NCBI GenBank assembly: GCA_046706365.1
Contig: JBJKPN010000083.1
Coordinates: 7,541 to 71,540 of the forward strand
Direction of reading: 5' to 3'
DNA from: Candidatus Kryptoniota bacterium
GTDB taxonomy: Bacteria > Bacteroidota > Ignavibacteria > Kryptoniales > JAKASW01
DNA length: 64,000 nt
Position numbers and translations under genes: made by a program
Notes under the pieces: generated by a model
What the model was told of the DNA's origin: nothing
The model's database searches: none
The model's input: the letters and a program-made list of their open reading frames with translations, nothing else
In this document: one piece after another, positions 1 to 64,000 of the stretch
How positions within the stretch are numbered: the first letter of the stretch is position 1
Layout of the letters: every line of letters begins with the position of its first letter

Positions 1-1243
1 AAGGATAGGGATGGCCCTCCTTCTCAACCGAAACTATCGTTCCAAGGCCGACAGTCGCGGCGGTTCCGATGTCTACGATGAGAAATGAGCCGAGCTCTCC
101 GGATTCCTTGAAAGGAAGGCAATAATGCGTGGCCGAGAGAGATATGGCTGCCAATCCAATTTCATTGCGTGCCAGGCCGGCGGATGGAACCAGCTTAAGC
201 GTGTCAAGGTCAAGACGTTCCTTTACCTGCTTCACGCTTGCGCGAATTTTCCGTGACAGGAACTTCAACTCGTAGACGCTGTTCGCCTCCATTTTCTCTT
301 CGCCGAACCAGAAGACCTGGCAGAAAAGAGTGTCGCCGTTCATCATTTTTGTTCCCGAAGCAACAAGCTTGTCTCCCCTTGCAATATCGATGTCGTCGGC
401 GAGCTCGATCATTACCGGCTCATATGTGTCCGCCGAGCGAGCAGTATTTCCCGAAACGGTGATTCCCACGACTCGCGTCTTCATAAGAGACGGGACAGCG
501 ACTATCTCGTCGCCAACTGAAATCGAACCGGAGATTACCGTACCCGCATAGTGTCTCCTTTCTGAATCCCTGGATACATACTGAACCGGGAGACAAAACC
601 GGGAACCGCGAGGTTTCTCCACATCGATGGTTTCGAGCAGCTCGAGCACGCTGCCGCCGTCATACCAGGTCATCGTCTCAGACCTCGACACGACGTTATC
701 TCCAAGCTTAGAAGATACCGGGACAAACCAGGAAGAGCACCTACCACCGTACATAGTCTCGATTACACTCGCGATTTCCCGTCTTGTCTCTTCGAAGGAA
801 TCTTGTTTGAAATCCACCAGATCAATCTTGTTGACGGCTACAATGAGCCTGTCGACGCCCATCAGAGAGAGAATAGAGAGATGTCGTTTTGTCTGCGGCT
901 TGATTCCGGATGAGACATCCACGAGGAGAACTGCAAGGTCCGATTTGGATGCCGCGACCGCCATGTTCCTGGTGTACTGTGTGTGTCCCGGAGCGTCGGC
1001 TATTATGAATTTGCGTTTGCGGGTGAAGAAGTAGCGGTACGAAACGTCGATGGTTATTCCCTGTTCGATTTCTGCTTTGAGACCGTCGACCAGGTATGCG
1101 AGCTCGGGCTCGTTCCCCGTCTTCCTGTTCAGCTGTTGGAGAGCACTCAGGTGGTCTTCATATACGTTTCCGCTGTCGAGCAGCAGTCGTCCGATGAAAG
1201 TGCTCTTGCCGTCATCGACGCTGCCGCAGGTGAGGAGCCTCAT
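1..1243 (-). CDS. cysN: Sulfate adenylyltransferase subunit 1, CysN GTPase (assimilatory); C-terminal end runs off the window
   Basis: Not in the ORF track because no stop lies inside the window. My own translation of the minus strand from ATG 1243 reads MRLLTCGSVDDGKSTFIGRLLLDSG... It has GTPase motifs G1 GSVDDGKST, G3 DAPGH and G4 NKID, and the frame stays open to base 1. It lies about 45 nt downstream of cysD. Confidence 0.88.
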   Translation of the reverse strand, partial: MRLLTCGSVDDGKSTFIGRLLLDSGNVYEDHLSALQQLNRKTGNEPELAYLVDGLKAEIEQGITIDVSYRYFFTRKRKFIIADAPGHTQYTRNMAVAASKSDLAVLLVDVSSGIKPQTKRHLSILSLMGVDRLIVAVNKIDLVDFKQDSFEETRREIASVIETMYGGRCSSWFVPVSSKLGDNVVSRSETMTWYDGGSVLELLETIDVEKPRGSRFCLPVQYVSRDSERRHYAGTVISGSISVGDEIVAVPSLMKTRVVGITVSGNTARSADTYEPVMIELADDIDIARGDKLVASGTKMMNGDTLFCQVFWFGEEKMEANSVYELKFLSRKIRASVKQVKERLDLDTLKLVPSAGLARNEIGLAAISLSATHYCLPFKESGELGSFLIVDIGTAATVGLGTIVSVEKEGHPYP

Positions 1244-1287
1244 TATCGGCGTGCCGAGATAATCGGCAATATTTTTCGCCGTGCCGT

Positions 1288-2184
1288 TCAAAAATATCCT
1301 CTCACCTTTTTCTGTTCCATAGAGCCGGGTTCGTCGTGATCGATCAGCCTCCCGACGCGCTCAGAATATTCCGTATTGAATATTTCCTCGACGATGTCGG
1401 AGATTGTCGTGGCTCTCGATTCAACTGCCGCCGTAAGCGGGTAGCATCCGAGTGTGCGGAAGCGAACCTGTTTCATCTCGGCCTTCTCGTTTTCGCGAAG
1501 CGGGAATCTGTCATCGTCTACCATTATAAGCATGCCGTCGCGAGTCACGACAGGCCTCTCGGCCGCATAATACAGAGGGACTATCGGTATCCGTTCTTCC
1601 CTGATGTACAGCCATATGTCGAGCTCTGTCCAGTTCGAGAGGGGGAAGACCCTGATCGTTTGCCCATTCATTACGCGGCAATTGTACATGTCCCAGAATT
1701 CCGGCCGCTGGAATCTCGGGTTCCATTTATGTCCGGCATCCCGGACTGAAAAGACGCGCTCCTTCGCACGCGACCTCTCTTCGTCCCGTCTTGCACCCCC
1801 GATAATTATATCGAAGCCGTGAAGGTCCAATGCCTGCTTCAGCGCTTCCGTTTTCATGATTGCGGTGTAATGGCCGCTGCTCGTCGAGAACGGGGTGATA
1901 CCGCGCCTTTTTCCCTCTGGATTTGTATAAGTCAGCAGCTTAACCCCAAGCTCCCTGGCTCTCCGATCGCGGAATGTTATCATTTCCCTGAATTTCCAGG
2001 TTGTATCTATATGGAGAAGCGGGACCGGAGGTTTCGACGGCGAGAATGCCTTCATCAGAAGATGGAGAAGTACTGAGGAATCTTTGCCTATGGAGTAAAG
2101 AAGGACGGGGTTCTGCGATTCCGCTACCGCCTCTCGAATAATGTAGATGCTTTCGTTCTCCAGCTCGCGCAAAACCGAACTCAT
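1288..2184 (-). CDS. cysD: Sulfate adenylyltransferase subunit 2 (CysD, PAPS-reductase-like ATP pyrophosphatase fold)
   Basis: 298-aa [15 protein letters not shown]-like N-terminus ([15 protein letters not shown]), [14 protein letters not shown]-loop, C-terminal EQKKVRGYF. Followed by cysN. Confidence 0.92.
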
Positions 2185-2761
2185 ATTTCGTCCTTGGGAA
2201 GCAAGCTCAATAACTCATCTTCATTTATTTAATGTGCGCCAGATTCTTGTTAAGGAACTGCGAGCGCATGCAATTCCTATAACAAGATTTCCGGCCATTC
2301 AGTTACTTTCGGAATGGTCCGTATCCGACACTTTGCCGGACGAGGAGGTGCCCCAGTGAAAAATGCGAACGTGCCGGAACATCAACAGGACTTAGCGATT
2401 CCGTCGCGTACTATCGTCTGTCTCCACGCCGCCCGAATGGCCGACAAGAGTATCGGTAGTCCGCTTTCTCCACCACATAGGAGCAGGACAAACAATCCGT
2501 GCCACAGTCACACGGTCTATTAGACGGAGTTAACTCAGGATTGGTTTAGTATGAACCGCGACTAATGTTCGGGGCAGATCAAGTGCGGTGGCATCTTCTT
2601 CTGTACAGGAAGTCCGGCCGGATGAAAGGCCTAATCTGAAGGGTTGGAACGTTGCGGAAAGATTCGAATCGAACATTCGCGCCGTTAACGTGAGCTGGCT
2701 TTACCCCGCCGCCGTAACTTCCGAAACGGGTTTCATCCCCGCGATGTGCTGCCGACGTTTC

Positions 2762-4030
2762 TTACCGCTTGCCCAGAACATCCTTTTCGTAAGCGGCCAC
2801 TTCATTTATATAGTCCTGGCCGACCGGAACGTCGTTGGTCATGCAGTAATAGTCATAAACCGCACCGAAAGGCTTTGTCTTGGCTACCTCGAGAAGAGCA
2901 AGCCTCTCGAAGTTTCTTCCGGCTTCCTCGTATTCCCTCAGCTTTGCGGTGGGCTCGAGAAGCGCGCAGAGGAATGCAGCCTGCGCTGCCCGCGCCCCGA
3001 CAACGTACGCCCCTACACGGTTGATGCTTGCATCGAAGTAATCGAGCGCGACATGAACTCTCTTCAATGCGCCCGCTCTTACTATTTCCTGAGCTAGAAG
3101 CTGCACATCATCGTTCAATATGACAACGTGATCGCTGTCCCAATGGACGCCTCTTGAAATATGCAGGAGCAGCTCGTCAAGGAACTGCAGGGCCGCGGAT
3201 ATCTTGTCCCCAACCTGTTCAGTCGGGTGGAAGTGTCCCATGTCGTAGCAGACTATCTTCTTGTTCTTAACGGCGTATGCCAGATAGAACTCATGGGAGC
3301 CGACCGTCATCGCTTCAACACCGAGTCCGAACAATTTCCCCTCGAGTGAATCCTTCATGTAATCTGCAGGATATTTGTCGACGAAGATTTCATCCAGAGA
3401 TTGCTTCAACAGGGCCCGGTGCCGGTTCCTGTCGACGGGGTTGTCTTTGGAACCGTCGGGTATCCATATGTTATTGATGCACGGATTGCCGAGCTGCTTC
3501 CCCATTTCCGAAGCGATCATTCTCGTCCTTTTGACATGGTCAATCCAAAATGTTCTCCGCTTCTCATCGAGGCTCGAGAGAGTGTAACCGTCATCAGCGT
3601 ACGGATGCGAGAAGCAGGTCGGGTTGAAATCGAGACCGATGCCGAGTTTCCTCGCCCAGTCGATCCAGGTCTGAAAGTGTTTGACTTCTATCTGGTCGCG
3701 GTCGACCTTCTGCCCGGCGAAATCGCCGTAGATTGCGTGCAGGTTGAAGCGCTGCTTGCCCGGCAGGAGTCTCATCACCATCTCCATGTCTGCTTTGAGC
3801 TCGGCGATGGTCCGGGCCTTCCCGGGATAATTGCCGGTCGCCTGAATGCCGCCGCCCTCCAATTTGGAATCAGCAGTTTCGAATCCCGCGACATCGTCCC
3901 CCTGCCAGCAGTGAAGGCTGATATTCATGCTGTCCAGGCTCCTGATAGCCTCGTCCGTATCGACTCCCAGCACCGCAAAGGAGTCTTTTGCATACTTGTA
4001 ACCACTTTCGATTGACCTGGCATCTTTCAT
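2762..4030 (-). CDS. rhaA: L-rhamnose isomerase
   Basis: 422 aa. The N-terminal block AKDSFAVLGVDTDEAIRSLDSMNISLHCWQGDDVAGFE matches the RhaA hallmark (SxHCWQGDDVxGFE). First gene read after rhaB on the minus strand. Confidence 0.9.
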   Translation of the reverse strand: MKDARSIESGYKYAKDSFAVLGVDTDEAIRSLDSMNISLHCWQGDDVAGFETADSKLEGGGIQATGNYPGKARTIAELKADMEMVMRLLPGKQRFNLHAIYGDFAGQKVDRDQIEVKHFQTWIDWARKLGIGLDFNPTCFSHPYADDGYTLSSLDEKRRTFWIDHVKRTRMIASEMGKQLGNPCINNIWIPDGSKDNPVDRNRHRALLKQSLDEIFVDKYPADYMKDSLEGKLFGLGVEAMTVGSHEFYLAYAVKNKKIVCYDMGHFHPTEQVGDKISAALQFLDELLLHISRGVHWDSDHVVILNDDVQLLAQEIVRAGALKRVHVALDYFDASINRVGAYVVGARAAQAAFLCALLEPTAKLREYEEAGRNFERLALLEVAKTKPFGAVYDYYCMTNDVPVGQDYINEVAAYEKDVLGKR

Positions 4031-4060
4031 GTCATGTTCCTCCCTTAGGAAGAGAGCGCT

Positions 4061-5563
4061 TCATTGCCGGCGCTCTCTGCGTTTAGATAAAATGGCGTTG
4101 TATCTGTCTTCGTTTTCCTCATAGTATGAACCGCCAGCAGGTACATAAATCTTCTGTCCGAACGATCGGGCCACCATGCTTCTCCATTCTCTGTAATCCT
4201 GAACTCCGCCCGTTGAGACTGCGAGGACGCCGATGTTTCCGACTACCGTTCCCTCCGTCGGACCGGCGTATACCGTCCGACCGATCGCATCCGCGGTGTA
4301 CTGCATGAGGAGTTCGTTTTGAATTCCTCCGCCCACGGCAAACAGATTTCTGATCCCTCCGCCCGTCACTTCTTCAATTTCCTTGATAGCGGCTCTGTAG
4401 CTGAATGCGAGGCTCTCCAGCACGACGCGTATAATGAAACCGGGGGTCTCATTCGACTGTTGTCCGGTCTCGTGAAGGTAGTCGGCAATCTTGTTCGGCA
4501 TATCCCCCGGCTTCAGGAATCTCTGATCGTCAAGGTCGATCCAAGCTCCTGCAGGTTTTTCAGCACCGGCCATCGAGATCATTTCCTGATATGTATATTC
4601 ACTCCCGGTCGAAGCCCAGTATCTCCTGCATTCCTGTACAGGCCACAATCCGATAATGTTCTTCAGAAATCGCGTGGTTCCGTCCACTCCACCCTCGTTG
4701 GTGAAATTGTGCATCATTGCATCACCCGATACGATAGGTTGTTCAAGCTCGACGCCCATCAGCGACCACGTGCCCGAGCTGAGAAATGCCCAGTAGTCGG
4801 TCGCCGCAGGCACGGAGACTACGGCAGAGGCCGTATCATGCTCCGCGCTTGCAAAGACCGGAATATCTTCATCCAGCCCGGTCTTCCCGGCTATCGAGGG
4901 GAGAAGCGTTCCAAGCTTGGTACCCGGTTCCACGACTTCCCGGAAGAGTTTCTCAGGAAGTCCGAACTTGTCGATCAACTTTCGGTCCCAATCCCTCGTC
5001 CTCGGATCCACAAGACCGGTTGTAGATGCAATCGTAAATTCGGATTTCTTTTTTCCTGTAAGCATGAAAGTTATGAAGTCGGGCATGAGAAGCACAGAGT
5101 CCGCCGCTTCAAGCAGGTTGGGCTCATTCTTCCCCTCCGCCAGCAGCTGAAACACGGTATTGAACTGTGCGAACTGCGTGCCGGACCTCGCATACATTTC
5201 TTCCCTGGGGACAATTCCGAACGCCCGATCCATCATGCCGTCGGTCCGGTCGTCACGATAGTGGTACGGAGTGCCGAGGACATTTCCTTCCCGGTCGACC
5301 AGGACATAGTCGACACCCCACGTGTCGACTCCGATCCCGTCGAACTTAGACCCGTACTCGGCCTTCGCCTTTCCCAATCCTTCGAGGATCTCTCCGAAAA
5401 TCGAGTCGACGTCCCAGTGAAACCCGGTTTCCGTCCTTAGATTGTGAGTAGTGAATCTGTGAACCTCCTTCAAAACGATTCTGTCGTCTTTCAGAGTTGC
5501 AACAGCACATCGGCCGCTTTCCGCACCGAGGTCGAACGCGATGAATTTCTTTTCTCTGCTCAT
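4061..5563 (-). CDS. rhaB: Rhamnulokinase (FGGY carbohydrate kinase family)
   Basis: 500 aa. Has FIAFDLGAESGR N-terminal sugar-kinase motif and a C-terminal FAVGGGIQNELLMQ FGGY motif. Lies between rhaA and the aldolase fusion. Confidence 0.85.
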   Translation of the reverse strand: MSREKKFIAFDLGAESGRCAVATLKDDRIVLKEVHRFTTHNLRTETGFHWDVDSIFGEILEGLGKAKAEYGSKFDGIGVDTWGVDYVLVDREGNVLGTPYHYRDDRTDGMMDRAFGIVPREEMYARSGTQFAQFNTVFQLLAEGKNEPNLLEAADSVLLMPDFITFMLTGKKKSEFTIASTTGLVDPRTRDWDRKLIDKFGLPEKLFREVVEPGTKLGTLLPSIAGKTGLDEDIPVFASAEHDTASAVVSVPAATDYWAFLSSGTWSLMGVELEQPIVSGDAMMHNFTNEGGVDGTTRFLKNIIGLWPVQECRRYWASTGSEYTYQEMISMAGAEKPAGAWIDLDDQRFLKPGDMPNKIADYLHETGQQSNETPGFIIRVVLESLAFSYRAAIKEIEEVTGGGIRNLFAVGGGIQNELLMQYTADAIGRTVYAGPTEGTVVGNIGVLAVSTGGVQDYREWRSMVARSFGQKIYVPAGGSYYEENEDRYNAILSKRRERRQ

Positions 5564-5578
5564 CGGTTCAGGGAATGC

Positions 5579-7699
5579 TCATCTCACAAACGCTGCGGAC
5601 AGGCCGCCGTCGACATTCAGGACATTTCCGGTGGACTTGCCCAGCAGCCCGCCCACGAAGGCAAAGCATGCCGCGGCAATATCTTCCGGTAGAATGATTT
5701 CGTTAAGCAGTGTCCGTTTCGCGTAATAGGCCGGGAGCTCCTCGACCTTGATCCCGTAGGCCTTCGCTCTTCCCTCTGCCCAGGCACCGCTCCATATCTT
5801 GCTTCCGGCAATTACCGCATCGGGATTCACAACATTCACGCGTATCTTGTCTTTTCCGAGCTCAGCCGCGTTAAGCCTGCTCAGGTGCAACTGGGCAGCC
5901 TTTGCCGATCCATAAGCGGCATTGTTCGGGCCGCTTACCAGCGCATTCTTGCTCACGATGTTGACCACGTCGCCGCCGAACCCCTGCTTTCTCATGATCT
6001 CGACGCCCTTCTGGGTAACGAGGAATTGACCCTTGACCAGGACATCATACAGGAGGTCCCAGTCTTTTTCGGTATGCTCTTCGAGGGGCTTGGAAATTGA
6101 AAGCCCGGCGGAATTAACGACGATGTCTACACCGCCGAACGCCAGGACGGCTGCGTCGAACGCTTTACTCACGCTCGCGCCGTCCGTCACATCGATACTC
6201 GAAGCGACAAAACCGTCACTGCTGTACTTCTTCCCGAAGTCTTTCGAAGCTCCGTCAAGTCGCTTCGGATCGTTGTCGGTTATGACGACGCAGGCACCTT
6301 CATTGGCAAATTTCTCCGCCACGGCCTTTCCGATTCCCCCGGCACTGCCGGTCACGAGTGCCACTCTTCCGCTGAGCGGCTTTGGCTTCGGCCGCCTTGC
6401 AAGCTTCGCTTCCTCGAGAAGCCAGTATTCGATGTTGAAAGCTTCCTGCCTCGGCAGAGAAATGTATTCCGATATCGCCTCTGCGCCTCTCATCACGTTG
6501 ATGGCGTTGATGTAAAACTCGGCCGCGACCCTGGCCGTCTGCTTGTCCTTCGCAAAGGTAAACATGCCGACACCCGGGTAGAGGATCACAACAGGGTTTG
6601 CGTCGCGCATAGCCGGACTGTTCGCATGTTTGCACGTGTTGTAATACTCCGCGTACATCTTTCTGTACTCTTCGAACTGCGGCCCGATCTTCTTGTCGAC
6701 GGACTCCAGGTTCGAGAGGTCCTCGTCGCTCTTCAGGTTCAGCACAAGAGGTCTTATCTTCGTCCGCAAAAAATGGTCCGGGCAGCTTGTGCCCAGAGGC
6801 GCCAGTCTGGCAAGATCCTTCGAGTCGATAAACTCGAGCACGCGCTCGTCATCGGTGAAATGACCGATCATCTTTGCATGCGACGAGCAGTAGCCTCTGA
6901 GGACGGGGAACAATGCAGCGGCCTTCTTCCGCCTCTCGGCCTCAGGAAGCGGCTTCATAACCCCTCCACCGAATACTGCCGGTTTCTTTGCGGTCTTCTC
7001 ACCGATATATTCCGCGCACTTCTCTATTACTTCCAGCGAGTTCACATAACAATCGTACGACGTATCTCCCCATGTGAACAGTCCGTGTGAAGCCAGCATT
7101 ATGCCGCGAATGCCGGGATTGTCGTCGACACATTTTCTCAGCTTCAGCCCGAGGTCGAAACCCGGCCGCTGCCAATCCAGCCATCCGATTTTTCCTTCGA
7201 ACAATTCTTCGGTAATCCTCTTTCCGTCTTTCGCTGCCGCAATCGCAATTGCCGCATCCGGATGCAGATGGTCGATATGTTTGAACGGGAGAAACCCATG
7301 AAGCGGCGTGTCTATGGAAGGAGCTTTTGAATCCAGGTCGAAAATGCAATGGTTGAAGAGTGCGACCATCTCGTCTTCGTGTTCGATGCCCCGATAAATA
7401 TTCTTCAGGTTCCTCAGTCGTTCGACGTAAAGCGCCGCAAGCCCGCCCTTCGTCATCGTACCAAGGTCACCACCGGACCCTTTTACCCACATAACTTCGA
7501 CGTCTTTGCCCGTCAGAGGGTCCTTCGCCACAGCCTTGCATGACGTGTTCCCCCCGCCGTAATTCGTTAACCTGAGATCAGCGCCGAGCAGATTGGAACG
7601 ATAAACAAGCAATGCAACTTCGTCGCCTGCAATTGCAGATGCTTTCGCCTCATCCCAGAGGTAGCTGACGTTCTTAAATTGATTTTTCTTTGCCGACAT
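5579..7699 (-). CDS. rhaEW: Bifunctional rhamnulose-1-phosphate aldolase / short-chain dehydrogenase (RhaEW-type fusion)
   Basis: 706 aa. The N-terminal class II aldolase/adducin-like domain has NYGGGNTSCK. The C-terminal SDR domain has the Rossmann motif VTGSAGGIGKA and the catalytic YGSAKAA. First gene of the rha operon. Confidence 0.85.
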   Translation of the reverse strand: MSAKKNQFKNVSYLWDEAKASAIAGDEVALLVYRSNLLGADLRLTNYGGGNTSCKAVAKDPLTGKDVEVMWVKGSGGDLGTMTKGGLAALYVERLRNLKNIYRGIEHEDEMVALFNHCIFDLDSKAPSIDTPLHGFLPFKHIDHLHPDAAIAIAAAKDGKRITEELFEGKIGWLDWQRPGFDLGLKLRKCVDDNPGIRGIMLASHGLFTWGDTSYDCYVNSLEVIEKCAEYIGEKTAKKPAVFGGGVMKPLPEAERRKKAAALFPVLRGYCSSHAKMIGHFTDDERVLEFIDSKDLARLAPLGTSCPDHFLRTKIRPLVLNLKSDEDLSNLESVDKKIGPQFEEYRKMYAEYYNTCKHANSPAMRDANPVVILYPGVGMFTFAKDKQTARVAAEFYINAINVMRGAEAISEYISLPRQEAFNIEYWLLEEAKLARRPKPKPLSGRVALVTGSAGGIGKAVAEKFANEGACVVITDNDPKRLDGASKDFGKKYSSDGFVASSIDVTDGASVSKAFDAAVLAFGGVDIVVNSAGLSISKPLEEHTEKDWDLLYDVLVKGQFLVTQKGVEIMRKQGFGGDVVNIVSKNALVSGPNNAAYGSAKAAQLHLSRLNAAELGKDKIRVNVVNPDAVIAGSKIWSGAWAEGRAKAYGIKVEELPAYYAKRTLLNEIILPEDIAAACFAFVGGLLGKSTGNVLNVDGGLSAAFVR

Positions 7700-7827
7700 G
7701 ATTATGGCCTCGCTATAAACTCATTTCTTATTCATAATTATTTCCGATGACTCCCATATTTCAGCTAAGATTTGACAGGGTGGGAGATCTTGTGTAAGAC
7801 GCTTCAGAGTAGCGCCCAAATTCATAT

Positions 7828-7860
7828 ATGTAAATAGCCAATATGTCCCATCATTTACAT
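7828..7860. promoter_or_regulatory. 8-bp inverted repeat (ATGTAAAT ... ATTTACAT) in the divergent rhaEW / AraC promoter region; candidate operator
   Basis: Read directly: atgtaaat at 7828-7835 and atttacat at 7853-7860. They sit inside the 220-bp AT-rich gap between two divergent genes. No binding data. Confidence 0.3.
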
Positions 7861-7919
7861 TTTGTGACACTCGCGTTTTTGTCGAATTCCGCTTATTTTA
7901 GAGGTAAGCTCAGGATAAA

Positions 7920-8825
7920 TTGGATTTTATGATACGAACTAATTATTCCGTTTTCGATTATCTGGCGGTCGGTGACATCGACAAGGTTTGGGGGCTTTAC
8001 GTTACAGGAAGCGGAAGCGCAGACCTACCTCCGGGCGCCACCTATCCGCCGGTAGAACATCCCCAAAACTACATGTTCGATTTTCAACATGGGCGTGTCC
8101 TGACGGAATTCCAGATCGTTTTCATCTCACGCGGAAAGGGCACCTTCGAATCGAAGGAGGCTGGCACGAGAGAGATCGAAGAGGGAACAGCACTCCTTCT
8201 CTTCCCCGGCATATGGCACAGATACGCGCCCGCCCGGGACACAGGTTGGAGAGAACACTGGGTGTCGTTCAACGGAGTCCAGCCCGAGGCATTCAGGGAT
8301 TCGGGTATTCTCCCGACCGAGCAGCAGGTCCTGGAAATCGGAATGGATGAAACGATAATCGATCTCTACCAGAGGATCCTCGAGTCCATGGAGGGGGAAA
8401 AAATCGGATTCAAGGAGACAATCTCGGCCCTCACGTACCAGCTGATTGCCCGAATAAATTCGATCCGGAAATCGCAGCAGTTTGCAGGTGAAGAGACCGC
8501 CTCGTTCGTCCAGAAAAGCAAGGCATATATGAGAGATCATATCGATAGCCCGATAGATCTTAAGCTTCTCACTTCCGAGCTCGGCGTGGGATATTCCTGG
8601 TTCAGAAAAACATTCAAGCATCATACCGGCCTCGCTCCCAACCAATACATAATGCAGCTGAAGCTCAACAAGGCAAAAGACCTTCTCGTGAACACCTCCC
8701 TGCCCATCAAGCAGATTTCATCGATGCTCGGATTCGAATCCCAGTTCTACTTCTCGAAGTTCTTCAAGAATAAGACCGGCATACCTCCGATCCGATGGCG
8801 CAGCCGCTCCAGGATGAAGTCGTGA
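7920..8825 (+). CDS. AraC-family transcriptional regulator (cupin sensor + dual HTH), probable rhamnose-cluster regulator
   Basis: 301 aa. The C-terminal AraC HTH reads LTSELGVGYSWFRKTFKHHTGLAPNQYIMQLKLNKAKDLL ... GFESQFYFSKFFKNKTG. Divergent from the rha operon. The start is TTG 7920 or ATG 7929. Confidence 0.85.
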   Translation: MDFMIRTNYSVFDYLAVGDIDKVWGLYVTGSGSADLPPGATYPPVEHPQNYMFDFQHGRVLTEFQIVFISRGKGTFESKEAGTREIEEGTALLLFPGIWHRYAPARDTGWREHWVSFNGVQPEAFRDSGILPTEQQVLEIGMDETIIDLYQRILESMEGEKIGFKETISALTYQLIARINSIRKSQQFAGEETASFVQKSKAYMRDHIDSPIDLKLLTSELGVGYSWFRKTFKHHTGLAPNQYIMQLKLNKAKDLLVNTSLPIKQISSMLGFESQFYFSKFFKNKTGIPPIRWRSRSRMKS

Positions 8826-8958
8826 CGACTCCCACTTCAGTCAGGCACGCAGGACCATTTCATCTCTGAAACGACCGGACAGCGGGTGAAAACGGTAGTG
8901 ACATAAAGGCCATGCCTCAGTATATTTGGTAGAAAAACAGACAAAGGAAACTCATATC

Positions 8959-9795
8959 ATGTCAATTAATCCGAGAATGAACCGGCTCTTTCAGCCGGAC
9001 AACAAGTGCTTCGACGTCGCGATAGACCATGGTTTTTTCAACGAGTTTTCATTCCTGTCGGGAATCGAAAACATGAAGAAAGCGGTCGAAACGATCGTCG
9101 AGGCAAATCCAGACGCCATCCAATTGAGCCTTGGACAGGCCCATCACCTGCAGGATATTAAAGGCAAGAAGAAGCCTGCTCTGGTGTTCAGAACCGATGT
9201 CGCGAACGTCTACGGCACGAAGCTCCCCCGTCACCTGTTCAGCCAGCTCGTGGAGAGGCCGGTGGAGCAGGCACTCCGGCTCGATGCCGCGTGTGTTGTG
9301 GCTAACGTATTTCTAATGCCGGACCAGCCTGAGGTGTACCACGACTGCATCAGGAATGTCACTCTGCTCAAGCCCGAGTGCGAACGCTACGGGATGCCGC
9401 TGATGGTCGAGCCTCTCGTTATGCAGCCGAACGAAAAGAAGGGCGGGTACATGGTGGACGGCGATCTGAATAAGATAATCCCGCTCGTCCGGCAAGCGGT
9501 GGAACTCGGCGCAGACATAATCAAGGCCGACCCGTCAGACGACGTATCGCAGTACCACAAGGTTATCGAGGCAGCATCCGGCAAGCCGGTGCTAGTTCGT
9601 GGAGGAGGCCGCGCGGCGGATGAGGAAATACTCAACCGTACTTATGCGATCATGCAGCAGGGTGCCGCAGGCATCGTGTACGGTCGGAATGTGATCCAGC
9701 ATCCGAAACCGCGCAAGATGACCGAAGCCTTTATGGCAGTCGTTCACGACGGCGCCGACGTCAAAAAGGCTATGGCAATTCTTAACGGGGCGTAA
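8959..9795 (+). CDS. Class I aldolase of the DhnA/FbaB/LsrF (DeoC-like) family
   Basis: MNRLFQPDNKCFDVAIDHGFFNE..., GADIIKAD and VLVRGGG blocks are typical of FbaB-type TIM-barrel aldolases. ATG 8959 is preferred because of the AAGGAAA ribosome-binding site 8 nt upstream. The track ORF starts at TTG 8926. Confidence 0.7.
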   Translation: MSINPRMNRLFQPDNKCFDVAIDHGFFNEFSFLSGIENMKKAVETIVEANPDAIQLSLGQAHHLQDIKGKKKPALVFRTDVANVYGTKLPRHLFSQLVERPVEQALRLDAACVVANVFLMPDQPEVYHDCIRNVTLLKPECERYGMPLMVEPLVMQPNEKKGGYMVDGDLNKIIPLVRQAVELGADIIKADPSDDVSQYHKVIEAASGKPVLVRGGGRAADEEILNRTYAIMQQGAAGIVYGRNVIQHPKPRKMTEAFMAVVHDGADVKKAMAILNGA

Positions 9796-10086
9796 GAGTT
9801 GCCCCCCGAGTGATGGAACCTTGCCGCTCAGTCAAGCGAACCGTCATGTTCTCTGCCGGTTCTCGACGGCACCGGGGATACAATCTCATAAGAATTAATT
9901 TCGGGTAGCTGGTTAAGGCCGGCTCTGCGCCGGCCTTGACCGATCCCGGCAAATTCCACGGCGGGCCTGTTTTGTTTCGGCCGTCACCGACTGGGCCTTT
10001 CAAATCCGGTGTTTCTTGCATTTATTAGGGGCAAATGACTTCGCCATCCTGAAACCGAAACGTACCAAAGGGACGTTAGAGGGTAT

Positions 10087-11793
10087 ATGAACCGAGAGAC
10101 ATTCCGTCGTCCAGAGCGCAGGGCGGGCCGCGGAGGCCGGTTGCCCCTGTTTTTCATCGGGAAAGAATTTCTATTCTGCGCACTTGTTGTGCTTGCACTG
10201 AGAAATCAAAGTGCGGCCAGGCAAAGGGGAGTTGAAAAGAAGACTGGTAGGGTCAGCTTCATCACTCCGCTGAACGTATATGTTACATTCGAGAACACCG
10301 GAGGAATCACTCCGGGGGATACGCTTTATTCGGGCGTAGGAAACACCAAACATCCCGTGATTATTGTCAAATATCTCTCTTCGACTTCCTGCGCGGGCCC
10401 CGTTGTGGGCATTCCGGACCTGAAAGTCGGAGACATTATCTCCGCATATGTGGCCAGACCGGTTACTGCTAAGCCTCGGGCCGCGTCGCTCGTCAGTGCA
10501 GTCGATTCTGGCCTTGCAGGCAGGGCGGGCATCAGGAACCCAACACCTTCGGTCTCTGGAGAGGCTTTCAATGTCACGAGGAATCAAAGGATTTTCGGCG
10601 GATTTGCAGCCAACTCCTACTCTAACTTTTCGAATCTTTCCGGTGTCTCCGACGTTCAAAGATGGAACTATTCAATGAGTCTTTACGCTGATAATATTGA
10701 AGGATCAGATTTCTATTTCTCAAACTACATGTATATGACATATATGAGCACCCAGTGGAAGCAAGTCGCGGCGGACCCGCTGAGCAGTCTCCGCGTCTTC
10801 GATCTTTCCCTTTCATACCGAACGCGAGATTTTAACGTCTGGGCCGGCAGGCATGTCGATAACGATATATCCGGGGTTGGACCGATCGACGGGATCGTGG
10901 CGGAGGAACGCCTCGGCAGCTTCATTGCCGGAGAAGTAATAGGATCGAGGCCGGATTTTTACACACTGGGATTAAACCCCGCATTGTTCCAGTTCGGCGG
11001 CTACGTTACAAATGTAGATACGATGAGCGCTGGAGTAATGAGAAATACCATCGGTGCTTTCCAACAATACAACGAAATGGAAACAGACAGGCGCTTCATA
11101 TATTTTCAACACAGCAGCGCACCCTTCAGGAGTGTCAGCGTCTATGCTTCAGGACAGATCGATATTTTCAAACTCTCGAACGGGAAGCCCGCAAACGAGT
11201 TTTCACCTGTCAATCTTTATTTCTCTGCCGCTTACTATCCGGCGAACCAGCTTTCACTCAATCTAAGTTACACCGCCCAACGGAATATTATCTACTACCG
11301 AACCTTCGGAAGTACAGTCGACTCCCTTCTTGAGAGCGAGAACCAGCTCAGGAACGATGCAAGGATCGACGCGTATTTCAGACCATACCCGTTTACGTTC
11401 ATTAATGTCGGCGCAGACTACAGCTTTCAACAGGGGGATATAAATGCGACAAGAAACGCGAACTTGTCGTTTACCCAATCAAATATACCCCTTCTTCATC
11501 TGACGGCCGGCCTGTCTTATAGCAAAATAATGAGCGGCTTCCTGGATGGATCCGTGATCGGAATCAGCATCTCTAAATCTCTTCCCTTCAATTCAACCAG
11601 GCTTACAATTATGTATTCAAGGCTGGACTACAGATTCGGCGGCGGGACGATGAAACTAGTACAGGATCAACCGAGTTTCCAGTTGACCACCAGCATACCC
11701 GGCAATCTCTTTCTGAATCTGTACTACCAGGGCACATACAGCGGGAGGGCAAGCTACGGGACTCTTATGGGCGGAATCTCGGAAAGGTTTTAA
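10087..11793 (+). CDS. Hypothetical outer-membrane beta-barrel-like protein
   Basis: 568 aa. Hydrophobic N-terminal segment, alternating aromatic/polar beta-strand-like pattern rich in Y/S/N/G, terminal residue F (..GGISERF). No family recognised. Confidence 0.45.
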   Translation: MNRETFRRPERRAGRGGRLPLFFIGKEFLFCALVVLALRNQSAARQRGVEKKTGRVSFITPLNVYVTFENTGGITPGDTLYSGVGNTKHPVIIVKYLSSTSCAGPVVGIPDLKVGDIISAYVARPVTAKPRAASLVSAVDSGLAGRAGIRNPTPSVSGEAFNVTRNQRIFGGFAANSYSNFSNLSGVSDVQRWNYSMSLYADNIEGSDFYFSNYMYMTYMSTQWKQVAADPLSSLRVFDLSLSYRTRDFNVWAGRHVDNDISGVGPIDGIVAEERLGSFIAGEVIGSRPDFYTLGLNPALFQFGGYVTNVDTMSAGVMRNTIGAFQQYNEMETDRRFIYFQHSSAPFRSVSVYASGQIDIFKLSNGKPANEFSPVNLYFSAAYYPANQLSLNLSYTAQRNIIYYRTFGSTVDSLLESENQLRNDARIDAYFRPYPFTFINVGADYSFQQGDINATRNANLSFTQSNIPLLHLTAGLSYSKIMSGFLDGSVIGISISKSLPFNSTRLTIMYSRLDYRFGGGTMKLVQDQPSFQLTTSIPGNLFLNLYYQGTYSGRASYGTLMGGISERF

Positions 11794-11851
11794 GAAACAT
11801 TGTGGAGACGTCATGAGAAGTCTCCAACTGGAAAATGAGGAGGAAATCAAA

Positions 11852-12238
11852 ATGAAGAAGAAATATAAATTGGTACTGACCGGGATCGCCGTGGCAGCTG
11901 TGTTCATCCTGGGCGCAGTTACGTTAGTGCCTGGCAGTCCCCGAAATAATCCGACAACAGCGGCAAACTCTCCCGTTGTCATTGCCAACGTAAAGAATCA
12001 ACCGAGTCAGTGCAGCCAGTGCCCCTATCTCAGCTGCCCGTATCTTAACCACCTTCACCAGATGGCTTTGGAAAGCGGAAAGAGTCTTAATCAGGCATGC
12101 CCGTACGAAATGAGCCACCCCCGACCCACGCTGAATTCCGATCGCAATGCGATGAAGACTCTGCAGGTCGACAATCTCGTAGGACGGAATCAAGGGCGTA
12201 GCAGAGTGAAAACAGTCGACTGGAAAACAGCGAGATAG
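11852..12238 (+). CDS. Small secreted/membrane-anchored Cys-rich hypothetical protein (three CPY motifs)
   Basis: ATG 11852 is preceded by GAGGAGG. The N-terminus MKKKYKLVLTGIAVAAVFILGAV looks like a signal or anchor. The mature part carries QCSQCPYLSCPYLNHLH ... ACPYE. Confidence 0.5.
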   Translation: MKKKYKLVLTGIAVAAVFILGAVTLVPGSPRNNPTTAANSPVVIANVKNQPSQCSQCPYLSCPYLNHLHQMALESGKSLNQACPYEMSHPRPTLNSDRNAMKTLQVDNLVGRNQGRSRVKTVDWKTAR

Positions 12239-12451
12239 CCGGAAAGCCGCAGATGCCCCGGACTTATTCATTGGCGGCCTGATTTGGAATACAGATCCAA
12301 TTTCTGTCCAGCACGCAAGATTTGACCGCTCTTTCTCACGGGATTCACGCAAGCACACCCCAGTATCGAATAAATTGACTGATGCCGATACGTATTCGTC
12401 AGGGATGAGAATATCGATTACGTAACCGCAAACCGGAATTTTGACATTTGA

Positions 12452-12479
12452 AAGCCCGGCCGTGAGGTCGGGCTTTTTT
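12452..12479 (+). terminator. Rho-independent terminator
   Basis: AGCCCGGCcgtgagGTCGGGCT stem-loop followed by TTTTTT, read directly at 12452-12479. Confidence 0.7.
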
Positions 12480-12578
12480 GTGCCGTGACAGGCGGACTCC
12501 AGGGAAAAAAAATTGCATCTCGGACTGCCGAGTCTTAAGTTTAGACTGGTCAGTTCACGAACTAGAACGATTGGTCAC

Positions 12579-13196
12579 ATGACAAACAGAAAAGAGCGGG
12601 AGTCCGAGTTCAGACGAAAGGCGATTGTCGAAGCCGCCCGGCAGGTATTCTCGGAAAAAGGGTACAACGGGACAACAGTGGACAACGTCGCGACGAAATC
12701 CGAATTTGCCAAGGCGACGCTTTACAAGTTCTTCCGAAACAAGGAAGAGCTGTACTTCAGCGTCGTGGAGGACGTATTCAGGGAAATAAACGAAATAGCT
12801 GAGAAGGCGATGCAGGAACCTCTCCCCGTCCGTGAGAAGTTCGGGCTATTCGTACATACATTGATCACACACTTCGCGGATCACGCCGACTTTTTCCGAC
12901 TTCTTATGAGAGAGGTCGGAAGGATAAATATGGCGGGATGGAAAGGCAGTCAGCATGCTGTCATACATGAGCGTCTGAACACGATATTGGCGACAGAGCT
13001 GGAGAGAGGGATCAAGATGAAAGAAATCAGGAAGATAGATGCCCTGCGGGCAGCCCAGGTGTTCAATCACATGGTATATGCATATCACATGAACAATCTC
13101 TTCTTCGAGCATGACGAAAAGATGAAGGAAGGCGCGGTGGATTTTCTCGTTTCAGTCTTTTTCGACGGAATCGGCATTGGAGGAAAGACCAAATGA
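12579..13196 (+). CDS. TetR/AcrR-family transcriptional regulator
   Basis: The N-terminal HTH reads RRKAIVEAARQVFSEKGYNGTTVDNVATKSEFAKATLYKFFRNKEELY. First gene of the efflux operon. ATG 12579 is preferred over the TTG at 12513. Confidence 0.85.
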   Translation: MTNRKERESEFRRKAIVEAARQVFSEKGYNGTTVDNVATKSEFAKATLYKFFRNKEELYFSVVEDVFREINEIAEKAMQEPLPVREKFGLFVHTLITHFADHADFFRLLMREVGRINMAGWKGSQHAVIHERLNTILATELERGIKMKEIRKIDALRAAQVFNHMVYAYHMNNLFFEHDEKMKEGAVDFLVSVFFDGIGIGGKTK

Positions 13197-14251
13197 AAAA
13201 GAGATATATAGTTTTGAGCTCCCTTCTCGCGCTGGTCGTTGTTTACATTCTTTACCGTTCGTTCTTCATCCGGCAACGCGTCTATGTCTCCAAAGTGATG
13301 AGAGGAAACCTTGTCACGGTTGTCTACGCGACCGGCAATGTCTCGGCCGATTCCACCGCTACCCTGCGGTCCGAAGCCGGTGGGATTGTCACCTTCGTCG
13401 GAGTTCACGAGGGGACGTACGTGAAACGCGGCGAAGTCCTTCTCCGCACCGATGACAGAGACGATCTGCTTCGGGTGGATAAGGCCAGGGCGGATCTTGA
13501 GGCCGCCAGGATAGACTTACGCGATAAAGACCAGAATCTTCAACGAATCGAAGCGCTTTATAAGAGCGGCAGCGTTACGCAAAAATCGCTCGAAGACGCT
13601 CAAACCGACGCCGACCTTGCAAGTGTGACACTGCAGCAGCGCAAAATCGCCCTGGACATGGACCAGGAACAACTGACAAAGACGAGAGTAATCGCCCCAT
13701 TTTCGGGAATTATTATTTCCGCGAAAGCGAAATTGGGTGACTACCTGCTCGCCAATGGAATTTGCTTTCAGCTGATAGCGCCGAGTTCGATGCTTGTCGA
13801 TGCAGAGGTGGACGAGCAGGACTTCGCAAGTGTGAGACTGGGCCAGAAATCCGTGGTCGCCTTCGATGCATACGGTGACAGGAAATTCTATGGCTACGTT
13901 TACAGAATAGTGCCCAGAACTGATGAGGCCACCAAGACATCCAAAGTGTTCGTGAAACTTGTCGATGCGCCCGCGAATCTCAACGTCGGCATGACGGCGA
14001 CCGTAAACATCGTTTCTTCCGAGCTTCACGACATCATACTTGTGCCACGGACTGCCGTGATGCAGTATGCCGACTCGGCAGTTGTCTATGCCGTCGACCG
14101 CGGAAAGGTCTCGGAGATAAAAGTTTCGTTGGGCGCAACCGACGGCAGGCTTTCCGAGATTCTCGGCGATAAGCTTACACCCGGCACCAGGATAGTTTCC
14201 GAGCCGGGTCCTCATATCAGGAACGGGATGTACGTGGAAACGGTCGACTGA
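13193..14251 (+). CDS. Efflux periplasmic adaptor (HlyD/MFP family)
   Basis: 352 aa. N-terminal anchor, coiled-coil middle, RVIAPFSGIIIS lipoyl-like motif. Start overlaps the tetR stop. Confidence 0.85.
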   Translation: MKKRYIVLSSLLALVVVYILYRSFFIRQRVYVSKVMRGNLVTVVYATGNVSADSTATLRSEAGGIVTFVGVHEGTYVKRGEVLLRTDDRDDLLRVDKARADLEAARIDLRDKDQNLQRIEALYKSGSVTQKSLEDAQTDADLASVTLQQRKIALDMDQEQLTKTRVIAPFSGIIISAKAKLGDYLLANGICFQLIAPSSMLVDAEVDEQDFASVRLGQKSVVAFDAYGDRKFYGYVYRIVPRTDEATKTSKVFVKLVDAPANLNVGMTATVNIVSSELHDIILVPRTAVMQYADSAVVYAVDRGKVSEIKVSLGATDGRLSEILGDKLTPGTRIVSEPGPHIRNGMYVETVD

Positions 14252-15519
14252 TGCTTGAAAGAGCCGAATTCATATTGAACATTGCCTTCAAACACCTGAT
14301 GGGAAGGAAGCGACAGACCCTGCTTGTCGTCGCCGGAGTTGCAGTGGGCTCGATGGTCATGATACTCACCTTCGGACTCGCCGAAGGGATAATCACCGAC
14401 ATAAAGAATAAAATTATCGATATATCGCCGCTGATAACGATCAAAGGCGAAAAGGTCCACGGAAAGCAGCGGCTCCTGATGTCATCATCGCCATATTCCA
14501 CTGATCATTATGAAATCGTATCCCGCATCGTCCCGGACGAGAACAAGGAGGTGAAACCTTACACCGAAGTTCTCTCACTGGTCGGCAACCTCCCCGGCAT
14601 CGACGCGGTCTCGCCGTTCGTAGCGACTCGCGGCGTGCTCCGATATAGGACGCTCTCACGGCCATGTTACATCAAAGGAATAATTCCAGTGCGAGAGGCC
14701 AGGATAGGAAAACTCAAACAGAATATCGCGAGCGGCAGCTTGAATGAACTCTCATACACCAAGAACGGGATCCTGCTCGGAGCAGGGTTGGCAGGCAAGA
14801 TAGGTGCCGGTTACCGCGATTTGGTGCGGCTCACCGGACAAAACGGTAAAGTCTATGACCTTGTCGTTGTCGGGACGTTTGCCAGCGGTTTTGGTGCCGT
14901 TGACGACAACAACGCCTACATTAATCTGCGCCTGGCACAGACAATTAACGGGTTTGCCGAAAATGTCGTATCGGAAATAGGAATTCATACGACCTCGCTC
15001 TCTGAGGTTGCGCCTCTCTCCCGGGAAATCAGTCGGCTCACCGGTTATAAGACCACGACATGGGAGGAGGCCAATGCCAACCTCCTTTCTCTTTTCGAAA
15101 GGAACAACAACATAACTTTCTTCCTCGTCATTTTCGTCTTCGTGGTTGCAGGGTTCGGGATCGCAAATGTACTGATTACTATCGTACTCCAGAAGCAGCG
15201 CGACATCGCGGTGTTGAAATCGATAGGGGTGAGTATTCGGACAGTGGAAATGGTGTTCCTGACCGAAGGGTTGATACTGGGCATCGCAGGCGCCATAATT
15301 GGCGGAATAGCCGGTCATTTCCTGACTAACCTGATTTCGGCACTCCCCATTTCATACGGACCCAGTGCCGTGGTACGGGGTGACCATATAGTCACGGTGC
15401 AAAAACCCGTCTATTATCTCGTAACCACATTATTCGCGATAATTGTCAGTGCGGTTTCCGGCTATGGACCGGCCCGCAGGGCTGCGAGGCTCAAACCTGT
15501 CGATATTCTCAGGGCGTGA
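14251..15519 (+). CDS. ABC transporter permease, FtsX/MacB/LolCE family
   Basis: 422 aa. Has a MacB-type large periplasmic loop after TM1 and a C-terminal FtsX 3-TM block ending ARRAARLKPVDILR. Confidence 0.85.
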   Translation: MLERAEFILNIAFKHLMGRKRQTLLVVAGVAVGSMVMILTFGLAEGIITDIKNKIIDISPLITIKGEKVHGKQRLLMSSSPYSTDHYEIVSRIVPDENKEVKPYTEVLSLVGNLPGIDAVSPFVATRGVLRYRTLSRPCYIKGIIPVREARIGKLKQNIASGSLNELSYTKNGILLGAGLAGKIGAGYRDLVRLTGQNGKVYDLVVVGTFASGFGAVDDNNAYINLRLAQTINGFAENVVSEIGIHTTSLSEVAPLSREISRLTGYKTTTWEEANANLLSLFERNNNITFFLVIFVFVVAGFGIANVLITIVLQKQRDIAVLKSIGVSIRTVEMVFLTEGLILGIAGAIIGGIAGHFLTNLISALPISYGPSAVVRGDHIVTVQKPVYYLVTTLFAIIVSAVSGYGPARRAARLKPVDILRA

Positions 15520-16787
15520 AAATGCGGATCAACTACCACCTATTTATGATAGCATTCAGGCAGCTTTTGAGCCGGAAGCGTCAGACGTTTCTCACCCTCC
15601 TCGGCATAAGTGTGGGCGTCATGGTACTCATCACGGCGGTTTCGCTCATGGACGGATTACTTCAAAGCTTTATCCAGAAAATAGTTGATGTTGCCCCGCA
15701 CGTCATAGTATCGGGCGAGAAAGTCAGGCCGACAGTTCCGGATCAACTTGTCGAATCGAGCGGGGACACACATGTCACATTCATAAAAAATATCAGCCGT
15801 GAAGACCAGGAGGTGATTAAGAACTATCCGAGGATCGAGAGCCTCATCGAGGGCGATTCCCTGGTGGAGCTGGTCTCGCCACTAATATCCACCGATGTAA
15901 TAGGAATGTTCGGAACAATTTCGGAGCCCGTTCAACTGTTCGGCATATTCCCGTCAAGGGAGGATGGCATTGAACACTTTTCCCGCAACATGACAGGCGG
16001 CAGCTTCAGTGCTCTCGCACGGACGCCTGACGGAATAATGCTGGGCAGCTCGGTGGCCGGCGACTTCACCGTCCACGTCGGGGACAGGATGCAGATAGTT
16101 GCCCCGTCGGGGGTGATATATAGCGTTCGCGTCACCGGCATATTCAGGACCGGCATCAACGACATCGACGACAACTGCTACGTGAACATGAGGCTTGGCC
16201 AGAATATCGGCGGCTTCTCACCGGACGAGGCGAGCAACCTATATATACGCGTAAAAGACCTGCCGAAGGACGCGGAACTTGCAAGAACTATAGAGAATGA
16301 GACCAACTACAAAGCGATCACATGGGAGCAGAAGGCCGCCAGCGTTGTAGCACTCTTCAAAATGATTTCGGGCATAGTGTACTTCCTCGTTTTCTTCGTC
16401 ATAATGGTAGCCGGCTTCGGAGTCGCGAACGTTCTGATAACAAACGTTCTCGAAAAGGCAAGGGATATCGCGGTTCTGAAATCAATAGGCTTCAAGAGAA
16501 GTGAGATTACGTGGATCTACCTGACACAGGGGATCATAGTGGCCCTGGCCGGATCCGGGATAGGGTGTGCACTGGCATTTCTGCTGATCGAGATCATGGC
16601 CTCTATACCGATGGCGTCGTCGAGCGCCAGCATAGTCAGCTCAAATCATCTAATGATGGGAAGGAACCCGATGTATTTCGTGACAGCATCTGTTTTCGCG
16701 ATCATCGTCAGCATAATTGCCGCGGTGGGCCCTTCACGCAACGCAGCTAAGGTAAATCCCGTAGAAATTCTTCGCGGTGAAAGGTAA
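15516..16787 (+). CDS. ABC transporter permease, FtsX/MacB/LolCE family (paralogue)
   Basis: 423 aa. Same architecture as the previous gene, ending SRNAAKVNPVEILR. Overlapping start and stop codons. Confidence 0.85.
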   Translation: MKMRINYHLFMIAFRQLLSRKRQTFLTLLGISVGVMVLITAVSLMDGLLQSFIQKIVDVAPHVIVSGEKVRPTVPDQLVESSGDTHVTFIKNISREDQEVIKNYPRIESLIEGDSLVELVSPLISTDVIGMFGTISEPVQLFGIFPSREDGIEHFSRNMTGGSFSALARTPDGIMLGSSVAGDFTVHVGDRMQIVAPSGVIYSVRVTGIFRTGINDIDDNCYVNMRLGQNIGGFSPDEASNLYIRVKDLPKDAELARTIENETNYKAITWEQKAASVVALFKMISGIVYFLVFFVIMVAGFGVANVLITNVLEKARDIAVLKSIGFKRSEITWIYLTQGIIVALAGSGIGCALAFLLIEIMASIPMASSSASIVSSNHLMMGRNPMYFVTASVFAIIVSIIAAVGPSRNAAKVNPVEILRGER

Positions 16788-17494
16788 TGGAAAACCCGAT
16801 TATCAGGCTGGAAAATGTCCGCAGAGAACTGACGATGAAAAACGGCAGAGAAGAAGTAGTTACGACAATCCTGCCGGACATCAGTTTCAATATCGGCCGC
16901 GGTGAGTTTACAGCCATCACAGGACCGAGCGGATCGGGCAAGACGACTCTTCTTTACCTGATGGGGGGGCTGGACAAGCCCGACTCGGGACGAATATTCC
17001 TGGATGAGGAGGAGATCAGCGCGATGAACGAGGAGGGGTTGGCAGAGATGAGGAACGCAAAGCTCGGGTTTGTTTATCAATTTCATTTCCTCCTGCCTGA
17101 GTTCAGTGCGGTTGAGAACGTGATGCTCCCTATGCTGGCACGGGGACGCGCGAGGGCGCCGGAAGCCAGGCAGCGCGCCACAGAGATCCTCTCGCAGCTC
17201 GGACTTGCGGACCGACTGGATTACAAGCCAAACCAGCTTTCCGGCGGACAGCAACAGCGGGTCGCCATAGCCCGCGCCCTCGTCAATCGGCCGATTGTGC
17301 TACTGGCCGACGAGCCCACGGGGAATCTTGATTCAAAAAGTGCGGAAACGATATACAGACTCTTTTCCGACCTCAACTCTCAGACCGGTCAGACAATCGT
17401 AGTTGTCACACATGATGAACATTTCGCTTCGGAGACCAACCGGATTCTGCACATACTCGATGGCCGGCTCAGCAGTGATACGAAGTTGAGGTGA
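16787..17494 (+). CDS. ABC transporter ATP-binding protein (LolD/MacB ATPase type)
   Basis: Walker [10 protein letters not shown], signature [15 protein letters not shown], Walker [13 protein letters not shown]. Confidence 0.92.
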
Positions 17495-17581
17495 CTTCGG
17501 CAGGCCCCCGCCCCTTCATTCGGCGTAATGGACGGGGTGGGCAGTATTTATAAGGATTAATTACACACGGAGAAATAGTCT

Positions 17582-18160
17582 ATGAACTACAGATGGAGTC
17601 TGATGATTGCCTCGATGCTGCTCGCATCCACGACCGTGAAAGGACAGGAGAACCCGACGGAAAAGGAACCGCCGGTCACGGTGCAGCACGTGGATCTCAA
17701 CAGATACGTCGGAACCTGGTACGAGATTGCAAAGATACCGAACTTCTTCCAGAAGAACTGCGCCAGTAACACGACGGCTACATATCGCATCGAAAAAAAC
17801 GGCGACATAGAAGTGATAAACCGATGCGTCCGTAAAGACGGCAAAGTAGATGAAGCGCAAGGCGTCGCAGAAGTGGTGGATACTACATCCAATGCCAAAC
17901 TGAAAGTGAGTTTCGTCAGCATACTGGGTATTCACTTATTCTGGGGCGACTACTGGATTATCGGGCTCGACAAAGACTACCGGTACGCTGTCGTGGGGAC
18001 TCCTTCCAGAAAATACGGCTGGATCCTCAGCCGCACACCGTATATTTCCGCCGGAGAAAAGGAAACAATAGATAAGATTCTCATCGACCAGGGTTATAAT
18101 CCGTCCGATTTTGTGCCGACGGTACAATCAGACCAGGGTTCCGTCAAGGTCACGCATTAG
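17582..18160 (+). CDS. blc: Bacterial lipocalin (Blc-like outer-membrane lipoprotein)
   Basis: 192 aa. Signal peptide, then VDLNRYVGTWYEIAKIPNFFQKNC lipocalin signature and YWIIGLDKDYRYAVVG. Confidence 0.85.
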   Translation: MNYRWSLMIASMLLASTTVKGQENPTEKEPPVTVQHVDLNRYVGTWYEIAKIPNFFQKNCASNTTATYRIEKNGDIEVINRCVRKDGKVDEAQGVAEVVDTTSNAKLKVSFVSILGIHLFWGDYWIIGLDKDYRYAVVGTPSRKYGWILSRTPYISAGEKETIDKILIDQGYNPSDFVPTVQSDQGSVKVTH

Positions 18161-18312
18161 CATAATTCGGATTCCGTGGACCCTTTCCCGGACGCCGGTC
18201 ACGTCCGACTGTATGAACTTCGAAGACGACAGACAAGAGACTGACTATTTGCGGTCGTCGCGCCAGGCCTTGTCCGACTAATCCGCTTCAAACGAGCCCG
18301 AAGGACAGAGCA

Positions 18313-18747
18313 TCATAGCTGCGACGTGCAGAACGGACAGCGCAAGGCCTTTATATTGATGCTCGATTGGCACTGAGGACATATCTTCGTGTTCGGCTCC
18401 GGAGCAGGCGGCTGTCGCTTCATCCTGTTCATGACTTTCACGACCATGAATAGCGCGAAGGCGACGATTAGGAATGAAATCACACTGTTCAGGAAAAGGC
18501 CGTAATTGATCGTGGCAGCCCCCGCCGCCTTGGCTGCGGCAAGCGAAGGATAAGATCCGGGCGACAGGTTTATGAAGAAGTTGCTGAAATCCATCCCTCC
18601 GACAATTTTTCCGAACGGAGGCATGATGATATCGTCCACTAGCGATTTTACCACCGTTCCGAAGGCGGCGCCAATCACAATACCGATCGCCATGTCGACA
18701 ACGTTTCCCTTTACCGCGAACTCTTTGAACTCGTCAACGATCTTCAT
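18313..18747 (-). CDS. mscL: Large-conductance mechanosensitive channel MscL with C-terminal CxxC...CxxC tail
   Basis: [30 protein letters not shown] hallmark. Tail reads [24 protein letters not shown]. Confidence 0.92.
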
Positions 18748-18958
18748 TTCTTTGATCCCTTCCGACTTGGTTTGACTGATATCTCCCAGCCATCTGAGCC
18801 GTTCCGATCGAATGGCTGTAGTCCGAGTCCGCCTTCAGACATTGTCTGACCGACTGAACTACCCCGACTCGAGAAAAACCGGCGGCCAACTACGCGTAAG
18901 TATATCAGCTCCATATCCTTTTTCCTACTCCGACCCACAGTGTCACCGGTTGGTTGAC

Positions 18959-19852
18959 CTAGAATACCGAATATGTCACGCCGACCTGCAGGCCTTCCTT
19001 CATTTGAGTCGTCAACGACTGATCCTTTTGATAGACCAAATCGTATGTAAAATTAACATTGATAAACGAATTCACCTTCGCGACGATCAGATTGTCCCAC
19101 CTGACATCCCAGACCTTCAAATCACTGAACCTGGTAAACAGACGGAGGCCCGTAGTCAGGAGTATGTTGTCCGCGACCTGCAGTTTTGCCTGTGTCACCG
19201 ATTCCATTCCGCTTTCCAGCTTGAAGGCCTCCAATTTGTTCGGGGTAGCCGGGTTATCCGTGTACTGGCGGTATCTGTTGGCGAAAATCTCCTGCGTAGC
19301 TATTCCGAGTCTGGTCGTGAAATTCTTGACTTTGCTGTATTGGAAGCCGAGACTTTGTGTCACATAGCCGGGATCAAAGAAATTCGCAATCGCAACCGGA
19401 GTTGCTGAGCTGTAGGAGAAGCCTTCCGCCACTGTCGTGATTATGGTGTTGCTGAAAAAAGGATTCGTTGCCCAACCAACGTTATACGACAGCACGTTTT
19501 CCAGGAGCAGGCTGTTGTCTGTAGTGATTGATCCCTGGCTCCCGAGTTTACTACTTCCGTACGCAACGCGAAGATGGTTCTGCAGACCCCATTTCAGTCC
19601 TTTGTAGTTATATGCCACATTCGCAGTAGCGGTCCAGGCCAAAGCATTTGATCCCCCTTGGGTCCAGTTGCTGAACGCGATTTGACTAACGTTCAGAGCA
19701 GTCACCATCGTAGGGGTCCATACATTCACCGTGTCCTTCTTGGCGGCAGCTGCACGGGTTGTATCCGTCGCCGCAATCTGACCGGCGGTGGCGTTCCGCT
19801 GAATGAGCATACAGGCTAGAACAAGCATAGCTGTACCGAATCTGATCATCAT
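18959..19852 (-). CDS. DUF3078-like outer-membrane beta-barrel protein
   Basis: 297 aa. Signal peptide, an LNVSQIAFSNWTQGGSNALAW block resembling DUF3078, terminal ..VTYSVF. Confidence 0.55.
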   Translation of the reverse strand: MMIRFGTAMLVLACMLIQRNATAGQIAATDTTRAAAAKKDTVNVWTPTMVTALNVSQIAFSNWTQGGSNALAWTATANVAYNYKGLKWGLQNHLRVAYGSSKLGSQGSITTDNSLLLENVLSYNVGWATNPFFSNTIITTVAEGFSYSSATPVAIANFFDPGYVTQSLGFQYSKVKNFTTRLGIATQEIFANRYRQYTDNPATPNKLEAFKLESGMESVTQAKLQVADNILLTTGLRLFTRFSDLKVWDVRWDNLIVAKVNSFINVNFTYDLVYQKDQSLTTQMKEGLQVGVTYSVF

Positions 19853-20217
19853 ATTTCTCCTCCGTTGCGAGCTAGGTGGAATGCCGAATTGCCATTGCCT
19901 TATGATCGAGTCTTGTTCAACCTCGGTAAACAGAGTGTCAACAGATCGCGCATCGATGGCTGAAAATCGAAGCCAGATGTGACGATGCGTGTTCTATGGA
20001 CCGAGTTGTCGATTCATTCAAGGCGAAGAATATTTCCACGTAATCTAGAGAGCAGTTGTGGAAAATACAATCTTGACTTAGTTTGAGAGGAGCGACTTCA
20101 GCAGCTCACAAAGTAAACTCCCGGCAGTTTCATTCGTCTAATATCTCAGCGTTTACACTCATTCCCTCTATAGCGGGATGTAACGGAAATTCAAGCAATA
20201 ACCAACGAGGCAAGTCT

Positions 20218-22416
20218 ATGTACGATGGATACAGGAGGGCTCACCGCCTGGCCTATTTGTGTGCGGTCATCTTTCTGGCAAGCACAACTTTCGGCGCGAC
20301 AAAAGTCAGACGAATCAACGGTATGGTCGAACTGACCGACTTTGGTGCGCACATCGTTTATGTTTCACCCGTTCCCGGCAGCAAGTACCTGACCCCAGGG
20401 ACAAACATAATAGTTCGGAGCGACGAGCCCCTCAGTCAGGGGACAGTCGATCAGAATCTTTTCCAGGTAGTTGGTAGCGCCAGCGGAGCACACTCCGGCA
20501 GAGTAATCCTAACCGTAGATCACCAATCTGTTTTGTTTCAGCCTGATTCTCCGTTTTCGCTTGGAGAGACTGTAAGTGTTTCATTGGTGCATCCATTAAT
20601 GTCGGTAACGGGAGACACGGTCTCGCTTAATCCCTTTTCATTCACGATTTCAAGCGTCGACCTTAACACCAATCAGGCCGTGATGGCGGAGTTCTCGAGT
20701 GAGTTTCCAAGCAGTACTCTTTCTATCGCCGGGCAGAGCAAGTTCACGCCGCAACAAGCGGGGCCGGTAAATTTCGGACCCACGAGGGCTCAGGGCGACA
20801 CTTTTCCCCCTGATTTTCCTACGCTGAAGGTAACTACTTCCGACAGCCCGACGGCCGGCTACATCTTCCTCGCAACGAACGTTCAGCCGAACTCGTACGG
20901 GAACTACCTGATCATTGCAGACAACAACGGCAATCCGGTTTTCTACCGCGCACCGGGGCAGGGTGCCATATTAGGATTCACAATTCAGCCTACAGGAGTC
21001 TTAACGTACCTGACCCAGAATACGAACACGTATTACGTTATGAATACTTCACTCCAGGTGATAGACAGCATAACTGCGGGCAACGGTTACAAAACGGATA
21101 ATCATGAATTACAGATTCTTCCGGACGGGAACATGTTTCTAATCGGCGACGATTACGAACAGATGAACATGAGCAAGATTGTTGCGGGTGGAGATACGGA
21201 TGCGACAGTACTTATCGATGTCGTTCAGGAATTGGACAAGGACAAGAACGTGATATTTCAGTGGAGAACGATCGATCACTTCAACATAACCGATGCGATC
21301 GGTCAGAACCTGACGGGTCCGAATGTCGACCCTTTCCATGCGAATTCTATCCAGGTGGATCCGGATGGCAACATACTTCTTTCATGCCGGCACCTGAGCG
21401 AAATAACCAAGATAAACACGCAGACGGGCCAGATAATCTGGCGGCTGGGCGGCAAGAACAACCAGTTCACTTTCGTGAACGATTCCATAGGTTTTTCTTA
21501 TCAGCACGATATCAGAAGGCTGGCGAACGGCGATATAACTCTAATGGACAACGGCAATATGCACGTCCCTCCGTTTTCAAGAGCGGTCGAGTACAAGCTG
21601 GATGAAGTAAACAAGACTGCTACCCTCGTCTGGCAATTCCGGCACTCGCCCAGCGTATATGACTCGTACATGGGAAATGTCCAGAGGCTTACGGACGGCA
21701 ACACTATTATCGGATGGGGCGGTGCACACACGCCAACAGTTACCGAGGTAAGACCTGACGGGACTACCGCACTTGAAATGGCTTTCCCCGTCACGCCGAA
21801 TCTCGCACTCAGCTACCGCGCCTTCAGGTTTCCATTCATCTTCCTGACTTCGCCTGCGAAGGGAGACACGGTGCAGAGCGGTGACAGCACTACACTCAGT
21901 TGGATGTCATCGGGTGTCGGAACGGTCGATGTCGATTATTCCACAGATGGGGGAACGACCTGGACGAATCTTGTAGTAAATTACCCAGCGCACTATGACT
22001 CGATAACCGTGGAGGCCCCGAATAATCCCGGTTCTTCCCTGAAATTCAGGGTCGTCCAATCTGGCGATGTCGGCCGGGGAGTGACGTACTACAGCCACAC
22101 TGTTGCCGTCGCGCAGGGTGCGGACGCTGTCAAACCCGGCAAGACTCCTTACACATTCGCGTTGTCGGCAAACTACCCGAACCCCTTCAATCCGTCTACC
22201 CTGATAAGCTACGAGCTTGCGGCACCGGCCCACGTTTCATTGGACGTGTTCAATGTGCTGGGCCAGAAAGTTGCGAATCTCGTCGACGCCACGGAAAATC
22301 CGGGCAAGTACACATTAAAATTTGACGGGAGCGGCTTCGCAAGCGGCGTCTACTTCTACCGATTGAAGACCTCAAACGGATTCGTCGAGGTCAAGAAAAT
22401 GGTACTCGAGAAATAA
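20218..22416 (+). CDS. Secreted arylsulfotransferase (ASST)-family beta-propeller protein with Ig-like domains and a T9SS-type C-terminal sorting domain
   Basis: ASST-like blocks: DNHELQILPDGN, DPFHANSIQVDPDGNILLSCRH, FSYQHDIRRLANGDITLMDNGN. The C-terminus reads NYPNPFNPSTLISYEL...GVYFYRLKT...KKMVLEK. ATG 20218 precedes a signal-like segment. The track ORF starts at 20083. Confidence 0.6.
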   Translation: MYDGYRRAHRLAYLCAVIFLASTTFGATKVRRINGMVELTDFGAHIVYVSPVPGSKYLTPGTNIIVRSDEPLSQGTVDQNLFQVVGSASGAHSGRVILTVDHQSVLFQPDSPFSLGETVSVSLVHPLMSVTGDTVSLNPFSFTISSVDLNTNQAVMAEFSSEFPSSTLSIAGQSKFTPQQAGPVNFGPTRAQGDTFPPDFPTLKVTTSDSPTAGYIFLATNVQPNSYGNYLIIADNNGNPVFYRAPGQGAILGFTIQPTGVLTYLTQNTNTYYVMNTSLQVIDSITAGNGYKTDNHELQILPDGNMFLIGDDYEQMNMSKIVAGGDTDATVLIDVVQELDKDKNVIFQWRTIDHFNITDAIGQNLTGPNVDPFHANSIQVDPDGNILLSCRHLSEITKINTQTGQIIWRLGGKNNQFTFVNDSIGFSYQHDIRRLANGDITLMDNGNMHVPPFSRAVEYKLDEVNKTATLVWQFRHSPSVYDSYMGNVQRLTDGNTIIGWGGAHTPTVTEVRPDGTTALEMAFPVTPNLALSYRAFRFPFIFLTSPAKGDTVQSGDSTTLSWMSSGVGTVDVDYSTDGGTTWTNLVVNYPAHYDSITVEAPNNPGSSLKFRVVQSGDVGRGVTYYSHTVAVAQGADAVKPGKTPYTFALSANYPNPFNPSTLISYELAAPAHVSLDVFNVLGQKVANLVDATENPGKYTLKFDGSGFASGVYFYRLKTSNGFVEVKKMVLEK

Positions 22417-22468
22417 AAGGTGAGACAGATTAGATAACATTCCATAAATCTGCACCCATAAGTTGTAT

Positions 22469-22509
22469 GCGGGTTCGGCCGATTCAGCTGCCGGACCCGC
22501 ATTTTGTTT
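22469..22509 (+). terminator. Rho-independent terminator between convergent genes
   Basis: GCGGGTTCGGC (22469-22479), a 10-nt loop, then GCCGGACCCGC (22490-22500), giving an 11-bp stem with one G-U pair. Followed by ATTTTGTTT. Confidence 0.7.
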
Positions 22510-22718
22510 ACCGGCCGCGAGAATTCCGTTTCGGAATGCTCGACATTTGGCCGCAAACGTGCCGTACGGTTATTTCGCGACCAGACAGTTTGGTCTCCTG
22601 TGTGTCAGTGAAAGGCTTCAACTGGCCCGGACTATGTGAGCCAAGCGTCGCCGGCCGCGACGGTTTCCGCCGTGATTGCTCATGGCGGAAACCGGACGGA
22701 TGGAGTCAACCGGCCTCG

Positions 22719-25700
22719 TTATTTGACCAGCAACATTTTCTTCACCTGATAATATGATCCTGCTTCTATCCTGTAGAAATAGACACCACTGGGAAGCATC
22801 CCAGCATCGAATCTGATCGATTTGTAACCTGCACTCTCATAACCGCTTACGAGAGTTGCGACTTCCCTGCCGAGGATATCGTAAACCGTGAGAGTTACGT
22901 TCCCGCTCACAGGAAGTTGGTAATCGATAGTCGTCGCTGGGTTGAACGGGTTGGGATAATTTTGAGACAGGCCGTACTCTTCCGGAATCTTTTCCATTTC
23001 GATAGCTTGCGGACCATTTACAACGTTGCTGTTCGGCGCCTGCGGCCTCTGCAACAAATCAGCGAGGTCCGAAACCATCTTTAGCAGGATTAGTCGGGCG
23101 GGTTCATACGTCACCCAAACATTTTCATCAGAGTGCCCTTTTAGAGTCAGATGGTTAATGACGTTTTCTACGAGTCGTTGGGCTGCATTCTTAAACTTCC
23201 CCGACTTTTCAAGAAGGTATGATGCGGCCAGTTCAGCGGCGATCGCGGCTTTCCTGACTAGTCCCGGCTTCTTGTAATCGCTGTCAGGAAGAGAAGCTGC
23301 GTATCGTATGACTTCCTCGTAACGGTCTTTCAGGGACTTCCTGTTTGCACCCGCAACAATTCCAGTAAGGTGATAAGCATCGGCAGCAACAAAACCTTCA
23401 TAGCTCACACCGTTGATATTCACGTTGACGGTGTCAACCCACGTGGTCGATGGCCCGCGTCCCTGATCATCATCTCCCGAATTTGAGTACAGGTTCCAGG
23501 AATTCGATGCTCCGCTCCAATAGTATAATCCCTGCAGGTCGCTTTCGACGACGCCTGCCTGGATAAGGTCGTTTCTGGTGTAGTAGATTTTGATGCCTAC
23601 CGGCCAAGCAACTTCTCCTTCGACCTGTACATCAAGGTATTTCCCGACTCCGGCAATCGAAGGAGTCGCGATGTCCTTGGCTCCGGGGGGAGGCCCTGCA
23701 TACGAGGAGGTCTCGACAGTCGCACCATCAGAACCTCCGGTAGCTGTCAGCTGCGCGCCCGAGTTGGCGATATCGTCGATCGTTCGAGTGGAATCGGCGG
23801 GAATTGTGGCCGATGCCACATTCTCAAGCGCTCCCCCGAAGATCTCTCCGGAGTCAAACAAGCTCCTGATTTGATCCGCTTCGCCTCGCACTACGGTAAG
23901 GCTGTTTAAATTACTCGCGCCTTGTCCCATCACGATGGCCGCAATTATTTCCTTGCTTTGACCGGGCTCGAGGTCAAACGGTCCGGTGGACAATACAATT
24001 CTCCTGTCTCCGGGGTTAGTGTCAATCCAGCCCGTTCCGGCTACCGGATCACCGCTTAAAGGAAACGTCGTAAATCCTCCCAACGGATCCGTGTAGGGGG
24101 TTCCGTCAGCCCATCTCCCTTGCATGAAGTAGTAAGCTTCAGCTCCCGTGCTTGGGTCTGACCTCGGGTAAGTGGTCCCATTAAGAAAATATGCGAACGA
24201 CTGTATCGGTCTCGCATAAAAAGCACCTTTCAACACGTCAAACCCGACAGCGGGCGGTGACATCCCGTATGCGGTATCCGGATTGGTTCCGTTGTAAACG
24301 AATGCGAGCGAGCGAAGAGTATCGACTCCGGTAAGGTCGTCTGTCGCATCGCCCAAATCCGGATCGCTCCAAATTGCCAGGTACGTATTTTTCCATGCCA
24401 GCGTGCTCTTATTGACGACTTTGAACCGCAGAAACACAGTATTCGCCCGTGCATCGGGCTGATTGAATCCGAAAATCGTTTGCTGCACTTCGGCGCCGAG
24501 AGGCGCGGTCCCGAAATGCCGGATGTCAGTCCCCAGGTCATTGTAAACTGAAAACAGAGTCTGGTTGCCTATAATCCTCGGCGTTCCATCCGAGTTGACA
24601 GGCGCTCCGAGGCCGGCCGGCCAGAATTTGTAGTCTGGATTCGTCAATGCGTTATCACCTGACTGGATTTTGTACACATGATATGCAGTATCGTTCGGAT
24701 TCGCAGCCGCTCCATTCACTATAGGGCCCGGAGAGAATTCGGACCAATACCAGGCAGTAGCCGTGCGCAAGCTTCCCCCAACCATTGCGCTGGCCCAGAT
24801 ACCTGCCATATAAACAGACTTCTTGCCGGAACCCTTCGGCCATTCAAGCCCACCACCCGAAGGATGGTTATTCGGATCCTGCGCGAATCGTCCGTCGCGC
24901 ATCGTTAACATGGCAATATTGTTTCCATCGAACCGGCGCGGAGTAATTCCACTGATTGTGAAAGACACAGGGCTTGGTTGACCGCCAAGAACACGAACCA
25001 CAATATCCCCTGAAACGCTTCCTACCACGGATGGAGATAAGCTCACTTGAAGGGCGTTTTCATCCCCGCCTGTTACAAGAAACGTCTGCGGACTGCTCAG
25101 CGAACTTTCCACGCATCCTACTAATGGACAAGAGCCGGTATTGTGGATTGAAAGCGTGCGCGTCGTTGGATAATGAAGTTCCATCGTTCCGAAATCCAAC
25201 GAGACCTGTCCAACCGAATATGATACCGGGCACGGTACACTAAGATGACTGACGGGGACGACCTGAGTAGATTGAGCGATCAGGTCATTATGATTAGGCG
25301 TAGCATCTCCAACCACGTTTTCGTTGAATGTCGAGTTCATGCTCCAATAACCCGCAAGTCCTGCCTCTTCGCCGGTAAGTTCGGTATTCATTGCAGCCTG
25401 AATCTCCGTTTGAGTGAGGGGAACATTCCACAGGCGAACTTCGTCGATCAGGCCTTCGAATCTCTGGCTCCGGAGCATCCCAATGTAAAGTCCCACATCC
25501 CCCTGGCCGATTTGAATGCTGGCAGGCAAGCTTCCGGCGAGTTGTCCATTCACGTAGATTTTGACAGAGCTTCCGTCATACGTCCCGGCGAGATGAGTCC
25601 ACTCGAAGATCGGGATTGCGCCAGGGGCAATTGCCGCGACAACGTTCGACGGCGTACCGTCGGATATCGAGAATGCAGCCTGGTTAGTGCCTCCTGCTTG

Positions 25701-28700
25701 CTTGATGAACAGCCTGAACGTACCCGGATCGTTATCCGTGAAAGCAATGGGCCTGTGAACGATGCTGTTGCCGGCAGTGTCTGCTGGAAAACCGAACGGA
25801 CAAATCCACGCCTCGACCGTCATCGCATTGCCCGTAATTATGTACGCCGAAGGATTCGCGTTTGCATTCGCGGGACTGGCATCTGTTATCCGCACCCTGC
25901 CGGATGTACCGTCGAACAGAAATGAGTTGTCTCCAGCCGTGGTGAAGCTTTCGATCGATCCCACTTGCGATCCGGTGCTGTTTTGCCCGGCGACACGATA
26001 ATAGTAGGTTGTGCTCGGGTTCAATCCTGTCAGGTTTGCCGTAACTGCAACCGGGCTCGTTCCCGCTCCTATTGTCTGAACGGCCATAGTGTTGTAAGTC
26101 TCAAGTGAGCTGCTCGTCCCCCATTCGAACCACGCCGTAGTCGCGAAGCCGCATGGATTGACACTCCCATTGAGTACCGCAGATGTGGACGTGACCGAGG
26201 TGGCGGGATTAGTGGCGGCTGCTATCGATATCCACCCGGGCTTTACTGAAATGCGCGGTTGAACCGGTGAAAGGATTGTGTCCCTATCTGCAAATTCATA
26301 CCTTCTATTATCTTCGCTTTCCCAGCCGCCGTTCTCAAATTTCGAATCGGGAAAGGCTTTGAATTTGTACTGGATACCCTGTCCGGCTTCAGCGATCATA
26401 GGAACAGTATAGGTGAATAAGGAGGGGTGGCCAAAGGATTGTGTCATTCTCTGCTGTGAACTCCAGGCGTTGAAGCTGCCGTTTACAACAATAGAGTCCG
26501 CAGTCGGAATGAATCCCGCTGCGATCAGAGCCGACATGTCAGCCTGAAATGTGACAAGATGTGTTGTTCCTGTGGCCGGCAATGTCGTGAAGCTGTCTAT
26601 GTTTCCCCACTGGGTCCCGGCGCTGTTCTGTGCAACCAACTGGAAGTAATATTTCGTCGATGGAGTCAGTGACTCCCAGGTAAAAGACACAGGCAGAGAT
26701 GTACTTCCGGAGCCGACATTTTGACTCGGGGTGGAGTTTAATGATCCGCTGCTGTATCCAATTCCAAACCATACAGTGGTCTCAGAACCGTTTGGATTGA
26801 CATAGCCGTTAACAGCGGCTGATTGACTGCCGATTTCGGATGCAGCAGTCGTTGAAACTGTCGGTAGACTTCCCCCTGAAGAATTAACTTCGATACGTGG
26901 CTGAACCACACTCAGTACCGTGTCTTTTTCTGCTAATGTGAACATCCTATTGTTCCCGGATTCCCACCCATTATTCTGGAATTTCGAGTCCAGAAATGCC
27001 TTGAATTTGTATTCGATTTCCCGACCCGTTGAGGCCGAGATGGACACGCTCCAGATGTACAGATTTGGATTTGATGATATTGACATTCTCTGTGTCGAAT
27101 TCCAATTGTTAAAACTGCCATTGACAACGATGGAGTCTGTCAGAGGATTGAATCCGGAAGCATTAAGAGCCGACATATCTGCTTGAAAAGTGACAAGATG
27201 GGTGGAGGGGATCAATCCTGAAATCGGAGTCCAATAAACCTCGTTACTCCCTGCTATCACAAAGAGATTTTCCCCGGAGAAGGAAAGAGATCTGACGCCC
27301 CCAAACCCTGGTACAACAGTTGCCTGAATCCACGTCCTGCCGCTGTCGGCAGTCAAATAGACGCCGTCACTTGTGCCGGCAAACAGATACGCTCCGTGTA
27401 CCTTGAGTGAAAACACACCGCAGTTAGCTCTGAGGCCATTGACCTGTGTCCAGCTCATCCCGCCGTCGTTCGAGACGACGAGACCGCCACCATCGGTCCC
27501 GGCAAACAACGCCGAACCGAAGGAAATAAGCGCCACGACGTCAGTGCTCGTGAGTCCGTTATTTACCTGGATCCAGGTCGCTCCCTCGTCGGTAGTTCGG
27601 AAAACGCCCTGATTGGTTCCGGCAAACAGACTTGCACCGGAAGCAGCAATAGCATTGAAACGGGAGGCGTTGATGTTCGTGCCGTACTTAGTCCAGTTCA
27701 TTCCGTTATCAACGGAGATGAACACCTCATCTTGTTGGATGTCCAAAGCCTGATTTCCTGCAAGTATTCTCACGCTGTCCGTACCATCGTTAGAGACCGA
27801 TAAGGCGTGACAGTCACCGGGCGAGAAGTTGCCGGTATTGGCCTGCGTCCAGCTTTCGCCATTATCGCTCGAAAGAATAATTCTTGCAGCGTCTGCTATG
27901 AGATTGGCCGCTCCGTTTCTATTGTGCGATACAGCGAGAGCATAAACATTGGGAGACGAATTACCCGTGTTTGCCGGATTCCAGCTCGCGCCGTTGTTAC
28001 TTGAAATAAGCGCGCCACAGCCGTTCGTTCCAACGATGATATTTGTGCCGGACACGGCAAGGTCATTGAGGCATCGGGGAATCAACCCTGTGTTTGCTGA
28101 AGTCCAGCTTGTGCCATTGTTGCCTGAGACAAAGATGCCACTCCCCCATGTCCCTGCAACGAGAGTGGGATTGCCTGTGGAGTTTGGGATAACAGCAAGG
28201 GCGTATGCGTACGGAAAAGTCAATCCCGTATTCATCGGACTCCAACTCGTGCCGTTGTTGGTAGAAAGAAATATTCCGCCGCCGTCAGTGCCGGCGAAAA
28301 CATTAGTGCCGGAGACGACAATACTTCGGATATGGAGGTTTGTCAAACCGTTGCTTACTGCCGTCCAGGATGCACCATTATTAATGGATAGGAAGATGCC
28401 GCCTTCGGTACCTGCAAAAATGTTGGTGCCGTCTGCAGAGGCAGCAAGTGCCGTAACATAGATGTTTGTGAGTCCGGAATTGGCTGAGGCCCAGGTTGTT
28501 CCGTTGTCAGTCGAAACAAAAACTCCCCCATAGTCGCACCCGGCATAAATATTCGATCCTGAAACTATGAGGGACGAGATGTAAGGATGTCCCAATCCAT
28601 TATCCGCTTCGCTCCAGGTTGAACCGTTGTTGGTGGAAACAAACAGGCCCGCACCATTTGTGGCGGCGAAAAGATTGGAACCGCCAGCGGGAACCGGAGA

Positions 28701-29102
28701 GACAGCAAGAGCCGTAACATCGGAATTTTCAGGCATTCCTGAATTAACCTCAGTCCATGTCATTCCCTCGTCGGTAGAAAGTATGATACCGTGCATTTCT
28801 CCAACACCGCCCCGGTTTGCTCCGACAAAGAGGTTTAAGCCTCTCGTTCCATTGGAAGAAATGATGACGGCATTTATCCATGTCCCATCATCCAGCCCCA
28901 GCTTAGTCCAGCTCGAGCCTCCGTTAGTAGAGCAAAAGAGCCCATCACCGTATGCCCCTGCGAAGATCTTTGTATCTGATACGGCAATACTCTTAAAGTA
29001 TCCGCCACAGAAGGGACCGGTTTGCACCCACTGTGCCCGAGTCTCGCCTGCTGAAAGGGCGAGAAGAAGAAGCAACATCGTAGTCGAGCCGATTGCTTTC
29101 AT
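22719..29102 (-). CDS. Giant (2127 aa) secreted surface protein: BNR/Ycf48-like propeller repeats, 2 x (CBM-like + FN3-like) modules, LamG domain, long unknown region, T9SS-type C-terminal domain
   Basis: Signal peptide MKAIGSTTMLLLLLALSAGETRAQ. More than a dozen S-x-D/N-x-G-x-S/T-W repeats (STNGGSSWTK, STDEGMTWTE, STDNGTTWAS ...). LamG-like block MTVEAWICPF...YDGSSVKIYVNGQL...IDEVRLWN. C-terminus NYPNPFNPATTIDYQL...GVYFYRIEAG...KKMLLVK. AAGGAG ribosome-binding site 8 nt before the ATG. Confidence 0.85.
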   Translation of the reverse strand: MKAIGSTTMLLLLLALSAGETRAQWVQTGPFCGGYFKSIAVSDTKIFAGAYGDGLFCSTNGGSSWTKLGLDDGTWINAVIISSNGTRGLNLFVGANRGGVGEMHGIILSTDEGMTWTEVNSGMPENSDVTALAVSPVPAGGSNLFAATNGAGLFVSTNNGSTWSEADNGLGHPYISSLIVSGSNIYAGCDYGGVFVSTDNGTTWASANSGLTNIYVTALAASADGTNIFAGTEGGIFLSINNGASWTAVSNGLTNLHIRSIVVSGTNVFAGTDGGGIFLSTNNGTSWSPMNTGLTFPYAYALAVIPNSTGNPTLVAGTWGSGIFVSGNNGTSWTSANTGLIPRCLNDLAVSGTNIIVGTNGCGALISSNNGASWNPANTGNSSPNVYALAVSHNRNGAANLIADAARIILSSDNGESWTQANTGNFSPGDCHALSVSNDGTDSVRILAGNQALDIQQDEVFISVDNGMNWTKYGTNINASRFNAIAASGASLFAGTNQGVFRTTDEGATWIQVNNGLTSTDVVALISFGSALFAGTDGGGLVVSNDGGMSWTQVNGLRANCGVFSLKVHGAYLFAGTSDGVYLTADSGRTWIQATVVPGFGGVRSLSFSGENLFVIAGSNEVYWTPISGLIPSTHLVTFQADMSALNASGFNPLTDSIVVNGSFNNWNSTQRMSISSNPNLYIWSVSISASTGREIEYKFKAFLDSKFQNNGWESGNNRMFTLAEKDTVLSVVQPRIEVNSSGGSLPTVSTTAASEIGSQSAAVNGYVNPNGSETTVWFGIGYSSGSLNSTPSQNVGSGSTSLPVSFTWESLTPSTKYYFQLVAQNSAGTQWGNIDSFTTLPATGTTHLVTFQADMSALIAAGFIPTADSIVVNGSFNAWSSQQRMTQSFGHPSLFTYTVPMIAEAGQGIQYKFKAFPDSKFENGGWESEDNRRYEFADRDTILSPVQPRISVKPGWISIAAATNPATSVTSTSAVLNGSVNPCGFATTAWFEWGTSSSLETYNTMAVQTIGAGTSPVAVTANLTGLNPSTTYYYRVAGQNSTGSQVGSIESFTTAGDNSFLFDGTSGRVRITDASPANANANPSAYIITGNAMTVEAWICPFGFPADTAGNSIVHRPIAFTDNDPGTFRLFIKQAGGTNQAAFSISDGTPSNVVAAIAPGAIPIFEWTHLAGTYDGSSVKIYVNGQLAGSLPASIQIGQGDVGLYIGMLRSQRFEGLIDEVRLWNVPLTQTEIQAAMNTELTGEEAGLAGYWSMNSTFNENVVGDATPNHNDLIAQSTQVVPVSHLSVPCPVSYSVGQVSLDFGTMELHYPTTRTLSIHNTGSCPLVGCVESSLSSPQTFLVTGGDENALQVSLSPSVVGSVSGDIVVRVLGGQPSPVSFTISGITPRRFDGNNIAMLTMRDGRFAQDPNNHPSGGGLEWPKGSGKKSVYMAGIWASAMVGGSLRTATAWYWSEFSPGPIVNGAAANPNDTAYHVYKIQSGDNALTNPDYKFWPAGLGAPVNSDGTPRIIGNQTLFSVYNDLGTDIRHFGTAPLGAEVQQTIFGFNQPDARANTVFLRFKVVNKSTLAWKNTYLAIWSDPDLGDATDDLTGVDTLRSLAFVYNGTNPDTAYGMSPPAVGFDVLKGAFYARPIQSFAYFLNGTTYPRSDPSTGAEAYYFMQGRWADGTPYTDPLGGFTTFPLSGDPVAGTGWIDTNPGDRRIVLSTGPFDLEPGQSKEIIAAIVMGQGASNLNSLTVVRGEADQIRSLFDSGEIFGGALENVASATIPADSTRTIDDIANSGAQLTATGGSDGATVETSSYAGPPPGAKDIATPSIAGVGKYLDVQVEGEVAWPVGIKIYYTRNDLIQAGVVESDLQGLYYWSGASNSWNLYSNSGDDDQGRGPSTTWVDTVNVNINGVSYEGFVAADAYHLTGIVAGANRKSLKDRYEEVIRYAASLPDSDYKKPGLVRKAAIAAELAASYLLEKSGKFKNAAQRLVENVINHLTLKGHSDENVWVTYEPARLILLKMVSDLADLLQRPQAPNSNVVNGPQAIEMEKIPEEYGLSQNYPNPFNPATTIDYQLPVSGNVTLTVYDILGREVATLVSGYESAGYKSIRFDAGMLPSGVYFYRIEAGSYYQVKKMLLVK
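25937..27203 (-). repeat. Intragenic tandem duplication, 2 x 639 nt (213 aa) units inside the giant gene
   Basis: Unit 1 begins at THLVTFQADMSALNASGFNP (27203 downward). Unit 2 begins at THLVTFQADMSALIAAGFIP (26564 downward). Both continue DSIVVNGSFN.W.S.QRM ... YKFKAF.DSKF.N.GWES ... and end with an FN3-like module closing in ..SFTT. Confidence 0.85.
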
Positions 29103-29942
29103 TTCATTACTCCTTTCGTAGATTTACACGATTAGCAAGACCGATTTCGTCCATGGAGAACCACAGAAAGCAGGCAGAGGAATGTGCCGAAATGTTGTGA
29201 GGTGAGGATGAGTGGGGAGAGCCGGAATAGCTGGTGAAAGGGATGGGGAAAGAGCCTTGTGAAGGCGGGCCGCGTTTCATCATGACGCACCGCACATCGA
29301 CAGTCCTGCTGATCAGGCGACGCGTCGCCGAGATATTCATCCCGGGCAGATCTGCGATACGACAGGGCTCTGATACGCTTTCCGAATCATGCTGGCTCTC
29401 CTGCAACCCCCTGACTCGGCTAATGACAGCCTTCGCGTGTAACAAGTAGCGGTTCAGAGAAAGTGCTCCAACACGAACCGGTAGCGAACTTTCGCGAATA
29501 GTCCCCGGCGATTGGACGTTGATTGCACAGTAAGGAAACCGTCCCTCAGGGTCCTCCCCGTCCTGTGCTTCGGATATGCCAATGGGTGACGAGAGCGACA
29601 CGACCATGGGGAAGAGAAATGAAACCAAGATGCGTCGGATCCGTTTACGGTATGGACTTAAGTGCGATGCACACATCTCCCACTCCAATATTCCGAGAGT
29701 CGAGACCGTGATAAACACACTTCCGGTGCTTAGCTAGTTCTCCTTTGAAGGGATAGCCTTGTTTGTCGATAGTTTCAGGTGATACCTATAGCACGAACTC
29801 ACGGTAAATTTGAATGTCGGCCGCGAGAATGTCAAGAAGCAGTAAGGACTACTGGATGCCAACCATAGGGAAGATGAGTCAAAGTGAAGAAATTAGTCCG
29901 GAATTGGTCGAGAATTCTCGGATTTGAAACAACGAGTGAGAT

Positions 29943-31295
29943 TCACTGCCGGCGGTCTGTCGCCTTCAAGCCCTCTCTTCTTACTCCTGGCTCCAGCTCC
30001 CTGAGCAGAGACTTGATCGTACGCCCCGTTAACTTCCTGTAGACGAATTCGATTCCGAATGCCAGCCCCACCATTGCGACGAGCACAATTATTTCGGACG
30101 GAGACGACGCCGCTGTCTGGTAAACCAGGATTCCGAGCGCCATCAGGCAGCCGACGACACCGAGAACCGAAATCCAGGCCCGGCTTTCAGTTCTTGTTCT
30201 GAGGCGCACGTTGGATGCATTCACAGCCGCAAAAATAAGAAGAAAGCCCGCACTGCCCATTACCGATATGCTCGAGAGATCGAATAAGTTGCAGATGATA
30301 AGCGTCAGGGCGGAAGTCAACAATAGACCCTCCACAGGCTGCTTCCATACATTCTTCTCGAGTGCTGCGGGCAGTTCTCCGTCCTTGGCGATTATGTAGC
30401 TCACTCGGGAGGCACCGTATAATGTCGCGTTGATGGCCGATCCGGTGGAAAGCATTGCCGCGATTGCTATCAGGACAAAACCGAAGCTGCCGAGGAAGGG
30501 TTTCGCGCTCTCCGCCAGTGCATAGTCTCTCGCGTCTATGATCTTCGCCAGCGGAAGATTACCGACCGTCACACCAGCGACGAGCACGTACAGGAGGATA
30601 ACAAGGATTACCGATGCGTAATAGGCTCGCGGAAGATTCTTCCGATAGTCCCTTACGTCCTGGGCAGCATTGGCTATCAGTTCAAATCCTTCATAGGCAA
30701 GGAAGATGATCATTCCACCGGCGATCATCTGCACGGGATTAACCCATGCGGACGGTTGGAGCCGGGTCGTATCTATGCTCCATAAGCCCGCTACGACAAA
30801 CAGTGTGAGAATAATCAGCTTGAAAGCAACCACCCACTCTTCGGCCTTCCCGACCGCCGTCGCCCCGAGAAGGTTAAGGAAAGTAAAGAGCAGAATTGCG
30901 AGGCTCATTAGTATGTGGCGCCAGAACGGCTGCAGTGCGGCCGGGAAGAACGACGCACCATAGCTGCCGAAAGCGAAAGCATAAAGGGAAAGCATCACTA
31001 TATAACTCAGCATCAGAAGGACATTCAGCCCACCTGTTACGATGCCCTCACCATAAGCCTGATTGAGAAACTCAACTGTTCCGCCCTCGCTTGGAAAAGT
31101 AACGGAGAGTCTTGCGTAGGAATATGCTGTTACTATTGCGACAAGCCCGGCGATGGCGAATGCTATTGGAGTCGCCCCGTGAGCCAGCTCCACCGCGAGC
31201 CCAAGCACGGCGAAGATCCCCCCTCCGACCATCCCGCCTATGCCTATTGAAACGACAGACAGCAATCCGATTTTATTTCCCGGGCTTTCGTCCAT
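29943..31295 (-). CDS. APC-superfamily amino acid/polyamine permease
   Basis: 450 aa and about 12 TM. The N-terminus LLSVVSIGIGGMVGGGIFAVLG and YSYARLSVTFPSEGG are typical of amino-acid permeases. Confidence 0.8.
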   Translation of the reverse strand: MDESPGNKIGLLSVVSIGIGGMVGGGIFAVLGLAVELAHGATPIAFAIAGLVAIVTAYSYARLSVTFPSEGGTVEFLNQAYGEGIVTGGLNVLLMLSYIVMLSLYAFAFGSYGASFFPAALQPFWRHILMSLAILLFTFLNLLGATAVGKAEEWVVAFKLIILTLFVVAGLWSIDTTRLQPSAWVNPVQMIAGGMIIFLAYEGFELIANAAQDVRDYRKNLPRAYYASVILVILLYVLVAGVTVGNLPLAKIIDARDYALAESAKPFLGSFGFVLIAIAAMLSTGSAINATLYGASRVSYIIAKDGELPAALEKNVWKQPVEGLLLTSALTLIICNLFDLSSISVMGSAGFLLIFAAVNASNVRLRTRTESRAWISVLGVVGCLMALGILVYQTAASSPSEIIVLVAMVGLAFGIEFVYRKLTGRTIKSLLRELEPGVRREGLKATDRRQ

Positions 31296-31454
31296 TTATC
31301 TTCCCTCGACCCGGTTAGTGTCAGACAGGTGCACCATGGTATAAGTGAATATAACTCACCGGCATCAGAATTTCTTCCGTGTGCCTTGAATCCGTTTGTA
31401 TTCAAACCACCTGCAGATTTTTGACTATTCAAACACCAGGAGATATATTGTGCC

Positions 31455-32357
31455 GTGTTTACCGGATTTTCTCTCTTGTTTGCGGCCGGGGTGACAGCGG
31501 GCTTCCTTGGTTCGCTGGTCGGCATAGGGGGCGGCGTTATTATCGTGACCGTCCTGACACTCTACTTTCACTACTCAATTCACGTTGCGATTGCTGCCAG
31601 CCTCGTGTGTGTTATGGCGACTTCGATCGCCGCGGCGCTCCGCTACGTCAGGCAACGAATTGCCGACGTCCGCCTGGGAATGTTCCTCGAAATGGCCTCG
31701 ACAACAGGAGCTTTCGCGGGCGCTTTCATCGGCGTCTTGTTGAGTGCCTATGTTCTCAGCTTGATATTCGGAGCTTTCCTCCTGTATACGGCCGCCAGGT
31801 CAATACCGAGAAAGAACAACAGAGGGATCGATGACTATTCCCGAAGCGGGCAAAAGCGGGGGCCGGAAGAGGGACAAGATTCGAACAGGAGTGCGAAGAG
31901 CATACTGGAAGGCGGGAGTTACTACGACAAAGCCCTCAAAGCAAACGTCCATTACCGCCCTTCAGGAACGATAGTCGGTCCGCTGGTAATGTCGCTTGGA
32001 GGATTGGCCTCAGGTTTGCTCGGCATCGGGGGAGGCGTTATCAATGTGGCCGCGATGAACTCCATCATGAAGGTCCCGGTGAAAGTCTCAATAGCTACAA
32101 GCCAATTCATGATAGCAGTTACTGCCGCAACCGGCGCAGTCGTGTATTTTATTGCGGGAGGAGTGAACTTCTACGTTGTTGCGCCGGCCGCCCTCGGCAC
32201 GATGCTGGGTTCGACTCTCGGAAGCCTCTCCATGAACAAGCTGCCGGTAAAAGTTATCAAGACGATTTTTCTCGTACTGCTCGTCTATTTCGGGTATCAA
32301 ATGATTGCAAAGGGAATTCTGATGGGATTTGGATTCAGGCTTCCGGGAATTGTCTGA
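31455..32357 (+). CDS. TSUP-family (TauE/SafE, DUF81) anion transporter, divergent fifth copy
   Basis: 300 aa. GFLGSLVGIGGGVIIV in the first half and GLLGIGGGVINVAAM in the second half (the duplicated 4-TM DUF81 pattern). GTG start. Confidence 0.8.
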   Translation: MFTGFSLLFAAGVTAGFLGSLVGIGGGVIIVTVLTLYFHYSIHVAIAASLVCVMATSIAAALRYVRQRIADVRLGMFLEMASTTGAFAGAFIGVLLSAYVLSLIFGAFLLYTAARSIPRKNNRGIDDYSRSGQKRGPEEGQDSNRSAKSILEGGSYYDKALKANVHYRPSGTIVGPLVMSLGGLASGLLGIGGGVINVAAMNSIMKVPVKVSIATSQFMIAVTAATGAVVYFIAGGVNFYVVAPAALGTMLGSTLGSLSMNKLPVKVIKTIFLVLLVYFGYQMIAKGILMGFGFRLPGIV

Positions 32358-32744
32358 GTGAAACGGACTTTTCCACTAACCCCGACCCCTTCCGCGTGTT
32401 GCCGCTGGAGGATCCGCGCGTCTTACGACCGGTACCTGCCCAACGTGATCGGTTATTTGACATCTCCGATACTCCCTGCCGGTAACCCTTCTCCATATTT
32501 GCGAAACAAGAGAAATACAACCCAACCTCGTTAAGCCTGGCGGCGAATAACAGCTCCCGTTAGAGCCGAAAGTTCACTACTGCAGAGATGTGACCCGATA
32601 ATTTTCATTATTATCGAAACTGCCCCTGTCACCAAAATCTCCCTCTCATCCCACCAAACAGTGAATCAACACCTAGAATACAGAACCCGTTGTGTTCTTT
32701 GTTTCCATTCGCCTCGTTGCTGATTATAAAACGGAATCATTCGC

Positions 32745-33422
32745 GTGAAAAAGGACAACAGGCGTGCATATTTCCCAATTCTCATAGATCTCAGGAGATA
32801 CCCGTGCCTCGTGGTTGGCGGCGGGCGTGTCGCATTGCGAAAGGTAATGTCGCTCCTCGAATTCAATGCTAAGGTGACTGTGGTTGCGCCCAGAATCTGC
32901 AAAGAGCTCGCCCGGCTCTCTGCCGGCGGTCGGATCGACGTTATCAGGACTCCTTATTCCAGGAAGCACATCTCCGGGCACAAGATCGTGTTCAGCGCAA
33001 CTGACAATCGTGAGATAAATGAAGCCGTGAGCCGCGACTGCCGCAATGAGGGTATTCTGATGAACGTTGCGGATGCTCCTGACCTGTGCGATTTCATCAT
33101 GCCGGCCACTTTGAAGCGTGGAGACCTGGTCGTTTCGGTTTCTTCGCAGGGACGGGCTCCATTTTACACTAAGCACACGAAGCGGAAACTCGAAAAAGTC
33201 CTTACGCCTTCCGAGGCCGAGATAACGGAACTGGCAGGTTACTTCAGGAATCGATTACTGTCGAAGGAGAACAGCGATATATCACGGAGGACCAAAGATA
33301 TCGCGATCAGGAAATTCCTCTCAACAGATTGGGTGTCGATCATAGCGGCAGGAGGAAGCAAGAAAGCGCATGAGTTTGCGGATAGACTCCTCAAAGAAGT
33401 GAATAAGCAGAAGGATCTTTAG
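32745..33422 (+). CDS. sirC: Siroheme synthase N-terminal-domain type enzyme (precorrin-2 dehydrogenase / sirohydrochlorin ferrochelatase)
   Basis: 225 aa. YFPILIDLRRYPCLVVGGGRVALRKV Rossmann motif, NVADAPDLCDFIMPA and LVVSVSSQGRAP blocks as in the CysG N-domain, SirC and Met8. GTG start. Confidence 0.85.
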   Translation: MKKDNRRAYFPILIDLRRYPCLVVGGGRVALRKVMSLLEFNAKVTVVAPRICKELARLSAGGRIDVIRTPYSRKHISGHKIVFSATDNREINEAVSRDCRNEGILMNVADAPDLCDFIMPATLKRGDLVVSVSSQGRAPFYTKHTKRKLEKVLTPSEAEITELAGYFRNRLLSKENSDISRRTKDIAIRKFLSTDWVSIIAAGGSKKAHEFADRLLKEVNKQKDL

Positions 33423-33430
33423 GTGCTCAT

Positions 33431-34018
33431 ATGAACGGTTCTTCGCAGCATCTCAAGGCGAAAGTAATATTCTCACTGTCGACGATAATTGTTCTGATCC
33501 TCTGCAGCGGTGCACTCGCCTGGGTGATAACGCAGCGTATCGAGCAGAGCGAGAGGACGACGGACACGGCACACATGTTCAAGGAAGCCGAGCTCCAGCT
33601 GAGAAGAGAGGAGAAGAACCTTTTGATAAGGGGTTATTCGGCGGAGAGATTTCATCGCTGGCAGGAGGCGAAAGGTGAGTTCTATCAAAAGCTCGGAGAG
33701 CTGATCGGGCAGAAGGCGGTCAGCGATGTCGAAATCGCCGAATTCAAGTCGGACAATTCGGAAATGTCCGATGCATACAGGAGTTTCTTCGATGACATCA
33801 AGTCCGGGACACTGACCGAGACGGAGGCAGCGGCATATGACCTGCATTTCAAGACAATCGGCCAGAGGTCTATAGGAAGAATCGACAGCATTCTTGCAAG
33901 GGAAGAAAGTATTTCAAAAGGCATGGATTCGAGGGCAAATCTGTTGACCGCGGTTTTCTTCCTCGTCTTCATAGGGACAACTTCATTTCTGGTCATCAAC
34001 GTACTGAGGAGTCTGTGA
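33431..34018 (+). CDS. Hypothetical two-TM protein with a helical periplasmic (sensor-like) domain and no output domain
   Basis: 195 aa. TM near the N-terminus (VIFSLSTIIVLILCSGALAWVI) and at the extreme C-terminus (LLTAVFFLVFIGTTSFLVINVL). About 130 aa of helix-prone sequence lie between them. The stop overlaps the cobA start (GTGA). Confidence 0.6.
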   Translation: MNGSSQHLKAKVIFSLSTIIVLILCSGALAWVITQRIEQSERTTDTAHMFKEAELQLRREEKNLLIRGYSAERFHRWQEAKGEFYQKLGELIGQKAVSDVEIAEFKSDNSEMSDAYRSFFDDIKSGTLTETEAAAYDLHFKTIGQRSIGRIDSILAREESISKGMDSRANLLTAVFFLVFIGTTSFLVINVLRSL

Positions 34019-35331
34019 CAGTGAAGTACCGTAAAGGAAGAGTGTATTTGGTGGGGGCCGGTCCCGGCGATCCCGGGCTGATCACCGTGAAAGGCCTCGA
34101 AAAGCTGAAACAGGCGGATGCAGTGGTCTACGACAGGCTGGTAAACGACGACTTGCTTTGCTATTGCCGGGAAGATTGCGAGAAAATTTTCGTCGGAAAA
34201 GAAAGTGGATTCCACCCTGTCGAGCAGGAACAGATAACCGAAATACTGATACGGAAGTCCGAGCTCGGTTTGGATGTCGTGCGGTTGAAGGGGGGCAACC
34301 CCTTCATATTCGGAAGAGGCTCGGAAGAGGCAATTGCCCTGGCTCGTGCAGGGATCGACTTCGAAATCATCCCGGGAATCACTTCGGGACTGTCGGCGCC
34401 GGTCTACAGCGGTATACCGATAACCCACCGAGGCATGATAACTCAGTGTGTTCTGATTACGGCACATGAATCGCCCGGCAAGCCGGGCACCCAGGTGGAA
34501 TGGGATAAACTGGCGAAGCTGAAGAATTCAACCCTTGTCATTTATATGGGAGCATCCAGAATTGAAAACATCTGCAGAGAGCTGATCAGTCACGGGGCAG
34601 ACCCGTCAACTCCTGCGGCAGTCATTGAAAACGGCACCCTTCCCAGTCAGCGAACGATCACTGCGAGGCTCGACAATATCGCCGATGAATTCAAGGCGAA
34701 CGGTTTCCATGCTCCGGCAATAATAATGATCAGCCCGACCGTAGCCATGAGGAATGAGATATCCTGGTACGAAAACAAGCCGCTGTTCGGGAAGAGGATT
34801 GCACTTGTCGGGAACAGGAATCAGCTAGAATTGCTGAGTAGTATGGTTTACGACCTCGGCGGAGAGCCGCTGCGGATTCAACTGTCGAATCCGGATTCAC
34901 TACGCACCCTGTTCCACGGCGGCGTAGAGAGCGAGGAGGAGATCTTTTGCGCAAACGACGAATTCCCTTCAAACGGCCCTCGCTACCCGTATGAAGGTTT
35001 GAATGATAACCAACTCCCGCTGGTTTCAGTGCAGAGAACGGCGGATCAATTATACGAGGAACCCCGTGCAGACATAATCGAAGATCTGTGCGAAAACGGT
35101 GCTGATGCGTTTGTATTTGCCTCCTCAAAGGCGGCAGAGAGCTTCTTCGATACTTTGGGACGACCAAAAGGAACGAAGATGATCGAACATACTGCCGTCG
35201 TGGCGGTGAGCAGGGCCGCTGCAAATTTATTGGCCGAGAGCGGCTTGCGCGCGATCAGATACCCCTCGGACTGCACCGCGGGGGCCCTTCACGATTTGCT
35301 TCTGAACCTTTTTTCCAATACTCAGGAATGA
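34015..35331 (+). CDS. cobA/hemD: Uroporphyrinogen-III C-methyltransferase fused to a HemD-like (uroporphyrinogen-III synthase) C-terminal region
   Basis: The N-terminus GRVYLVGAGPGDPGLITVKG is the SUMT signature, and VVRLKGGNPFIFGRG is present. About 190 extra C-terminal residues start at KPLFGKRIALVGNRN and resemble HemD. Confidence 0.8.
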   Translation: MTVKYRKGRVYLVGAGPGDPGLITVKGLEKLKQADAVVYDRLVNDDLLCYCREDCEKIFVGKESGFHPVEQEQITEILIRKSELGLDVVRLKGGNPFIFGRGSEEAIALARAGIDFEIIPGITSGLSAPVYSGIPITHRGMITQCVLITAHESPGKPGTQVEWDKLAKLKNSTLVIYMGASRIENICRELISHGADPSTPAAVIENGTLPSQRTITARLDNIADEFKANGFHAPAIIMISPTVAMRNEISWYENKPLFGKRIALVGNRNQLELLSSMVYDLGGEPLRIQLSNPDSLRTLFHGGVESEEEIFCANDEFPSNGPRYPYEGLNDNQLPLVSVQRTADQLYEEPRADIIEDLCENGADAFVFASSKAAESFFDTLGRPKGTKMIEHTAVVAVSRAAANLLAESGLRAIRYPSDCTAGALHDLLLNLFSNTQE

Positions 35332-36407
35332 ACGTATTCAGCATCTACCTGCCAGCAGCGGGTATTCACTTCAATGCTCTCCTGTTGCTCCTGATCGGAT
35401 TCTGCGTCGGTGTAATCGGAGGGTTCTTTGGAGTGGGAGGCGGTTGGATAATCACTCCCGCACTCAACATTTTCGGATTTCATATGGCGTTCGCGATCGG
35501 GACGGGGCTGTCCGATATATTCGGACAGTCACTCGGGGCGATACGCAAACACAATCGAATGGGCAATGTCGACTGGAAGCTCGGATCATTTTCGATTGTC
35601 GCCTCGCTCATCGGATTCGAAGCGGGTTCCCGAATCGTGATGGCGCTCGAAAGAGCCGGCGATGTCGGAACAATTGTCCGGTGGTGTTACGTCGTATTCC
35701 TGGCGGGCCTCGGCGCCTTCATGTTCTATGACTATTTCGTTTTGCACGGCCGACAACTTGAACGCATCGAGAAAGGACTGACTGAGGCAGGCACTTCTGC
35801 AGACGGGACATCCGGCCCGGCCAGCGTCGCGAAGAAACTTCATAACATCAAGCTCGCTCCCATGATCTCCTTCCCGGATTCAAATATCGAGAAGGTTTCG
35901 CTTTGGGTAATTATCGCAATTTTCCTCGGCACGGGACTCCTCTCGGGTGTACTCGGGATCGGAGGAGGTTTCATAATACTTCCGGCGCTGGTTTACCTGA
36001 TAGGCGTCCCCACGGTTATAGCCGTTGGCACCACCCTTATGACAGTGCTTGCAACCGCTGCGTTCGGATGTTTCTCGTATGCACTTGACGGAAAAGTGGA
36101 AATGCTTGCCGCCGTACTGATGCTCCTCGGTGCATCTATCGGAGCCCAGATCGGGGCAACCGCCATCAAGTTCATCAAAGGTTACGGCATCAGGCTGCTA
36201 TTCGCGATAATGATCGTCTTCACGAGTTTCTCCGTCATAACGGAGCAGTTCTACAAGATGACTCTGGAATCGATATTCCGCGTGTTCTCAGGGATCATCC
36301 TGGTCGGGACGGCATTGGCCATGACTGTGACGATAATCTCGAAGCTGGTAACCGAATTCAGGAAAGAGAACGCGGGCAAGTCGGGAATCACAGACAGGGC
36401 TTCATAA
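35328..36407 (+). CDS. TSUP-family (TauE/SafE, DUF81) membrane protein, array copy 1
   Basis: 359 aa. Duplicated DUF81 GxGGG motifs. The ATG overlaps the cobA/hemD stop (ATGA). Confidence 0.85.
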   Translation: MNVFSIYLPAAGIHFNALLLLLIGFCVGVIGGFFGVGGGWIITPALNIFGFHMAFAIGTGLSDIFGQSLGAIRKHNRMGNVDWKLGSFSIVASLIGFEAGSRIVMALERAGDVGTIVRWCYVVFLAGLGAFMFYDYFVLHGRQLERIEKGLTEAGTSADGTSGPASVAKKLHNIKLAPMISFPDSNIEKVSLWVIIAIFLGTGLLSGVLGIGGGFIILPALVYLIGVPTVIAVGTTLMTVLATAAFGCFSYALDGKVEMLAAVLMLLGASIGAQIGATAIKFIKGYGIRLLFAIMIVFTSFSVITEQFYKMTLESIFRVFSGIILVGTALAMTVTIISKLVTEFRKENAGKSGITDRAS

Positions 36408-36423
36408 AAAGCAGAGTGGGATT

Positions 36424-37461
36424 GTGAGCATAATTAACATTCATCTGCCGGTAGCGGGGATCGAGTTTAGTGCGGTCCTACTGATACTCATCGGTTTCTG
36501 CGTCGGAGTACTCGGCGGATTCTTCGGAGTTGGTGGAGGATGGATGATAACTCCGGCTCTGAATATTTTCGGTTTTCATATGGCATTCGCGATCGGCACT
36601 CCTCTGGCGGATATCTTCGGACAATCTATCGGAGCCGTAAGGAAGCACCACAAGATGGGAAATATCGACTGGAAACTGGGGCTGATTTCCATCACTACCT
36701 CCATTATCGGTGTGGAGATTGGCTCGAGAGTGATAATCGCCCTCGAGAAGGAGGGAGATGTTGGGTTAATCGTGAGGTGGTCATACATCTTTTTGCTCCT
36801 GGTTCTCGGCGCATACATGCTCTACGACTATTTCGTGATTCATCCGAGACAGTTGACTATTGAAGGCAGCGGGCAATTGCCGGGCACAACGAGGTTTGCG
36901 GCCCGCTTGCAAAGAATTACTATACCTCCCATGCTCTCCCTGCCGACTTCCGGAATAGACGGGGTTTCGCTTTGGATCATCCTATTTGTTTTCCTGATCA
37001 CAGGTTTTCTCTCCGGGTTCATGGGTGTTGGAGGCGGCTTCATTATCCTCCCTGTACTCGTATACCTTATCGGCCTTCCCACCACTATTGCCGTCGGGAC
37101 GAGCCTGGTCACAGTTCTGTTCACCGCAGCGTATGGGTGCTTCACCTACGCCATAAAAGGGCGGGTCGAGATCATCGCGGCATTCATTATGCTGCTCGGC
37201 GCATCGGTCGGCGCCCAGGTCGGTGCAACTGCGATTAGATATATCAAAGGATACGGCATACGGCTCCTTTTTGCCACGATGATAATCCTTGCGGGCTTTT
37301 CCATCATAACTGAACAATTCTACAAAACCACGGGTAAGCCGTTGTTCCAGACCCTTGCCGGCATCGTCCTCATGGGCACGGCGGTGGCAATGTCTGCTCT
37401 CATCATTGTCAGGCTGGTGAGAGAATCCAGAAGAGAGCGGTCGACAGCGGAGTCTGCATGA
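36424..37461 (+). CDS. TSUP-family membrane protein, array copy 2
   Basis: 345 aa. Same conserved blocks as copy 1. GTG start 16 nt after copy 1. Confidence 0.85.
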   Translation: MSIINIHLPVAGIEFSAVLLILIGFCVGVLGGFFGVGGGWMITPALNIFGFHMAFAIGTPLADIFGQSIGAVRKHHKMGNIDWKLGLISITTSIIGVEIGSRVIIALEKEGDVGLIVRWSYIFLLLVLGAYMLYDYFVIHPRQLTIEGSGQLPGTTRFAARLQRITIPPMLSLPTSGIDGVSLWIILFVFLITGFLSGFMGVGGGFIILPVLVYLIGLPTTIAVGTSLVTVLFTAAYGCFTYAIKGRVEIIAAFIMLLGASVGAQVGATAIRYIKGYGIRLLFATMIILAGFSIITEQFYKTTGKPLFQTLAGIVLMGTAVAMSALIIVRLVRESRRERSTAESA

Positions 37462-37494
37462 CAAACCCGATTGAATTTCAAGACGACTTGTCCT

Positions 37495-38562
37495 ATGAGC
37501 ATTTTTGATATTCGTTTGCCCGTTGCAGGAATTGAATTCAGCGCTTTGCTGCTGATACTTATCGGGTTTTGTGTCGGCGTGCTCGGCGGGTTCTTTGGTG
37601 TCGGCGGAGGGTGGATTGTGACCCCGGCGCTGAACATTTTTGGTTTCCACATGGCGTTCGCTATCGGGACCGATCTGGCCAACATTTTCGGTCAATCAAT
37701 CGGTGCAGTGAAGAAACACCAGAAGATGGGGAACATCGACTGGAAACTCGGTTCCATTTCCATAATCACATCCGTTATCGGTCTCGAAATGGGCTCCGAT
37801 GTGGTTATTGCGCTCGAGAAAGCCGGAGATATAGGCATCATCATAAGATGGTGCTACATGTTCATGTTAAGCGTGCTGGGGTGCTACATGCTGTACGACT
37901 ACTTCGTCCTTCGAAAGAGGGCCAGGAAAGACAGCGGCACAGCGTCTGAAGACGGGGACGCGCTCAATACGGGCAGCGTCGAGAATCGAAGCAAGGTTTC
38001 GAAGAGGCTTCACAAATTGAATATACCGCCGATGATCTCGTTCCCTTCCTCGGGAATCGAGGGAGTCTCACTCTGGATCATACTTCTCATCTTTCTCTTT
38101 ACCGGATTCATGTCCGGTTTCATGGGAGTTGGGGGTGGGTTCATCATCATGCCGGCCCTGGTCTACCTCATAGGTCTCCCGACGGCAGTTGCGGTCGGGA
38201 CGAGCCTGATAACGGTGCTGTTCAGCGGAGCCTACGGGTGCTTCACCTACGCTATGAAGGGACGCGTGGAAGTAATTGCCGCGTTCATAATGCTGATCGG
38301 CGCTTCCATAGGAGCCCAGATCGGCGCGACGGCAGTCAGGTATGTTGAAGGATACGGGATCAGAATACTTTTTTCGCTGATGATTCTGCTCGCGGCCGTT
38401 TCGGTCGCTGCGGAGCAGCTGTACAAGATCACCGGAAGGGCGCTCTTTCAATCCACCGCCGGGATAGTGCTGATGGGAACCGCCGTGGCAGTATCGGCTG
38501 CGATAATCGGCAAGCTGGTCGTGAAATCAAGGAAAGAAGCAAAAGACAGGGCAACACACTAA
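37495..38562 (+). CDS. TSUP-family membrane protein, array copy 3
   Basis: ATG 37495 (MSIFDIRLPVAGIEF...) aligns with the N-termini of the other copies. The track ORF starts at TTG 37471. Confidence 0.85.
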   Translation: MSIFDIRLPVAGIEFSALLLILIGFCVGVLGGFFGVGGGWIVTPALNIFGFHMAFAIGTDLANIFGQSIGAVKKHQKMGNIDWKLGSISIITSVIGLEMGSDVVIALEKAGDIGIIIRWCYMFMLSVLGCYMLYDYFVLRKRARKDSGTASEDGDALNTGSVENRSKVSKRLHKLNIPPMISFPSSGIEGVSLWIILLIFLFTGFMSGFMGVGGGFIIMPALVYLIGLPTAVAVGTSLITVLFSGAYGCFTYAMKGRVEVIAAFIMLIGASIGAQIGATAVRYVEGYGIRILFSLMILLAAVSVAAEQLYKITGRALFQSTAGIVLMGTAVAVSAAIIGKLVVKSRKEAKDRATH

Positions 38563-38583
38563 ATTCACTAACAGGGCTGAAGC

Positions 38584-39636
38584 ATGAATCTCTTCGACAT
38601 CTACTTACCGATCGCAGGAATAGAGTTCAATGTTCTGTTGCTCATTCTGATCGGGTTCTGCGTTGGAGTACTCGGCGGGTTTTTCGGAGTCGGCGGAGGT
38701 TGGATTGTCACTCCCGCTCTCAACATCTTCGGATTCCATATGGCATACGCAATCGGAACTGATCTGGCCAATATCTTCGGGCAGTCCATAGGTGCCACCA
38801 AGAAACATCACAAGATGGGAAATATCGACTGGAAACTCGGTTCCATCTCGATCGTCGCATCGATCGTAGGTCTCGAACTCGGCTCACAGCTCGTGATAAG
38901 GCTCGAGCACGCGGGCGACGTCGGATCTGTAGTCAGGTGGTGCTACCTGTTCCTCATGTTCGGACTCAGCACATTGATGTTTCGCGATTATTACAAGTCG
39001 CATCCGAGGCAGAAGCACGGCGCGACAGCGTCCGGGAGGGATAATTACCCGGGGCCGCGGAAGGGCGGGAAAACGCTTGCCGAAAGACTCCACAGCATAA
39101 ACATTCCTCCGATGATATCGTTTCCGACATCGGACATTCAATCGGTTTCCCTGTGGACTGTCATGTTCATATTTGCGGTGACCGGCTTTCTTTCCGGGTT
39201 CCTGGGGGTCGGAGGAGGATTCATTAGAATGCCGGCTCTCGTTTACCTCATAGGAGTGCCGACAGTAATCGCAGTGGGGACCGACCTGATGACGGTTTTG
39301 ATCACAGGTGCGTACGGCTGCTTCACCTACGCGATGAAAGGAAGAGTTGAATTCATCGCAGCCTTTTTCATGCTGATCGGCGCTTCGATCGGCGCCCAAA
39401 TCGGGGCAACGGCCGTCAAATACGTGAAAGGATACGGGATCAGGCTGCTCTTCGCAATAATGATTGCGTTTGCAGGATGCTCGATAGCACTTGAGCAGCT
39501 CTACAAAATGACCGGTGAAGAAGTCCTGGGTACGGCAGCGGGACTGGTTCTCATGCTGACTGCTGTAACGCTGACTTCTATTATTATTTTAAGGCTCACG
39601 GTTGAAGCCCGTAAAGAGAGGAAGATGAGAGGCTGA
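38584..39636 (+). CDS. TSUP-family membrane protein, array copy 4
   Basis: 350 aa. MNLFDIYLPIAGIEFNVLLLILIGFCVGVLGGFFGVGGGW... Confidence 0.85.
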   Translation: MNLFDIYLPIAGIEFNVLLLILIGFCVGVLGGFFGVGGGWIVTPALNIFGFHMAYAIGTDLANIFGQSIGATKKHHKMGNIDWKLGSISIVASIVGLELGSQLVIRLEHAGDVGSVVRWCYLFLMFGLSTLMFRDYYKSHPRQKHGATASGRDNYPGPRKGGKTLAERLHSINIPPMISFPTSDIQSVSLWTVMFIFAVTGFLSGFLGVGGGFIRMPALVYLIGVPTVIAVGTDLMTVLITGAYGCFTYAMKGRVEFIAAFFMLIGASIGAQIGATAVKYVKGYGIRLLFAIMIAFAGCSIALEQLYKMTGEEVLGTAAGLVLMLTAVTLTSIIILRLTVEARKERKMRG

Positions 39637-39715
39637 AATGGATTCAGAAGAGTCAAGAGATATTCATACATTAGAAAACACCAAAGCCAACAACAGGCTT
39701 CGGAAGGAGCGGACC

Positions 39716-40039
39716 ATGTCAATCAAGAGGACGGTTTCCATAGTGGCGTTTTCTTTCGTGCTGGTATGCGCCATGCCTTACGCAGAAAGATTGTGTGCCA
39801 GCGCGTACGCGAGCGAGATCGGAGGCAAGAGCGAATCGTCGCTTCAGAAGAGGATAGACACAAAGAACATGACGGGAGTCGACCTGCTGATCGCCAACCT
39901 GTACAACGATGACAGATTAATGTACGCAGTCATGGTAACGCTGGTCATGGCCGGGCTCGGCACAACCCTGGCCTTTCTGACCGATCTCGTCCTGAAGATG
40001 CTGGGCGTCGAGGTAACGCGGATTTCTCATCGAGAGTGA
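39716..40039 (+). CDS. Small hypothetical protein: signal peptide plus a single C-terminal TM helix
   Basis: 107 aa counted from ATG 39716, which has an AAGGAG site 6 nt upstream. MSIKRTVSIVAFSFVLVCAMPYA is signal-like. The C-terminal hydrophobic helix is YAVMVTLVMAGLGTTLAFLTDLVL. The track ORF starts at 39638. Confidence 0.55.
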   Translation: MSIKRTVSIVAFSFVLVCAMPYAERLCASAYASEIGGKSESSLQKRIDTKNMTGVDLLIANLYNDDRLMYAVMVTLVMAGLGTTLAFLTDLVLKMLGVEVTRISHRE

Positions 40040-40162
40040 ACAGATGACCCTCATTGCGGCCGTGCCGTCAGGCATCAGAAAAGGGCGTCCCCGCAGATCT
40101 CACCGGGAAGCCCGCACTACTTCCGATGAATACCGCGGTTCAGGCCGGACGGGCAAAGGCGA

Positions 40163-41704
40163 ATGAAAAAAGTCAAGTCCCTGAGTATATCCACACGTAT
40201 TTCCCTGCTGCTGGGATTGATCATCCTTGTTACTATGGGCACGTTCTCGATTTTCAGCCTCGTGAAACAGGAACAAGATTCCGTGGACTCTCTGAGCCGC
40301 AGTACTCTTTTGCTCAGTCAGACTACCGAGAAGATACTTAGACTCAGCATGTTGAAAAACCGGCGCGACGAAATTTCCATGGCGATAAAGAGCATCGTCG
40401 GAGAAGAGGGGATCCAATCCGTAAGGATTCTCAACCATAACGGTGTTATCAAGTTCTCCTCCAGGCAATCGGAAATCGACGAACATATCTCGAGAACAAA
40501 TCAGCTTTGCTCCAACTGCCACGTTGAAAACGACACCGCCATGATCCACCCCGTCAGTGGTTTTTACAGCTATCACTTCAACCACAAGAACGATATGATT
40601 TACAGTTCCCTTCCAATCTATAACTCACGAAGCTGCTATACGGGGGACTGTCATGCGACCGGGGCGAACGAGGCGTCGGTCGCACCGCCTGACTTGACGG
40701 CCCGAGCCGTCCACGATTCGTCGCAGACCATACTCGGATTCATAGAGATAGAAGTGTCCGCGAAAGAGATAATGTCCAACATCGACAGGACCCGTTCGGA
40801 GCTCATCCTGCTCACTGTACTAATAGCTCTCCTTGCGTCGACCGTCGCTTACTTTTCCATACGACGACTCGTCGGGAATCCCGTCAGGAAGCTTGTCGAG
40901 GGAACGAAGAGAGTCGCACAAGGAGATTTCGGCAGCGAGATTCCTTCCGGCGAAGCTGAAATAGGAATCCTCGCGGATTCGTTCAACACGATGCAGAGGC
41001 AGCTCCTTGCCACCCAATCGCAGTTGATTGAATCGGAGAAACTCGCTTCGGTCGGCAAACTGGCAGACGAGATCGCAAGCGAAATAAACAATCCCCTGAC
41101 AGGGATAATAGTCTATTCGGAAAGCCTGATCGAAGAATCGGAACCCGGGACACATGTCAGGGAAGATTTCGAAGTGATTCTTCAGGAAGCGCTCAAGATA
41201 AGGGAAAGCGTCAGAAACATCCTGTCGCTTGCGAGGAAGGAAAAACCGATCTTCGTGCCCGTCGAACTCGACGGCATAGTCAATCACGCAGTCTCGATTC
41301 TGAAGAAGCTCTCGAATTTCAGGAACATCAGGATAGTTACGGCCATTCCCCGGGTATTCCCGAAAGTGTCTGCGGATCCGGGACTCCTGCAACAGGTTTT
41401 CCTCAACCTGTTTCTTGTCTTCGCGGACAACATGCGGACCGGTGGAATACTGAGGGTTTCTGCTTCGCATCTCGAGCAGGAAGGAGCAGTGGAGATAAGG
41501 CTTTCAGCTACCGGTGGGGAGATATCCTGGCATATTATGGATGCCTTGTCTGAACAGGGTGCCGTCGACGATGCAGGCCACATCGAAAAGTCAAGGATCA
41601 GTCTTTCAGTTTGCCGGGATATCGTCGCGCTTCACAGGGGAAGAATTTACGCAAGCGTAGAATCGGAAGCGGAGCCCTCCGTGGTTATAGAGTTGCCTGC
41701 GTAA
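40163..41704 (+). CDS. HAMP-containing sensor histidine-kinase-like protein. The periplasmic domain carries CxxCH and Cx4CH motifs. The kinase core is degenerate (probable pseudokinase)
   Basis: 513 aa. TM1 at aa 12-33 and TM2 at aa 213-233. CSNCH at 40508-40522 and CYTGDCH at 40634-40654. HAMP after TM2. The H-box reads LASVGKLADEIASEINNPL, with Ser (AGC 41078-41080) where His is expected. N-box QVFLNLFLVFADNM, G1 LSATGGEI and G2 KSRISLSV all lack the consensus N, D and G residues. Confidence 0.8.
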   Translation: MKKVKSLSISTRISLLLGLIILVTMGTFSIFSLVKQEQDSVDSLSRSTLLLSQTTEKILRLSMLKNRRDEISMAIKSIVGEEGIQSVRILNHNGVIKFSSRQSEIDEHISRTNQLCSNCHVENDTAMIHPVSGFYSYHFNHKNDMIYSSLPIYNSRSCYTGDCHATGANEASVAPPDLTARAVHDSSQTILGFIEIEVSAKEIMSNIDRTRSELILLTVLIALLASTVAYFSIRRLVGNPVRKLVEGTKRVAQGDFGSEIPSGEAEIGILADSFNTMQRQLLATQSQLIESEKLASVGKLADEIASEINNPLTGIIVYSESLIEESEPGTHVREDFEVILQEALKIRESVRNILSLARKEKPIFVPVELDGIVNHAVSILKKLSNFRNIRIVTAIPRVFPKVSADPGLLQQVFLNLFLVFADNMRTGGILRVSASHLEQEGAVEIRLSATGGEISWHIMDALSEQGAVDDAGHIEKSRISLSVCRDIVALHRGRIYASVESEAEPSVVIELPA

Positions 41705-41705
41705 C

Positions 41706-42101
41706 ATGGCTGAAAAGGTAAAAATACTCGCCATCGACGGAGAGGATATAGTCCTCAGGTCGATAGCTAAGGCGCTCAGGCCGGACGAGAATACCGAGTA
41801 CGCAGTGACAACCGCAAACAATGCGATCGAAGGCCTTAAATTGGTGCGGGGCAATGTGTTTGAGGTGATATTCGTCGATTCCGTTCTGGCCGGCATGAAT
41901 ACCGAGGAAGCATTACGGAGAATCAAGAACACCTGCCCATCCGCCTCGGTTATTTTAATGTCCGGCTATTCGTCCCAACCCTCTGGCGTCGACCGGGACT
42001 TCGGAGATGCGGATGGCCTGCTGTCCAAGCCTTTTTCGGGTTCGGAGATTAGGTCCCTGATATCACGTATATTAAATGAGCGCAAAGGTCGAAGTGAATA
42101 G
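41706..42101 (+). CDS. Stand-alone response-regulator receiver domain
   Basis: 131 aa. KILAIDGEDIV (DD pair reduced to DG), IFVDSVLAGM (D58 acceptor), VILMSG (S86), LSKPF (K108). No output domain. Confidence 0.8.
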   Translation: MAEKVKILAIDGEDIVLRSIAKALRPDENTEYAVTTANNAIEGLKLVRGNVFEVIFVDSVLAGMNTEEALRRIKNTCPSASVILMSGYSSQPSGVDRDFGDADGLLSKPFSGSEIRSLISRILNERKGRSE

Positions 42102-42148
42102 AGTGAAGATTCGCATCCAGAACCCTGCGCGCAAGCACGAGAGAGTTC

Positions 42149-44800
42149 GTGACGATATTCAAGAATATATTCAGCCGAAAAAGAGCCGAACCGGTTTCGT
42201 TCAAGGATAAGCTCCATCACTTCCAGCGGCTTCTATTTTCCAACGACGAGGCCCTGAAACTAATGGGGAGTCTCAGCGAAATCATAGTTTCGGGAAAGCC
42301 ATTCTCAAAAGGGGACATATTTCCATTCTATTCCGATATACTGACAAATATCGAACAGGTGACCCGGCACCTTTCAGCCATGTGCGGCGGCAGATACAGG
42401 ACGCTTGCCTCCCGGGTTAAAAAGATTAGGGCAGACTGCGATAGCCAACTCGCGCCCGCTCCGTTTTGTCAGGAAAGGTGGGCGTGTGAAAAGGCCAATT
42501 GTGACGGGTGTGAAAAGCGGTCATATCCTGTCCAGGACTCGCCATACTCTTACCGCGTGGACGAGATAACTTACAACCACACACGTGAAGTCGGCGGCAA
42601 GATGAGCCGGCTTTGCGAGGTACATAACCGGTTGGATATTCCCGTCCCGGACGGATTTTGCCTCACGGCCAAGTGTTTCGAAGACTTCCTATCGCAGGAT
42701 GAATTGTATTCAAAGATTGACGAAGCTATATCGTCCATCGATTTCAACGATAATGCCCAGGTCCAGGAGGCGAGCCGGATCATCCAGGCGCTCATCGTGG
42801 CCTCTCCTATTCCGCCCATCATCGAAAGCACCGTTCTCGAAGAATACGATCGCCTTTCGGCCAGGCGCGGTGAGACTCTTGTAGCCGTCAGGTCAAGTGC
42901 CGTCGGGGAGGACGACCTGCATTTTTCGTTTGCCGGATTGCATTATACCGCACTCAATGTAAGCAGGGCTAATCTGGTCGACGCCTGCTTCGAAGTAATG
43001 ATCTCGAAATACCTGCCGCAGTCGCTGGTCTACCGATATATGATGGGCCTCAGAGATGTCGATATGCCTATGAGTATCGGCTGTATGCAGATGCTGGACT
43101 CCGAAGTCAGCGGGGTTCTCTTCACGAAGGACCCTCTGAGAAACAGGGATGAAATAATCATCCAGGCGGTAAGAGGTCTCGGGACTAAAGTGGTTGACGG
43201 AAGCGTGGAGGCACAGGAGTTCATAGTGGAACATTCTGAAAACTGCAGGATGCTTTCGTTCAAGCCCGGCAACCAGGATTATATGGCGACAGCCCGCCCC
43301 ACAGACGGACTGTACGACGAGCAGGTACCCGCCGAATTGAGACGCAAGCCATGTTTGGATGGGAACCAAATCAGGCAGATCGTGGGATACGCTCTCAGGA
43401 TAGAAGAATACTACGGTTCGCCGCAGGATATCGAATGGGCTATCGACGAGGACGGCAAAGTTTACATTCTGCAGTGCAGGCCTCTCGCGGTTTCAGAAGA
43501 GGCAGGCAACCACGAAGAAACAGGACCTCTATCGGAATCAACAGATGTGGAGCGTACTGCATTAATCGACAAGGGCGAATGCGCCAGTCCGGGAATCGGG
43601 TCGGGCAAGGTTTTCCTTTCAAACAGGTCAAGGGATCTTGTGAATTTCCCAACAGGGGGCGTTCTGGTTGTCAGAAAGACCTCACCGGAGTTGACCAGAG
43701 TTCTCCACAAAGCTGCAGGACTTATCGCGGATGTAGGAAACACGACAGGCCATCTTTCAATCATTGCCCGGGAATTGAAAATACCTGTACTTGTGAATAC
43801 GGGCGATGCTACTTCCCGCCTTTCGAACGACATGCCGATAACTGTCGACGCCGGCGCCCACAAGGTCTACCTCGGACTCGAAACACCTGCCCGGCCAGCG
43901 GATTCAGGAAATGTCAATTCGAGCAGCTTCATGCGGAGCCCGATGCACAGAGTATGGAAAAACATAGCCGAGTCGATAATACCTCTCAACCTGACCGATC
44001 CCGACTCTCCTGAATTCTCGCCGGACCACTGCAGGACATTGCACGATGTGACGAGGTTTGCACACGAGTATGCAATGAGGGAGATGTTCTCGCTTTACGA
44101 AGCCGCTGAGGATCAAGACAGGCAGGCATTCCCATTGAGGTTCCCCGTCCCCCTGGACGTCTACGTCATCGACCTCGGAAACGGACTTCAGAAAATAGAA
44201 GGACGGAAGTTCATCACCCCTGAAGACATCACATCCGAACCGTTCAGCTCACTAATCAAAGGGATGACGGCACCCGGCGTCAAGTGGGCGGGGCCGCTCC
44301 CGATCGACCTCAAAGGCTTTACAAACCTTCTGATGGCAAATATCGTCGATGCCGGAAGAAGCGATAGGGCTCTCGGCGGCAGGAGTTACGCGATCATCTC
44401 AGACTGCTACCTGAATTTCTCTTCGAGACTCGGATATCATTTCTCGCGCCTTGACGCTTACGCGAGCGAAGAGATCAACAATAACTATATCAACTTCGAC
44501 TTCCGGGGCGGCGCCGCGGATCCTTTGAGAAGAGTGAGAAGGGCCAGAGTCATAGCAAGGATTCTCGAGCGCTCCAATTTCTCTGTCACCCTGCAGAACG
44601 ACAATGTCCTTGCAACCATAAGGAAGATCTCCGCTTCGGCTATCTACGAGCTGCTGCACGAGATCGGAAGATTGATGGGTGCGGTACGAAATGCCGACGT
44701 TACGCTGATTACTGACGACAGCATAGAACAATTCGTCAACGCTTTTCTCAGCGGAGACCCGGCTCCCGCTATGCGGTTCACCGAAAGGCCTCCTGGCTGA
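42149..44800 (+). CDS. PpsA-like enzyme: Cys-rich N-terminal extension, PPDK_N ATP-grasp domain, PEP-utilizer swivel phosphohistidine domain, about 310-aa C-terminal domain of unknown function
   Basis: 883 aa. GGKMSRLCEV..IPVPDGFCLT, VAVRSSAVGEDDLHFSFAGLHYTALNV, QDIEWAIDEDGKVYILQCRPL (ATP-grasp). LIADVGNTTGHLSIIARELKIPVLV (swivel His). I recognise no PEP-utilizers_C TIM-barrel motifs in the last about 310 aa. N-terminal motif CQERWACEKANCDGCEK. GTG start. Confidence 0.75.
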   Translation: MTIFKNIFSRKRAEPVSFKDKLHHFQRLLFSNDEALKLMGSLSEIIVSGKPFSKGDIFPFYSDILTNIEQVTRHLSAMCGGRYRTLASRVKKIRADCDSQLAPAPFCQERWACEKANCDGCEKRSYPVQDSPYSYRVDEITYNHTREVGGKMSRLCEVHNRLDIPVPDGFCLTAKCFEDFLSQDELYSKIDEAISSIDFNDNAQVQEASRIIQALIVASPIPPIIESTVLEEYDRLSARRGETLVAVRSSAVGEDDLHFSFAGLHYTALNVSRANLVDACFEVMISKYLPQSLVYRYMMGLRDVDMPMSIGCMQMLDSEVSGVLFTKDPLRNRDEIIIQAVRGLGTKVVDGSVEAQEFIVEHSENCRMLSFKPGNQDYMATARPTDGLYDEQVPAELRRKPCLDGNQIRQIVGYALRIEEYYGSPQDIEWAIDEDGKVYILQCRPLAVSEEAGNHEETGPLSESTDVERTALIDKGECASPGIGSGKVFLSNRSRDLVNFPTGGVLVVRKTSPELTRVLHKAAGLIADVGNTTGHLSIIARELKIPVLVNTGDATSRLSNDMPITVDAGAHKVYLGLETPARPADSGNVNSSSFMRSPMHRVWKNIAESIIPLNLTDPDSPEFSPDHCRTLHDVTRFAHEYAMREMFSLYEAAEDQDRQAFPLRFPVPLDVYVIDLGNGLQKIEGRKFITPEDITSEPFSSLIKGMTAPGVKWAGPLPIDLKGFTNLLMANIVDAGRSDRALGGRSYAIISDCYLNFSSRLGYHFSRLDAYASEEINNNYINFDFRGGAADPLRRVRRARVIARILERSNFSVTLQNDNVLATIRKISASAIYELLHEIGRLMGAVRNADVTLITDDSIEQFVNAFLSGDPAPAMRFTERPPG

Positions 44801-44843
44801 CTAACCGGCCCGAATACAACCGGACATTTTTTCTTCACCATCC

Positions 44844-45983
44844 CTACGGGACCTCGCACTGCAATTGAACCTCGAGAATGTCTCCTGCCCGATTGTCCCT
44901 CCCTCTCCAAATGAGATAGTTGCCCTGCACTCTGACATTTGAAGCGATCAGATACGTAGCTCCGAAAACATAGTCCGTCGAAATCATGTCACGCATGCTC
45001 ACATCGGGATTATAAGTGTCGAAGCGGGCGGCGATCTGCAAGTCTCTCCCGGCCACATAATAGGCGGCCTGCAAGTACCCTCCCCTGCGACTTATCGCCC
45101 CGTCATTTCCGCCGATATACTCCCCGGAGATTTCGAGTGGAGAGTCAGCATAGTCAAACTCGAGTCCGAAGCGAGTCCTCCTGCCGCTGACAGGAGGGCT
45201 GCCCCACACATCAAAACCGTCGTAGTAGGAAACCCCGACATGTATCTCCCGGACGGGTTGGATCACAATTCTCCCGCAAAAATCCTTTGCGTCGTTCCTG
45301 TCCGGCACGTTTATGCCGGAGCCGTTGAAGACACCTGCGGCATATTCCAGCGAGGACGTGCTGTCGCAGCCGGCAAGTCTTCCGCCGACTTGCACTCCGA
45401 CATCCCGCCCGGACTGATTCCCGGCAACGTCGCCACTTCGGGCCACCAAAGACTCCACAACCTGGGAGCGGTCTATGAAATCGAGTCTGGCCGAAGACAT
45501 CAGGTTTTCCCTGGAAAAGGGAATCTTAAATTGGCCGGCCTTCACACGCAAGAACCGAAACGGCGAATAGTCGATATAAGCGTCGAGCAATCTGGGGGAT
45601 GCGGCAAAATCGGCCTGAAAGAAGTAGGACCATGGCTCCGTCACCCTGCCGGCCAGGCTAAACCTCATTCGCCTTATGTCTGCGCTGCTGATCCGGGACG
45701 TATCACCGTCCGATAGTTGATACCTGAGTTGGACATAACCGCCGAAGTGAGGAAGCAAGAGTGGCGCAGAAGATGGTGGGTTCCTTTTGTCTGTAGTGTC
45801 ACTGAAGGGCGAATCAACTTGAGGGTCCCCCGCTTTGCAACCGACCTCCAGTCCGGAGAGCTGAGAAAAGTCCGGCGCAAGGCGGGCGGGATTTGCCCCT
45901 GCACCGGCAGTTAAGAATGAGATTGCAACCGGGATGATCAGGTTAATTCGCATCGGATGATCCGGGAAGGAGATCGCGGGCAA
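44844..45983 (-). CDS. Phosphate-selective porin O/P (OprO/OprP) family outer-membrane anion porin
   Basis: FFQADFAASPRLLDAYIDYSPFRFLRVKAGQFKIPFSRENLMSSARLDFIDRS is a typical Porin_O_P block. The signal peptide begins at the internal Met (ATG 45953, MRINLIIPVAISFLTAGAGA), which is the likelier start. Confidence 0.8.
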   Translation of the reverse strand: MPAISFPDHPMRINLIIPVAISFLTAGAGANPARLAPDFSQLSGLEVGCKAGDPQVDSPFSDTTDKRNPPSSAPLLLPHFGGYVQLRYQLSDGDTSRISSADIRRMRFSLAGRVTEPWSYFFQADFAASPRLLDAYIDYSPFRFLRVKAGQFKIPFSRENLMSSARLDFIDRSQVVESLVARSGDVAGNQSGRDVGVQVGGRLAGCDSTSSLEYAAGVFNGSGINVPDRNDAKDFCGRIVIQPVREIHVGVSYYDGFDVWGSPPVSGRRTRFGLEFDYADSPLEISGEYIGGNDGAISRRGGYLQAAYYVAGRDLQIAARFDTYNPDVSMRDMISTDYVFGATYLIASNVRVQGNYLIWRGRDNRAGDILEVQLQCEVP

Positions 45984-46021
45984 GTCGAGCTGATTTCCTG
46001 CCGAAACGGATGACTGATGGG

Positions 46022-47206
46022 CTACGAGGACGCCACGACGGAGCCCCGAACGACATTTTCCTGCTTTGCCCGTTCTGCCACCCTTGCCTTAACCGCGGCG
46101 ACGTAAATGGCAAGCGGCCTGTACAATAGGTGTCCCCATTTCCCGAACGGCACCTCCACCACGAGCATCGGGACGACGACCGCCATGTGTACGGTATAGA
46201 TAACATATGTAGCCATCGCCAGGTTATTGACGCGGAAAACATGAAGAAGAATGCCCGTGAGCGCCGCCAGGAACAGCAATATCGGAAAAAGCCAGTCGGA
46301 AAAATGGCTGAACCTGTGCATCCCGGTCCGTTTCTTCATTCTGTCGATGATCATCCATATTGTGGCTATCATCAGTACGCCCGTTGCGTAATACCCTAAG
46401 AAGCTCGTCCAGTGAATGCTGCTGTCGTCCACCTGGAACCAGGGCAGGAATACGACGACAAGCGTGAACATGATGCCGTAGCCGCTGACGAGGAAGAGAT
46501 GGCGCAGCCAGTTCTTCATTTCCGTGCCGCTGCCGCAGTCCTTCCATCGAACTTGTGTCACGCCCTGAACAATCATGTACGGAAGCTGAGTGATGTACAG
46601 CCCCAGGGGTATCCTGTCGCCGCGCGTCATAGCCGCGAACATTCTGGCCGCATTTATTAGCAGCAGGAGACCGAGAGTCGCCGCCATAATTCTGTCGCCC
46701 ACATCAACTATCCCCACCGGCGCAAACCGGTCGAGCATAACGGCAGACAACGGCGCAGGTCCGGAACGGCCGAGCAAACCGAAACCGAAATTCGACGGCA
46801 GGATGAACAGCAATACAATCGCGGCCGCCACCGAGGCGAGGATGCCGATCTCCCAATACACGGATCTGTACATGAGCCGGGATAAGCCTGTCCAGTCGTA
46901 CTTCGAAGTGGCGTATCTTCTCATCGCCATCATTGTTTCGCCCGGCTCCGCTTTGCGCGGGCATCTTTCCGAACAATCCCCGCAATAGAAGCATAGCCAT
47001 GGACCGGGGTCTTCAAGCAGCCGGTCTTTCAATCCCCATTGTGCGAGGAGCATGGGTCTCCGGGGAAACGGGTCTTCCTCGGTCGAGAGGGGGCAGACTG
47101 CCGAACATGTTGCACATTGATAACATTTCTTGAGGTCCCCCGCACCGTACTTCTGAAGCTCCCTTATAAATTCACTGTCGGGAGTGACCAGGCTTCTATC
47201 GTTCAT
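46022..47206 (-). CDS. qmoC: Quinone-interacting membrane-bound oxidoreductase subunit C (HdrC-like 2x[4Fe-4S] domain + heme-b membrane domain)
   Basis: 394 aa. CYQCATCSAVCP and CFYCGDCSERCP ferredoxin motifs, followed by about 6 TM helices with conserved His. Same strand as aprBA and qmoAB. Confidence 0.85.
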   Translation of the reverse strand: MNDRSLVTPDSEFIRELQKYGAGDLKKCYQCATCSAVCPLSTEEDPFPRRPMLLAQWGLKDRLLEDPGPWLCFYCGDCSERCPRKAEPGETMMAMRRYATSKYDWTGLSRLMYRSVYWEIGILASVAAAIVLLFILPSNFGFGLLGRSGPAPLSAVMLDRFAPVGIVDVGDRIMAATLGLLLLINAARMFAAMTRGDRIPLGLYITQLPYMIVQGVTQVRWKDCGSGTEMKNWLRHLFLVSGYGIMFTLVVVFLPWFQVDDSSIHWTSFLGYYATGVLMIATIWMIIDRMKKRTGMHRFSHFSDWLFPILLFLAALTGILLHVFRVNNLAMATYVIYTVHMAVVVPMLVVEVPFGKWGHLLYRPLAIYVAAVKARVAERAKQENVVRGSVVASS

Positions 47207-47219
47207 AGTGTTTGTGCGT

Positions 47220-48044
47220 TCAAGGTTTTACACTTTGCGATGTCAGACGGGTGCCTGTCGGCCTGCCGCCGGATTTCACCCGCATCGTCTTGTCACCGAA
47301 CAGGCAGTACTTGAGCCATGTGATGCCGAACTTGAGCAGCTCTTCGTCATCCGATTTGATTTCGTTCACCAATTCCTCGTCCACTTCGAATCTTTCCAGA
47401 AAGCTGCTCCCAAAGACGAATTCTCTGAACTTATCTATGTTATAGCAGACGGTGTAAAACATTTCGAGCTTTGCCGGAGTAAGCTGCTTCTTCTCCTTGA
47501 AGAAATCGTGCAGCGAAAGTTCTTTGAACAGCTCCCCCATTTCCGAATAATGCTCGACCCCCTGGTCTGCTATCCAATCGGCCACCGTCCAGTCCTTCTG
47601 CTGCAAATATCCCTGACAGACCGACTCCTCGATCATGAAATAAAAATCTCTTTCGCCGCCCTCCCCACTCTCCTTCGGAGAGGCCACACCGAGCGGAAAC
47701 ATCCTGCAGGACCACGGTCGATCCTCATAAATGGAGCAGCCCTCGGACCGGACGAACGGACAGGACTTCCTCTCGTCGTCGTTCATCTTCAGCATGACCA
47801 CGGGGTGGTTCTGGCTCTCGTCGATGGGAAGGAACGTGTATTTGTCGAGGAATTCCTGCGATGAGATCTTCAGTCTGTTCTTCATCCGGATGATGTCATA
47901 CGGGGTCAGGAAGATGTTGACGTCGGTGCAACACATGTTGAAGCAGCTGATCCCTTTGTGGCAGCTGAACTTGAACCCGCTTTCCTTTTTCATGTGCGGA
48001 TAATCTTTCAGCACGGCCTCTTTCAGATTCTCAAGCTCTTTCAT
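47220..48044 (-). CDS. YkgJ/UPF0153-family cysteine-cluster (putative Fe-S or Zn) protein
   Basis: 274 aa. FSCHKGISCFNMCC near the N-terminus and CPFVRSEGCSIYEDRPWSCRMFP, the family hallmark. Lies 13 nt upstream of qmoC. Confidence 0.7.
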   Translation of the reverse strand: MKELENLKEAVLKDYPHMKKESGFKFSCHKGISCFNMCCTDVNIFLTPYDIIRMKNRLKISSQEFLDKYTFLPIDESQNHPVVMLKMNDDERKSCPFVRSEGCSIYEDRPWSCRMFPLGVASPKESGEGGERDFYFMIEESVCQGYLQQKDWTVADWIADQGVEHYSEMGELFKELSLHDFFKEKKQLTPAKLEMFYTVCYNIDKFREFVFGSSFLERFEVDEELVNEIKSDDEELLKFGITWLKYCLFGDKTMRVKSGGRPTGTRLTSQSVKP

Positions 48045-48065
48045 GGCAGGCTCTTTCGTATCAGG

Positions 48066-48455
48066 TTATTCAATAATCGAATCCCTTAGCGCATCTTTGG
48101 ACCAGACCGGAAGCGGACTCGCGCTCCCGCTCACAGGGTCTTCACTGTACCTGTACGAGATGTTCTGGTTGAACTGCTTCTTCATCCAGTCCCATCCCCT
48201 TACGAAATAGGGGCATTCGTCGTTGAAGCATACGTTCAGGAAGTCGGCATCCCATGAAGACCCCTCCGGGCAGCGCCACATCTTCAGCGGCTGATGGCAG
48301 TGGGGACATTCCCCGATTTTCTCTTGTTTCATTTCGTTCGCAATGTCAGAAAGAAGTATTTGTGCCAGATTCGGGAGCGACTCCTGCCGCTCCCGAATCG
48401 GCGAACTTGTTGCTAGTTGACTATCTGATGGATTGGTCTGGAGAACACTTCCCAC
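48066..48455 (-). CDS. Small Cys-rich (zinc-ribbon-like) hypothetical protein downstream of aprA
   Basis: ECPHCHQPLKMWRCPEG ... CFNDECPYFVRGWDWM. The track ORF overlaps the aprA 3' end by 43 nt. The internal Met at 48332 is an alternative start. Confidence 0.55.
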   Translation of the reverse strand: MGSVLQTNPSDSQLATSSPIRERQESLPNLAQILLSDIANEMKQEKIGECPHCHQPLKMWRCPEGSSWDADFLNVCFNDECPYFVRGWDWMKKQFNQNISYRYSEDPVSGSASPLPVWSKDALRDSIIE

Positions 48456-50287
48456 TTGTTATCCTTCGGAATCCATTTCATGTTTACGAATACCTTCCAG
48501 TCCTTCTCGTCCATCGAAGGCTTGTCGGAACGGAAGTAGTATCCGGGCCAGCGGGTCTCTTCCCTGAAAAGAATGGCCCTGACGTGAGCTTCCGCCTGCC
48601 ACATTCTATGGACGTTTTCCCAGCATCTCATCAGTTCGTGAAGGTCCGATGCAGCGAGCTTCTCGGAATCGACCTTCAGATACTCGAGGAGTTCCAGGCC
48701 TTTTTCGAGGAGAGCCTTGCTCGTTTTGAATTGGGAGGAGACGCCGCCTGCGTACTCGTCCATGATCTTCTGCAACCTGAACATGAACATTTTCGGCTTG
48801 ATGTAGTTCGGGTTGATTTCCGGATCCGTCGACGACTTACTGAACTGGCCGTACGTGTCGAGAGGCTTCAGGATCTCAGTCTTCAACGCATCGATTTGTG
48901 CCTGATCGTACTTACGGGATTCGGGGTGATCGATGATATAGTCGATAGCAGCTTTTGCGGCTATCCTGCCTTCGGCATGCGAGCCCGAGGAGAACTTGTG
49001 GCTCGATGCTCCGGACGCGTCGCCGGCGCAGAAGATTCCGCTGATGGTGGACATATTGGCATATCCCCAGAAATAATCCGCAGGGGCAAGATCCTTCGGA
49101 CCGCTGACCCATGCACCGGAGGCGCCGGAATGTGATCCGATGAAGTACGGTTCTGCGGCCGCAATCTCGGAAGGCTTCTGCTCCGGAGCCGTATCTGTAC
49201 CGGCCCACAGGATCGCCTGCGAAATTGTCATGTCAAGGAAGTCTTCCCATGCTTCGGCCTCGAGTTCCTTCAGTTTCTTCTTGGCTGCTTTTTCGTCGCC
49301 GGATTCGGACGCGATCTTGTTGATGGCTTCTTCGGTCCTCATGTAAATCGGGCCTTTTCCGTCCATGACGTCGAGCATCATAAGCCAGTTGCGGAGGTTG
49401 GCGGGGACGGGTTTCACCTTCCCGTACGGTATCCATTTCTCGAGTTCGTCCTTCCGCTCTTCCATGTAGTTGCCGCCCATGCCGTTGGTAGCTCTCGACT
49501 TGAAGAGGAGGAACCAAGCTCCGACCGGGCCGTACGCATCCTTGAACCTTACGGGGATGAAGCGTACTTCCTGGCAGGTCATCTCTGCACCGGCTTTCAG
49601 CGTAAAGTAAGCACTCGACCCGGAATTCCACGGCGGATACCATGCGCGACCGAAGCCTTCTCCGGAAGAACGCGGTTTGAAGACGTGTACCGCTCCGCCC
49701 ATCGCCACCAGGACGGCCTTGGCCTTGAACACGTAGAATTTTTCTTCGCGAACGCTGAACCCGACCGCACCTACGCACACATCGCCGTCCATGAGCGGCC
49801 CGACGATGAATACTCTCTCGTAAATGTTTTCCGCGCCGAGCGCGTTCTTTGCTGCTTCAGCTACTACCACCTTGTATGACTCGCCGTTTATCATCAGCTG
49901 CCACCGGCCTTCATGCACGTAGTTGCCGTTTTCATCCTTCCAGATCGGCAGTCCCCATTTTTCAAATAGATGTACCGTCGAATCGACGTGGCGGGCGATG
50001 TTGTACACAAGGTCCTCGCGAGTAATTCCCATCAGGTCGCTCCGGACGTACTTGACATAATCCTCGGCCGTGTTTTTCCCGTCTTTGATGCCGACGTACT
50101 GGTTGATAGCCGAGAGTCCCATCGCAACCGCACCGCTCCGGTCCACCGCGGCCTTGTCGACAAGCGTGACCTTCAAGCCGTGCTGCTTCGCCCAGTGAGC
50201 GGCTTCGACAGCTGCGCCGCAGGCAGCCATGCCGCCGCCGACTATCAGCAGATCCGTCTCCACTACTTCTGTTTTCAAATTAGCCAT
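48413..50287 (-). CDS. aprA: Adenylylsulfate (APS) reductase alpha subunit
   Basis: 624 aa. TDLLIVGGGMAACGAAVEA FAD motif, fumarate-reductase/AprA-like body. Immediately follows aprB. Confidence 0.92.
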   Translation of the reverse strand: MANLKTEVVETDLLIVGGGMAACGAAVEAAHWAKQHGLKVTLVDKAAVDRSGAVAMGLSAINQYVGIKDGKNTAEDYVKYVRSDLMGITREDLVYNIARHVDSTVHLFEKWGLPIWKDENGNYVHEGRWQLMINGESYKVVVAEAAKNALGAENIYERVFIVGPLMDGDVCVGAVGFSVREEKFYVFKAKAVLVAMGGAVHVFKPRSSGEGFGRAWYPPWNSGSSAYFTLKAGAEMTCQEVRFIPVRFKDAYGPVGAWFLLFKSRATNGMGGNYMEERKDELEKWIPYGKVKPVPANLRNWLMMLDVMDGKGPIYMRTEEAINKIASESGDEKAAKKKLKELEAEAWEDFLDMTISQAILWAGTDTAPEQKPSEIAAAEPYFIGSHSGASGAWVSGPKDLAPADYFWGYANMSTISGIFCAGDASGASSHKFSSGSHAEGRIAAKAAIDYIIDHPESRKYDQAQIDALKTEILKPLDTYGQFSKSSTDPEINPNYIKPKMFMFRLQKIMDEYAGGVSSQFKTSKALLEKGLELLEYLKVDSEKLAASDLHELMRCWENVHRMWQAEAHVRAILFREETRWPGYYFRSDKPSMDEKDWKVFVNMKWIPKDNKWEVFSRPIHQIVN

Positions 50288-50303
50288 GTCTTTTCCAACC
50301 TCC

Positions 50304-50747
50304 CTAATGCTTTATTGTGACTACTTCTGGAAGACCCAAAGACTCTGGCTCCGTGAAAAGCACAGGACTCTTGAGGTCGGTATTGCCGGTATGCCACCCG
50401 CCGTCGGGTGCAGCCTTGCCTTCGTCCGTGGTACGAATGGGGAATTTGAATCTTTTCAGTGTGCCGTTTCGGAATTTTATCGTCCACATGATCGAATCGG
50501 TACTTCTCATCGGCGTAACTGTGGCACCGAGTGGGACGAAATCCGCATACCCGCGTACTTCGATGGCCTGCGTCGGGCAGATCTTGACGCAGTTGTAGCA
50601 TTCCCAGCACATTTCAGGTTCGCGGTTGTATGCCTTCATTATGTCCTTGTTCAAGGCCATCAAGTCATTGGGACAGATATACTGACATGCCGTTTTGTCC
50701 AATGCCTTGCATCCGTCGCATTTATCAGGATTCACATAGCTCGGCAT
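50304..50747 (-). CDS. aprB: Adenylylsulfate (APS) reductase beta subunit
   Basis: 147 aa. MPSYVNPDKCDGCKALDKTACQYICPNDLM and CWECYNCVKICP [4Fe-4S] motifs with an AprB-type C-terminal tail. Confidence 0.92.
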   Translation of the reverse strand: MPSYVNPDKCDGCKALDKTACQYICPNDLMALNKDIMKAYNREPEMCWECYNCVKICPTQAIEVRGYADFVPLGATVTPMRSTDSIMWTIKFRNGTLKRFKFPIRTTDEGKAAPDGGWHTGNTDLKSPVLFTEPESLGLPEVVTIKH

Positions 50748-50902
50748 AGAGTTTCCTCCTTTGCTGTTTCATTTAATTGATAGAAATTCGCGAACTTCAT
50801 TTGTCTATAGAGTTTCAGGCTCCAGGACGACTGCGTTTCGCGTAACATCCTCTGTCGACACGATAACGCACTATGCTTCGCACTGGAACCTCTTCATCTC
50901 TC

Positions 50903-52144
50903 CTATTTCTTCAGTTTGTCTGAGCCCTCGCCCGTTGCAAACTGGTGCATCTTGATCTCGACCTTCTGATCCAGTTTGGAATAATAGTCGCGCAGAATCG
51001 CGAGGACTTCCGGGCGGCTGAACTCTGCGGGCACTTCGGAGCCCTCCGACAACGCCTTGCGAAGAGCCGTACCGCTCAGGAACAACCGGTCTTCCTTCTT
51101 GTGCGGGCACGTCTTCATGGATGCCATGCCGCCGCATTTGAAGCACCAGAAAGTCCAGTCGATTGGCAGCGGCTTAAGCAACAAGGCATCGGATGGGATT
51201 TCATAGAAAATTTTCTGCGCGTCGAACGGGCCGTAGTAGTTGCCGACTCCCGCGTGGTCCCTTCCGACGATGAGATGCGTGCAGCCGAAGTTCTGCCTGA
51301 ACACGCCGTGCAGAAGAGCTTCCCTCGGACCGGCATATCTCATGTCGAGCGGATAGCCGCCGCAAAGTACCGTGTCTTTGACGAAATAGTTTTCGACGAG
51401 TACGTCGATGCATTTCGCCCTGACTTCAGCTGGAATGTCTCCGGGTTTCAGTTTCCCGACAAGCTGGTGAATGTACAGCCCGTCGCTGACTTCAAGAGCG
51501 ATTTTCGCCAGGAACTCATGAGAGCGATGCATCGGATTTCGCAGCTGGAGCGCCGCAATCGTTCTCCATCCCTTCTCCGCAAAAATCTTCCTGCTCTCGG
51601 CCGGTCTCTGATAGAGTCCAGCAAACTCAGTCGGGAAATAGCTCTCGGACAGTACTTTTACCGGGCCGGCGACGTTCCATGGCTTCTGCTGCATTACCAT
51701 CTTCACTCCGGGATGCTCCGGGTCTTCCGTTGTGAATACCTGTTTGCATTCGAACCCCTTATCGATCTGGTACTTCTCAGACACCTTCATCGTACCCATG
51801 AGCTCGTCGGTCTCGTCGCTGTACAGTGCGACTTCCTGTCCGGTTTTCAGGGATTTGGCGTCTTCGTCCGTGACCGACATCGTGATGGGAATCGGCCAGA
51901 ACAGCCCGTTAGTCATTCTCATGTCCGAACAGACCCCCTGCCAGTCATCGTGCCCCATGAAGCCGTTAAGCGGGGTGAAGCCTCCGATCCCGAGCATTAT
52001 CATATCACCCGTCTCTCGACTGGTCATGCAAATCTTCTTTAGCCCCGCTGCCTTTCTGGTTTCTTCTTCCTTTTCTTTGCCGCTCAGGAGAAGGACATTC
52101 AGCTTGTCGCTTCCGTGCGGCCGTATTAAAGTAGATTCCGCCAT
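50903..52144 (-). CDS. sat: Dissimilatory-type ATP sulfurylase (sulfate adenylyltransferase, homo-oligomeric Sat)
   Basis: 413 aa. [11 protein letters not shown] (RNPxHxxH) and VGRDHAGVG motifs. No APS-kinase domain. Confidence 0.92.
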
Positions 52145-52434
52145 AACTTTCCTCTCATTTAAGAATGCTACGTTTCTCGGTTTACGAATTAAGATTTACT
52201 TCTGAACACTGTGTCATAAATCGCATTCACGAAGGCACGCTTTGTTGGCCGGCTCGCCCCGACCAATCTCATTTACAATTGCCGGTAGATGTGGCCCGGC
52301 GAAAATCGCTGTCGTAATACGCATATTTACTAACGCACCTTGCATCAACTCGTGAAAAACATATCGGAAACATCAGGTACAATCAACGAGCACCGGGACT
52401 TCTGTAATCGTTCTGTTGCTCGGCCTCCGCGCAG

Positions 52435-54675
52435 TTACATCCCCTTGTACGGGTTGGGGCCCAGTTCCCTGACCTGCTCGACGAAACTATCGAATATCCC
52501 GGGGAGCTTTGTGTATTCGTCGATGGAAAGTGTCAGAAGTTTCACTCTCTCAGGTTCCAGAACAAGTTGTTTCAATTTCTCCTGCACATTCTCCATTCGC
52601 TTGCTCGCAAGCTCGCTCCCCTTGATGAAATGGCACTGATAATCCACACCGAATTTACAACCGAGCATAAGCACGCCGTCAAACCCCTTGGAGAGCGCGT
52701 CGGCAATCCACACCACGTTCACCGATCCGAGGCACCTCACAGGTATAACTCGGATATTCGGATCGTAATGAAGCCTGTACTTTCCGACCGTGTCCAGCGC
52801 AGGGTAGGCGTCGTTTTCGCACATAAAGGCGAGGATCCTCGGCTTGTCCTCATCCTCGTCGGGTATTTCCACTGCCTTGATCATCGAAGAAATCATCGGC
52901 ACGGAATAGTCCTTGAAGGATATTATTCTCTCCGGGCATGCACCGAGACAGATCCCGCAGCGGCGGCATCTGTTGAGATTAGGCAGCGGAGTACCTTTTT
53001 CGTCCTCGTCAAGCGTCCCGAACGGACACTCCTCCGTACAGCGTTTGCACTGCGTACAGCGCTGCAAAAAGAATTCCGGGTAGGATTCGTCCCCCGATCT
53101 CGGATGGACTGCCTTCCCTACCCTGGCCGAATGTATGAGCTGGATCGCCTTAAGTGTAGCGCCGTAAGCATCATTTCTAGCTGTGGAAAAATCCATGGGC
53201 GCGCGAACACTTCCGGCAGCGTAAATTCCCGTCCGCCTGGTCTCATACGGGAAACAAATGTAATGCGAATCTGGAAAACCGTACCTCAGTGTCGGCAGAT
53301 CGGTTCCCTGTCTGTATGTGAGATTCAATATCTTCGCGCCGACTTCGGCCGATTCGGCAGCTTTCTTGCCGTCGAGGGTCTTCTCAGAAATTGTCGCCGC
53401 TGATCCATCCGATTCGATACTTCCCACCAGCGTGGAGGGGACCATGCCGGTTGCCAGTACGACGAGGTCCGATTGTATGCTGATCCTGTTGCCGAGAAGC
53501 GTGTCATCGATGTCGATTCGGACCGAGCCGTCGGTCGAGGCGGTCAAACCGGCGATTTCACCTTTGGTCAGAAAGACGTTCCTTTCATTTTGCACCCGCT
53601 TATAAAACAGTTCGTGTTCGGCCGGCGTGCGCATATCCCGATAAATTATGTAGACCAGGGCTTCCGGGTATTTCTCCCTTATGTAAAGAGCTTGTTTCAA
53701 AGACATTGAGCAGCAAATTGAAGAGCAATACGGCAGGTGTCTTTCGTCGCGCGAACCGGCGCATAGCACGAACGCGACACTCCTGACGGGTTTGCCGTTC
53801 ATCAAGTCACCGTTGATTCCGTTCTTGAAGCGCTCCTCCAGCTGGAATCCTGTAATCACATTCTCGAATTTTCCGTATCCCAACTCGCCCAGCTTGTTCG
53901 GGTCGTACGGCTTCCACCCGGTCGCCTGAACAATTGCGCCGACTGTCAGCAGTTCGGTTCGCGCTCCCCCGTTGATTCTCAACACGACATGAAAGTCGCC
54001 CGGCTGCCCCGATATTTTTTCAATCGTGCAGGATGTGACCGCGGTAATCCTATCGTTCGACTCCACCTCGGAAATCATTCGTTCTATGCCGGAGAATTGC
54101 GGTTCCAGGAAAGGAGGCTCAATGGGAGCGATGCGGTGAAATTTTGCCATCTGCCCGCCGAGATTCTTTTCCTTTTCCGTAAGTACAACCGTGAATCCGG
54201 CTTTTGCAGCGGCAAGGGCTGACGTCAGTCCCGTTGTCCCGCCTCCAACCACGAGAATAGTCTCGTTCACTTCACTCCGCAACGGCTCAGGGAGTTCACT
54301 GTTTCTTACCTTTGCAACTCCCATTCGGAGATAGTCTTCGGCAAGCATCTGCGTGTCGTCGTCATTCGGCTTGTGCGTCCATGCGACATTCTCGCGGAGA
54401 TTGACACGCTCCACCATGACGCCTGAATCAAAACGAAATACATCCGACAGGAATCTTTGCGAACAGGCACCTATGACGACGCGGTTCAGTTTTTCGCTCT
54501 TTATTTCCTCTCTGATAGTCGCGACGCTTTCATCGCTGCATAACCACCCGTCAACCTTACAGACGGGAACTTTACTCTCGCCGGTGGCGAGCTTCGCGAG
54601 CCCGTCGCAGTTCAGCGCCCCGCCGATTCCGCAGCCCGAACAGAGATAAACGCCTACTTTGGTATCTATAGCCAT
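52435..54675 (-). CDS. qmoB: Quinone-interacting membrane-bound oxidoreductase subunit B (HdrA-like flavoprotein with ferredoxin and MvhD-like domains)
   Basis: 746 aa. VVGGGTTGLTSALAAAKAG FAD motif, CTQCKRCTEECP and CRRCGICLGACP clusters, and a C-terminal ILAFMCENDAYPALD...VIPVRCLGSVN MvhD-like domain. Confidence 0.88.
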   Translation of the reverse strand: MAIDTKVGVYLCSGCGIGGALNCDGLAKLATGESKVPVCKVDGWLCSDESVATIREEIKSEKLNRVVIGACSQRFLSDVFRFDSGVMVERVNLRENVAWTHKPNDDDTQMLAEDYLRMGVAKVRNSELPEPLRSEVNETILVVGGGTTGLTSALAAAKAGFTVVLTEKEKNLGGQMAKFHRIAPIEPPFLEPQFSGIERMISEVESNDRITAVTSCTIEKISGQPGDFHVVLRINGGARTELLTVGAIVQATGWKPYDPNKLGELGYGKFENVITGFQLEERFKNGINGDLMNGKPVRSVAFVLCAGSRDERHLPYCSSICCSMSLKQALYIREKYPEALVYIIYRDMRTPAEHELFYKRVQNERNVFLTKGEIAGLTASTDGSVRIDIDDTLLGNRISIQSDLVVLATGMVPSTLVGSIESDGSAATISEKTLDGKKAAESAEVGAKILNLTYRQGTDLPTLRYGFPDSHYICFPYETRRTGIYAAGSVRAPMDFSTARNDAYGATLKAIQLIHSARVGKAVHPRSGDESYPEFFLQRCTQCKRCTEECPFGTLDEDEKGTPLPNLNRCRRCGICLGACPERIISFKDYSVPMISSMIKAVEIPDEDEDKPRILAFMCENDAYPALDTVGKYRLHYDPNIRVIPVRCLGSVNVVWIADALSKGFDGVLMLGCKFGVDYQCHFIKGSELASKRMENVQEKLKQLVLEPERVKLLTLSIDEYTKLPGIFDSFVEQVRELGPNPYKGM

Positions 54676-54679
54676 GATG

Positions 54680-55936
54680 CTAGTTCCCTTTTATGACCTG
54701 GATTGCTTTTAAAACCGAGCCGGTGGCTTCCTGCACAACCGCGGAAACATCTTTCGGCCCTTTGCTCACACCGCAGCCGATGATTTCCGCACTGTCGGAT
54801 ATCAAGAAGCCGTTACTATCTATCGATGAAGGAGGAACAGGCAAACCGTCGACCGCAGGTTTCATTCCCGTTGCAAGCACAACAAGATCGACAGATTCCT
54901 TCAACCGTACGCTTTTCATGGTGTCTTCGGCTTCCACAATGAGTTTGTCTGAAGAGGGGTCTGGCGACACTTTAGCCACTTTTCCCCTGTGAAAATGCAC
55001 TTTCTCGTCCTTCCGTACCTCTCCGTAGAAATCCTCGAAGAACCCGCTTGATCGAACGTCGATGTAATGGATATGGATTTCAGCGTCGGGGTATTGTTCT
55101 CTGATGTACCGCACATGCTTGAGAGACGCCATGCAGCAGACGGACGAGCAGTACTCCAAGTGATTTTCATCCCTTGATCCCGCACATTGAACGAACGCAA
55201 CTTCCCCAACTTCGCCCAGAGTTGACGGCCTGAGTATCCGCCCCTTCGTCGGGCCGTCGGGCGAAGCAAGCCTTTCCATCATCACGTTCGTGATGACATC
55301 CGGAAATTGTCCGAAGCCAAGGACATCAAGTTTATTGGGATCGTATGGTTCCCAGCCGGTCGCCCAAACAACGGCGCCTGCCTCGATCTCTACGACCTTT
55401 TCCTTTTCAGACAAATCTATCGCCCCGTACTTGCACGCGTCAACGCACTTACTGCAGCTGCTCCCCTCGCAGGTAGCCGGGTCTATTACATACCGCTCCG
55501 GGTATGCATTCTGGTATGGAAGGTAAATTGAAGCTGTTTCATCCATGCCGTAGTTGAACTCGTTCTTCCTCGTCTTGGGGCATACGCTCACGCACTCACC
55601 GCATGAGGTGCATTGACTGGTCACAAATCGCGGACTCAGTCTCACGTTTGCCCTGTACTTCCCCGGCTTGCCCGACACATCGATTACTGTTGCTAGGGTC
55701 AGGAGTCTGATCGCAGGGTTTGTCCGCAGGCGGCGGAGATTGATTTCCAGTCCGCAGCTTGGGGGGCAAAGTTTCGGAAAATACTTGTTGAATTGAGTTA
55801 CCTTTCCACCGACATAGGGCCTCTTTTCAAGGAGCGTTACACTCAATCCCGTTTCGGCGGCCTCCACTGCCGCTGTAAGGCCCGCAATTCCGGCGCCAAC
55901 GACAAGGAGGTCCGATTTAATCATGTTCTCATTCAT
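54680..55936 (-). CDS. qmoA: Quinone-interacting membrane-bound oxidoreductase subunit A (HdrA-like flavoprotein)
   Basis: The start is set at ATG 55936 (MNENMIKSDLLVVGAGIAGLTAAVEAAETG), giving 418 aa. The track ORF start (56071) would overlap the upstream gene by 115 nt. CTSCGECVSVCP cluster. Lies 4 nt before qmoB. Confidence 0.88.
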   Translation of the reverse strand: MNENMIKSDLLVVGAGIAGLTAAVEAAETGLSVTLLEKRPYVGGKVTQFNKYFPKLCPPSCGLEINLRRLRTNPAIRLLTLATVIDVSGKPGKYRANVRLSPRFVTSQCTSCGECVSVCPKTRKNEFNYGMDETASIYLPYQNAYPERYVIDPATCEGSSCSKCVDACKYGAIDLSEKEKVVEIEAGAVVWATGWEPYDPNKLDVLGFGQFPDVITNVMMERLASPDGPTKGRILRPSTLGEVGEVAFVQCAGSRDENHLEYCSSVCCMASLKHVRYIREQYPDAEIHIHYIDVRSSGFFEDFYGEVRKDEKVHFHRGKVAKVSPDPSSDKLIVEAEDTMKSVRLKESVDLVVLATGMKPAVDGLPVPPSSIDSNGFLISDSAEIIGCGVSKGPKDVSAVVQEATGSVLKAIQVIKGN

Positions 55937-55956
55937 TTTGATATCCCATATGTCTC

Positions 55957-56787
55957 TTATTCGTAGAAGCCAACCACCGATTTTTCCACTTGAATGGACT
56001 TCACTCCCTCGACTTTGGAGAGCACTGTCCTGATGTCGTCCTCCCACATGTGAGCACCGACTCTCGGACAATTTCCTTTTACCACGAGCGTGCCCGAGGC
56101 GGAGTCGGCCTCAATTTCAACATCGCTTCCCCTTGTGCGCGGGGACTGCTGCAGCGACACTTTCGCCTGCGACGCGAGGTAAAGGTTCTTGAGATTGATC
56201 GTAGACTCCGGGGTAGGCTGAAATTCCTTTTGTGAAACCGACCGTACGATAAGGTCTGCAGCAAGGTCGATATTCATCCGTTCCAGGTTTATTACGAGGT
56301 CATAGTTAGAGGGATCCCGCCAGTTTACACCGTAGAGGAACTGGGACCATTTCAGTCTCCGTTCATCGACAACCTTCATGTAAGCCATCGCTTCTTCTCT
56401 GGTCCTGCTACCCTCGGCCATCAGGGTCTTGATCCTGAATTCCGTAGGGGCGGTCAGCAACACCCGCAGAACATACGGAATGTCTTTAAGAAGGAACTGC
56501 GCCAGATGACCGTGATAAACGAGGTCCCCCTTGAGCGCAAAATCAAACAGAGCCGTCTGGAAACAAATCAGGTATTGTTTTTTTCTGTCCCCCATCTTGT
56601 CGAGAAATCCGGGCGACTTTTCGACGAAGGAGAGTTCTCCAAGACCGGTTTCCCTGATACCGAATTTCTCCGCCGCTTTGAGGACGTCCTCTCTCGTGAC
56701 GACCGGACATTTTAGCTGCTCAGATACTTTTTCCGCAAACATTTCCGTCGCACTCAGCGAGCCTCTCGAAATAGTTATGATCGGCAT
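55957..56787 (-). CDS. Cytidylate-kinase-like family (Cytidylate_kin2-type) protein with a C-terminal BON-like domain
   Basis: ATG 56787 is preceded by GGGAGG. MPIITISRGSLSATEMFAEKVSEQL resembles the family N-terminus but has no GxxGxGK P-loop. The C-terminus DVEIEADSASGTLVVKGNCP...VEGVKSIQVE is BON-like. Confidence 0.6.
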   Translation of the reverse strand: MPIITISRGSLSATEMFAEKVSEQLKCPVVTREDVLKAAEKFGIRETGLGELSFVEKSPGFLDKMGDRKKQYLICFQTALFDFALKGDLVYHGHLAQFLLKDIPYVLRVLLTAPTEFRIKTLMAEGSRTREEAMAYMKVVDERRLKWSQFLYGVNWRDPSNYDLVINLERMNIDLAADLIVRSVSQKEFQPTPESTINLKNLYLASQAKVSLQQSPRTRGSDVEIEADSASGTLVVKGNCPRVGAHMWEDDIRTVLSKVEGVKSIQVEKSVVGFYE

Positions 56788-56839
56788 ACGACCTCCCGGC
56801 TGTAAAGCCCATTGATTGCACGACACTTCATCCCGGTAA

Positions 56840-58537
56840 TCACAATCGCGTCTCCGTGCACTCCAACGATTTTTTTACTTTCGAGTACATTAGGTTTCCA
56901 CCTCCGAGGTAGGAGACGTTAGTGTGTCCGGAATTTGAAAAAATCCGCGCTGCTTCATACGCTCTCGGGCCCTTCTCGCAGACAAAGAGGACAGGCTCGT
57001 CTGCCGCGTAATCATCGGCCCTCGAGCGAAGCTCGGACAACGGTATGCGGACCGAGTTCTCGGCAAATGGAAACGCCGCCGTTTCAGCCGATTCCCTCAC
57101 GTCTATCATTGTTCCCCTGAACGAGGCTGCGTCGAGCGGGCTGACGCTGCGAATGCCGTCGATTTCCTGATCAATTGCCATGAATCCCAGATAATTCAGC
57201 GGCGAGACAGGCGATGAATGCGCGGGTGTGTAACAGTGCTCAATGTCGCGCAGGTCCGCTATCGTTCCACCGTGCGAAAGCAGCACGGCAAAAACATCTG
57301 CATATCGCGTTACCTCTCCATCGCCGATTAACTGGAGACCGAGCAACCTGAACCCGGGTTTTTGATAGACGAGCTTCCCGACAAGCAGCTTCTTCTCCGG
57401 GTGGTAATCCGGCCTGTCCGACCAGCAACCGACAATGCTTCCGGTTTCATAGCCAAGCCTGATCGCTTTCTTCTCAGTAAGGCCGACGGCACAGACAATG
57501 TTGTCGAACAATTTCAGCGAAACCGCCCCCGCCGCACCCTCGAAAGACGCATGCTTCCCGGCAATTGAATCGGCGGCAACTCTGCCCATTCTGTTGGAAA
57601 GAGAACCTAATGAGAAAAAGTCGGGAATGCCGGTAACCAGGTTTTCTATTTCCACGCAGTCGCCGGCCGCCCAGATGTTGCTGACGCTGGTCCTCATCTG
57701 CTCGTCAACCAGGATGCCGCCGTGCTTCCCCGTCTCTATGTTCGATTTCCGGGCCAGCTCCGAATTCGGCTTTACTCCGAGACAGTAGAATACATAGTCA
57801 CTCACCAGCCGCTCGCCGCTGTCGAGAGAGATGACCGGGGCTCCTTTTTCGTCCGTGTCGATCCTTTCAACGGACGTCGAAAGCAGGATCCGGACTTTTT
57901 GCGATTCAATAGAACTCTCGCAATAGTTTGAAATTTCCGGATCGAGGAAACCCGGGAGGATCGAACTCTCCTTCTCGACCAGGACGGTTTCAATCCCCCA
58001 TAGCGACGACAGTGCCTCGACCATCTCGCATCCCACGAACCCGCCTCCAATTATGACGGCTTTTCGGATCGCGCCTTTCTCCGCCAGCTTGCGGAACTTC
58101 TGGGCGTCTCTCGGGGTGTGAAAGGGCGAGACAGGTGCAGAAGCCGGGTAAGGAAATTGCGGCAATACCGTTTCCGCACCTGTCGCGATAATCAAAATAT
58201 CATAGGGCACGAAGATAGATTCGCTGCCGTCAAGATCCCTGCACCTTACCTGATTGCTTTGCGCAAGAATTTCTTCGACCACGGTTTTGGTAAGAACTTT
58301 GACACCTTTGACCTGACGGAAGTACTCTTCATCTCTTGGTACGCCGTACGAGGTCGCCGCTAGATCCGAGATCGTATCGATTTCTCCCGCCGCGTACTGT
58401 GGAAGGCCGCAGCTGCTGAACGATATAAACGGGCCCCTCTCGATGATTGTCACGCGGAAATCGAGAGAGAGCCTGCAGAGTCTTGCTGCTGCCCTGCATC
58501 CTGCGGCCATGCCCCCGATAATTACCACGTTAGGCAC
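56840..58537 (-). CDS. CoA-disulfide-reductase-type FAD/NAD(P)H disulfide oxidoreductase fused to a C-terminal rhodanese domain (persulfide/polysulfide reductase-like)
   Basis: 565 aa. VVIIGGMAAGCRAA, the redox Cys in SFSSCGLPQY, a second Rossmann motif VIIGGGFVGCE, and the C-terminal rhodanese active-site loop FVCEKGPRA (CxxGxR). Confidence 0.8.
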   Translation of the reverse strand: MPNVVIIGGMAAGCRAAARLCRLSLDFRVTIIERGPFISFSSCGLPQYAAGEIDTISDLAATSYGVPRDEEYFRQVKGVKVLTKTVVEEILAQSNQVRCRDLDGSESIFVPYDILIIATGAETVLPQFPYPASAPVSPFHTPRDAQKFRKLAEKGAIRKAVIIGGGFVGCEMVEALSSLWGIETVLVEKESSILPGFLDPEISNYCESSIESQKVRILLSTSVERIDTDEKGAPVISLDSGERLVSDYVFYCLGVKPNSELARKSNIETGKHGGILVDEQMRTSVSNIWAAGDCVEIENLVTGIPDFFSLGSLSNRMGRVAADSIAGKHASFEGAAGAVSLKLFDNIVCAVGLTEKKAIRLGYETGSIVGCWSDRPDYHPEKKLLVGKLVYQKPGFRLLGLQLIGDGEVTRYADVFAVLLSHGGTIADLRDIEHCYTPAHSSPVSPLNYLGFMAIDQEIDGIRSVSPLDAASFRGTMIDVRESAETAAFPFAENSVRIPLSELRSRADDYAADEPVLFVCEKGPRAYEAARIFSNSGHTNVSYLGGGNLMYSKVKKSLECTETRL

Positions 58538-58589
58538 TTCAAGCTCCTCGGTCCGGAATCTCTCGATCCCGATGGCGCATATACGACAT

Positions 58590-59747
58590 CTATGCTTCGG
58601 CTCCCTTCCTGATCGACAATACCATCTTGTAGAAAAGCGTGATGAACATGAACCCGATGGCCCAAACGCCGAGTGCTATCAGCGACTCGGGGACTGTCGG
58701 CCAGTACTGAATCACTTTACCGAAGGGGGAAGGTATAAAACCCGTAATTATCAATCCGAGACCCTTGTCAATCCAGATCGATATGAAGACGGTAGCACAG
58801 GCTATGAAGAATGTTCTGTTGTTATTCCGTGTGCGGGGAACGATAAGGAGAGCCAGCGACAAGAGGGCCAGAACAGCCGACGTCCACATCCAGGGTGCCA
58901 GCCGTGCAGATCCGTCGAAACCGAAATACAAGTACTGCAGGTGTGAAACGTCGTCCGGGATACCGCTGTAGAAGGTCGTAAAAAATTCCATGAGGATGAA
59001 AAACACATTCACGCACATCGCATAAGTGATAATCACGCCGAGTTTCCTGAACGCTGCGTCGCCCGCGTCAAAACCGGTCAGCCTCTTCATCACGACGCAA
59101 AGGATCACGAGAAGTGCGGGCCCGGCCGCAAAGGCGGATGCGAGGAACCTCGGGGCCATGATGGCGGTCAACCAGAACGGCCGTCCGGCCAATCCCGCGA
59201 GCAGGAACGCCGTCACGGTGTGGATGCTGACAGCCCAAGGAATTGACAGGATGATTATTGGCCGGATCCATTTGGGCGGGCGGATCGATTTACGTTCCGC
59301 GTCCAGCGTCACGCGTGTTATGATTACATTGAGGATCAGGTAACCGCTGAGCGCAATTACGTCCCAGAACAACAACGAATGGGGCGTAGGATAGATGAGG
59401 ATATTCAGAATTCTAAACGGCTGCCCGAGGTCGATAAACACGAAAAGCATACACATAATCACGGAAGAGATGGCGAGAAATTCACCGAGTATCGTGACCT
59501 TCGCGAAAGCCTTGTAATCGTGCAGGTAATACGGCAAAACAACCATGACGGCCGATGCCGCCACCCCAACCATGAAGGTAAACTGGGCAATATACAATCC
59601 CCAGCTGACATTCCTGCTCATGCCGGTCAGCCCCAGTCCGTAGTCCAATTGTCTGAGATAAAAATAAAAGCCAACCGCTATTACGAGGGCCAGAAAAAGG
59701 AGCCAGCTCCAGTAATTCCTGCTTCCTCTGAATGCATGTTCTATCAT
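58590..59747 (-). CDS. dsrP: DsrP, NrfD/PsrC-type integral membrane quinone-interacting subunit
   Basis: 385 aa and about 10 TM. GLGLTGMSRNVSWGLYIAQFTF is NrfD-like. Follows dsrO. Confidence 0.88.
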   Translation of the reverse strand: MIEHAFRGSRNYWSWLLFLALVIAVGFYFYLRQLDYGLGLTGMSRNVSWGLYIAQFTFMVGVAASAVMVVLPYYLHDYKAFAKVTILGEFLAISSVIMCMLFVFIDLGQPFRILNILIYPTPHSLLFWDVIALSGYLILNVIITRVTLDAERKSIRPPKWIRPIIILSIPWAVSIHTVTAFLLAGLAGRPFWLTAIMAPRFLASAFAAGPALLVILCVVMKRLTGFDAGDAAFRKLGVIITYAMCVNVFFILMEFFTTFYSGIPDDVSHLQYLYFGFDGSARLAPWMWTSAVLALLSLALLIVPRTRNNNRTFFIACATVFISIWIDKGLGLIITGFIPSPFGKVIQYWPTVPESLIALGVWAIGFMFITLFYKMVLSIRKGAEA

Positions 59748-59756
59748 TTTCGCGCC

Positions 59757-60560
59757 TTAAACGAGATAATAAATTTCCGGATTCGTGCCCAGCTCCGGCT
59801 TTCGCCTGATCGAGAAATTGTCTTTCAGAAGCTGCCTCACTTCCGAAGACGGATCGTTGAGATTGCCAAACACCATCGCTTTCTCAGGGCACACGTCGAC
59901 GCATATCGGGAGGAGTCCCTGGGCTATTCTTTCATCGCACCAGGTGCATTTCTCTACGACTCCCTTCATCCGCGTCGGGTAATCCGGGTTGATGTCTTTG
60001 ATGAACGGACGAGGGTCCCTCCAGTTGAAGCTTCTCGATCCGAACGGACAGGCGGCCATACAGTACCTGCAGCCGATGCAGCGGTGCCAGTCGATCATCA
60101 CTATGCCGTCGTCGCGCTTGAAAGTCGCCTGTGTTGGGCAGACCTCGACGCACGGCGGGTTGTCGCAGTTGTTGCAGAAAACCGGCACCTTCTTGTTCCT
60201 GAACTCGTCCTTCATGTAGTAGTTTTCCTGTTCGAGGAACGCATTCTCGTAAGGCTCTTTCCATATCCACTTTATCGCGTCTTTTGATTCTCCGAAGTCC
60301 GGTATGTTATGCGCCTTGTTGCAGGCATCGATACATTTCGTGCAGCCCTGATCCGAGACACACTTGCGCAAATCCACGACCATTGCCAGGCGCACCTTCT
60401 GTACGCTCTTCGCCCCGGCCAATCGCTTGCCTGCCCCAACGGCCTTCGACAGGATCTTCGCAGATGTGCTTCCGGCGTGAACGCTCGCGTATCTTTCCGC
60501 CGTTACACCCAGCGCGGTCAGGCCGGCCAGCTTCAGGAGCTTTCTTCGACTTATATCCAT
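59757..60560 (-). CDS. dsrO: DsrO, periplasmic Tat-exported 4x[4Fe-4S] ferredoxin subunit
   Basis: 267 aa. Twin-arginine signal MDISRRKLLKLAG. CIGCRYCMAACP and related clusters. Confidence 0.88.
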   Translation of the reverse strand: MDISRRKLLKLAGLTALGVTAERYASVHAGSTSAKILSKAVGAGKRLAGAKSVQKVRLAMVVDLRKCVSDQGCTKCIDACNKAHNIPDFGESKDAIKWIWKEPYENAFLEQENYYMKDEFRNKKVPVFCNNCDNPPCVEVCPTQATFKRDDGIVMIDWHRCIGCRYCMAACPFGSRSFNWRDPRPFIKDINPDYPTRMKGVVEKCTWCDERIAQGLLPICVDVCPEKAMVFGNLNDPSSEVRQLLKDNFSIRRKPELGTNPEIYYLV

Positions 60561-60955
60561 CAGTTACTCTTCACGTTTGGAGGTTTGTTATGACAATCCC
60601 AGCAATAAGGGTTTACGCCGACATAATTGTGACACTGATCGCAAAACTGAGACGTGTTCGGATGACAGCCCAGACATGTCTTTGTGAACCTCATCTCAAA
60701 CTCTTTTCCGTTGCTCGAAGTATAGTATGTGTCACCGTCCCTGACGACCTCCGTTCTCCACTCGTTCAGCAAAGCCATGTGATCGCGTCTCATGAACTCC
60801 AGACCGGCCACGCACTCCTTCTGGCCTTCCTTTGTCGGGAGAACGAGATCAGGTCTTTCGAGCGCTTTCCCGTTCGACATGTCATACCAGAACGGGGACG
60901 TGAACAGTCCGGCAAAGATTATCAGTCCGACAATTATTTTCCCGCTATCGTACAT
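60560..60955 (-). CDS. dsrJ: DsrJ, membrane-anchored periplasmic triheme cytochrome c
   Basis: 131 aa. N-terminal anchor and three heme motifs CLGCH, CDQCH and CWDCH. Confidence 0.9.
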   Translation of the reverse strand: MYDSGKIIVGLIIFAGLFTSPFWYDMSNGKALERPDLVLPTKEGQKECVAGLEFMRRDHMALLNEWRTEVVRDGDTYYTSSNGKEFEMRFTKTCLGCHPNTSQFCDQCHNYVGVNPYCWDCHNKPPNVKSN

Positions 60956-61050
60956 TCCTGTTTCCTTTAGTGCGTCAGTCCATTCTCGGTTGCAAATGCT
61001 TCATTTGCATGGCCGGTTCCTTGACCTCTCCGTGTTCCGGCCCGTACTCT

Positions 61051-61464
61051 TCATCGCAGCCTGAGCTTCCATTTTGATTTATCGATCACGGAAGAAAGCT
61101 CCTTCTCCAGTTCATCGGCCTGCCTTATCAAGCAGGAAGCCTGATCGGCGTTCGGCAGCTCGTTAGTCTCATTTATTAGTCTGAGCCAGTACCTGCTTTC
61201 CCTTACTTTTTTCCGGCTTATTTTTGCCCGCACGACAAAGTCCTTATTGCTGAGTGCCTCACTGGCCTCTATGTAGTTTGCGCCTGCACAGCCGGACGCG
61301 TTCACCAGCTGCTTCTCGTCTTCGACATTCGCCAGAGTCCTCGGAAGCGTTCTTGCAAACAGCCTGACGGCCTTTGAAAACTGGTAAGCCCGCTCCTCCA
61401 GACCGGCGTCGTGTCCGTCGTCCACGGAATAAGGTTTACCGCTGTCCATATTCGATTCCATCAT
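61051..61464 (-). CDS. Four-helix-bundle protein (23S rRNA intervening-sequence protein family) inserted between dsrK and dsrJ
   Basis: 137 aa. AYQFSKAVRLFARTLP ... GANYIEASEALSNKDFVVRAKISRKKVRESRYWLRLI matches the family pattern. Its ATG directly abuts the dsrK stop (TGAATGATG). Confidence 0.75.
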   Translation of the reverse strand: MMESNMDSGKPYSVDDGHDAGLEERAYQFSKAVRLFARTLPRTLANVEDEKQLVNASGCAGANYIEASEALSNKDFVVRAKISRKKVRESRYWLRLINETNELPNADQASCLIRQADELEKELSSVIDKSKWKLRLR

Positions 61465-63111
61465 TCAACGATTCTGATTCTGCGCGACCTCTTGATCCGC
61501 CTTTTCGTCATTCGCAGCGAGCGGCTCACCACGAAGGTCGGTATCTCTTTGTTTTTCGCCCTTCATGATCAGCGCATTTCCGACAAGCTCGTGGATTCCG
61601 CCGACATCGACTCCCCCGACCCAGTATTCCATCAGCGGCGGGAGCGTCGCCTTGTCGATTGCGCAAATACAACCGAGGAAGTTGACGCCGTGTTTTTCCT
61701 TCACGAACTTCACCGCATTCGCTCTCGGCAGGCCGCCTCTCATCCTCATCTCCAGGTTTTCATCGGTGCCGAGCCCGGCGCCACTTCCGCAACAGAAGGT
61801 CTGTTCCTTGATCGTATTCTCAGGCATCTCGTAAAAATGGTTGCAGGCATTTCGGATTATAAATCTCGGCTCTTCAATGAGGCCGAGAGCGCGCGCAGGG
61901 TTGCATGAGTCGTGGAAAGTGATTTTCCGGTGATCGTTGCGACTCTTATCCAGCTTAATCTTGTCGTTCTTTATGAGGTCGGCTGTAAACTCGCATATAT
62001 GGACCATTCTCGTGGCTCTTGCGTTCTCGAATTTCGTGCCTGTGACGGGAGAAACGGGTTCATCGAGAAAATCGGCTGGCCCGTTTAGCGTGTCCATGTA
62101 CTGGTGCACGACTCTCCACATATGACCGCACTCTCCGCCCAGGATCCATTTGACCCCGAGCCGCTTGGCTTCAGCGTACATCTTCGCGTTCAGGCTTTTC
62201 ATGAGGTCATGCGAGATGAACGAGCCAAAGTTGCCGCCCTCAGACGCGTAAGTGCTCCAGGTGTAGTCGAGACCGATCTCGTGAAAGAGCGCAAGGTAGC
62301 CGAGTAGCGTGTAGTAATGGGGAGTTCCGAAATAGTCGGCAGACGGCGTAATGAAAAGGATCTCCGCACCTTTCCTGTTGATCGGGGCTTCCACTTTTAC
62401 GCCTGTGATGGACTCGAGCTCATCCACCGCGAAGTCGATGCTGTCCTTGAATCCGTGGGGCTGGATGCCGAGGTGATTACCCGTCCTGAAACTGTTGGCA
62501 ACAGGCGTTACGATCCAGTCGATATTCACGCCGACAAGACTGAGCAGCTCTCTGACCAGTATCGTAATTTCTGCGGTGTCGATTCCGTATGGACAAAACA
62601 CTGAACAGCGCCTGCATTGCGTGCACTGGTAGAAGTAATAGAACCACTCCTTCAGCACGTCGAATGTCAGCTCGCGCGCTCCGGCAAACTTTCCGAGTAT
62701 CTTTCCCGCGACGGTGAAATCGTTTCTGTAGACCGATCTCAACAATTCGGCACGCATTACCGGCATGTTTTTAGGATCCCCGGAGCCTATGAAGAAATGA
62801 CACTTATCCGCGCAAGCACCGCACCTGACGCAAATATCCATGTATATCTGCAGCGACCGGAAGCGATGTAATCGATCCCGGAGCCCTTCCAGGATTATCT
62901 CCTTCCAGTTTTCCGGCAGCTTCCAGTCGGGATCCGTCGGTTGCCATTTCCGCGGGTTCGGCAGTCCAAGGTACTCGATGTTTTTCGGGTTACCGCTGTA
63001 GTTGAAGGTCCCCTCTTTGAAATCCACCGGCTGTTCCATCCAGCCGTTCGGAGGAAGGTTGTACTTGATTTTACCGGCTAATTCTTCCGGTTTTAATTTC
63101 GATCCGGACAT
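61465..63111 (-). CDS. dsrK: DsrK, cytoplasmic HdrD-like Fe-S subunit with CCG domains
   Basis: 548 aa. CVRCGACADKCH, CTQCRRCSVFCP, and CCG-type motifs FHDSCNPAR and QTFCCGSGAG. Confidence 0.9.
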   Translation of the reverse strand: MSGSKLKPEELAGKIKYNLPPNGWMEQPVDFKEGTFNYSGNPKNIEYLGLPNPRKWQPTDPDWKLPENWKEIILEGLRDRLHRFRSLQIYMDICVRCGACADKCHFFIGSGDPKNMPVMRAELLRSVYRNDFTVAGKILGKFAGARELTFDVLKEWFYYFYQCTQCRRCSVFCPYGIDTAEITILVRELLSLVGVNIDWIVTPVANSFRTGNHLGIQPHGFKDSIDFAVDELESITGVKVEAPINRKGAEILFITPSADYFGTPHYYTLLGYLALFHEIGLDYTWSTYASEGGNFGSFISHDLMKSLNAKMYAEAKRLGVKWILGGECGHMWRVVHQYMDTLNGPADFLDEPVSPVTGTKFENARATRMVHICEFTADLIKNDKIKLDKSRNDHRKITFHDSCNPARALGLIEEPRFIIRNACNHFYEMPENTIKEQTFCCGSGAGLGTDENLEMRMRGGLPRANAVKFVKEKHGVNFLGCICAIDKATLPPLMEYWVGGVDVGGIHELVGNALIMKGEKQRDTDLRGEPLAANDEKADQEVAQNQNR

Positions 63112-63113
63112 TT

Positions 63114-64000
63114 CTATTCCTTATCCAAAGGTAATCCTGCTTCTTTCATCTTCTCCCGGAATTCGTCCTCATACTCCGGATAGGTGTGAACCCGGACCGG
63201 ACGATTCCACGGGTTAACGTGTCTCTTCATGCGACTGTTGTTCGCCAGGTTCCTCGTCGGCGACAGGAATATCCCGGGCATGTGCAGCAGCTTGCTGAAC
63301 GGGAAATACGCGAGAAGCGCACACACGAGGAATAGGTGCGTGTAGAAAATTACCCCGATGCCCTGTGGGACCGCGGGATGAAAGGTGAACAGGCCGATGA
63401 TGAGCTCCTTTACGTTGACGAGGTCCACCCTGATGAAATAACGCATCAGGATTCCGGTTATCGCGATGCTGATTATGAGAAACAACGGGAAATAATCTGA
63501 CGCGAGCGAGATGTACCTGAGCTTGGGCACGACAATTCGACGGAGGATCAGGTATGTCAGGGCGGCCACTATAAGTACATCCGTGATATAAACTCCCGGG
63601 AGCCCCACCTGGAAGAACCCGTCGATGCTTTCGATCGCCGGCACAAAAGAGGGCACGGGCTGCATGAAAAGCCTGAAATGCCGCAGCACGATGATGAGCA
63701 TGGACCAGTGGAAAACTATCGCTCCGAGCCAAAGGTACTTGCTGCTTCCGTAAACAAGCCTGGGCCCGTCCTTCATTTCCATCTTCGTGTTGCGGAACAG
63801 CGAACGGAAAAACAACACCTCGAGGGCCATCCTCCCGATAACACCCCACGTTCCGCTTGGACTCTCCAGCTTGCTGCTCTTTATCCAGGAAAGAGATTTT
63901 TGCTGTCCCGCTACCGTCGGGATGTGAAACGGCACAGGCGACTTTGACCATTTAACGACGCGGTAAATGATACCGACAAGGAAGATTGTCATTGCCGAGT
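63114..64000 (-). CDS. dsrM: DsrM, NarI-like diheme-b membrane subunit; 5' end probably beyond the window
   Basis: 292 aa counted from the Met at 63992, but the frame stays open to base 64000 and the first TM helix looks truncated. It has multi-TM NarI-like topology with conserved His and ends ...YPEYEDEFREKMKEAGLP. Lies 2 nt before dsrK. Confidence 0.82.
   Translation of the reverse strand, partial: SAMTIFLVGIIYRVVKWSKSPVPFHIPTVAGQQKSLSWIKSSKLESPSGTWGVIGRMALEVLFFRSLFRNTKMEMKDGPRLVYGSSKYLWLGAIVFHWSMLIIVLRHFRLFMQPVPSFVPAIESIDGFFQVGLPGVYITDVLIVAALTYLILRRIVVPKLRYISLASDYFPLFLIISIAITGILMRYFIRVDLVNVKELIIGLFTFHPAVPQGIGVIFYTHLFLVCALLAYFPFSKLLHMPGIFLSPTRNLANNSRMKRHVNPWNRPVRVHTYPEYEDEFREKMKEAGLPLDKE

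Follow-up and report, generated by a model that had tools for sequence, protein, structure and literature searches.

PpsA-like proteins with an alpha+beta domain in place of the TIM barrel, linked to TSUP transporter and two-component genes

The last gene of a transporter and two-component cluster in the window (the whole 64,000-nt stretch of Candidatus Kryptoniota DNA analysed here) encodes an 883-aa protein that combines the ATP-grasp and swivelling phosphohistidine domains of PEP synthase (PpsA) with a C-terminal alpha+beta domain (C-dom) in place of the PEP/pyruvate-binding TIM barrel. The catalytic residues of the ATP-grasp and His domains are conserved, C-dom is paired with an N-terminal three-helix module (N-ext), and the linkage to transporter and regulator genes is conserved in other lineages. 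The protein is predicted to be a cytosolic ATP-dependent dikinase-type phosphotransferase, not a PEP synthase, which would act on a small anionic acceptor linked to TSUP transporters and would be under two-component control; as a whole, this reading is given about an even chance of being correct. In the searched literature, no experiment on any member of the family was found.

Domain anatomy of the 883-aa protein

The ORF given in the preliminary description was recovered with its GTG start, and all peptides quoted there were present in the translation (Table 1). The identical NCBI protein (P0121) has 845 aa with an annotated start at M39. Alignments with orthologues (62-83% identity) begin at residue 1 of the 883-aa protein, which supports the upstream GTG start. 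Pfam placed the PPDK_N and PEP-utilizers domains, NCBIfam gave the same picture, and neither database had a match to aa 1-140 or aa 571-883. The full-length AlphaFold2 (AF2) model had a pLDDT of 82.9, and no transmembrane (TM) segment was predicted by the TM scan.

Table 1. Features of the cluster and of the PpsA-like protein, in window coordinates
Feature	Position (nt)	Strand	Basis and details
Four tandem 'long' TSUP/TauE transporters, 345-363 aa	35328..39636	+	Pfam, E 1e-43 to 1e-47
Small membrane protein, distant DVU0150-family member	39716..40039	+	NCBIfam NF040783, TM scan
Membrane histidine kinase	40163..41704	+	Pfam and TM scan: TM, ~175-aa periplasmic domain, TM, HAMP, HisKA, HATPase
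Stand-alone receiver (REC), 131 aa	41706..42101	+	Pfam; 47 nt upstream of the PpsA-like gene
PpsA-like ATP-grasp/swivel-His gene	42149..44800	+	ORF; GTG start; 883 aa
N-ext three-helix module	42149..42460	+	AF2; helices aa 18-48, 54-78, 84-101
4-Cys knuckle C107-x5-C113-x4-C118-x2-C121	42467..42511	+	Sequence; N-ext/ATP-grasp junction
PPDK_N ATP-grasp nucleotide-binding domain	42587..43522	+	aa 147-458; Pfam PF01326, E 2e-83
PEP-utilizers mobile phospho-His domain	43646..43852	+	aa 500-568; Pfam PF00391, E 1.6e-18
C-dom, alpha+beta domain replacing the PEP/pyruvate TIM barrel	43940..44788	+	aa 598-880; AF2 pLDDT 82.5

The PPDK_N motifs and the mobile phosphohistidine domain reported earlier were both confirmed by Pfam, and the ATP-grasp domain is intact. 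The catalytic histidine is His535 (codon at nt 43751-43753, motif GNTTGH), and its domain is flanked by linkers of low pLDDT in the AF2 model (aa 451-466 and 581-588). Among 98 full-length members, G149, K151, R248, S249, S250, E254, D255, E419, E429, Q442 and R444 of the ATP-grasp domain and H535, R541 and E542 of the His domain were at least 95% conserved, and because the ATP-grasp residues and His535 are conserved, the earlier suggestion of a dikinase or phosphotransferase is supported. The protein has the layout of the dikinase superfamily, i.e. an ATP-grasp domain, a phosphohistidine carrier on flexible linkers and a separate putative acceptor domain. Where paralogues lie side by side, nearly all conserved residues are kept in both copies, with substitutions at a few sites in some of the second ones.

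The last about 310 aa (from about nt 43860) had been described as non-canonical, and a PEP/pyruvate TIM barrel in this part had been named as the finding that would speak against that description. The C-terminus was examined by Pfam, NCBIfam, PDB profile, AF2 and Foldseek, and no barrel match was obtained. PF02896 (PEP-utilizers_C) had no match in the 883-aa protein at E<=1 and none in 36 family members at E<=5, and a family profile searched against the PDB matched PpsA, PPDK and Enzyme I (EI) chains through the His domain only. In the AF2 model, C-dom starts at about aa 598 (nt 43940), past a low-confidence linker, extends over about 285 aa and has an alpha+beta fold with antiparallel beta-meanders, and a (beta/alpha)8 barrel was not seen. 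Foldseek of C-dom against the PDB returned nothing at E<0.01 or TM>0.22, with no PpsA, PPDK or EI C-domain among the matches listed, and the full-length model matched PpsA 2ols over 467 columns only. For C-dom no Pfam model, no NCBIfam match and no solved relative were detected.

Public annotations (K01007) would make the protein an ordinary PEP synthase with a diverged C-terminal domain. The best matches are indeed to PpsA (NF005057 at 2.9e-99 in NCBIfam and 8a8e at 1.5e-62 in the PDB), the PPDK_N and PEP-utilizers His domains follow each other in the same order as in PpsA (TIGR01418/NF005057; 2ols, 8a8e, 9dae), the nucleotide-binding residues and the TGH catalytic motif are common to both with 29% identity over 467 structurally aligned columns, and family members are named 'pyruvate, water dikinase', 'PEP synthase', K01007 or 'PEP/pyruvate-binding domain-containing protein' by JGI and NCBI. 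However, the PpsA equivalogs matched at profile positions 5-466 only, of 784-798, and the scores were well below the cut-offs (333.2 bits vs 598 for NF005057; 314.5 vs 739.75 for TIGR01418). Unlike PpsA, the 883-aa protein has an unrelated alpha+beta domain where the TIM barrel would be, an added N-terminal three-helix module, plus a 4-Cys knuckle in the FCB clade, and a context of transporter and two-component genes, not of gluconeogenesis. The PEP synthase reading is contradicted by the domain, profile-score and fold computations, with PF02896 absent from the protein and from the 36 family members searched, and its chance of being correct is close to nil.

RPH, PigC and RedH use the same mechanistic idea, in which an ATP-grasp domain loads a swivelling His that serves a substrate domain other than a TIM barrel. 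A xenobiotic or antibiotic phosphotransferase of the rifampin-phosphotransferase or phenolic-phosphate-synthetase kind, or a PigC/RedH-like ligase, would belong to the same superfamily; the RPH, PigC and RedH models match the ATP-grasp domain at 1e-54 to 1e-60, Foldseek gave a TMt of 0.87 between this domain and the RPH ATP-binding domain 5hv6, and the full-length model aligns to RPH 5hv2 with a TMq of 0.42. Such a function is nevertheless very improbable. RPH and PigC carry a central substrate domain and a C-terminal His domain, whereas the 883-aa protein has its His domain in the centre, with C-dom after it. In addition, the scores were far under the NCBIfam cut-offs (RPH 184 vs 999; PigC 190 vs 1300; RedH 205 vs 1350), the 50 best Foldseek matches listed for C-dom included no RPH chain, and linkage to transporter and regulator genes beside core respiratory genes is unlike that of resistance genes.

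N-ext, the 4-Cys knuckle and conserved C-dom residues

The C-dom family comprised 1,592 representative clusters at 50% identity, i.e. about 1,600. C-dom was always C-terminal, and only two architectures occurred among the best 150 matches, the long form and short forms of about 400 aa in which N-ext is fused directly to C-dom without the ATP-grasp and His domains. N-ext had no match in Pfam or NCBIfam, and similarity was found to none of the Pfam families, the EI helical subdomain included. Comparison of N-ext with the N-termini of the short forms by hhalign gave a probability of 98.8% (E 5.4e-17), indicating that N-ext and C-dom are one module with the ATP-grasp/His cassette placed between them. 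In the long form, N-ext would be expected to pack physically against C-dom.

The preliminary description had proposed a Cys-rich extra domain at the N-terminus. The extra module and the four Cys were present, but the module is not an accessory Cys-rich domain: it is helical family-wide and pairs with C-dom, and only the Cys are clade-specific. The 4-Cys knuckle is specific to the FCB clade, being found in 106/114 close orthologues vs 1/91 family representatives. The pLDDT across this block was only 60-67 in the AF2 model, and the knuckle is possibly a metal or redox site.

In C-dom, H632, D633, R636, H639, E640, N756, H764, N779, G787, G788, R798, D818 and D850 were at least 95% conserved among the 98 diverse full-length members, and the family motifs HDxxRxxHE, NFSSRLGYHF, NYIxFxFKGGAAD and RRxRR are present. 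These residues form a putative acceptor site, and they would probably cluster into one pocket, where a metal may be bound. They are also kept in the short forms, which lack the cassette, indicating that some function of C-dom needs no phosphohistidine in cis.

Gene neighbourhood in the window and in other lineages

As had been described, the gene is the last of a TSUP, sensor and receiver cluster, in which four TauE/TSUP genes, a small membrane protein, a HAMP histidine kinase (HK) and a receiver-only protein precede it in the same direction. A sat-aprBA-qmo-dsrMKJOP island surrounds the cluster. In an alignment against P0402 and the generic TauE encoded at 31455-32354, the long TSUPs and a family-linked Desulfovibrio TSUP had insertions and an extra C-terminal hydrophobic segment in common. 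The small membrane protein (ORF 39716-40039) had no Pfam match and matched NF040783 at E 4.7e-11, with 43 bits vs a 70-bit cut-off; phmmer detected homology to ORFs with PF28216 in two other loci (L001 and L002), and homologues adjoining TSUP genes carry the PF28216/DVU0150 call. Its hydrophobic N-terminus was read as a signal peptide, and a TM helix is located at the C-terminus. The periplasmic domain of the HK contains the heme-c-type motifs CSNCH (nt 40508) and CYTGDCH (nt 40634), and in orthologous HKs CXXCH was present in 21/21 and CX4CH in 16/21. The canonical residues of the REC protein, read from the sequence by eye, are apparently D58, S86 and K108.

Conservation of the gene neighbourhood was checked as had been proposed, and the linkage to DVU0150-family, long TSUP, HK and REC genes recurs from Kryptoniota/Ignavibacteria to Thermodesulfobacteriota and Desulfovibrionaceae. 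In the FCB-clade loci, a string of 3-5 TSUP genes, a DVU0150-like gene, HK, REC and the PpsA-like gene is syntenic beside qmoC, aprAB, sat and qmoAB. Among 55 other, non-syntenic loci, a TSUP gene was found within 8 kb in 27, where the chance expectation is taken by us to be ~5% per 20 kb, an estimate and not a computed control; within the same distance, HK was found in 21 loci and REC in 20, and sat was nearby in only 1/55. The gene order was DVU0150, TauE, Usp, HK, REC, long form in a Thermodesulfobacteriota contig, and Sat, DVU0150-like, TauE, short form in an Anaeromyxobacteraceae locus. Family members also occur outside the lineages known for sulfate reduction (in Anaeromyxobacteraceae, Phycisphaerae, and MAGs labelled Hyphomicrobiales or Anaerolineales). 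For this reason, and with sat near only one of the 55 loci, the sulfate link is weak outside the FCB clade.

The gene often lies beside a REC, HK or sigma54 activator gene and not inside a transporter operon, so signalling fits as well as metabolism. The protein could be a signalling enzyme in a two-component pathway whose output controls TSUP expression or gating, with His535~P donating to Asp58 of the adjacent REC, as Enzyme I does to HPr, or with phosphorylated REC binding N-ext/C-dom and switching the enzyme. PTS Enzyme I and EI-Ntr (PtsP) also have a helical subdomain N-terminal to the swivel His domain and a PEP-utilizer-type His in regulatory use, and the His domain of the 883-aa protein matches EI N-terminal domains at 1e-8. 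The bundle preceding the swivel His here recalls that subdomain, by which Enzyme I binds its protein substrate. Enzyme I is loaded from PEP through a TIM barrel and has no ATP-grasp domain, whereas the 883-aa protein has an ATP-grasp domain and no barrel. As in the window, a stand-alone REC directly adjoins a long form in distant lineages (L042, L049, L081, L053, L075, L083, L084 and L085), and in Nitratidesulfovibrio sp. HK-II an 873-aa PpsA-like member follows a DVU0151-like sigma54 activator by 4 nt, with TauE (long TSUP) and a DVU0150-family gene transcribed divergently from the activator (PMC4641369).

Several observations speak against signalling. At ~35% identity, C-dom retains more than ten invariant His, Asp, Arg and Asn, a pattern that resembles a catalytic or small-ligand site rather than a docking surface, and the short forms consist of N-ext and C-dom without the His domain. 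In Kapaibacterium, Ignavibacteria and Hyphomicrobiales-labelled loci, the gene comes directly after the DVU0150-like and TauE genes with no regulator between. Some of the co-occurrence with HK and REC (20-21/55) may be due to chance, as such genes are widespread. The signalling reading is a possible but rather unlikely one.

The short forms adjoin DVU0150, TauE and Usp genes, the linkage to transporter genes is stronger than that to any metabolic enzyme, and the upstream sensors vary by lineage (heme HK, dCache-PAS HK, Cache-like sigma54 activator) around a constant module. These observations would fit a transporter adaptor or sensor, in which N-ext and C-dom sense ligand or flux for DVU0150/TSUP in a PhoU-Pst-like manner and the cassette only regulates itself as an energy-state input, with no external acceptor. 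However, the whole catalytic ATP-grasp and the His are conserved in the long forms, which argues for real turnover and against a relic, the 883-aa protein has no membrane-binding segment, and physical contact with a TSUP is conjectural; the adaptor role is considered unlikely.

Predicted mechanism and relation to TSUP transport

In the preferred reading as an ATP-dependent phosphotransferase, ATP would be bound by the ATP-grasp domain and His535 on the mobile domain would be phosphorylated. The mobile domain, held by two flexible linkers, would then swing to a different acceptor module, namely the C-terminal alpha+beta domain, which co-occurs family-wide with the N-terminal three-helix bundle. 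A C-dom pocket of invariant His, Asp, Glu, Arg and Asn would bind the acceptor, probably with a metal, and the acceptor would take the phosphoryl group. Most likely, the acceptor would be a small anion that the co-encoded DVU0150-family/long-TSUP transporter handles, which would probably be a sulfur oxyanion in this genome, and the neighbouring heme-type histidine kinase and stand-alone receiver would control the enzyme, either its activity or its expression. The domain anatomy, the missing TIM barrel, the conserved catalytic residues, the N-ext/C-dom pairing and the gene linkage are observed, whereas the acceptor, the direction in which the phosphoryl group flows and the connection to sulfate are what we infer, as are the pocket with its metal and the packing of N-ext.

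A more specific proposal is that the DVU0150/long-TSUP/PpsA-like module would be an unrecognised ATP-dependent sulfur-oxyanion step, in which the dikinase would use two phosphoanhydride bonds either for phosphorylating, and so trapping, the anion taken up through the TSUP in sulfate reducers, or for gating the TSUP by phosphorylation, under control of the periplasmic heme-sensor kinase and REC. This is speculative, and the chance that it is correct is small. If the sulfur-oxyanion reading is true, it would provide a function for the TSUPs of sulfate reducers and a new acceptor chemistry in the dikinase superfamily.

New acceptor domains have repeatedly been combined with the dikinase scaffold, for rifampin, phenolics, glucans and prodigiosin precursors, and the present family adds another putative acceptor domain, one without a Pfam model or a detectable solved fold. 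About 1,600 clusters are labelled as PEP synthase, pyruvate, water dikinase or PEP/pyruvate-binding protein although they have no PEP/pyruvate-binding domain. Where these proteins are counted as gluconeogenic PpsA, metabolic reconstructions of sulfate reducers and FCB-group MAGs are probably wrong.

The import of sulfate by dissimilatory sulfate reducers and the role of their many TSUPs are unsettled in the literature, where TSUPs are candidate, unproven carriers of sulfate or sulfite (PMC5840216). The long-TSUP/DVU0150 pair is genetically tied here to a predicted ATP-dependent phosphotransferase and to two-component regulators, and the position of the cluster within the sat-apr-qmo-dsr island of FCB-clade sulfate reducers gives a concrete handle on TSUP function. 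For this question, Nitratidesulfovibrio/DvH is a genetically tractable relative, with the DvH orthologue presumably being DVU0152 on the basis of synteny. The DVU0150-0146 operon is controlled by sigma54 and DVU0151 and is annotated as transport (PMC4641369), and it was induced during sulfate-free syntrophic growth (PMC4265775). The DVU0151/DVU0150-DVU0146 locus resembles the window in that a DVU0150-family gene and a long TSUP lie near a PpsA-like family member (in Nitratidesulfovibrio sp. HK-II), whereas the window differs in having a heme-motif HK and a stand-alone REC as regulator, and four tandem TSUPs beside sat, aprAB, qmo and dsrMKJOP.

Reading frame and domain content of the dikinase-like protein

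The ORF at 42149..44800 (+), previously described as a PpsA-like enzyme, is real; it starts with GTG, encodes 883 aa, and its translation contains every peptide quoted in the preliminary description. The predicted ATP-grasp and mobile phospho-His domains were recovered by Pfam as PPDK_N at aa 147-458 (E 2e-83) and PEP-utilizers at aa 500-568 (E 1.6e-18), and the Cys-rich N-terminal stretch is C107-x5-C113-x4-C118-x2-C121. No further Pfam or NCBIfam family was matched when the whole protein, or aa 1-140 and aa 571-883 separately, were scanned, and no membrane segment was predicted in the 883-aa protein. The exact protein was absent from the contig collection searched. Orthologues with 62-83% identity align to the window protein from residue 1, which favours the GTG codon at 42149 as start, and the public start of the identical NCBI product (P0121, 845 aa, annotated from M39 at 42263) probably cuts off part of the N-terminal helical module.

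The last ~310 aa had been reported to show no familiar PEP-utilizers_C TIM-barrel motif, and profile, Pfam and AlphaFold2 checks all agree that no barrel is present. The NCBIfam PpsA equivalogs were matched only at profile positions 5-466 of 784-798, scoring 333 and 314 bits where the cut-offs are 598 and 740, and the PDB sequence matches to the PpsA-type entries 8a8e, 9dae and 2ols end just past the His domain. Matches of a profile of 61 C-terminal-region relatives to PDB chains were confined to the His-domain columns, and 36 sequences of the C-terminal domain, each searched against Pfam at E<=5, gave no recurrent family, even a weak one. AlphaFold2 models built with family alignments were confident, with pLDDT values of 82.5 (C-terminal region) and 82.9 (full length); in the model the C-terminal domain (aa ~598-880) is alpha+beta, with the elements listed in the table, and is predicted to hold no alternating (beta/alpha)8 barrel. 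Foldseek matches of this domain to arginine kinases, the MotA C-terminal domain, RecJ/DHHA1 and AlaRS C-Ala were rejected as noise (E 0.02-0.4, TM <= 0.22). The window protein differs from PpsA in the defining third domain and in score, and from rifampin phosphotransferase (RPH), PigC and RedH in domain order and score; canonical PpsA function and an RPH-like resistance function are essentially excluded.

Features of the window, of the modelled C-terminal domain and of related loci
Feature	Location	Positions	Strand	Remark
Siroheme genes	window	32745-35331	+	first in co-directional string
Four TSUP/TauE paralogues	window	35328-39636	+	
Small DVU0150-like membrane protein	window	39716-40039	+	
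HAMP histidine kinase	window	40163-41704	+	
Stand-alone receiver	window	41706-42101	+	
Long helix	C-terminal domain	aa 631-655		AlphaFold2 model
Four-strand antiparallel meander	C-terminal domain	aa 746-786		AlphaFold2 model
Further hairpin, helices on its flanks	C-terminal domain			AlphaFold2 model
Short form, N-terminal extension and C-terminal domain only	locus L001	10001-11230		
Short form, N-terminal extension and C-terminal domain only	locus L083	7001-8230		
Short form, N-terminal extension and C-terminal domain only	locus L084	575-1882		
Short form, N-terminal extension and C-terminal domain only	locus L036	~2433-3605		

Conserved residues and the long and short forms of the family

An HMM of the C-terminal domain alone detected 1,592 clusters among 1.84 billion representatives, 807 of them below 1e-30. 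In the best 150 of the 1,592, the domain was always C-terminal, and protein lengths were ~830-895 aa for the long form and ~390-420 aa for the short form, the remainder being fragments. The family is sizeable and mis-annotated, and its acceptor module has no Pfam model or detectable solved relative. Several of its "fragment" proteins, P0005 (543 aa) for one, come from assembly or gene-calling errors and represent no true short architecture. In a long-read metagenome locus (L002, ERZ25039463 contig_130443, 8548-11632), the receiver and PpsA-like genes are broken by apparent frameshifts.

An alignment of 98 diverse full-length members showed >=95% conservation at, among other positions, G149, K151, R248, S249, S250, E254, D255, E419, E429, Q442 and R444 in the ATP-grasp domain, His535, R541 and E542 in the His domain, and H632, D633, R636, H639, E640, N756, H764, N779, G787, G788, R798, D818 and D850 in the C-terminal domain. 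The ATP-grasp is intact, the conserved carrier His lies between two low-confidence linkers, and the acceptor-side module is conserved and is not a barrel. Such a density of conserved His, Asp, Glu, Arg and Asn at ~35% identity would be expected of an active or ligand-binding site for an anionic group, perhaps with the help of a metal, and these residues may join in one pocket. The window protein is predicted to work like the ATP-grasp/swivel-His dikinases: ATP would load His535 by the dikinase chemistry of PpsA, PPDK and RPH, and the His domain would then swing to the C-terminal domain, where the putative conserved pocket would bind the acceptor. Lacking the PEP-binding barrel, the protein cannot draw on PEP as donor.

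Ten loci carry adjacent long paralogues, in which both copies retain His535 and the ATP-grasp set, bar one E419A, and most of the C-terminal domain residues; a few second copies have 2-5 positions substituted, in the C-terminal domain or at T533/G534. With the catalytic His and nucleotide-binding set intact to this extent in the 10 pairs, a pseudo-enzyme role for one adjacent paralogue was rejected.

In the short forms (e.g., proteins P0074, P0075, P0080 and P0020), an N-terminal segment is joined directly to the C-terminal domain, most of whose conserved residues are retained. This segment is homologous to the N-terminal extension of the window protein (hhalign profile-profile comparison, probability 98.8%, E 5.4e-17), which indicates that the extension and the C-terminal domain belong together, on either side of the ATP-grasp and His cassette. 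In the full-length AlphaFold2 model, the extension folds into three long helices (aa 18-48, 54-78 and 84-101), and it may pack with the C-terminal domain as a single structural unit. The existence of short forms also suggests another reading, in which extension and C-terminal domain constitute a PhoU-like adaptor. The 4-Cys knuckle at the junction of extension and ATP-grasp was found in 106 of 114 close orthologues of the FCB clade, while just one of 91 family representatives has it; it is a clade-specific addition and perhaps a metal or redox site, with a pLDDT of only 60-67.

Linkage to TSUP transporters, regulators and sulfate-reduction genes

As described earlier, the gene is the last of a co-directional TSUP, sensor and receiver string. 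Convergent genes downstream encode a porin, a QmoC-like protein, a CxxCxxCC protein, an Ogr/Delta zinc-finger protein, AprA, AprB, Sat, QmoB and QmoA, and DsrMKJOP-type genes lie farther along. A search of 32000-45200 for sigma70 promoters and for terminators, which does not cover FCB promoters, was uninformative, with counts ~1.6 and 2.6 sd above shuffles and no clear tie of the sites to gene boundaries.

Scanning one genome per GTDB species with a 14-sequence query alignment identified at least 595 loci encoding relatives of the C-terminal domain, the closest among the matches listed (66-84% identity) being in Kryptoniota, Ignavibacteria and Bacteroidota MAGs. Taken with a T9SS-tail protein encoded in the window, these relatives assign the window to the FCB group. 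Neighbours were counted by query-based phmmer, and all-vs-all clustering of stop-to-stop ORFs was set aside owing to antisense ORFs contaminating high-GC loci. The whole gene arrangement is syntenic in ~25 FCB loci. Of the 55 other loci, many of them truncated, 27 had a TSUP within 8 kb, 21 a histidine kinase, 20 a receiver and 12 a second family member; chance occurrence of TSUP was put at ~5% per 20 kb, a rough estimate rather than a computed control.

The order DVU0150-like, TauE, long form was observed in Kapaibacterium, Ignavibacteria, Deferribacteres and Hyphomicrobiales-labelled MAGs. A Thermodesulfobacteriota genome has DVU0150, TauE, Usp, histidine kinase, receiver and long form, together with a divergent short form and with Usp genes; one locus has histidine kinase, receiver, TauE, an uncharacterised gene and long form, adjoined by a short form and a Cytidylate_kin2 gene; another has the long form and then a receiver; and an Anaeromyxobacteraceae MAG has Sat, DVU0150-like, TauE and short form. 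The linkage of the family to the transporter pair and regulators is conserved, recurring from FCB loci to Thermodesulfobacteriota.

In Nitratidesulfovibrio sp. HK-II, TauE (350 aa) and a 97-aa protein named "DVU0150 family" by NCBI lie on one strand; divergent from TauE is a sigma54 activator of 979 aa, whose N-terminal region is long and whose C-terminal tail resembles a winged helix, and four nucleotides after it comes an 873-aa family member. This arrangement fits what has been published on DVU0151 and the operon it targets, DVU0150-DVU0146, which is annotated "transmembrane transport" (PMC4641369). PMC4265775, citing earlier transcriptomics, reports that the operon is induced when cells grow syntrophically without sulfate and repressed once they go back to sulfate respiration. 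As the D. vulgaris Hildenborough counterpart, DVU2956-2958 was rejected and DVU0149-0152 preferred: the small HK-II protein carries the name DVU0150 family, and the HK-II activator has the DVU0151-type long N-terminal region and winged-helix C-terminus. By HK-II gene order, the orthologue would be the gene beside DVU0151, presumably DVU0152, which the literature searched does not mention, and the TSUP would presumably be DVU0149.

Family-linked TSUPs make up a separate "long" subtype (~350 aa), with insertions and a C-terminal extra hydrophobic segment common to the window and the Nitratidesulfovibrio/Desulfovibrio TSUP P0402 (41% identity). The generic 300-aa TauE at 31455-32354 (+), 3 kb upstream of the tandem TSUPs, lacks both, and the four tandem paralogues are 60-64% identical to the first copy. 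Their variable central loop is not conserved and was rejected as a poor candidate for phospho-acceptor.

The most likely acceptor would be a small anionic compound related to the TSUP substrate. In this genome it might plausibly, if tentatively, be a sulfur oxyanion, because of the sulfate-reduction island context and the TSUP literature (PMC5840216). A serious rival is a signalling role, with phosphate passing to or from the stand-alone receiver, or the receiver controlling the enzyme, since the gene so often travels with receiver, histidine kinase or sigma54-activator genes. The enzymology is plausibly an extension of a known theme. Neither a characterisation of the family nor a dikinase-TSUP link was found in the literature searched, nor any description of the coupling, across phyla, to a DVU0150/long-TSUP transporter and two-component signalling beside core sulfate-reduction genes. 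This coupling also makes TSUP function in sulfate reducers experimentally approachable.

Additional features of the window and related loci

Between the two TM segments of the histidine kinase lies a periplasmic domain of ~175 aa with no Pfam match. It contains the heme-c-type motifs CXXCH (CSNCH, nt 40508) and CX4CH (CYTGDCH, nt 40634), present in 21/21 and 16/21 orthologous kinases, the former including a Deferribacteres MAG (L033), which suggests a c-type-heme redox or ligand sensor.

The ~400-aa short forms, without ATP-grasp or His domain, lie beside DVU0150/TauE genes. Tandem universal-stress-protein (Usp) genes often come after them, and a long form is often nearby. At 46022-48455 (-), the qmoC-like gene scored 239 bits against a cut-off of 300, and sat-aprBA lies between it and qmoAB. 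It is preceded by the CxxCxxCC (PF03692) and Ogr/Delta zinc-finger genes, and the trio is syntenic across FCB-clade loci; in the Nitratidesulfovibrio loci L061, L064 and L070, CxxCxxCC likewise comes after the family member. Cytidylate_kin2 (PF13189; 55957-56826, -), between qmoA and a CoA-disulfide-reductase/rhodanese gene, occurs again beside C-terminal domain family genes in two unrelated contigs (L084 1957-2808, L085 7684-8071). A 195-aa protein (33431-34018, +) with two hydrophobic segments and no Pfam/NCBIfam match is encoded between the SirC-like and CobA/HemD genes, a position kept in syntenic FCB loci. The window also carries a 2,127-aa ORF (22719-29102, -) and a 777-aa arylsulfotransferase-domain protein (20083-22416, +) with a T9SS C-terminal sorting domain.

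Follow-up and report, generated by a model that had tools for sequence, protein, structure and literature searches.

A qmo cluster split by sat-aprBA in an uncultured bacterium of the FCB group: a probably ordinary Sat-AprBA-QmoABC module in a lineage-typical order

How Qmo passes electrons from menaquinol on to APS reductase remains a matter of debate. A direct interaction between Qmo and Apr was shown by Ramos et al. (2012; PMC3333476), who suggested confurcation involving a third partner. The canonical gene order, sat-aprBA-qmoABC, is that of Chlorobiaceae and Desulfobacterota (PMC3333476; Neukirchen et al., 2023, Supplementary Table 1), and clusters of the type aprBA-(two genes)-qmoABC-sat/dsr are found in Acidobacteriota (Hausmann et al., 2018; PMC6018796). 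Gram-positive sulfate reducers carry aprBA-qmoAB-hdrBC/hdrD clusters. The order sat-aprBA-hyp-hyp-qmoC with separate qmoAB was described by Thiel (2019; PMC6338057), all of these genes being transcribed at night under anoxia, and the same layout is given for Ignavibacteria MAGs in Supplementary Table 1 of Neukirchen et al. (2023; PMC10504309). The essentials of the split layout are thus already published.

Here, we describe a split qmo locus in the window, that is, the whole stretch of 64,000 nucleotides that was analysed. The order on the minus strand was qmoA, qmoB, a 290-nt gap (52145-52434), sat, a 155-nt gap (50748-50902), aprB, aprA, a zinc-ribbon ORF (ZnR), a YkgJ/CxxCxxCC ORF, and qmoC, with a distance of 5.2 kb from qmoB to qmoC. 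An earlier note on this DNA had claimed that qmoAB lie upstream and qmoC downstream of sat-aprBA in a non-canonical order; the ORFs, domains, and gaps were all found where it had placed them, and the order does differ from sat-aprBA-qmoABC. The features of the region are as follows.

63114..63992, minus strand: dsrM, with which the visible part of the co-directional run begins (NF038037 DsrM, 509.6 bits, cutoff 300)
61465..63111, minus strand: dsrK (NF045796 DsrK, 736.9 bits, cutoff 400)
61051..61464, minus strand: 23S_rRNA_IVP-type four-helix-bundle ORF between dsrK and dsrJ (PF05635, 42.5 bits, cutoff 33.8)
60560..60955, minus strand: dsrJ, with three CxxCH motifs (NF038038 DsrJ, 165.5 bits, cutoff 100)
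59757..60560, minus strand: dsrO (NF045797, 290 bits, cutoff 200)
58590..59747, minus strand: dsrP (NF045798, 465 bits, cutoff 350)
56840..58537, minus strand: fusion of a CoA-disulfide-reductase-like flavoprotein and a rhodanese, CoADR-rhodanese (Pyr_redox_2 and Rhodanese; TIGR03385 299.7 bits, under the cutoff)
55957..56826, minus strand: cytidylate-kinase-like P-loop protein, cytK-like (PF13189, 108.9 bits)
54680..55936, minus strand: qmoA, 418 aa with the ATG at 55936 as start codon, HdrA-like FAD/FeS protein
52435..54675, minus strand: qmoB, 746 aa, HdrA-like with a C-terminal FlpD/MvhD domain (PF02662, 3.2e-42)
52355..52418, minus strand: promoter-like block, beginning 17 nt past the qmoB stop codon
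50903..52144, minus strand: sat, ATP sulfurylase (NF003166, 513 bits, cutoff 387)
50304..50747, minus strand: aprB (TIGR02060, 206.4 bits, cutoff 135.65)
48413..50287, minus strand: aprA (TIGR02061, 906.8 bits, cutoff 641.75)
48364..48402, minus strand: GC-rich hairpin, about 10 nt past the aprA stop codon
48066..48332, minus strand: ZnR, 88-aa four-Cys zinc-ribbon protein (PF04606, 28.1 bits, cutoff 26.3)
47220..48044, minus strand: YkgJ/CxxCxxCC-family protein of 274 aa (PF03692, 41.1 bits, cutoff 23)
46022..47206, minus strand: qmoC (NF038018 over the full length, 238.9 bits, below the 300-bit cutoff)
44844..45983, minus strand: Porin O/P-family outer-membrane protein after qmoC (PF07396, 89.3 bits); locus L090, the nearest relative, has one too

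Comparison with the described systems demonstrated that the window shares an FCB host, sat beside aprBA, two conserved hypothetical genes between aprA and qmoC, and a qmoC set apart from qmoAB with “Thermonerobacter thiotrophicus” and related Kapabacteria/Ignavibacteria MAGs (PMC6338057, PMC10504309). In those MAGs, however, qmoAB occupy a different genomic site, and qmoC is followed by dsrAB-dsrDN..LC; neither a distant qmoAB nor dsrAB directly after qmoC was found in the window. Instead, qmoAB are positioned directly upstream of sat at the end of a co-directional run headed by dsrMKJOP and continued by the CoADR-rhodanese and cytK-like genes, and qmoC is followed by the porin gene and a convergent PPDK-like gene. 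The acidobacterial clusters (loci L001 and L019-L083) contain the same gene set (aprBA, ZnR, YkgJ, qmoABC, sat, cytK-like, TauE, and PPDK-like), likewise with ZnR-YkgJ directly after aprA; unlike in the window, qmoABC is contiguous after YkgJ, and sat is downstream. The canonical clusters encode the same enzymes with the same cofactor motifs, but their contiguous qmoABC directly follows aprA, with no ZnR or YkgJ in between. Gram-positive sulfate reducers likewise show a genetic uncoupling of QmoAB from QmoC; there, soluble HdrBC or HdrD takes the place of the missing QmoC, whereas the window encodes a complete membrane QmoC.

All Sat-AprBA-QmoABC genes of the window were present and full length. 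AprBA scored above the cutoffs of both equivalog models (TIGR02061 and TIGR02060) and was assigned to the dissimilatory APS reductases, with aprB immediately upstream of aprA (gap of 16 nt); Sat combined PUA_2 and ATP-sulfurylase domains with an NF003166 score above the cutoff, as expected of a dissimilatory ATP sulfurylase. QmoA and QmoB were identified as adjacent HdrA-like proteins, each with FAD-binding and Fer4 domains (368 and 424 bits with the HdrA2 model); QmoA was 65-76% identical to the product of the gene 5′ of qmoB in the split-order loci, and the gene call of qmoA in L090 was likewise 418 aa. Although QmoC misses the curated NF038018 cutoff, it aligned with the model from end to end (its residues 9-367 to positions 1-358 of the 360 in the model). 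Its N-terminal HdrC-like domain carries two CX2CX2CX3C 4Fe-4S motifs (C28/31/34/38 and C72/75/78/82), and its C-terminal HdrE/NarI-like membrane domain comprises six hydrophobic helices, with H236, H340, and H359 invariant and H297, H301, and H322 at least 90% conserved. Orthologs of this protein directly follow qmoAB in 44 acidobacterial loci, with 64% identity (range 59-71%), and were 43% identical both in L088, an unlabelled metagenome contig with the canonical sat-aprBA-qmoABC, and in the Desulfobacteraceae-labelled L087. By comparison, QmoA and QmoB were only 50-54% identical to their acidobacterial counterparts (38-56% when YkgJ is included). This difference suggests that QmoC and QmoAB may have had separate histories.

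The distribution of the order was assessed in 80 loci of species-representative genomes, retrieved through the similarity of their QmoC. YkgJ was directly followed by qmoC in 28 of them, all FCB-labelled. The full qmoA-qmoB-sat-aprB-aprA-ZnR-YkgJ-qmoC order was present in 12 of these 28, species-level MAGs labelled Bacteroidetes or Ignavibacteria; the other 16 were shorter loci consistent with the split order, one of them labelled Ca. Kryptoniota. L090 showed the same order, its ZnR having been overlooked by the gene caller. In every full split-order locus (12/12), the cytK-like gene was directly 5′ of qmoA; L090 has a 165-aa IVP ORF between the two. Throughout the split-order clade, qmoAB were retained, conserved, and always adjoined sat. 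A YkgJ-qmoAB-qmoC order was found in 44 of the 80 loci, all from Acidobacteriota except L041, labelled only “bacterium.” The split order is a fixed, normal layout of an FCB clade, conserved across many independent MAGs. The earlier note had treated it as a rearranged operon logic, a reading to be refuted if the same order were common in a large, described clade; this is largely the case, the order being standard in a large set of FCB-group MAGs and published in its essentials.

The two genes between aprA and qmoC proved to have a wider range than the split. The aprA-ZnR-YkgJ series was present in all 67 fetched loci containing aprA, from the FCB group and Acidobacteriota, including the 44 acidobacterial ones with contiguous qmoABC. 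In the window, ZnR and YkgJ are separated by 21 nt, and YkgJ and qmoC by 13 nt, in one co-directional run; the two genes overlap in acidobacterial and Zixibacteria loci L001, L084, and L093. Zixibacteria and related loci showed either sat-aprBA-ZnR-YkgJ-dsrMK or ZnR-YkgJ divergent from sat-aprBA-dsrAB. In L088, the canonical cluster is followed by ZnR (54% identical) right after qmoC and by two YkgJ paralogs nearby (41-47% identical to the YkgJ of the window). L089 and the Desulfobacteraceae-labelled L087 contain an overlapping part of this arrangement, L087 as a shorter qmoBC-ZnR-YkgJ locus; L091 has a similar apr-qmo neighbourhood with ZnR-YkgJ, and L092 has the pair without apr within 9 kb upstream. 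ZnR has four invariant cysteines (C9, C12, C35, and C40) and the conserved motif VCFNDECPYF..GW..SYR..PLPVWS. YkgJ has the conserved Cys cluster of its family and passed the PF03692 gathering score; eight cysteines were invariant among 38 sequences (C28, C34, C38, C39, C95, C103, C113, and C143), and its C-terminal half is helical (AlphaFold2 pLDDT 73.9). A search for a relative of YkgJ in the PDB found none. ZnR and YkgJ are thus not tied to the split and are widespread candidate accessories of Apr/Qmo. They may form a tightly coupled, soluble metal-binding pair that would serve as an assembly or maturation aid or as a small adaptor in redox transfer.

Two noncoding elements suggest how the locus may be transcribed. 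The promoter-like block after qmoB has the layout CAACA-N4-GATTACAGAA-N10-CGTTGATT-N16-ATATGTTTTT, was common to the window and the 12 split-order loci, and, as TTG-N20-TAnnTTTT, resembles the Bacteroidetes -33/-7 type. Its pattern matched once in the window and never in 100 shuffles, and a stricter exact pattern gave one match each in 12 of the 90 loci then fetched, all of them split-order. A generic sigma-70 and terminator scan yielded nothing significant. We infer that the block acts as the own promoter of sat-aprBA, and its conservation supports a putative separate unit starting at sat. The hairpin after aprA (MFE -37.6 kcal/mol, z = -5.1 against shuffles) contains 14 consecutive pairs in its MFE structure, and a 10-14-bp stem of differing sequence was found at the same position in 16 of 17 split-order loci tested; L010, L012, L022, and L074 have a clear U-tract, the window a weak one. 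It is likely an attenuator, a partial terminator, or an mRNA-stabilising element, which would lower the expression of ZnR-YkgJ-qmoC or uncouple these genes from sat-aprBA. qmoC lies in a tight co-directional run with the two Cys-rich ORFs; its co-expression with Apr, claimed earlier, is doubtful given this strong, position-conserved hairpin directly 3′ of aprA. The block, the hairpin, and the contrast in identity between QmoC and QmoA/QmoB are new details of the layout.

Taken together, we interpret the locus, with a probability of about 0.8, as an intact dissimilatory Sat-AprBA-QmoABC module beside dsrMKJOP in an uncultured FCB-group bacterium, arranged in the order typical of its lineage; the nearest labelled relatives were Ca. 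Kryptoniota, Ignavibacteria, and “Bacteroidetes” MAGs. The ordinary pathway in a lineage-specific gene order is most likely. QmoA, QmoB, and QmoC would be made from different positions, probably from different transcripts, and the usual complex would be assembled after translation. Electrons would then pass from menaquinol to QmoC (hemes b, FeS), to the flavins and FeS clusters of QmoAB, to AprB, and to the FAD of AprA, where APS would be reduced to sulfite and AMP, or the reverse reaction would occur; dsrAB lies outside the window, and the pathway may run either reductively or oxidatively. The split may have arisen by neutral rearrangement within a mosaic cluster: compared with the acidobacterial aprBA-ZnR-YkgJ-qmoABC-sat, either qmoAB would have moved or sat-aprBA-ZnR-YkgJ would have been inserted. 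A bolder extension, which we put forward only tentatively and consider rather improbable, is that ZnR-YkgJ are dedicated, phylum-spanning components of APS reductase/Qmo (an assembly/maturation factor or a long-sought extra redox partner between Qmo and Apr), overlooked since they are not obviously in the model Desulfovibrio operon. The FCB split and the identity mismatch would then mark an aprBA-ZnR-YkgJ(-qmoC) unit moving between phyla independently of qmoAB.

The earlier note had taken the split as a hint of a modified Apr-Qmo electron-transfer complex. In such a remodelled system, QmoC, AprBA, ZnR, and YkgJ would form a membrane-anchored APS reductase module, and QmoAB, co-transcribed with dsrMKJOP, would have another role. 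The close packing of qmoC with ZnR and YkgJ, the position of qmoAB as the last genes of the run headed by dsrMKJOP, the promoter-like block between qmoB and sat, the unequal identities to acidobacterial proteins, and Zixibacteria loci in which ZnR-YkgJ follows aprA without qmoAB within 10 kb all point in this direction. However, the step is not supported, as the same Cys-rich pair follows aprA where qmoABC is contiguous and accompanies the canonical cluster of L088. Moreover, qmoAB are kept next to sat throughout the clade, a conserved hairpin lies between aprA and ZnR-YkgJ-qmoC, and in published biochemistry the main Apr-contacting subunit is QmoA, not QmoC (PMC3333476). We therefore regard a remodelled complex as unlikely. 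Slightly less probable again is a regulatory role outside the enzyme machinery, with ZnR as an Ogr/Delta-type zinc-finger transcription factor and YkgJ as its redox-sensing partner controlling the apr/qmo genes. The match of ZnR to PF04606 (Ogr_Delta) and its divergent orientation from apr/qmo in L085 and L091, as often for regulators, fit this role, but the match passes marginally and is limited to the four-Cys ribbon, the segments with the strongest conservation (FNDECPYF..GW..SYR..PLPVWS) do not belong to the Ogr logic, the confident AlphaFold2 model (pLDDT 90.4) had no significant fold match among PDB structures (best Foldseek E = 1.6), and in 67/67 loci the gene stands in line between enzyme genes in a metabolic context. 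An assembly or binning artefact, namely a chimeric junction within the gap at 52.1-52.4 kb as raised earlier, is effectively refuted: nothing was found in its favour, the identical qmoB-sat junction was recovered in L090 and in 12 assemblies produced independently in different studies, the conserved block spans the junction region, and GC content runs without discontinuity.

In conclusion, the split of qmo by itself adds little: it was already on record for sulfate reducers of the FCB group and turns out here to hold across the clade. What remains of value are the two hypothetical genes. The ZnR-YkgJ pair, found across two phyla and additionally in Zixibacteria and in L087-L089, is a concrete, testable candidate accessory of Apr/Qmo, and the promoter-like block and the post-aprA hairpin provide explicit predictions for transcript boundaries in these uncultured lineages.

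The sat-apr-qmo cluster of the window most probably (about 80%) encodes the standard Sat-AprBA-QmoABC pathway in a gene order typical of its clade, accompanied by a widespread and uncharacterised accessory pair, namely the genes of an 88-aa zinc-ribbon protein (ZnR) and a CxxCxxCC-family protein (YkgJ). The cluster genes were placed by ORF listing and profile searches.

Genes of the sat-apr-qmo cluster in the window
54680-55936, minus strand: qmoA, HdrA-like FAD/FeS protein
52435-54675, minus strand: qmoB, HdrA-like, with a C-terminal FlpD/MvhD domain (3.2e-42)
50903-52144, minus strand: sat (NF003166, 513 bits vs cutoff 387)
50304-50747, minus strand: aprB (TIGR02060, 206 bits vs cutoff 136)
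48413-50287, minus strand: aprA (TIGR02061, 907 bits vs cutoff 642)
48066-48332, minus strand: ZnR, best start 48332, 88 aa (PF04606, 28.1 bits vs 26.3)
47220-48044, minus strand: YkgJ, CxxCxxCC family (PF03692, 41 bits vs cutoff 23)
46022-47206, minus strand: qmoC (NF038018, whole length, 238.9 bits, below the 300-bit cutoff)

The split qmo described in the earlier note, with this order, two gaps of 290 and 155 nt, and 5.2 kb between qmoB and qmoC, was reproduced with exactly the same coordinates. The window QmoC contains two CX2CX2CX3C motifs, six hydrophobic helices and the conserved histidines, which, together with the sub-cutoff score, identify it, judging by its sequence, as a complete yet divergent member of the family; an exact look-up of this sequence returned no record. 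The public gene call for the zinc-ribbon protein on the window contig (P0241) is 71 aa long and lacks the first CxxC pair. The 88-aa start at 48332 is backed by homologs, and in the nearest relative, L090, the ZnR gene is uncalled. Scans of the window with Rfam and for tRNA gave no matches.

A split qmo was already largely known. An arrangement of sat-aprBA, two hypothetical genes and qmoC, with qmoAB apart, was described for “Ca. Thermonerobacter thiotrophicus” by Thiel et al. (2019; PMC6338057), together with night-time transcription of all these genes. In Supplementary Table 1 of Neukirchen et al. (2023; PMC10504309), several Ignavibacteria MAGs have Sat-AprB-AprA, an accession gap of one or two, and QmoC, with QmoA-QmoB in a separate region, while the Chlorobiaceae rows read Sat-AprB-AprA-QmoA-QmoB-QmoC. 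Hausmann et al. (2018; PMC6018796) mark [quoted passage not shown] in acidobacterial loci; these, numbered 1-4 in their Fig. 2, may correspond to ZnR and YkgJ. In the window, qmoAB is located immediately upstream of sat, whereas in the published FCB layouts it lies elsewhere; no description of the former variant was found in the literature, and it represents a minor difference from the published layout.

A search for QmoC homologs retrieved more than 100 proteins with 62–81% identity from MAGs labelled Bacteroidetes, Ignavibacteriaceae, Terriglobia, and Korobacteraceae. The window proteins were mapped by tblastn onto 80 loci from species-representative genomes obtained by a QmoC-alignment scan. 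YkgJ was directly followed by qmoC in 28 loci, all 28 of which carried FCB-group labels (Bacteroidetes, Ignavibacteria, Ca. Kryptoniota). The full order cytK-qmoA-qmoB-sat-aprB-aprA-ZnR-YkgJ-qmoC, where cytK is a cytidylate-kinase-like gene, was present in every one of these loci that was long enough (12/12); where such loci reached far enough downstream, genes for a PEP-synthase/PPDK-like protein (-), a histidine kinase (-) and TauE (-) often came next, as in the window. L090, the closest relative found (QmoC 81% identical), had the identical split order. Another 44 loci had the order YkgJ-qmoA-qmoB-qmoC and belonged to Acidobacteriota, except L041, labelled only “bacterium.” The split order is the normal arrangement of a whole clade. 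Rearranged gene order and accessory genes, as read in the earlier note, are real; the novelty claimed there is not, since the order is common in a large, described clade (the 28 FCB loci, and the 2019 and 2023 studies). A misassembly at the 52.1–52.4 kb gap is excluded by the identical order in 12 independent contigs and L090.

Two conserved elements of the intergenic regions bear on how the cluster may be transcribed. Apart from one shared block, the qmoB-sat spacers could not be aligned; the block, present in the window, in L090 and in 11 more loci, begins 17 nt past the qmoB stop codon and reads CAACA-N4-GATTACARAA-N10-CGYGTTGATT-N16-ATAWGTTTTT. It occurs once in the window and in none of 100 shuffles; a single match to a stricter exact pattern was present in each of 12 loci, every one of split order, and the other fetched loci lacked it. 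Read as TTG-N20-TAnnTTTT, the block resembles the Bacteroidetes -33/-7 promoter type, and with such a promoter the sat leader would measure 50–270 nt. An uninterrupted, GC-rich hairpin of 10–14 bp lies directly past the end of aprA in 16 of the 17 split-order loci examined; its sequence varies among loci, and U-tracts follow it in several. Its folding-energy z-scores against shuffles were -2.2 to -5.6 (-5.1 for the window hairpin, 48364-48402). A generic scan for sigma-70 promoters and intrinsic terminators over 44.8–57 kb performed no better than shuffles; it missed the aprA hairpin because of the weak U-tract. We infer that qmoAB is likely expressed together with the dsrMKJOP genes or downstream of them, that sat-aprBA is likely driven by its own promoter, and that ZnR-YkgJ-qmoC is likely transcribed at a lower level via read-through; this three-part reading weakens the simple QmoC-Apr co-expression idea. 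On the minus strand, this reading predicts a transcription start around 52345-52350, a few nt past TATGTTTT. It further predicts a pronounced 3' end, or a step in coverage, at approximately 48360-48365, past the aprA hairpin, and a lower but non-zero coverage of ZnR-YkgJ-qmoC.

The window proteins were also compared with those of Acidobacteriota and of L088, a metagenome contig with canonical order (sat-aprBA-qmoABC) related to the Desulfobacteraceae-labelled L087.

Amino acid identities of window proteins
QmoA: 50% vs Acidobacteriota; 52% vs L088
QmoB: 54% vs Acidobacteriota; 53% vs L088
QmoC: 64% vs Acidobacteriota; 43% vs L088 (L087-L089)
AprA: 77% vs Acidobacteriota; 72% vs L088

YkgJ was closest to the Zixibacteria protein (58–60% identical), ahead of the acidobacterial one (43%). 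Compared in this way, the cluster has a mosaic appearance, and the histories of qmoC and qmoAB may differ; this is only a lead, because the values are identities to the window proteins as single queries, not trees.

The cluster extends past the coordinates of the earlier note. It is preceded on that strand, at short intervals, by dsrM, dsrK, a 23S_rRNA_IVP-type ORF, dsrJ, dsrO, dsrP, a CoA-disulfide reductase (CoADR)/rhodanese fusion, and cytK, which ends 20 nt from qmoA; all five Dsr proteins (M, K, J, O, P) scored above the NCBIfam cutoffs, and dsrAB lies outside the 64-kb window. The IVP-type four-helix-bundle ORF (61051-61464, minus strand), which separates dsrK from dsrJ inside the dsrMKJOP operon, has a paralog in L090 (780-1277) that lies instead between the cytK-like gene and qmoA, a pattern suggestive of a small gene that is mobile or prone to insertion. 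The CoADR-like flavoprotein-rhodanese fusion (56840-58537, minus strand), between dsrP and the cytK-like gene, has the domain make-up of a persulfide/polysulfide reductase. A porin gene lies downstream of qmoC, and the opposite strand carries the PPDK-like gene, the histidine kinase, four tandem TauE genes and, past siroheme-synthesis genes, a fifth (31455-32357 and 35328-39636, plus strand). The PPDK-like protein (883 aa; 42149-44800, plus strand) has ATP-grasp and swivel-His domains, but a C-terminal PEP/pyruvate domain was not recognised (333 bits vs cutoff 598). In both FCB and Acidobacteriota, sat/apr/qmo loci are accompanied by this gene, by the cytK-like P-loop gene (55957-56826, minus strand) and by one to five genes for TauE/SafE permeases; L086, which is related to the Zixibacteria locus L084, likewise has all three kinds. 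Together they could serve to recycle AMP/PPi and to transport sulfite or sulfate. The siroheme-branch genes beside the TauE array (32745-35331, plus strand) encode a precorrin-2 dehydrogenase-like protein and a fused uroporphyrinogen methyltransferase/HemD, and a PAPS-reductase-family gene lies at 1288-2184 (minus strand). T9SS C-terminal sorting domains in an arylsulfotransferase (20083-22416, plus strand) and a 2127-aa BNR/sortilin/LamG/CBM protein (22719-29102, minus strand) are in keeping with an FCB-group host.

The suggestion that the split hints at a modified Apr-Qmo complex found no support. All 67 aprA-containing loci have ZnR and then YkgJ after aprA, with qmo split or contiguous; the Cys-rich ORFs are no feature of the split. 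The wider distribution of the pair was assessed by searches with both proteins followed by context look-ups. In a complete genome of Zixibacteria and in contigs related to it, the order is sat-aprB-aprA-ZnR-YkgJ-dsrM-dsrK, with a distant QmoC-like gene (30% identical) upstream and divergent and no qmoAB found within 10 kb; in one contig, ZnR-YkgJ is divergent from sat-aprBA-dsrAB. In L088, canonical sat-aprBA-qmoABC is directly followed by ZnR (54% identical), and the opposite strand carries two YkgJ paralogs nearby (41–47% identical over full length); an overlapping part of this arrangement is seen in L089 and in L087, which is shorter. A further locus reads aprA-qmoABC-x-YkgJ-YkgJ with ZnR adjacent. 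Behind qmoC, ZnR is followed by a SEC-C-motif protein of ~255 aa (L088 10497-11258, L089 10353-11120), close to D. vulgaris DVU0851 “QmoD” (25.8 kDa) in size; literature searches on qmoD/DVU0851 yielded a proteomics table only. In L092 (9001-10077), neither apr nor qmo genes occur within 9 kb upstream of the pair, and the contig ends just downstream; the pair may thus not be strictly linked to apr.

ZnR has four invariant cysteines (C9, C12, C35, C40) and the conserved motif FNDECPYF..GW..SYR..PLPVWS, YkgJ has eight invariant cysteines, and neither contains a hydrophobic segment. In the window a 21-nt gap separates the two genes; in loci L001, L084, and L093 (Acidobacteriota and Zixibacteria) they overlap by 4–8 nt, which suggests coupled expression. 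AlphaFold2 pLDDT was 90.4 (ZnR) and 73.9 (YkgJ), the YkgJ model having low values near its Cys cluster. Foldseek of both models against the PDB gave no match at E <= 0.001, a YkgJ-alignment profile search of the PDB gave nothing meaningful, and no literature on YkgJ in sulfate reducers was found. The ZnR-YkgJ pair, and not the split of qmo, is the part of this locus worth experimental follow-up.

Follow-up and report, generated by a model that had tools for sequence, protein, structure and literature searches.

In the 64,000-nucleotide stretch of DNA analysed here (the window), we find the larger part of a gene array that very probably supplies an uncultured Ignavibacteria/Kryptonia-type Bacteroidota bacterium with the whole dissimilatory sulfate-reduction pathway. 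The region in the window would be the downstream two-thirds of a co-directional array of about 26-27 kb. The remaining genes, dsrAB and dsrC among them, are seen upstream of dsrM in the closest relatives.

Content and order of the gene array

The ORF listing and the Pfam and NCBIfam scans show 16 consecutive minus-strand genes within positions 46022-64000, which confirms the compact single-strand sulfur-energy cluster described in the initial annotation. In the direction of reading the order is dsrM, dsrK, a four-helix-bundle insert, dsrJ, dsrO, dsrP, an Npsr-type gene, a PF13189 gene, qmoA and qmoB, and then sat, aprB, aprA, a zinc-ribbon gene, a YkgJ-type gene and qmoC. A porin gene of the Porin_O_P type is the 17th. 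The initial annotation had arrived at sixteen for the genes between dsrM and the porin, which is one too few unless the porin is left out of the count; the genes are indeed all on the minus strand. Five of the 16 genes were absent from its title (the four-helix-bundle/23S-IVP gene, the Npsr-like CoADR-rhodanese, PF13189, the 88-aa zinc ribbon and the YkgJ-type gene).

The gaps between genes do not exceed 95 bp, apart from 290 bp ahead of sat and 155 bp ahead of aprB, a spacing compatible with one or a few transcription units in the same direction. Same-strand runs like this are typical of operon arrays, so no chance statistic is needed. Neither a pyrophosphatase nor a recognised sulfate transporter was found within the cluster.

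For comparison we used the 13 closest species-level Bacteroidota/Ignavibacteria MAG loci (L001-L012 and L017), referred to as the relatives; their DsrK sequences are 82-91% identical.

The dsrMKJOP genes

The first part of the array comprises the following genes:

63114..64000, minus strand: dsrM, membrane cytochrome b subunit of DsrMKJOP (NF038037 509.6 bits, cut-off 300)
61465..63111, minus strand: dsrK, catalytic Fe-S (CCG-domain) subunit (NF045796 736.9 bits, cut-off 400; CCG motif at residue 440)
61051..61464, minus strand: four-helix-bundle/23S rRNA-IVP gene between dsrK and dsrJ (PF05635 42.5 bits; TIGR02436 58.7 bits)
60560..60955, minus strand: dsrJ, periplasmic triheme cytochrome c (NF038038 165.5 bits, cut-off 100)
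59757..60560, minus strand: dsrO, periplasmic Fe-S subunit (NF045797 290 bits, cut-off 200)
58590..59747, minus strand: dsrP, NrfD-type membrane quinone-interacting subunit (NF045798 465 bits, cut-off 350; PF03916)

DsrMKJOP is complete, with all five NCBIfam equivalogs over their cut-offs. Only the end of the window cuts dsrM, which aligns at model positions 31-320, so that some 30-36 N-terminal codons lie beyond base 64000; DsrM of the relative L001 has 330 aa. DsrJ carries three CxxCH motifs (residues 94, 105 and 118) and DsrO a twin-arginine leader, SRRKLLKLAG (Tat signal). The four-helix-bundle insert is specific to this genome: it is missing between dsrK and dsrJ in all 13 relatives and recurs in L081, a Logan contig from the same sample.

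The sat, apr and qmo genes

Sulfate activation, APS reduction and the associated electron transfer are represented by these features:

54680..55936, minus strand: qmoA, HdrA-like flavoprotein (HdrA-family 368 bits)
52435..54675, minus strand: qmoB, HdrA-like with a C-terminal FlpD/MvhD-like domain (PF02662 FlpD 143.9 bits; HdrA-family 424 bits)
50903..52144, minus strand: sat, dissimilatory-type ATP sulfurylase (NF003166 513 bits, cut-off 387; PUA_2 and ATP-sulfurylase domains)
50304..50747, minus strand: aprB (TIGR02060 206.4 bits, cut-off 135.65; PF12139)
48413..50287, minus strand: aprA (TIGR02061 906.8 bits, cut-off 641.75)
48364..48406, minus strand: stable RNA hairpin directly 3' of the aprA stop codon (dG -33.6 kcal/mol)
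46022..47206, minus strand: qmoC-like gene, HdrC-like di-cluster domain and six-helix membrane domain (NF038018 238.9 bits)

Sat and AprBA are of the dissimilatory type, all over the NCBIfam cut-offs, and AprA shares 94-95% identity with its counterparts in Bacteroidetes MAGs. The hairpin after aprA has a z of -4.9, and none of 200 shuffles folds as well. Hairpins of other sequence are found at the same position in the loci L083 and L084. Set off by a long leader and by this hairpin, sat-aprBA may form a more strongly expressed sub-unit of the array.

The start of qmoA (418 aa) was taken from the L082 gene call. In the profile scans, qmoA and qmoB had no match to dedicated QmoA/QmoB models. 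QmoC stays below the NF038018 cut-off of 300, aligned over model positions 1-358 of 360, and its architecture is as expected, with two CxxCxxCxxxC motifs (2x[4Fe-4S]), six hydrophobic segments and seven His.

Accessory genes and the porin

The remaining genes of the cluster, and the porin gene next to it, are as follows:

56840..58537, minus strand: Npsr-like flavoprotein, CoA-disulfide-reductase fold with C-terminal rhodanese (Pyr_redox_2 and Rhodanese domains)
55957..56787, minus strand: PF13189 (cytidylate-kinase-like family) protein (PF13189 108.9 bits)
48066..48332, minus strand: 88-aa zinc-ribbon protein, first gene after aprA (weak Ogr_Delta match, 28.1 bits)
47220..48044, minus strand: YkgJ-type cysteine-cluster protein, the second "hyp" (PF03692 41.1 bits)
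44844..45983, minus strand: Porin_O_P-type anion porin, 38 bp downstream of qmoC (PF07396 89.3 bits)

The best PDB match of the Npsr-like protein is Npsr of A. fulgidus (6PFZ, E 1.4e-96, full length), with further full-length matches to 3ICR, 8A56 and 3NTA. Its score for the CoADR model TIGR03385 is 299.7, below the cut-off of 578.8. Both catalytic Cys contexts are retained, namely SFSSCGLPQY (N-terminal redox) and FVCEKGPRA (rhodanese). The enzyme may serve to clear persulfide or polysulfide by-products at the expense of NAD(P)H. The npsr gene comes after dsrP in each of the 13 Ignavibacteria-type loci, in the majority of those Zixibacteria loci that have enough sequence beyond dsrP, and in several others.

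The PF13189 gene, whose start was set by the L082 gene call, is kept in 12 of the 13 close relatives. Its product has no Walker-A lysine, the N-terminus MPIITISRGSLSAT being without GK[ST]. For the zinc-ribbon gene we chose an internal Met as the start, in agreement with gene calls of 88-95 aa in L083 and L084. The YkgJ-type protein has 4974 homologues, with eight Cys invariant across 30 sequences, and its gene follows aprA in L028, L032, L054, L083 and L084. The porin, on the other hand, is no conserved member of the cluster; it is not found after qmoC in L083 or L084.

Gene order in the relatives

In the relatives the array reads dsrC-dsrT-dsrMKJOP-npsr-(PF13189)-qmoAB(-sat), with dsrC present in 12 of 13, and L083 and L084 run on with sat-aprBA-ZnF-YkgJ-qmoC. 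Upstream of dsrM, 11 of the 13 have dsrA-dsrB-dsrD-like-dsrN-dsrL-dsrC-dsrT; the other two loci end too early. The dsrAB genes score 586.5 bits (TIGR02064) and 518.3 bits (TIGR02066), and DsrC 117.4 bits (TIGR03342) with both C-terminal Cys present. By analogy, the source contig probably continues beyond base 64000 with dsrAB and dsrC upstream of dsrM; the initial annotation had placed these genes just there, and it is the synteny in the 11 relatives that supports it. The loci L004 and L083 are on one 536-kb contig, where the distance from dsrA to qmoC is 26.6 kb. The stretch from dsrA to dsrT takes up about 7.4 kb in the relatives, a length that would fit the 9.8 kb of the 73,775-bp source contig outside the window.

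Taxonomic origin and mobility

The closest relatives of AprA, DsrK, Sat and the YkgJ-type protein are MAGs labelled Bacteroidetes, Ignavibacteriaceae, Ignavibacteriales or Kryptoniota, and the named matches of an unrelated sugar-catabolic gene 40 kb away are all Bacteroidota. Two other proteins of the window have a T9SS C-terminal sorting domain of type A, which serves here as a marker of the FCB lineage:

20083..22416, plus strand: arylsulfotransferase-domain protein with T9SS C-terminal sorting domain (PF05935 118 bits; PF18962 34.2 bits)
22719..29102, minus strand: 2127-aa multidomain surface protein with T9SS C-terminal sorting domain (PF18962 38.9 bits)

PF18962 (Por_Secre_tail, cut-off 27) matches residues 698-774 of 777 and 2049-2123 of 2127, respectively. 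Both C-termini read NYPNPFNP...GVYFYR, as the initial annotation had noted, and its placement of the organism in the FCB group stands, because all the named relatives are Bacteroidota (Ignavibacteria, Kryptoniota).

It had also called the region an island, but the region bears no mark of a mobile one. A recently acquired mobile genomic island, instead of a stable, vertically inherited part of the chromosome, might explain why small selfish-looking genes are inserted (the four-helix bundle here, GxxExxY in L001) and why an IS1-type zinc-finger protein lies upstream of dsrA in L001, L002, L011 and L017. In addition, DsrA and DsrK of this lineage fall together with Zixibacteria, Acidobacteria and an Elusimicrobia MAG and not with Chlorobia, which implies an ancient lateral transfer of the module. 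We regard recent acquisition as very unlikely, however. G+C stays at 0.52-0.55 across the window without a step at the cluster border, and a search for an integrase, a tRNA or a repeat border found none. The same gene order recurs in 13 species-level genomes, with proteins that have diverged to identities of 47-91%, and several of the relatives' arrays are deep within contigs of 360-540 kb. The IS1-like gene keeps its position, which is more in keeping with a domesticated regulator than with an active element.

Direction of the pathway

Whether the pathway is reductive or oxidative had been called open, with dsrD as against dsrEFH and dsrL as the proposed check. The question is less open than that, since the relatives carry the markers of a reductive-type system. 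Their DsrA is 59-89% identical to reductive-type sequences (Zixibacteria, Acidobacteria, Moorella, Desulfobacterota) and 46% identical to the oxidative rDsrA of the SUP05 phage Lau218, the sole oxidative reference; in a neighbour-joining tree with this one oxidative reference, a long branch parts the two. The scores are 551 bits against DsrA of A. fulgidus and 523 bits against that of D. vulgaris. An 82-aa DsrD-like ORF follows dsrB in 11 of the 11 Ignavibacteria-type loci that include dsrB. By itself it has no Pfam DsrD match, and the profile-profile comparison with canonical DsrD (hhalign) gives 96% probability at E 2e-9. Furthermore, dsrT of the relatives carries RsbRD_N. As for the supposedly oxidative markers, dsrEFH (type I or II) is found neither in the window nor in the 21-kb loci of the relatives. 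In DsrL (561 aa) of L001 and another 33 loci, the second Rossmann strand is followed by YRR, at position 299. This motif defines the NADP-type DsrL-2, which is without the DsrL-1A insertion (PMC7596348) and accompanies reductive DsrAB (PMC7596348, PMC10591310), so that dsrL is no oxidative marker here.

Potentially, the same gene set could be used in reverse, with sulfide or sulfur oxidised to sulfate as in the green sulfur bacteria (Chlorobia). DsrL, present in the relatives, was long held to be a marker of sulfur oxidisers; sat-aprBA-qmoABC works oxidatively in Chlorobia, which are of the same phylum (PMC6338057); cable bacteria run reductive-type DsrAB oxidatively (PMC13293266); and the cluster includes an Npsr/rhodanese enzyme that handles sulfur. 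Against this stand the DsrA identities, the YRR/NADP type of DsrL, the DsrD-like gene and dsrT in the relatives, and the lack of dsrEFH, tusA and yeeE in the cluster and the window. For a comparable cluster of Kapabacteria, in situ transcription points to reduction under anoxia, according to PMC10591310 with reference to Thiel 2019. Taken together, we find the reverse use quite unlikely.

It is also unlikely that the organism is bidirectional, disproportionates sulfite, thiosulfate or sulfur, or switches with conditions, rather than being a dedicated sulfate reducer. While dsrD-bearing reductive-type sets are indistinguishable from those of disproportionators (PMC6018805), and the conserved NAD(P)H-linked DsrL-2 and Npsr-like persulfide/polysulfide reductase would suit sulfur of intermediate oxidation state, the full Sat-Apr-Qmo set argues that sulfate itself is a substrate or a product. 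No positive marker for disproportionation is known, and a YTD / DsrEFH type II cluster was not found in the window.

Cable bacteria and Desulfurivibrio show that gene sets of the reductive type can also serve oxidation or disproportionation (PMC13293266, PMC6018805), and the direction is therefore not fixed by the genes alone. We infer that the pathway runs reductively in vivo. Sat would then convert sulfate and ATP to APS, and AprBA would reduce APS to sulfite and AMP with electrons from menaquinol, delivered via QmoABC. DsrAB, presumably encoded just upstream of the window, would reduce the sulfite, with DsrC as the acceptor, to give the DsrC trisulfide, and the NADP-type DsrL-2 seen in the relatives could pass electrons from NADPH to DsrAB. 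Finally, DsrMKJOP, with DsrK as the catalytic subunit, would reduce the trisulfide and release sulfide, coupled to the quinone pool.

Comparison with known systems

The Ignavibacteria-type sulfate-reduction cluster has already been described, and its arrangement is known from neighbouring lineages and present in many public genomes. As both lineage and arrangement are in the literature (PMC6018805, PMC6338057, PMC10504309), the initial annotation overstated the novelty. Anantharaman 2018 (PMC6018805) lists Ignavibacteria among the sulfate/sulfite reducers that bear dsrD, with dsr clusters in a single region, and published work agrees on both kind and direction (PMC6018805, PMC6338057, PMC10591310). 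On the other hand, the Bacteroidota named in the 2023 census are Chlorobia and Kapabacteria only; the Ignavibacteria/Kryptonia type is not discussed there.

A sat-aprBA-hyp-hyp-qmoC unit has been reported in Kapabacteria (Thiel 2019, PMC6338057). The clusters of "Candidatus Thermonerobacter thiotrophicus" (Kapabacteria) and "Ignavibacteria bacterium GWB2_35_12" in that study, from the same phylum-level group, have this unit with qmoC split from qmoAB, as here (the hyp genes being matched by position), and share dsrT preceding dsrMKJO. The window has the same aprA-hyp-hyp-qmoC order with qmoAB upstream of sat, and so do L083 and L084. However, the window and the 13 relatives form one co-directional array, dsrABDNLCT-MKJOP-npsr-PF13189-qmoAB-sat-aprBA-hyp-hyp-qmoC, whereas in Kapabacteria sat-aprBA-hyp-hyp-qmoC precedes dsrAB, with qmoAB, dsrTMKJO and dsrP elsewhere and extra dsrM-2/dsrK-2 copies after dsrC. 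DsrK of the Kapaibacterium MAG L021 is just 75% identical, compared with 82-91% within the Ignavibacteria-type group.

The single-region dsr clusters of newly found sulfate/sulfite reducers, among them Ignavibacteria, Zixibacteria and Acidobacteria (Anantharaman 2018, PMC6018805; Neukirchen 2023, PMC10504309; Diao 2023, PMC10591310), share the consecutive dsrABDN(L)CTMKJOP with dsrT adjoining dsrM, and they combine dsrD (in the relatives a DsrD-like gene) with DsrL-2. In the Zixibacteria and Acidobacteria loci compared here, Npsr likewise comes after dsrP, and qmoB or qmoABC is directly upstream of dsrAB. In the present lineage apr, sat and qmo are appended downstream of dsrP, and thus the whole pathway is in one array.

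Chlorobia, of the same phylum, have the same protein families, including DsrL and dsrT, with sat-aprBA linked to qmo. They differ in their oxidative-type DsrAB, the presence of dsrEFH, the lack of dsrD and a contiguous qmoABC, and they use the set for sulfur oxidation; the relatives, whose DsrA shares only 46% identity with an oxidative rDsrA, by contrast carry a DsrD-like gene and a YRR-type DsrL-2. Classical sulfate reducers (Desulfovibrio, Archaeoglobus) possess the same enzymes, and the Npsr-like protein is most similar to that of A. fulgidus, but they are without DsrL and without the ZnF/YkgJ pair after aprA. Their sat, aprBA-qmoABC, dsrAB(D), dsrC and dsrMKJOP loci are dispersed, as is generally known and as the legend to Fig. 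5 of PMC6018805 indicates.

With the arrangement itself known, what is still of interest is the four conserved accessory genes.

Gene order of the sulfur cluster

ORF maps and Pfam/NCBIfam scans confirmed a compact, single-strand sulfur cluster, with 16 consecutive genes in 46022-64000, all on the minus strand. The initial annotation had counted sixteen minus-strand genes from dsrM to a porin; the number and the strand stand for 46022-64000, but the porin is a seventeenth gene and lies outside. It was rejected as a member of the cluster, because it is not conserved 3' of qmoC in the two AprA-centred loci of relatives (L083 and L084).

Genes of the cluster and the adjacent porin gene, in the direction of transcription
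63114-64000, minus, dsrM; cut by the window end, NCBIfam model match begins at position 31
61465-63111, minus, dsrK; NCBIfam score above the curated cut-off, CCG motif
61051-61464, minus, four-helix-bundle/23S-IVP gene between dsrK and dsrJ
60560-60955, minus, dsrJ; NCBIfam score above cut-off, three CxxCH motifs
59757-60560, minus, dsrO; NCBIfam score above cut-off, twin-arginine leader
58590-59747, minus, dsrP; NCBIfam score above the curated cut-off
56840-58537, minus, CoADR-fold flavoprotein with rhodanese domain (Npsr-like)
55957-56787, minus, PF13189 protein; start from an independent gene call on the identical Logan contig L082
54680-55936, minus, qmoA; start from an independent gene call on L082
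52435-54675, minus, qmoB, between qmoA and sat
50903-52144, minus, sat; NCBIfam score above the curated cut-off
50304-50747, minus, aprB; NCBIfam score above the curated cut-off
48413-50287, minus, aprA; NCBIfam score above the curated cut-off
48066-48332, minus, 88-aa zinc-ribbon protein (ZnF), between aprA and the YkgJ-type gene
47220-48044, minus, YkgJ-type protein (PF03692)
46022-47206, minus, qmoC-like gene; two CxxCxxCxxxC motifs, six hydrophobic segments
44844-45983, minus, porin (Porin_O_P match), outside the cluster

The QmoC alignment covers its NCBIfam model from end to end, but the score of 238.9 bits is below the cut-off (300). The genes are at most 95 bp apart, with two exceptions: sat is preceded by 290 bp and aprB by 155 bp. 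As in the established pathway, Sat would form APS, which AprBA would reduce with QmoABC as the source of electrons; DsrAB and DsrC would then produce the DsrC trisulfide, to be reduced by DsrMKJOP.

The gene for a four-helix-bundle (23S rRNA-IVP) protein inside dsrMKJOP was seen only in this genome and was confirmed in a Logan contig from the same sample (L081). In L001, the closest relative, the insert is instead a gene of the GxxExxY family (14319-14696), placed after dsrP and ahead of the Npsr-like gene. Small genes of both families thus seem to insert at differing points of one operon.

The complete array in relatives

Upstream of dsrM, the L001 locus, with a DsrK 91% identical to ours, carries dsrA (TIGR02064, 586.5 bits) and dsrB (518.3 bits). 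After these two come an 82-aa ORF, dsrN, a 561-aa GltD-like Fe-S flavoprotein (dsrL), dsrC (117.4 bits, both C-terminal cysteines present) and a 200-aa RsbRD_N protein (dsrT). According to a tblastn map, 11 of the 13 close relatives share this order from dsrA to dsrT; the remaining two loci (L003, L015) end short on the upstream side. Downstream, the same map gives dsrJOP-npsr-PF13189-qmoAB-sat, and in L083 and L084 the array continues with sat-aprBA-ZnF-YkgJ-qmoC and stops after qmoC. Since L004 and L083 overlap on a single 536-kb contig, the array can be measured there from the start of dsrA to the stop of qmoC, and comes to 26.6 kb.

The initial annotation placed dsrAB and dsrC, as probable, just past base 64000 of the window. 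This is plausible from the gene order of the relatives, because the upstream genes would need about 7.4 kb and the source contig has 9.8 kb outside the window. That source is one NCBI contig of 73,775 bp, to which the window's proteins trace in the public protein collection. An exact search with a 60-mer from the window end found no occurrence in JGI metagenome contigs, and exact-protein look-ups with DsrK, DsrJ and DsrO returned either nothing or only L081 and L082, short Logan contigs from this population, which is also contained in SRR31309758.

Two further features were noted in the relatives. The gene directly upstream of dsrA, conserved and pointing the same way in at least four species (L001 106-1236; L002 175-1290; L011 394-1539; L017 397-1542), encodes a protein of 371-381 aa whose N-terminus has a zinc-binding domain of the IS1/IS1595 type; it resembles a transposase-like regulator that has been domesticated more than a still active insertion sequence. 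In one relative (L083 2119-3342) hemA, encoding glutamyl-tRNA reductase, is inserted between the Npsr-like and PF13189 genes, which again ties tetrapyrrole synthesis to the cluster.

Direction of the pathway

Whether the pathway runs reductively or oxidatively had been left open in the initial annotation. This question is now largely answered in favour of the reductive type by markers taken from the upstream genes of the relatives. First, their DsrA is 59-89% identical to sequences of Zixibacteria, Acidobacteria, Moorella, Desulfobacterales and Syntrophaceae, and 46% identical to rdsrA of the SUP05 phage Lau218. The latter is the sole oxidative reference; a search among plasmids gave none, and this one was obtained from SUP05 phages. 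In a neighbour-joining tree, the Ignavibacteria-type DsrA falls beside the sequences of Zixibacteria and their allies, at a long distance from rDsrA.

Second, the 82-aa ORF after dsrB resembles DsrD. It did not match the Pfam DsrD model, and phmmer against the PDB did not find DsrD (1UCR); at the profile-profile level only, hhalign aligned its family with canonical DsrD (seven members matching PF08679) with 96% probability (E 2e-9). Third, the YRR motif of DsrL was present in every locus examined. This motif marks DsrL-2, which is specific for NADP(H) and is the sole type to accompany reductive DsrAB (PMC7596348), and according to Diao et al. DsrL-2 beside reductive DsrAB and DsrD indicates a reductive metabolism (PMC10591310). 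No dsrEFH genes were found within the cluster. Judged from these sequence markers, we favour sulfate/sulfite reduction. Reductive-type sets can, even so, run oxidatively or in disproportionation (PMC6018805, PMC13293266).

Taxonomic origin

The proposed origin in an FCB-type organism holds and rests on more than the cluster, because the relatives of AprA and DsrK and a gene unrelated to sulfur all point to Bacteroidota. For AprA, relatives with 94-95% identity are found in MAGs named Bacteroidetes bacterium, and those with 86-89% identity in MAGs named Ignavibacteriaceae and Kryptoniota. A DsrK-guided scan over one genome per GTDB species gave 13 loci (L001-L012, L017) with identities of 82-91%. 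Every one of them carries the label Bacteroidetes, Ignavibacteria, Ignavibacteriaceae or Ignavibacteriales, and several are on contigs 360-540 kb long. Zixibacteria, Acidobacteria, Moorella and Desulfobacterota come next, at 69-77%. The named matches of the rhamnulose-1-phosphate aldolase/dehydrogenase (5579-7699) are exclusively from Bacteroidota. The G+C content is flat across the window (0.49-0.55). Both C-terminal sorting domains reported earlier are real: the proteins at 20083-22416 (plus) and 22719-29102 (minus) end in NYPNPFNP...GVYFYR and match PF18962 above the cut-off.

Conserved accessory genes

Along its whole length the Npsr-like flavoprotein matches the NADH-dependent persulfide reductase of A. 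fulgidus (6PFZ, E 1.4e-96), and it retains both catalytic cysteine contexts. Its gene comes after dsrP in every one of the 13 close relatives, in most Zixibacteria loci and in some loci of Acidobacteria and Syntrophaceae. The role of the A. fulgidus enzyme in a sulfate reducer has been termed unexplained (PMC7969121). For the PF13189 protein, all PDB relatives are uncharacterised; the idea of an AMP-recycling kinase was dropped because the Walker-A GK[ST] motif, with its lysine, is absent.

By position, the ZnF and YkgJ-type genes correspond to the two "conserved hypothetical genes" that separate aprA from qmoC in Thiel et al. For the YkgJ-type protein, 4974 homologues were found, and eight of its cysteines are invariant. 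It had no match in the PDB by sequence, and Foldseek with its AlphaFold2 model (pLDDT 72, pTM 0.71) gave no PDB match with E <1; the literature search returned no paper tying YkgJ to sulfate reduction. Among four other loci (L032, L054, L042, L028), two from Desulfobacterota have YkgJ-type homologues in duplicate between aprBA and qmoAB, and one from Acidobacteriota has a YkgJ-type and a zinc-ribbon gene after aprBA, so the association with APS reductase crosses phyla. We consider it rather improbable that the Npsr-like, PF13189, ZnF and YkgJ-type genes, kept inside the array across Bacteroidota, Zixibacteria and Acidobacteria, are genuine parts of sulfate respiration that have gone unrecognised; if they are, the ZnF/YkgJ pair in particular might supply a missing redox or adaptor link between QmoABC and AprBA.

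Expression signals

Directly 3' of the aprA stop we found a very stable hairpin (48364-48406, minus strand; dG -33.6 kcal/mol, z -4.9). At the equivalent place, L083 (11876-12004) and L084 (5321-5417) also have hairpins, although these share no sequence similarity with it. Such an element could stabilise or attenuate the transcript and set sat-aprBA apart from the downstream genes. Together with the long gaps before sat and aprB, it may point to sub-operonic control of the abundant enzymes. Scans for sigma-70 promoters and intrinsic terminators gave nothing beyond shuffled expectation, a regex search of the intergenic gaps found no TAnnTTTG (Bacteroidetes -7) motif, and neither Rfam nor tRNA scans gave any match over the whole window.

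Other sulfur-related genes in the window

A second sulfur/siroheme-related block lies at 31455-40039 on the plus strand and includes:
31455-32357, plus, TauE/SafE permease
32745-33422, plus, SirC-like NAD_binding_7 protein
34015-35331, plus, uroporphyrinogen methyltransferase/HemD fusion
35328-39636, plus, four tandem TauE/SafE paralogs (61-72% mutual identity)

The tandem paralogs, adjoining siroheme synthesis genes, are candidate sulfate/sulfite transporters. An 883-aa protein (42149-44800, plus) has PPDK-type ATP/AMP-binding and mobile phosphohistidine domains and no recognised PEP/pyruvate domain; its gene is convergent to the cluster end both here and in a relative (L084 12928-15320), where it is accompanied by PF13189+BON proteins, TauE and DUF1634. 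The T9SS-tailed protein at 20083-22416 (plus) carries an arylsulfotransferase domain, which makes it a secreted enzyme of sulfate esters, encoded in a genome that respires sulfate. At 2-2184 (minus) we see cysD and a cut cysN, judged from C-terminal sequence only and adjoined by rhamnose catabolism genes (2762-9795); if this call is right, an assimilatory GTP-dependent sulfate adenylyltransferase would be encoded alongside the dissimilatory Sat.

Comparison with known clusters and significance

Anantharaman et al. (2018) listed Ignavibacteria (five genomes) among the new dsrD-bearing sulfate/sulfite reducers and noted that the new lineages often hold the whole dsr pathway in one region (PMC6018805). 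Neukirchen et al. (2023) described consecutive dsrABDNCTMKJOP clusters (PMC10504309). In the text of the 2023 census, the only Bacteroidota named are Chlorobia and Kapabacteria. Compared with these known clusters, the Ignavibacteria-type group fuses the dsr block, Npsr, PF13189, qmoAB, sat-aprBA, two hypotheticals and qmoC in one co-directional array. It is also distinct from Kapabacteria, as DsrK is 75% identical to that of a Kapaibacterium MAG. The difference lies in the gene permutation; the general kind has already been described, and the picture drawn since 2018-2019 is left unchanged.

A widespread uncultured branch of Bacteroidota, with at least 13 species-level genomes, many of them from soil and freshwater surveys, carries a complete sulfate-respiration pathway as a compact array. 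This is of use for metagenome annotation and for linking environmental dsrAB and aprA sequences to organisms. The relatives show the full gene order cleanly enough to serve as a template, and they supply reductive-type direction markers. The remaining interest lies in the conserved accessory genes: the Npsr-like, PF13189, ZnF and YkgJ-type genes form a shortlist with a possible role in APS or sulfite reduction.
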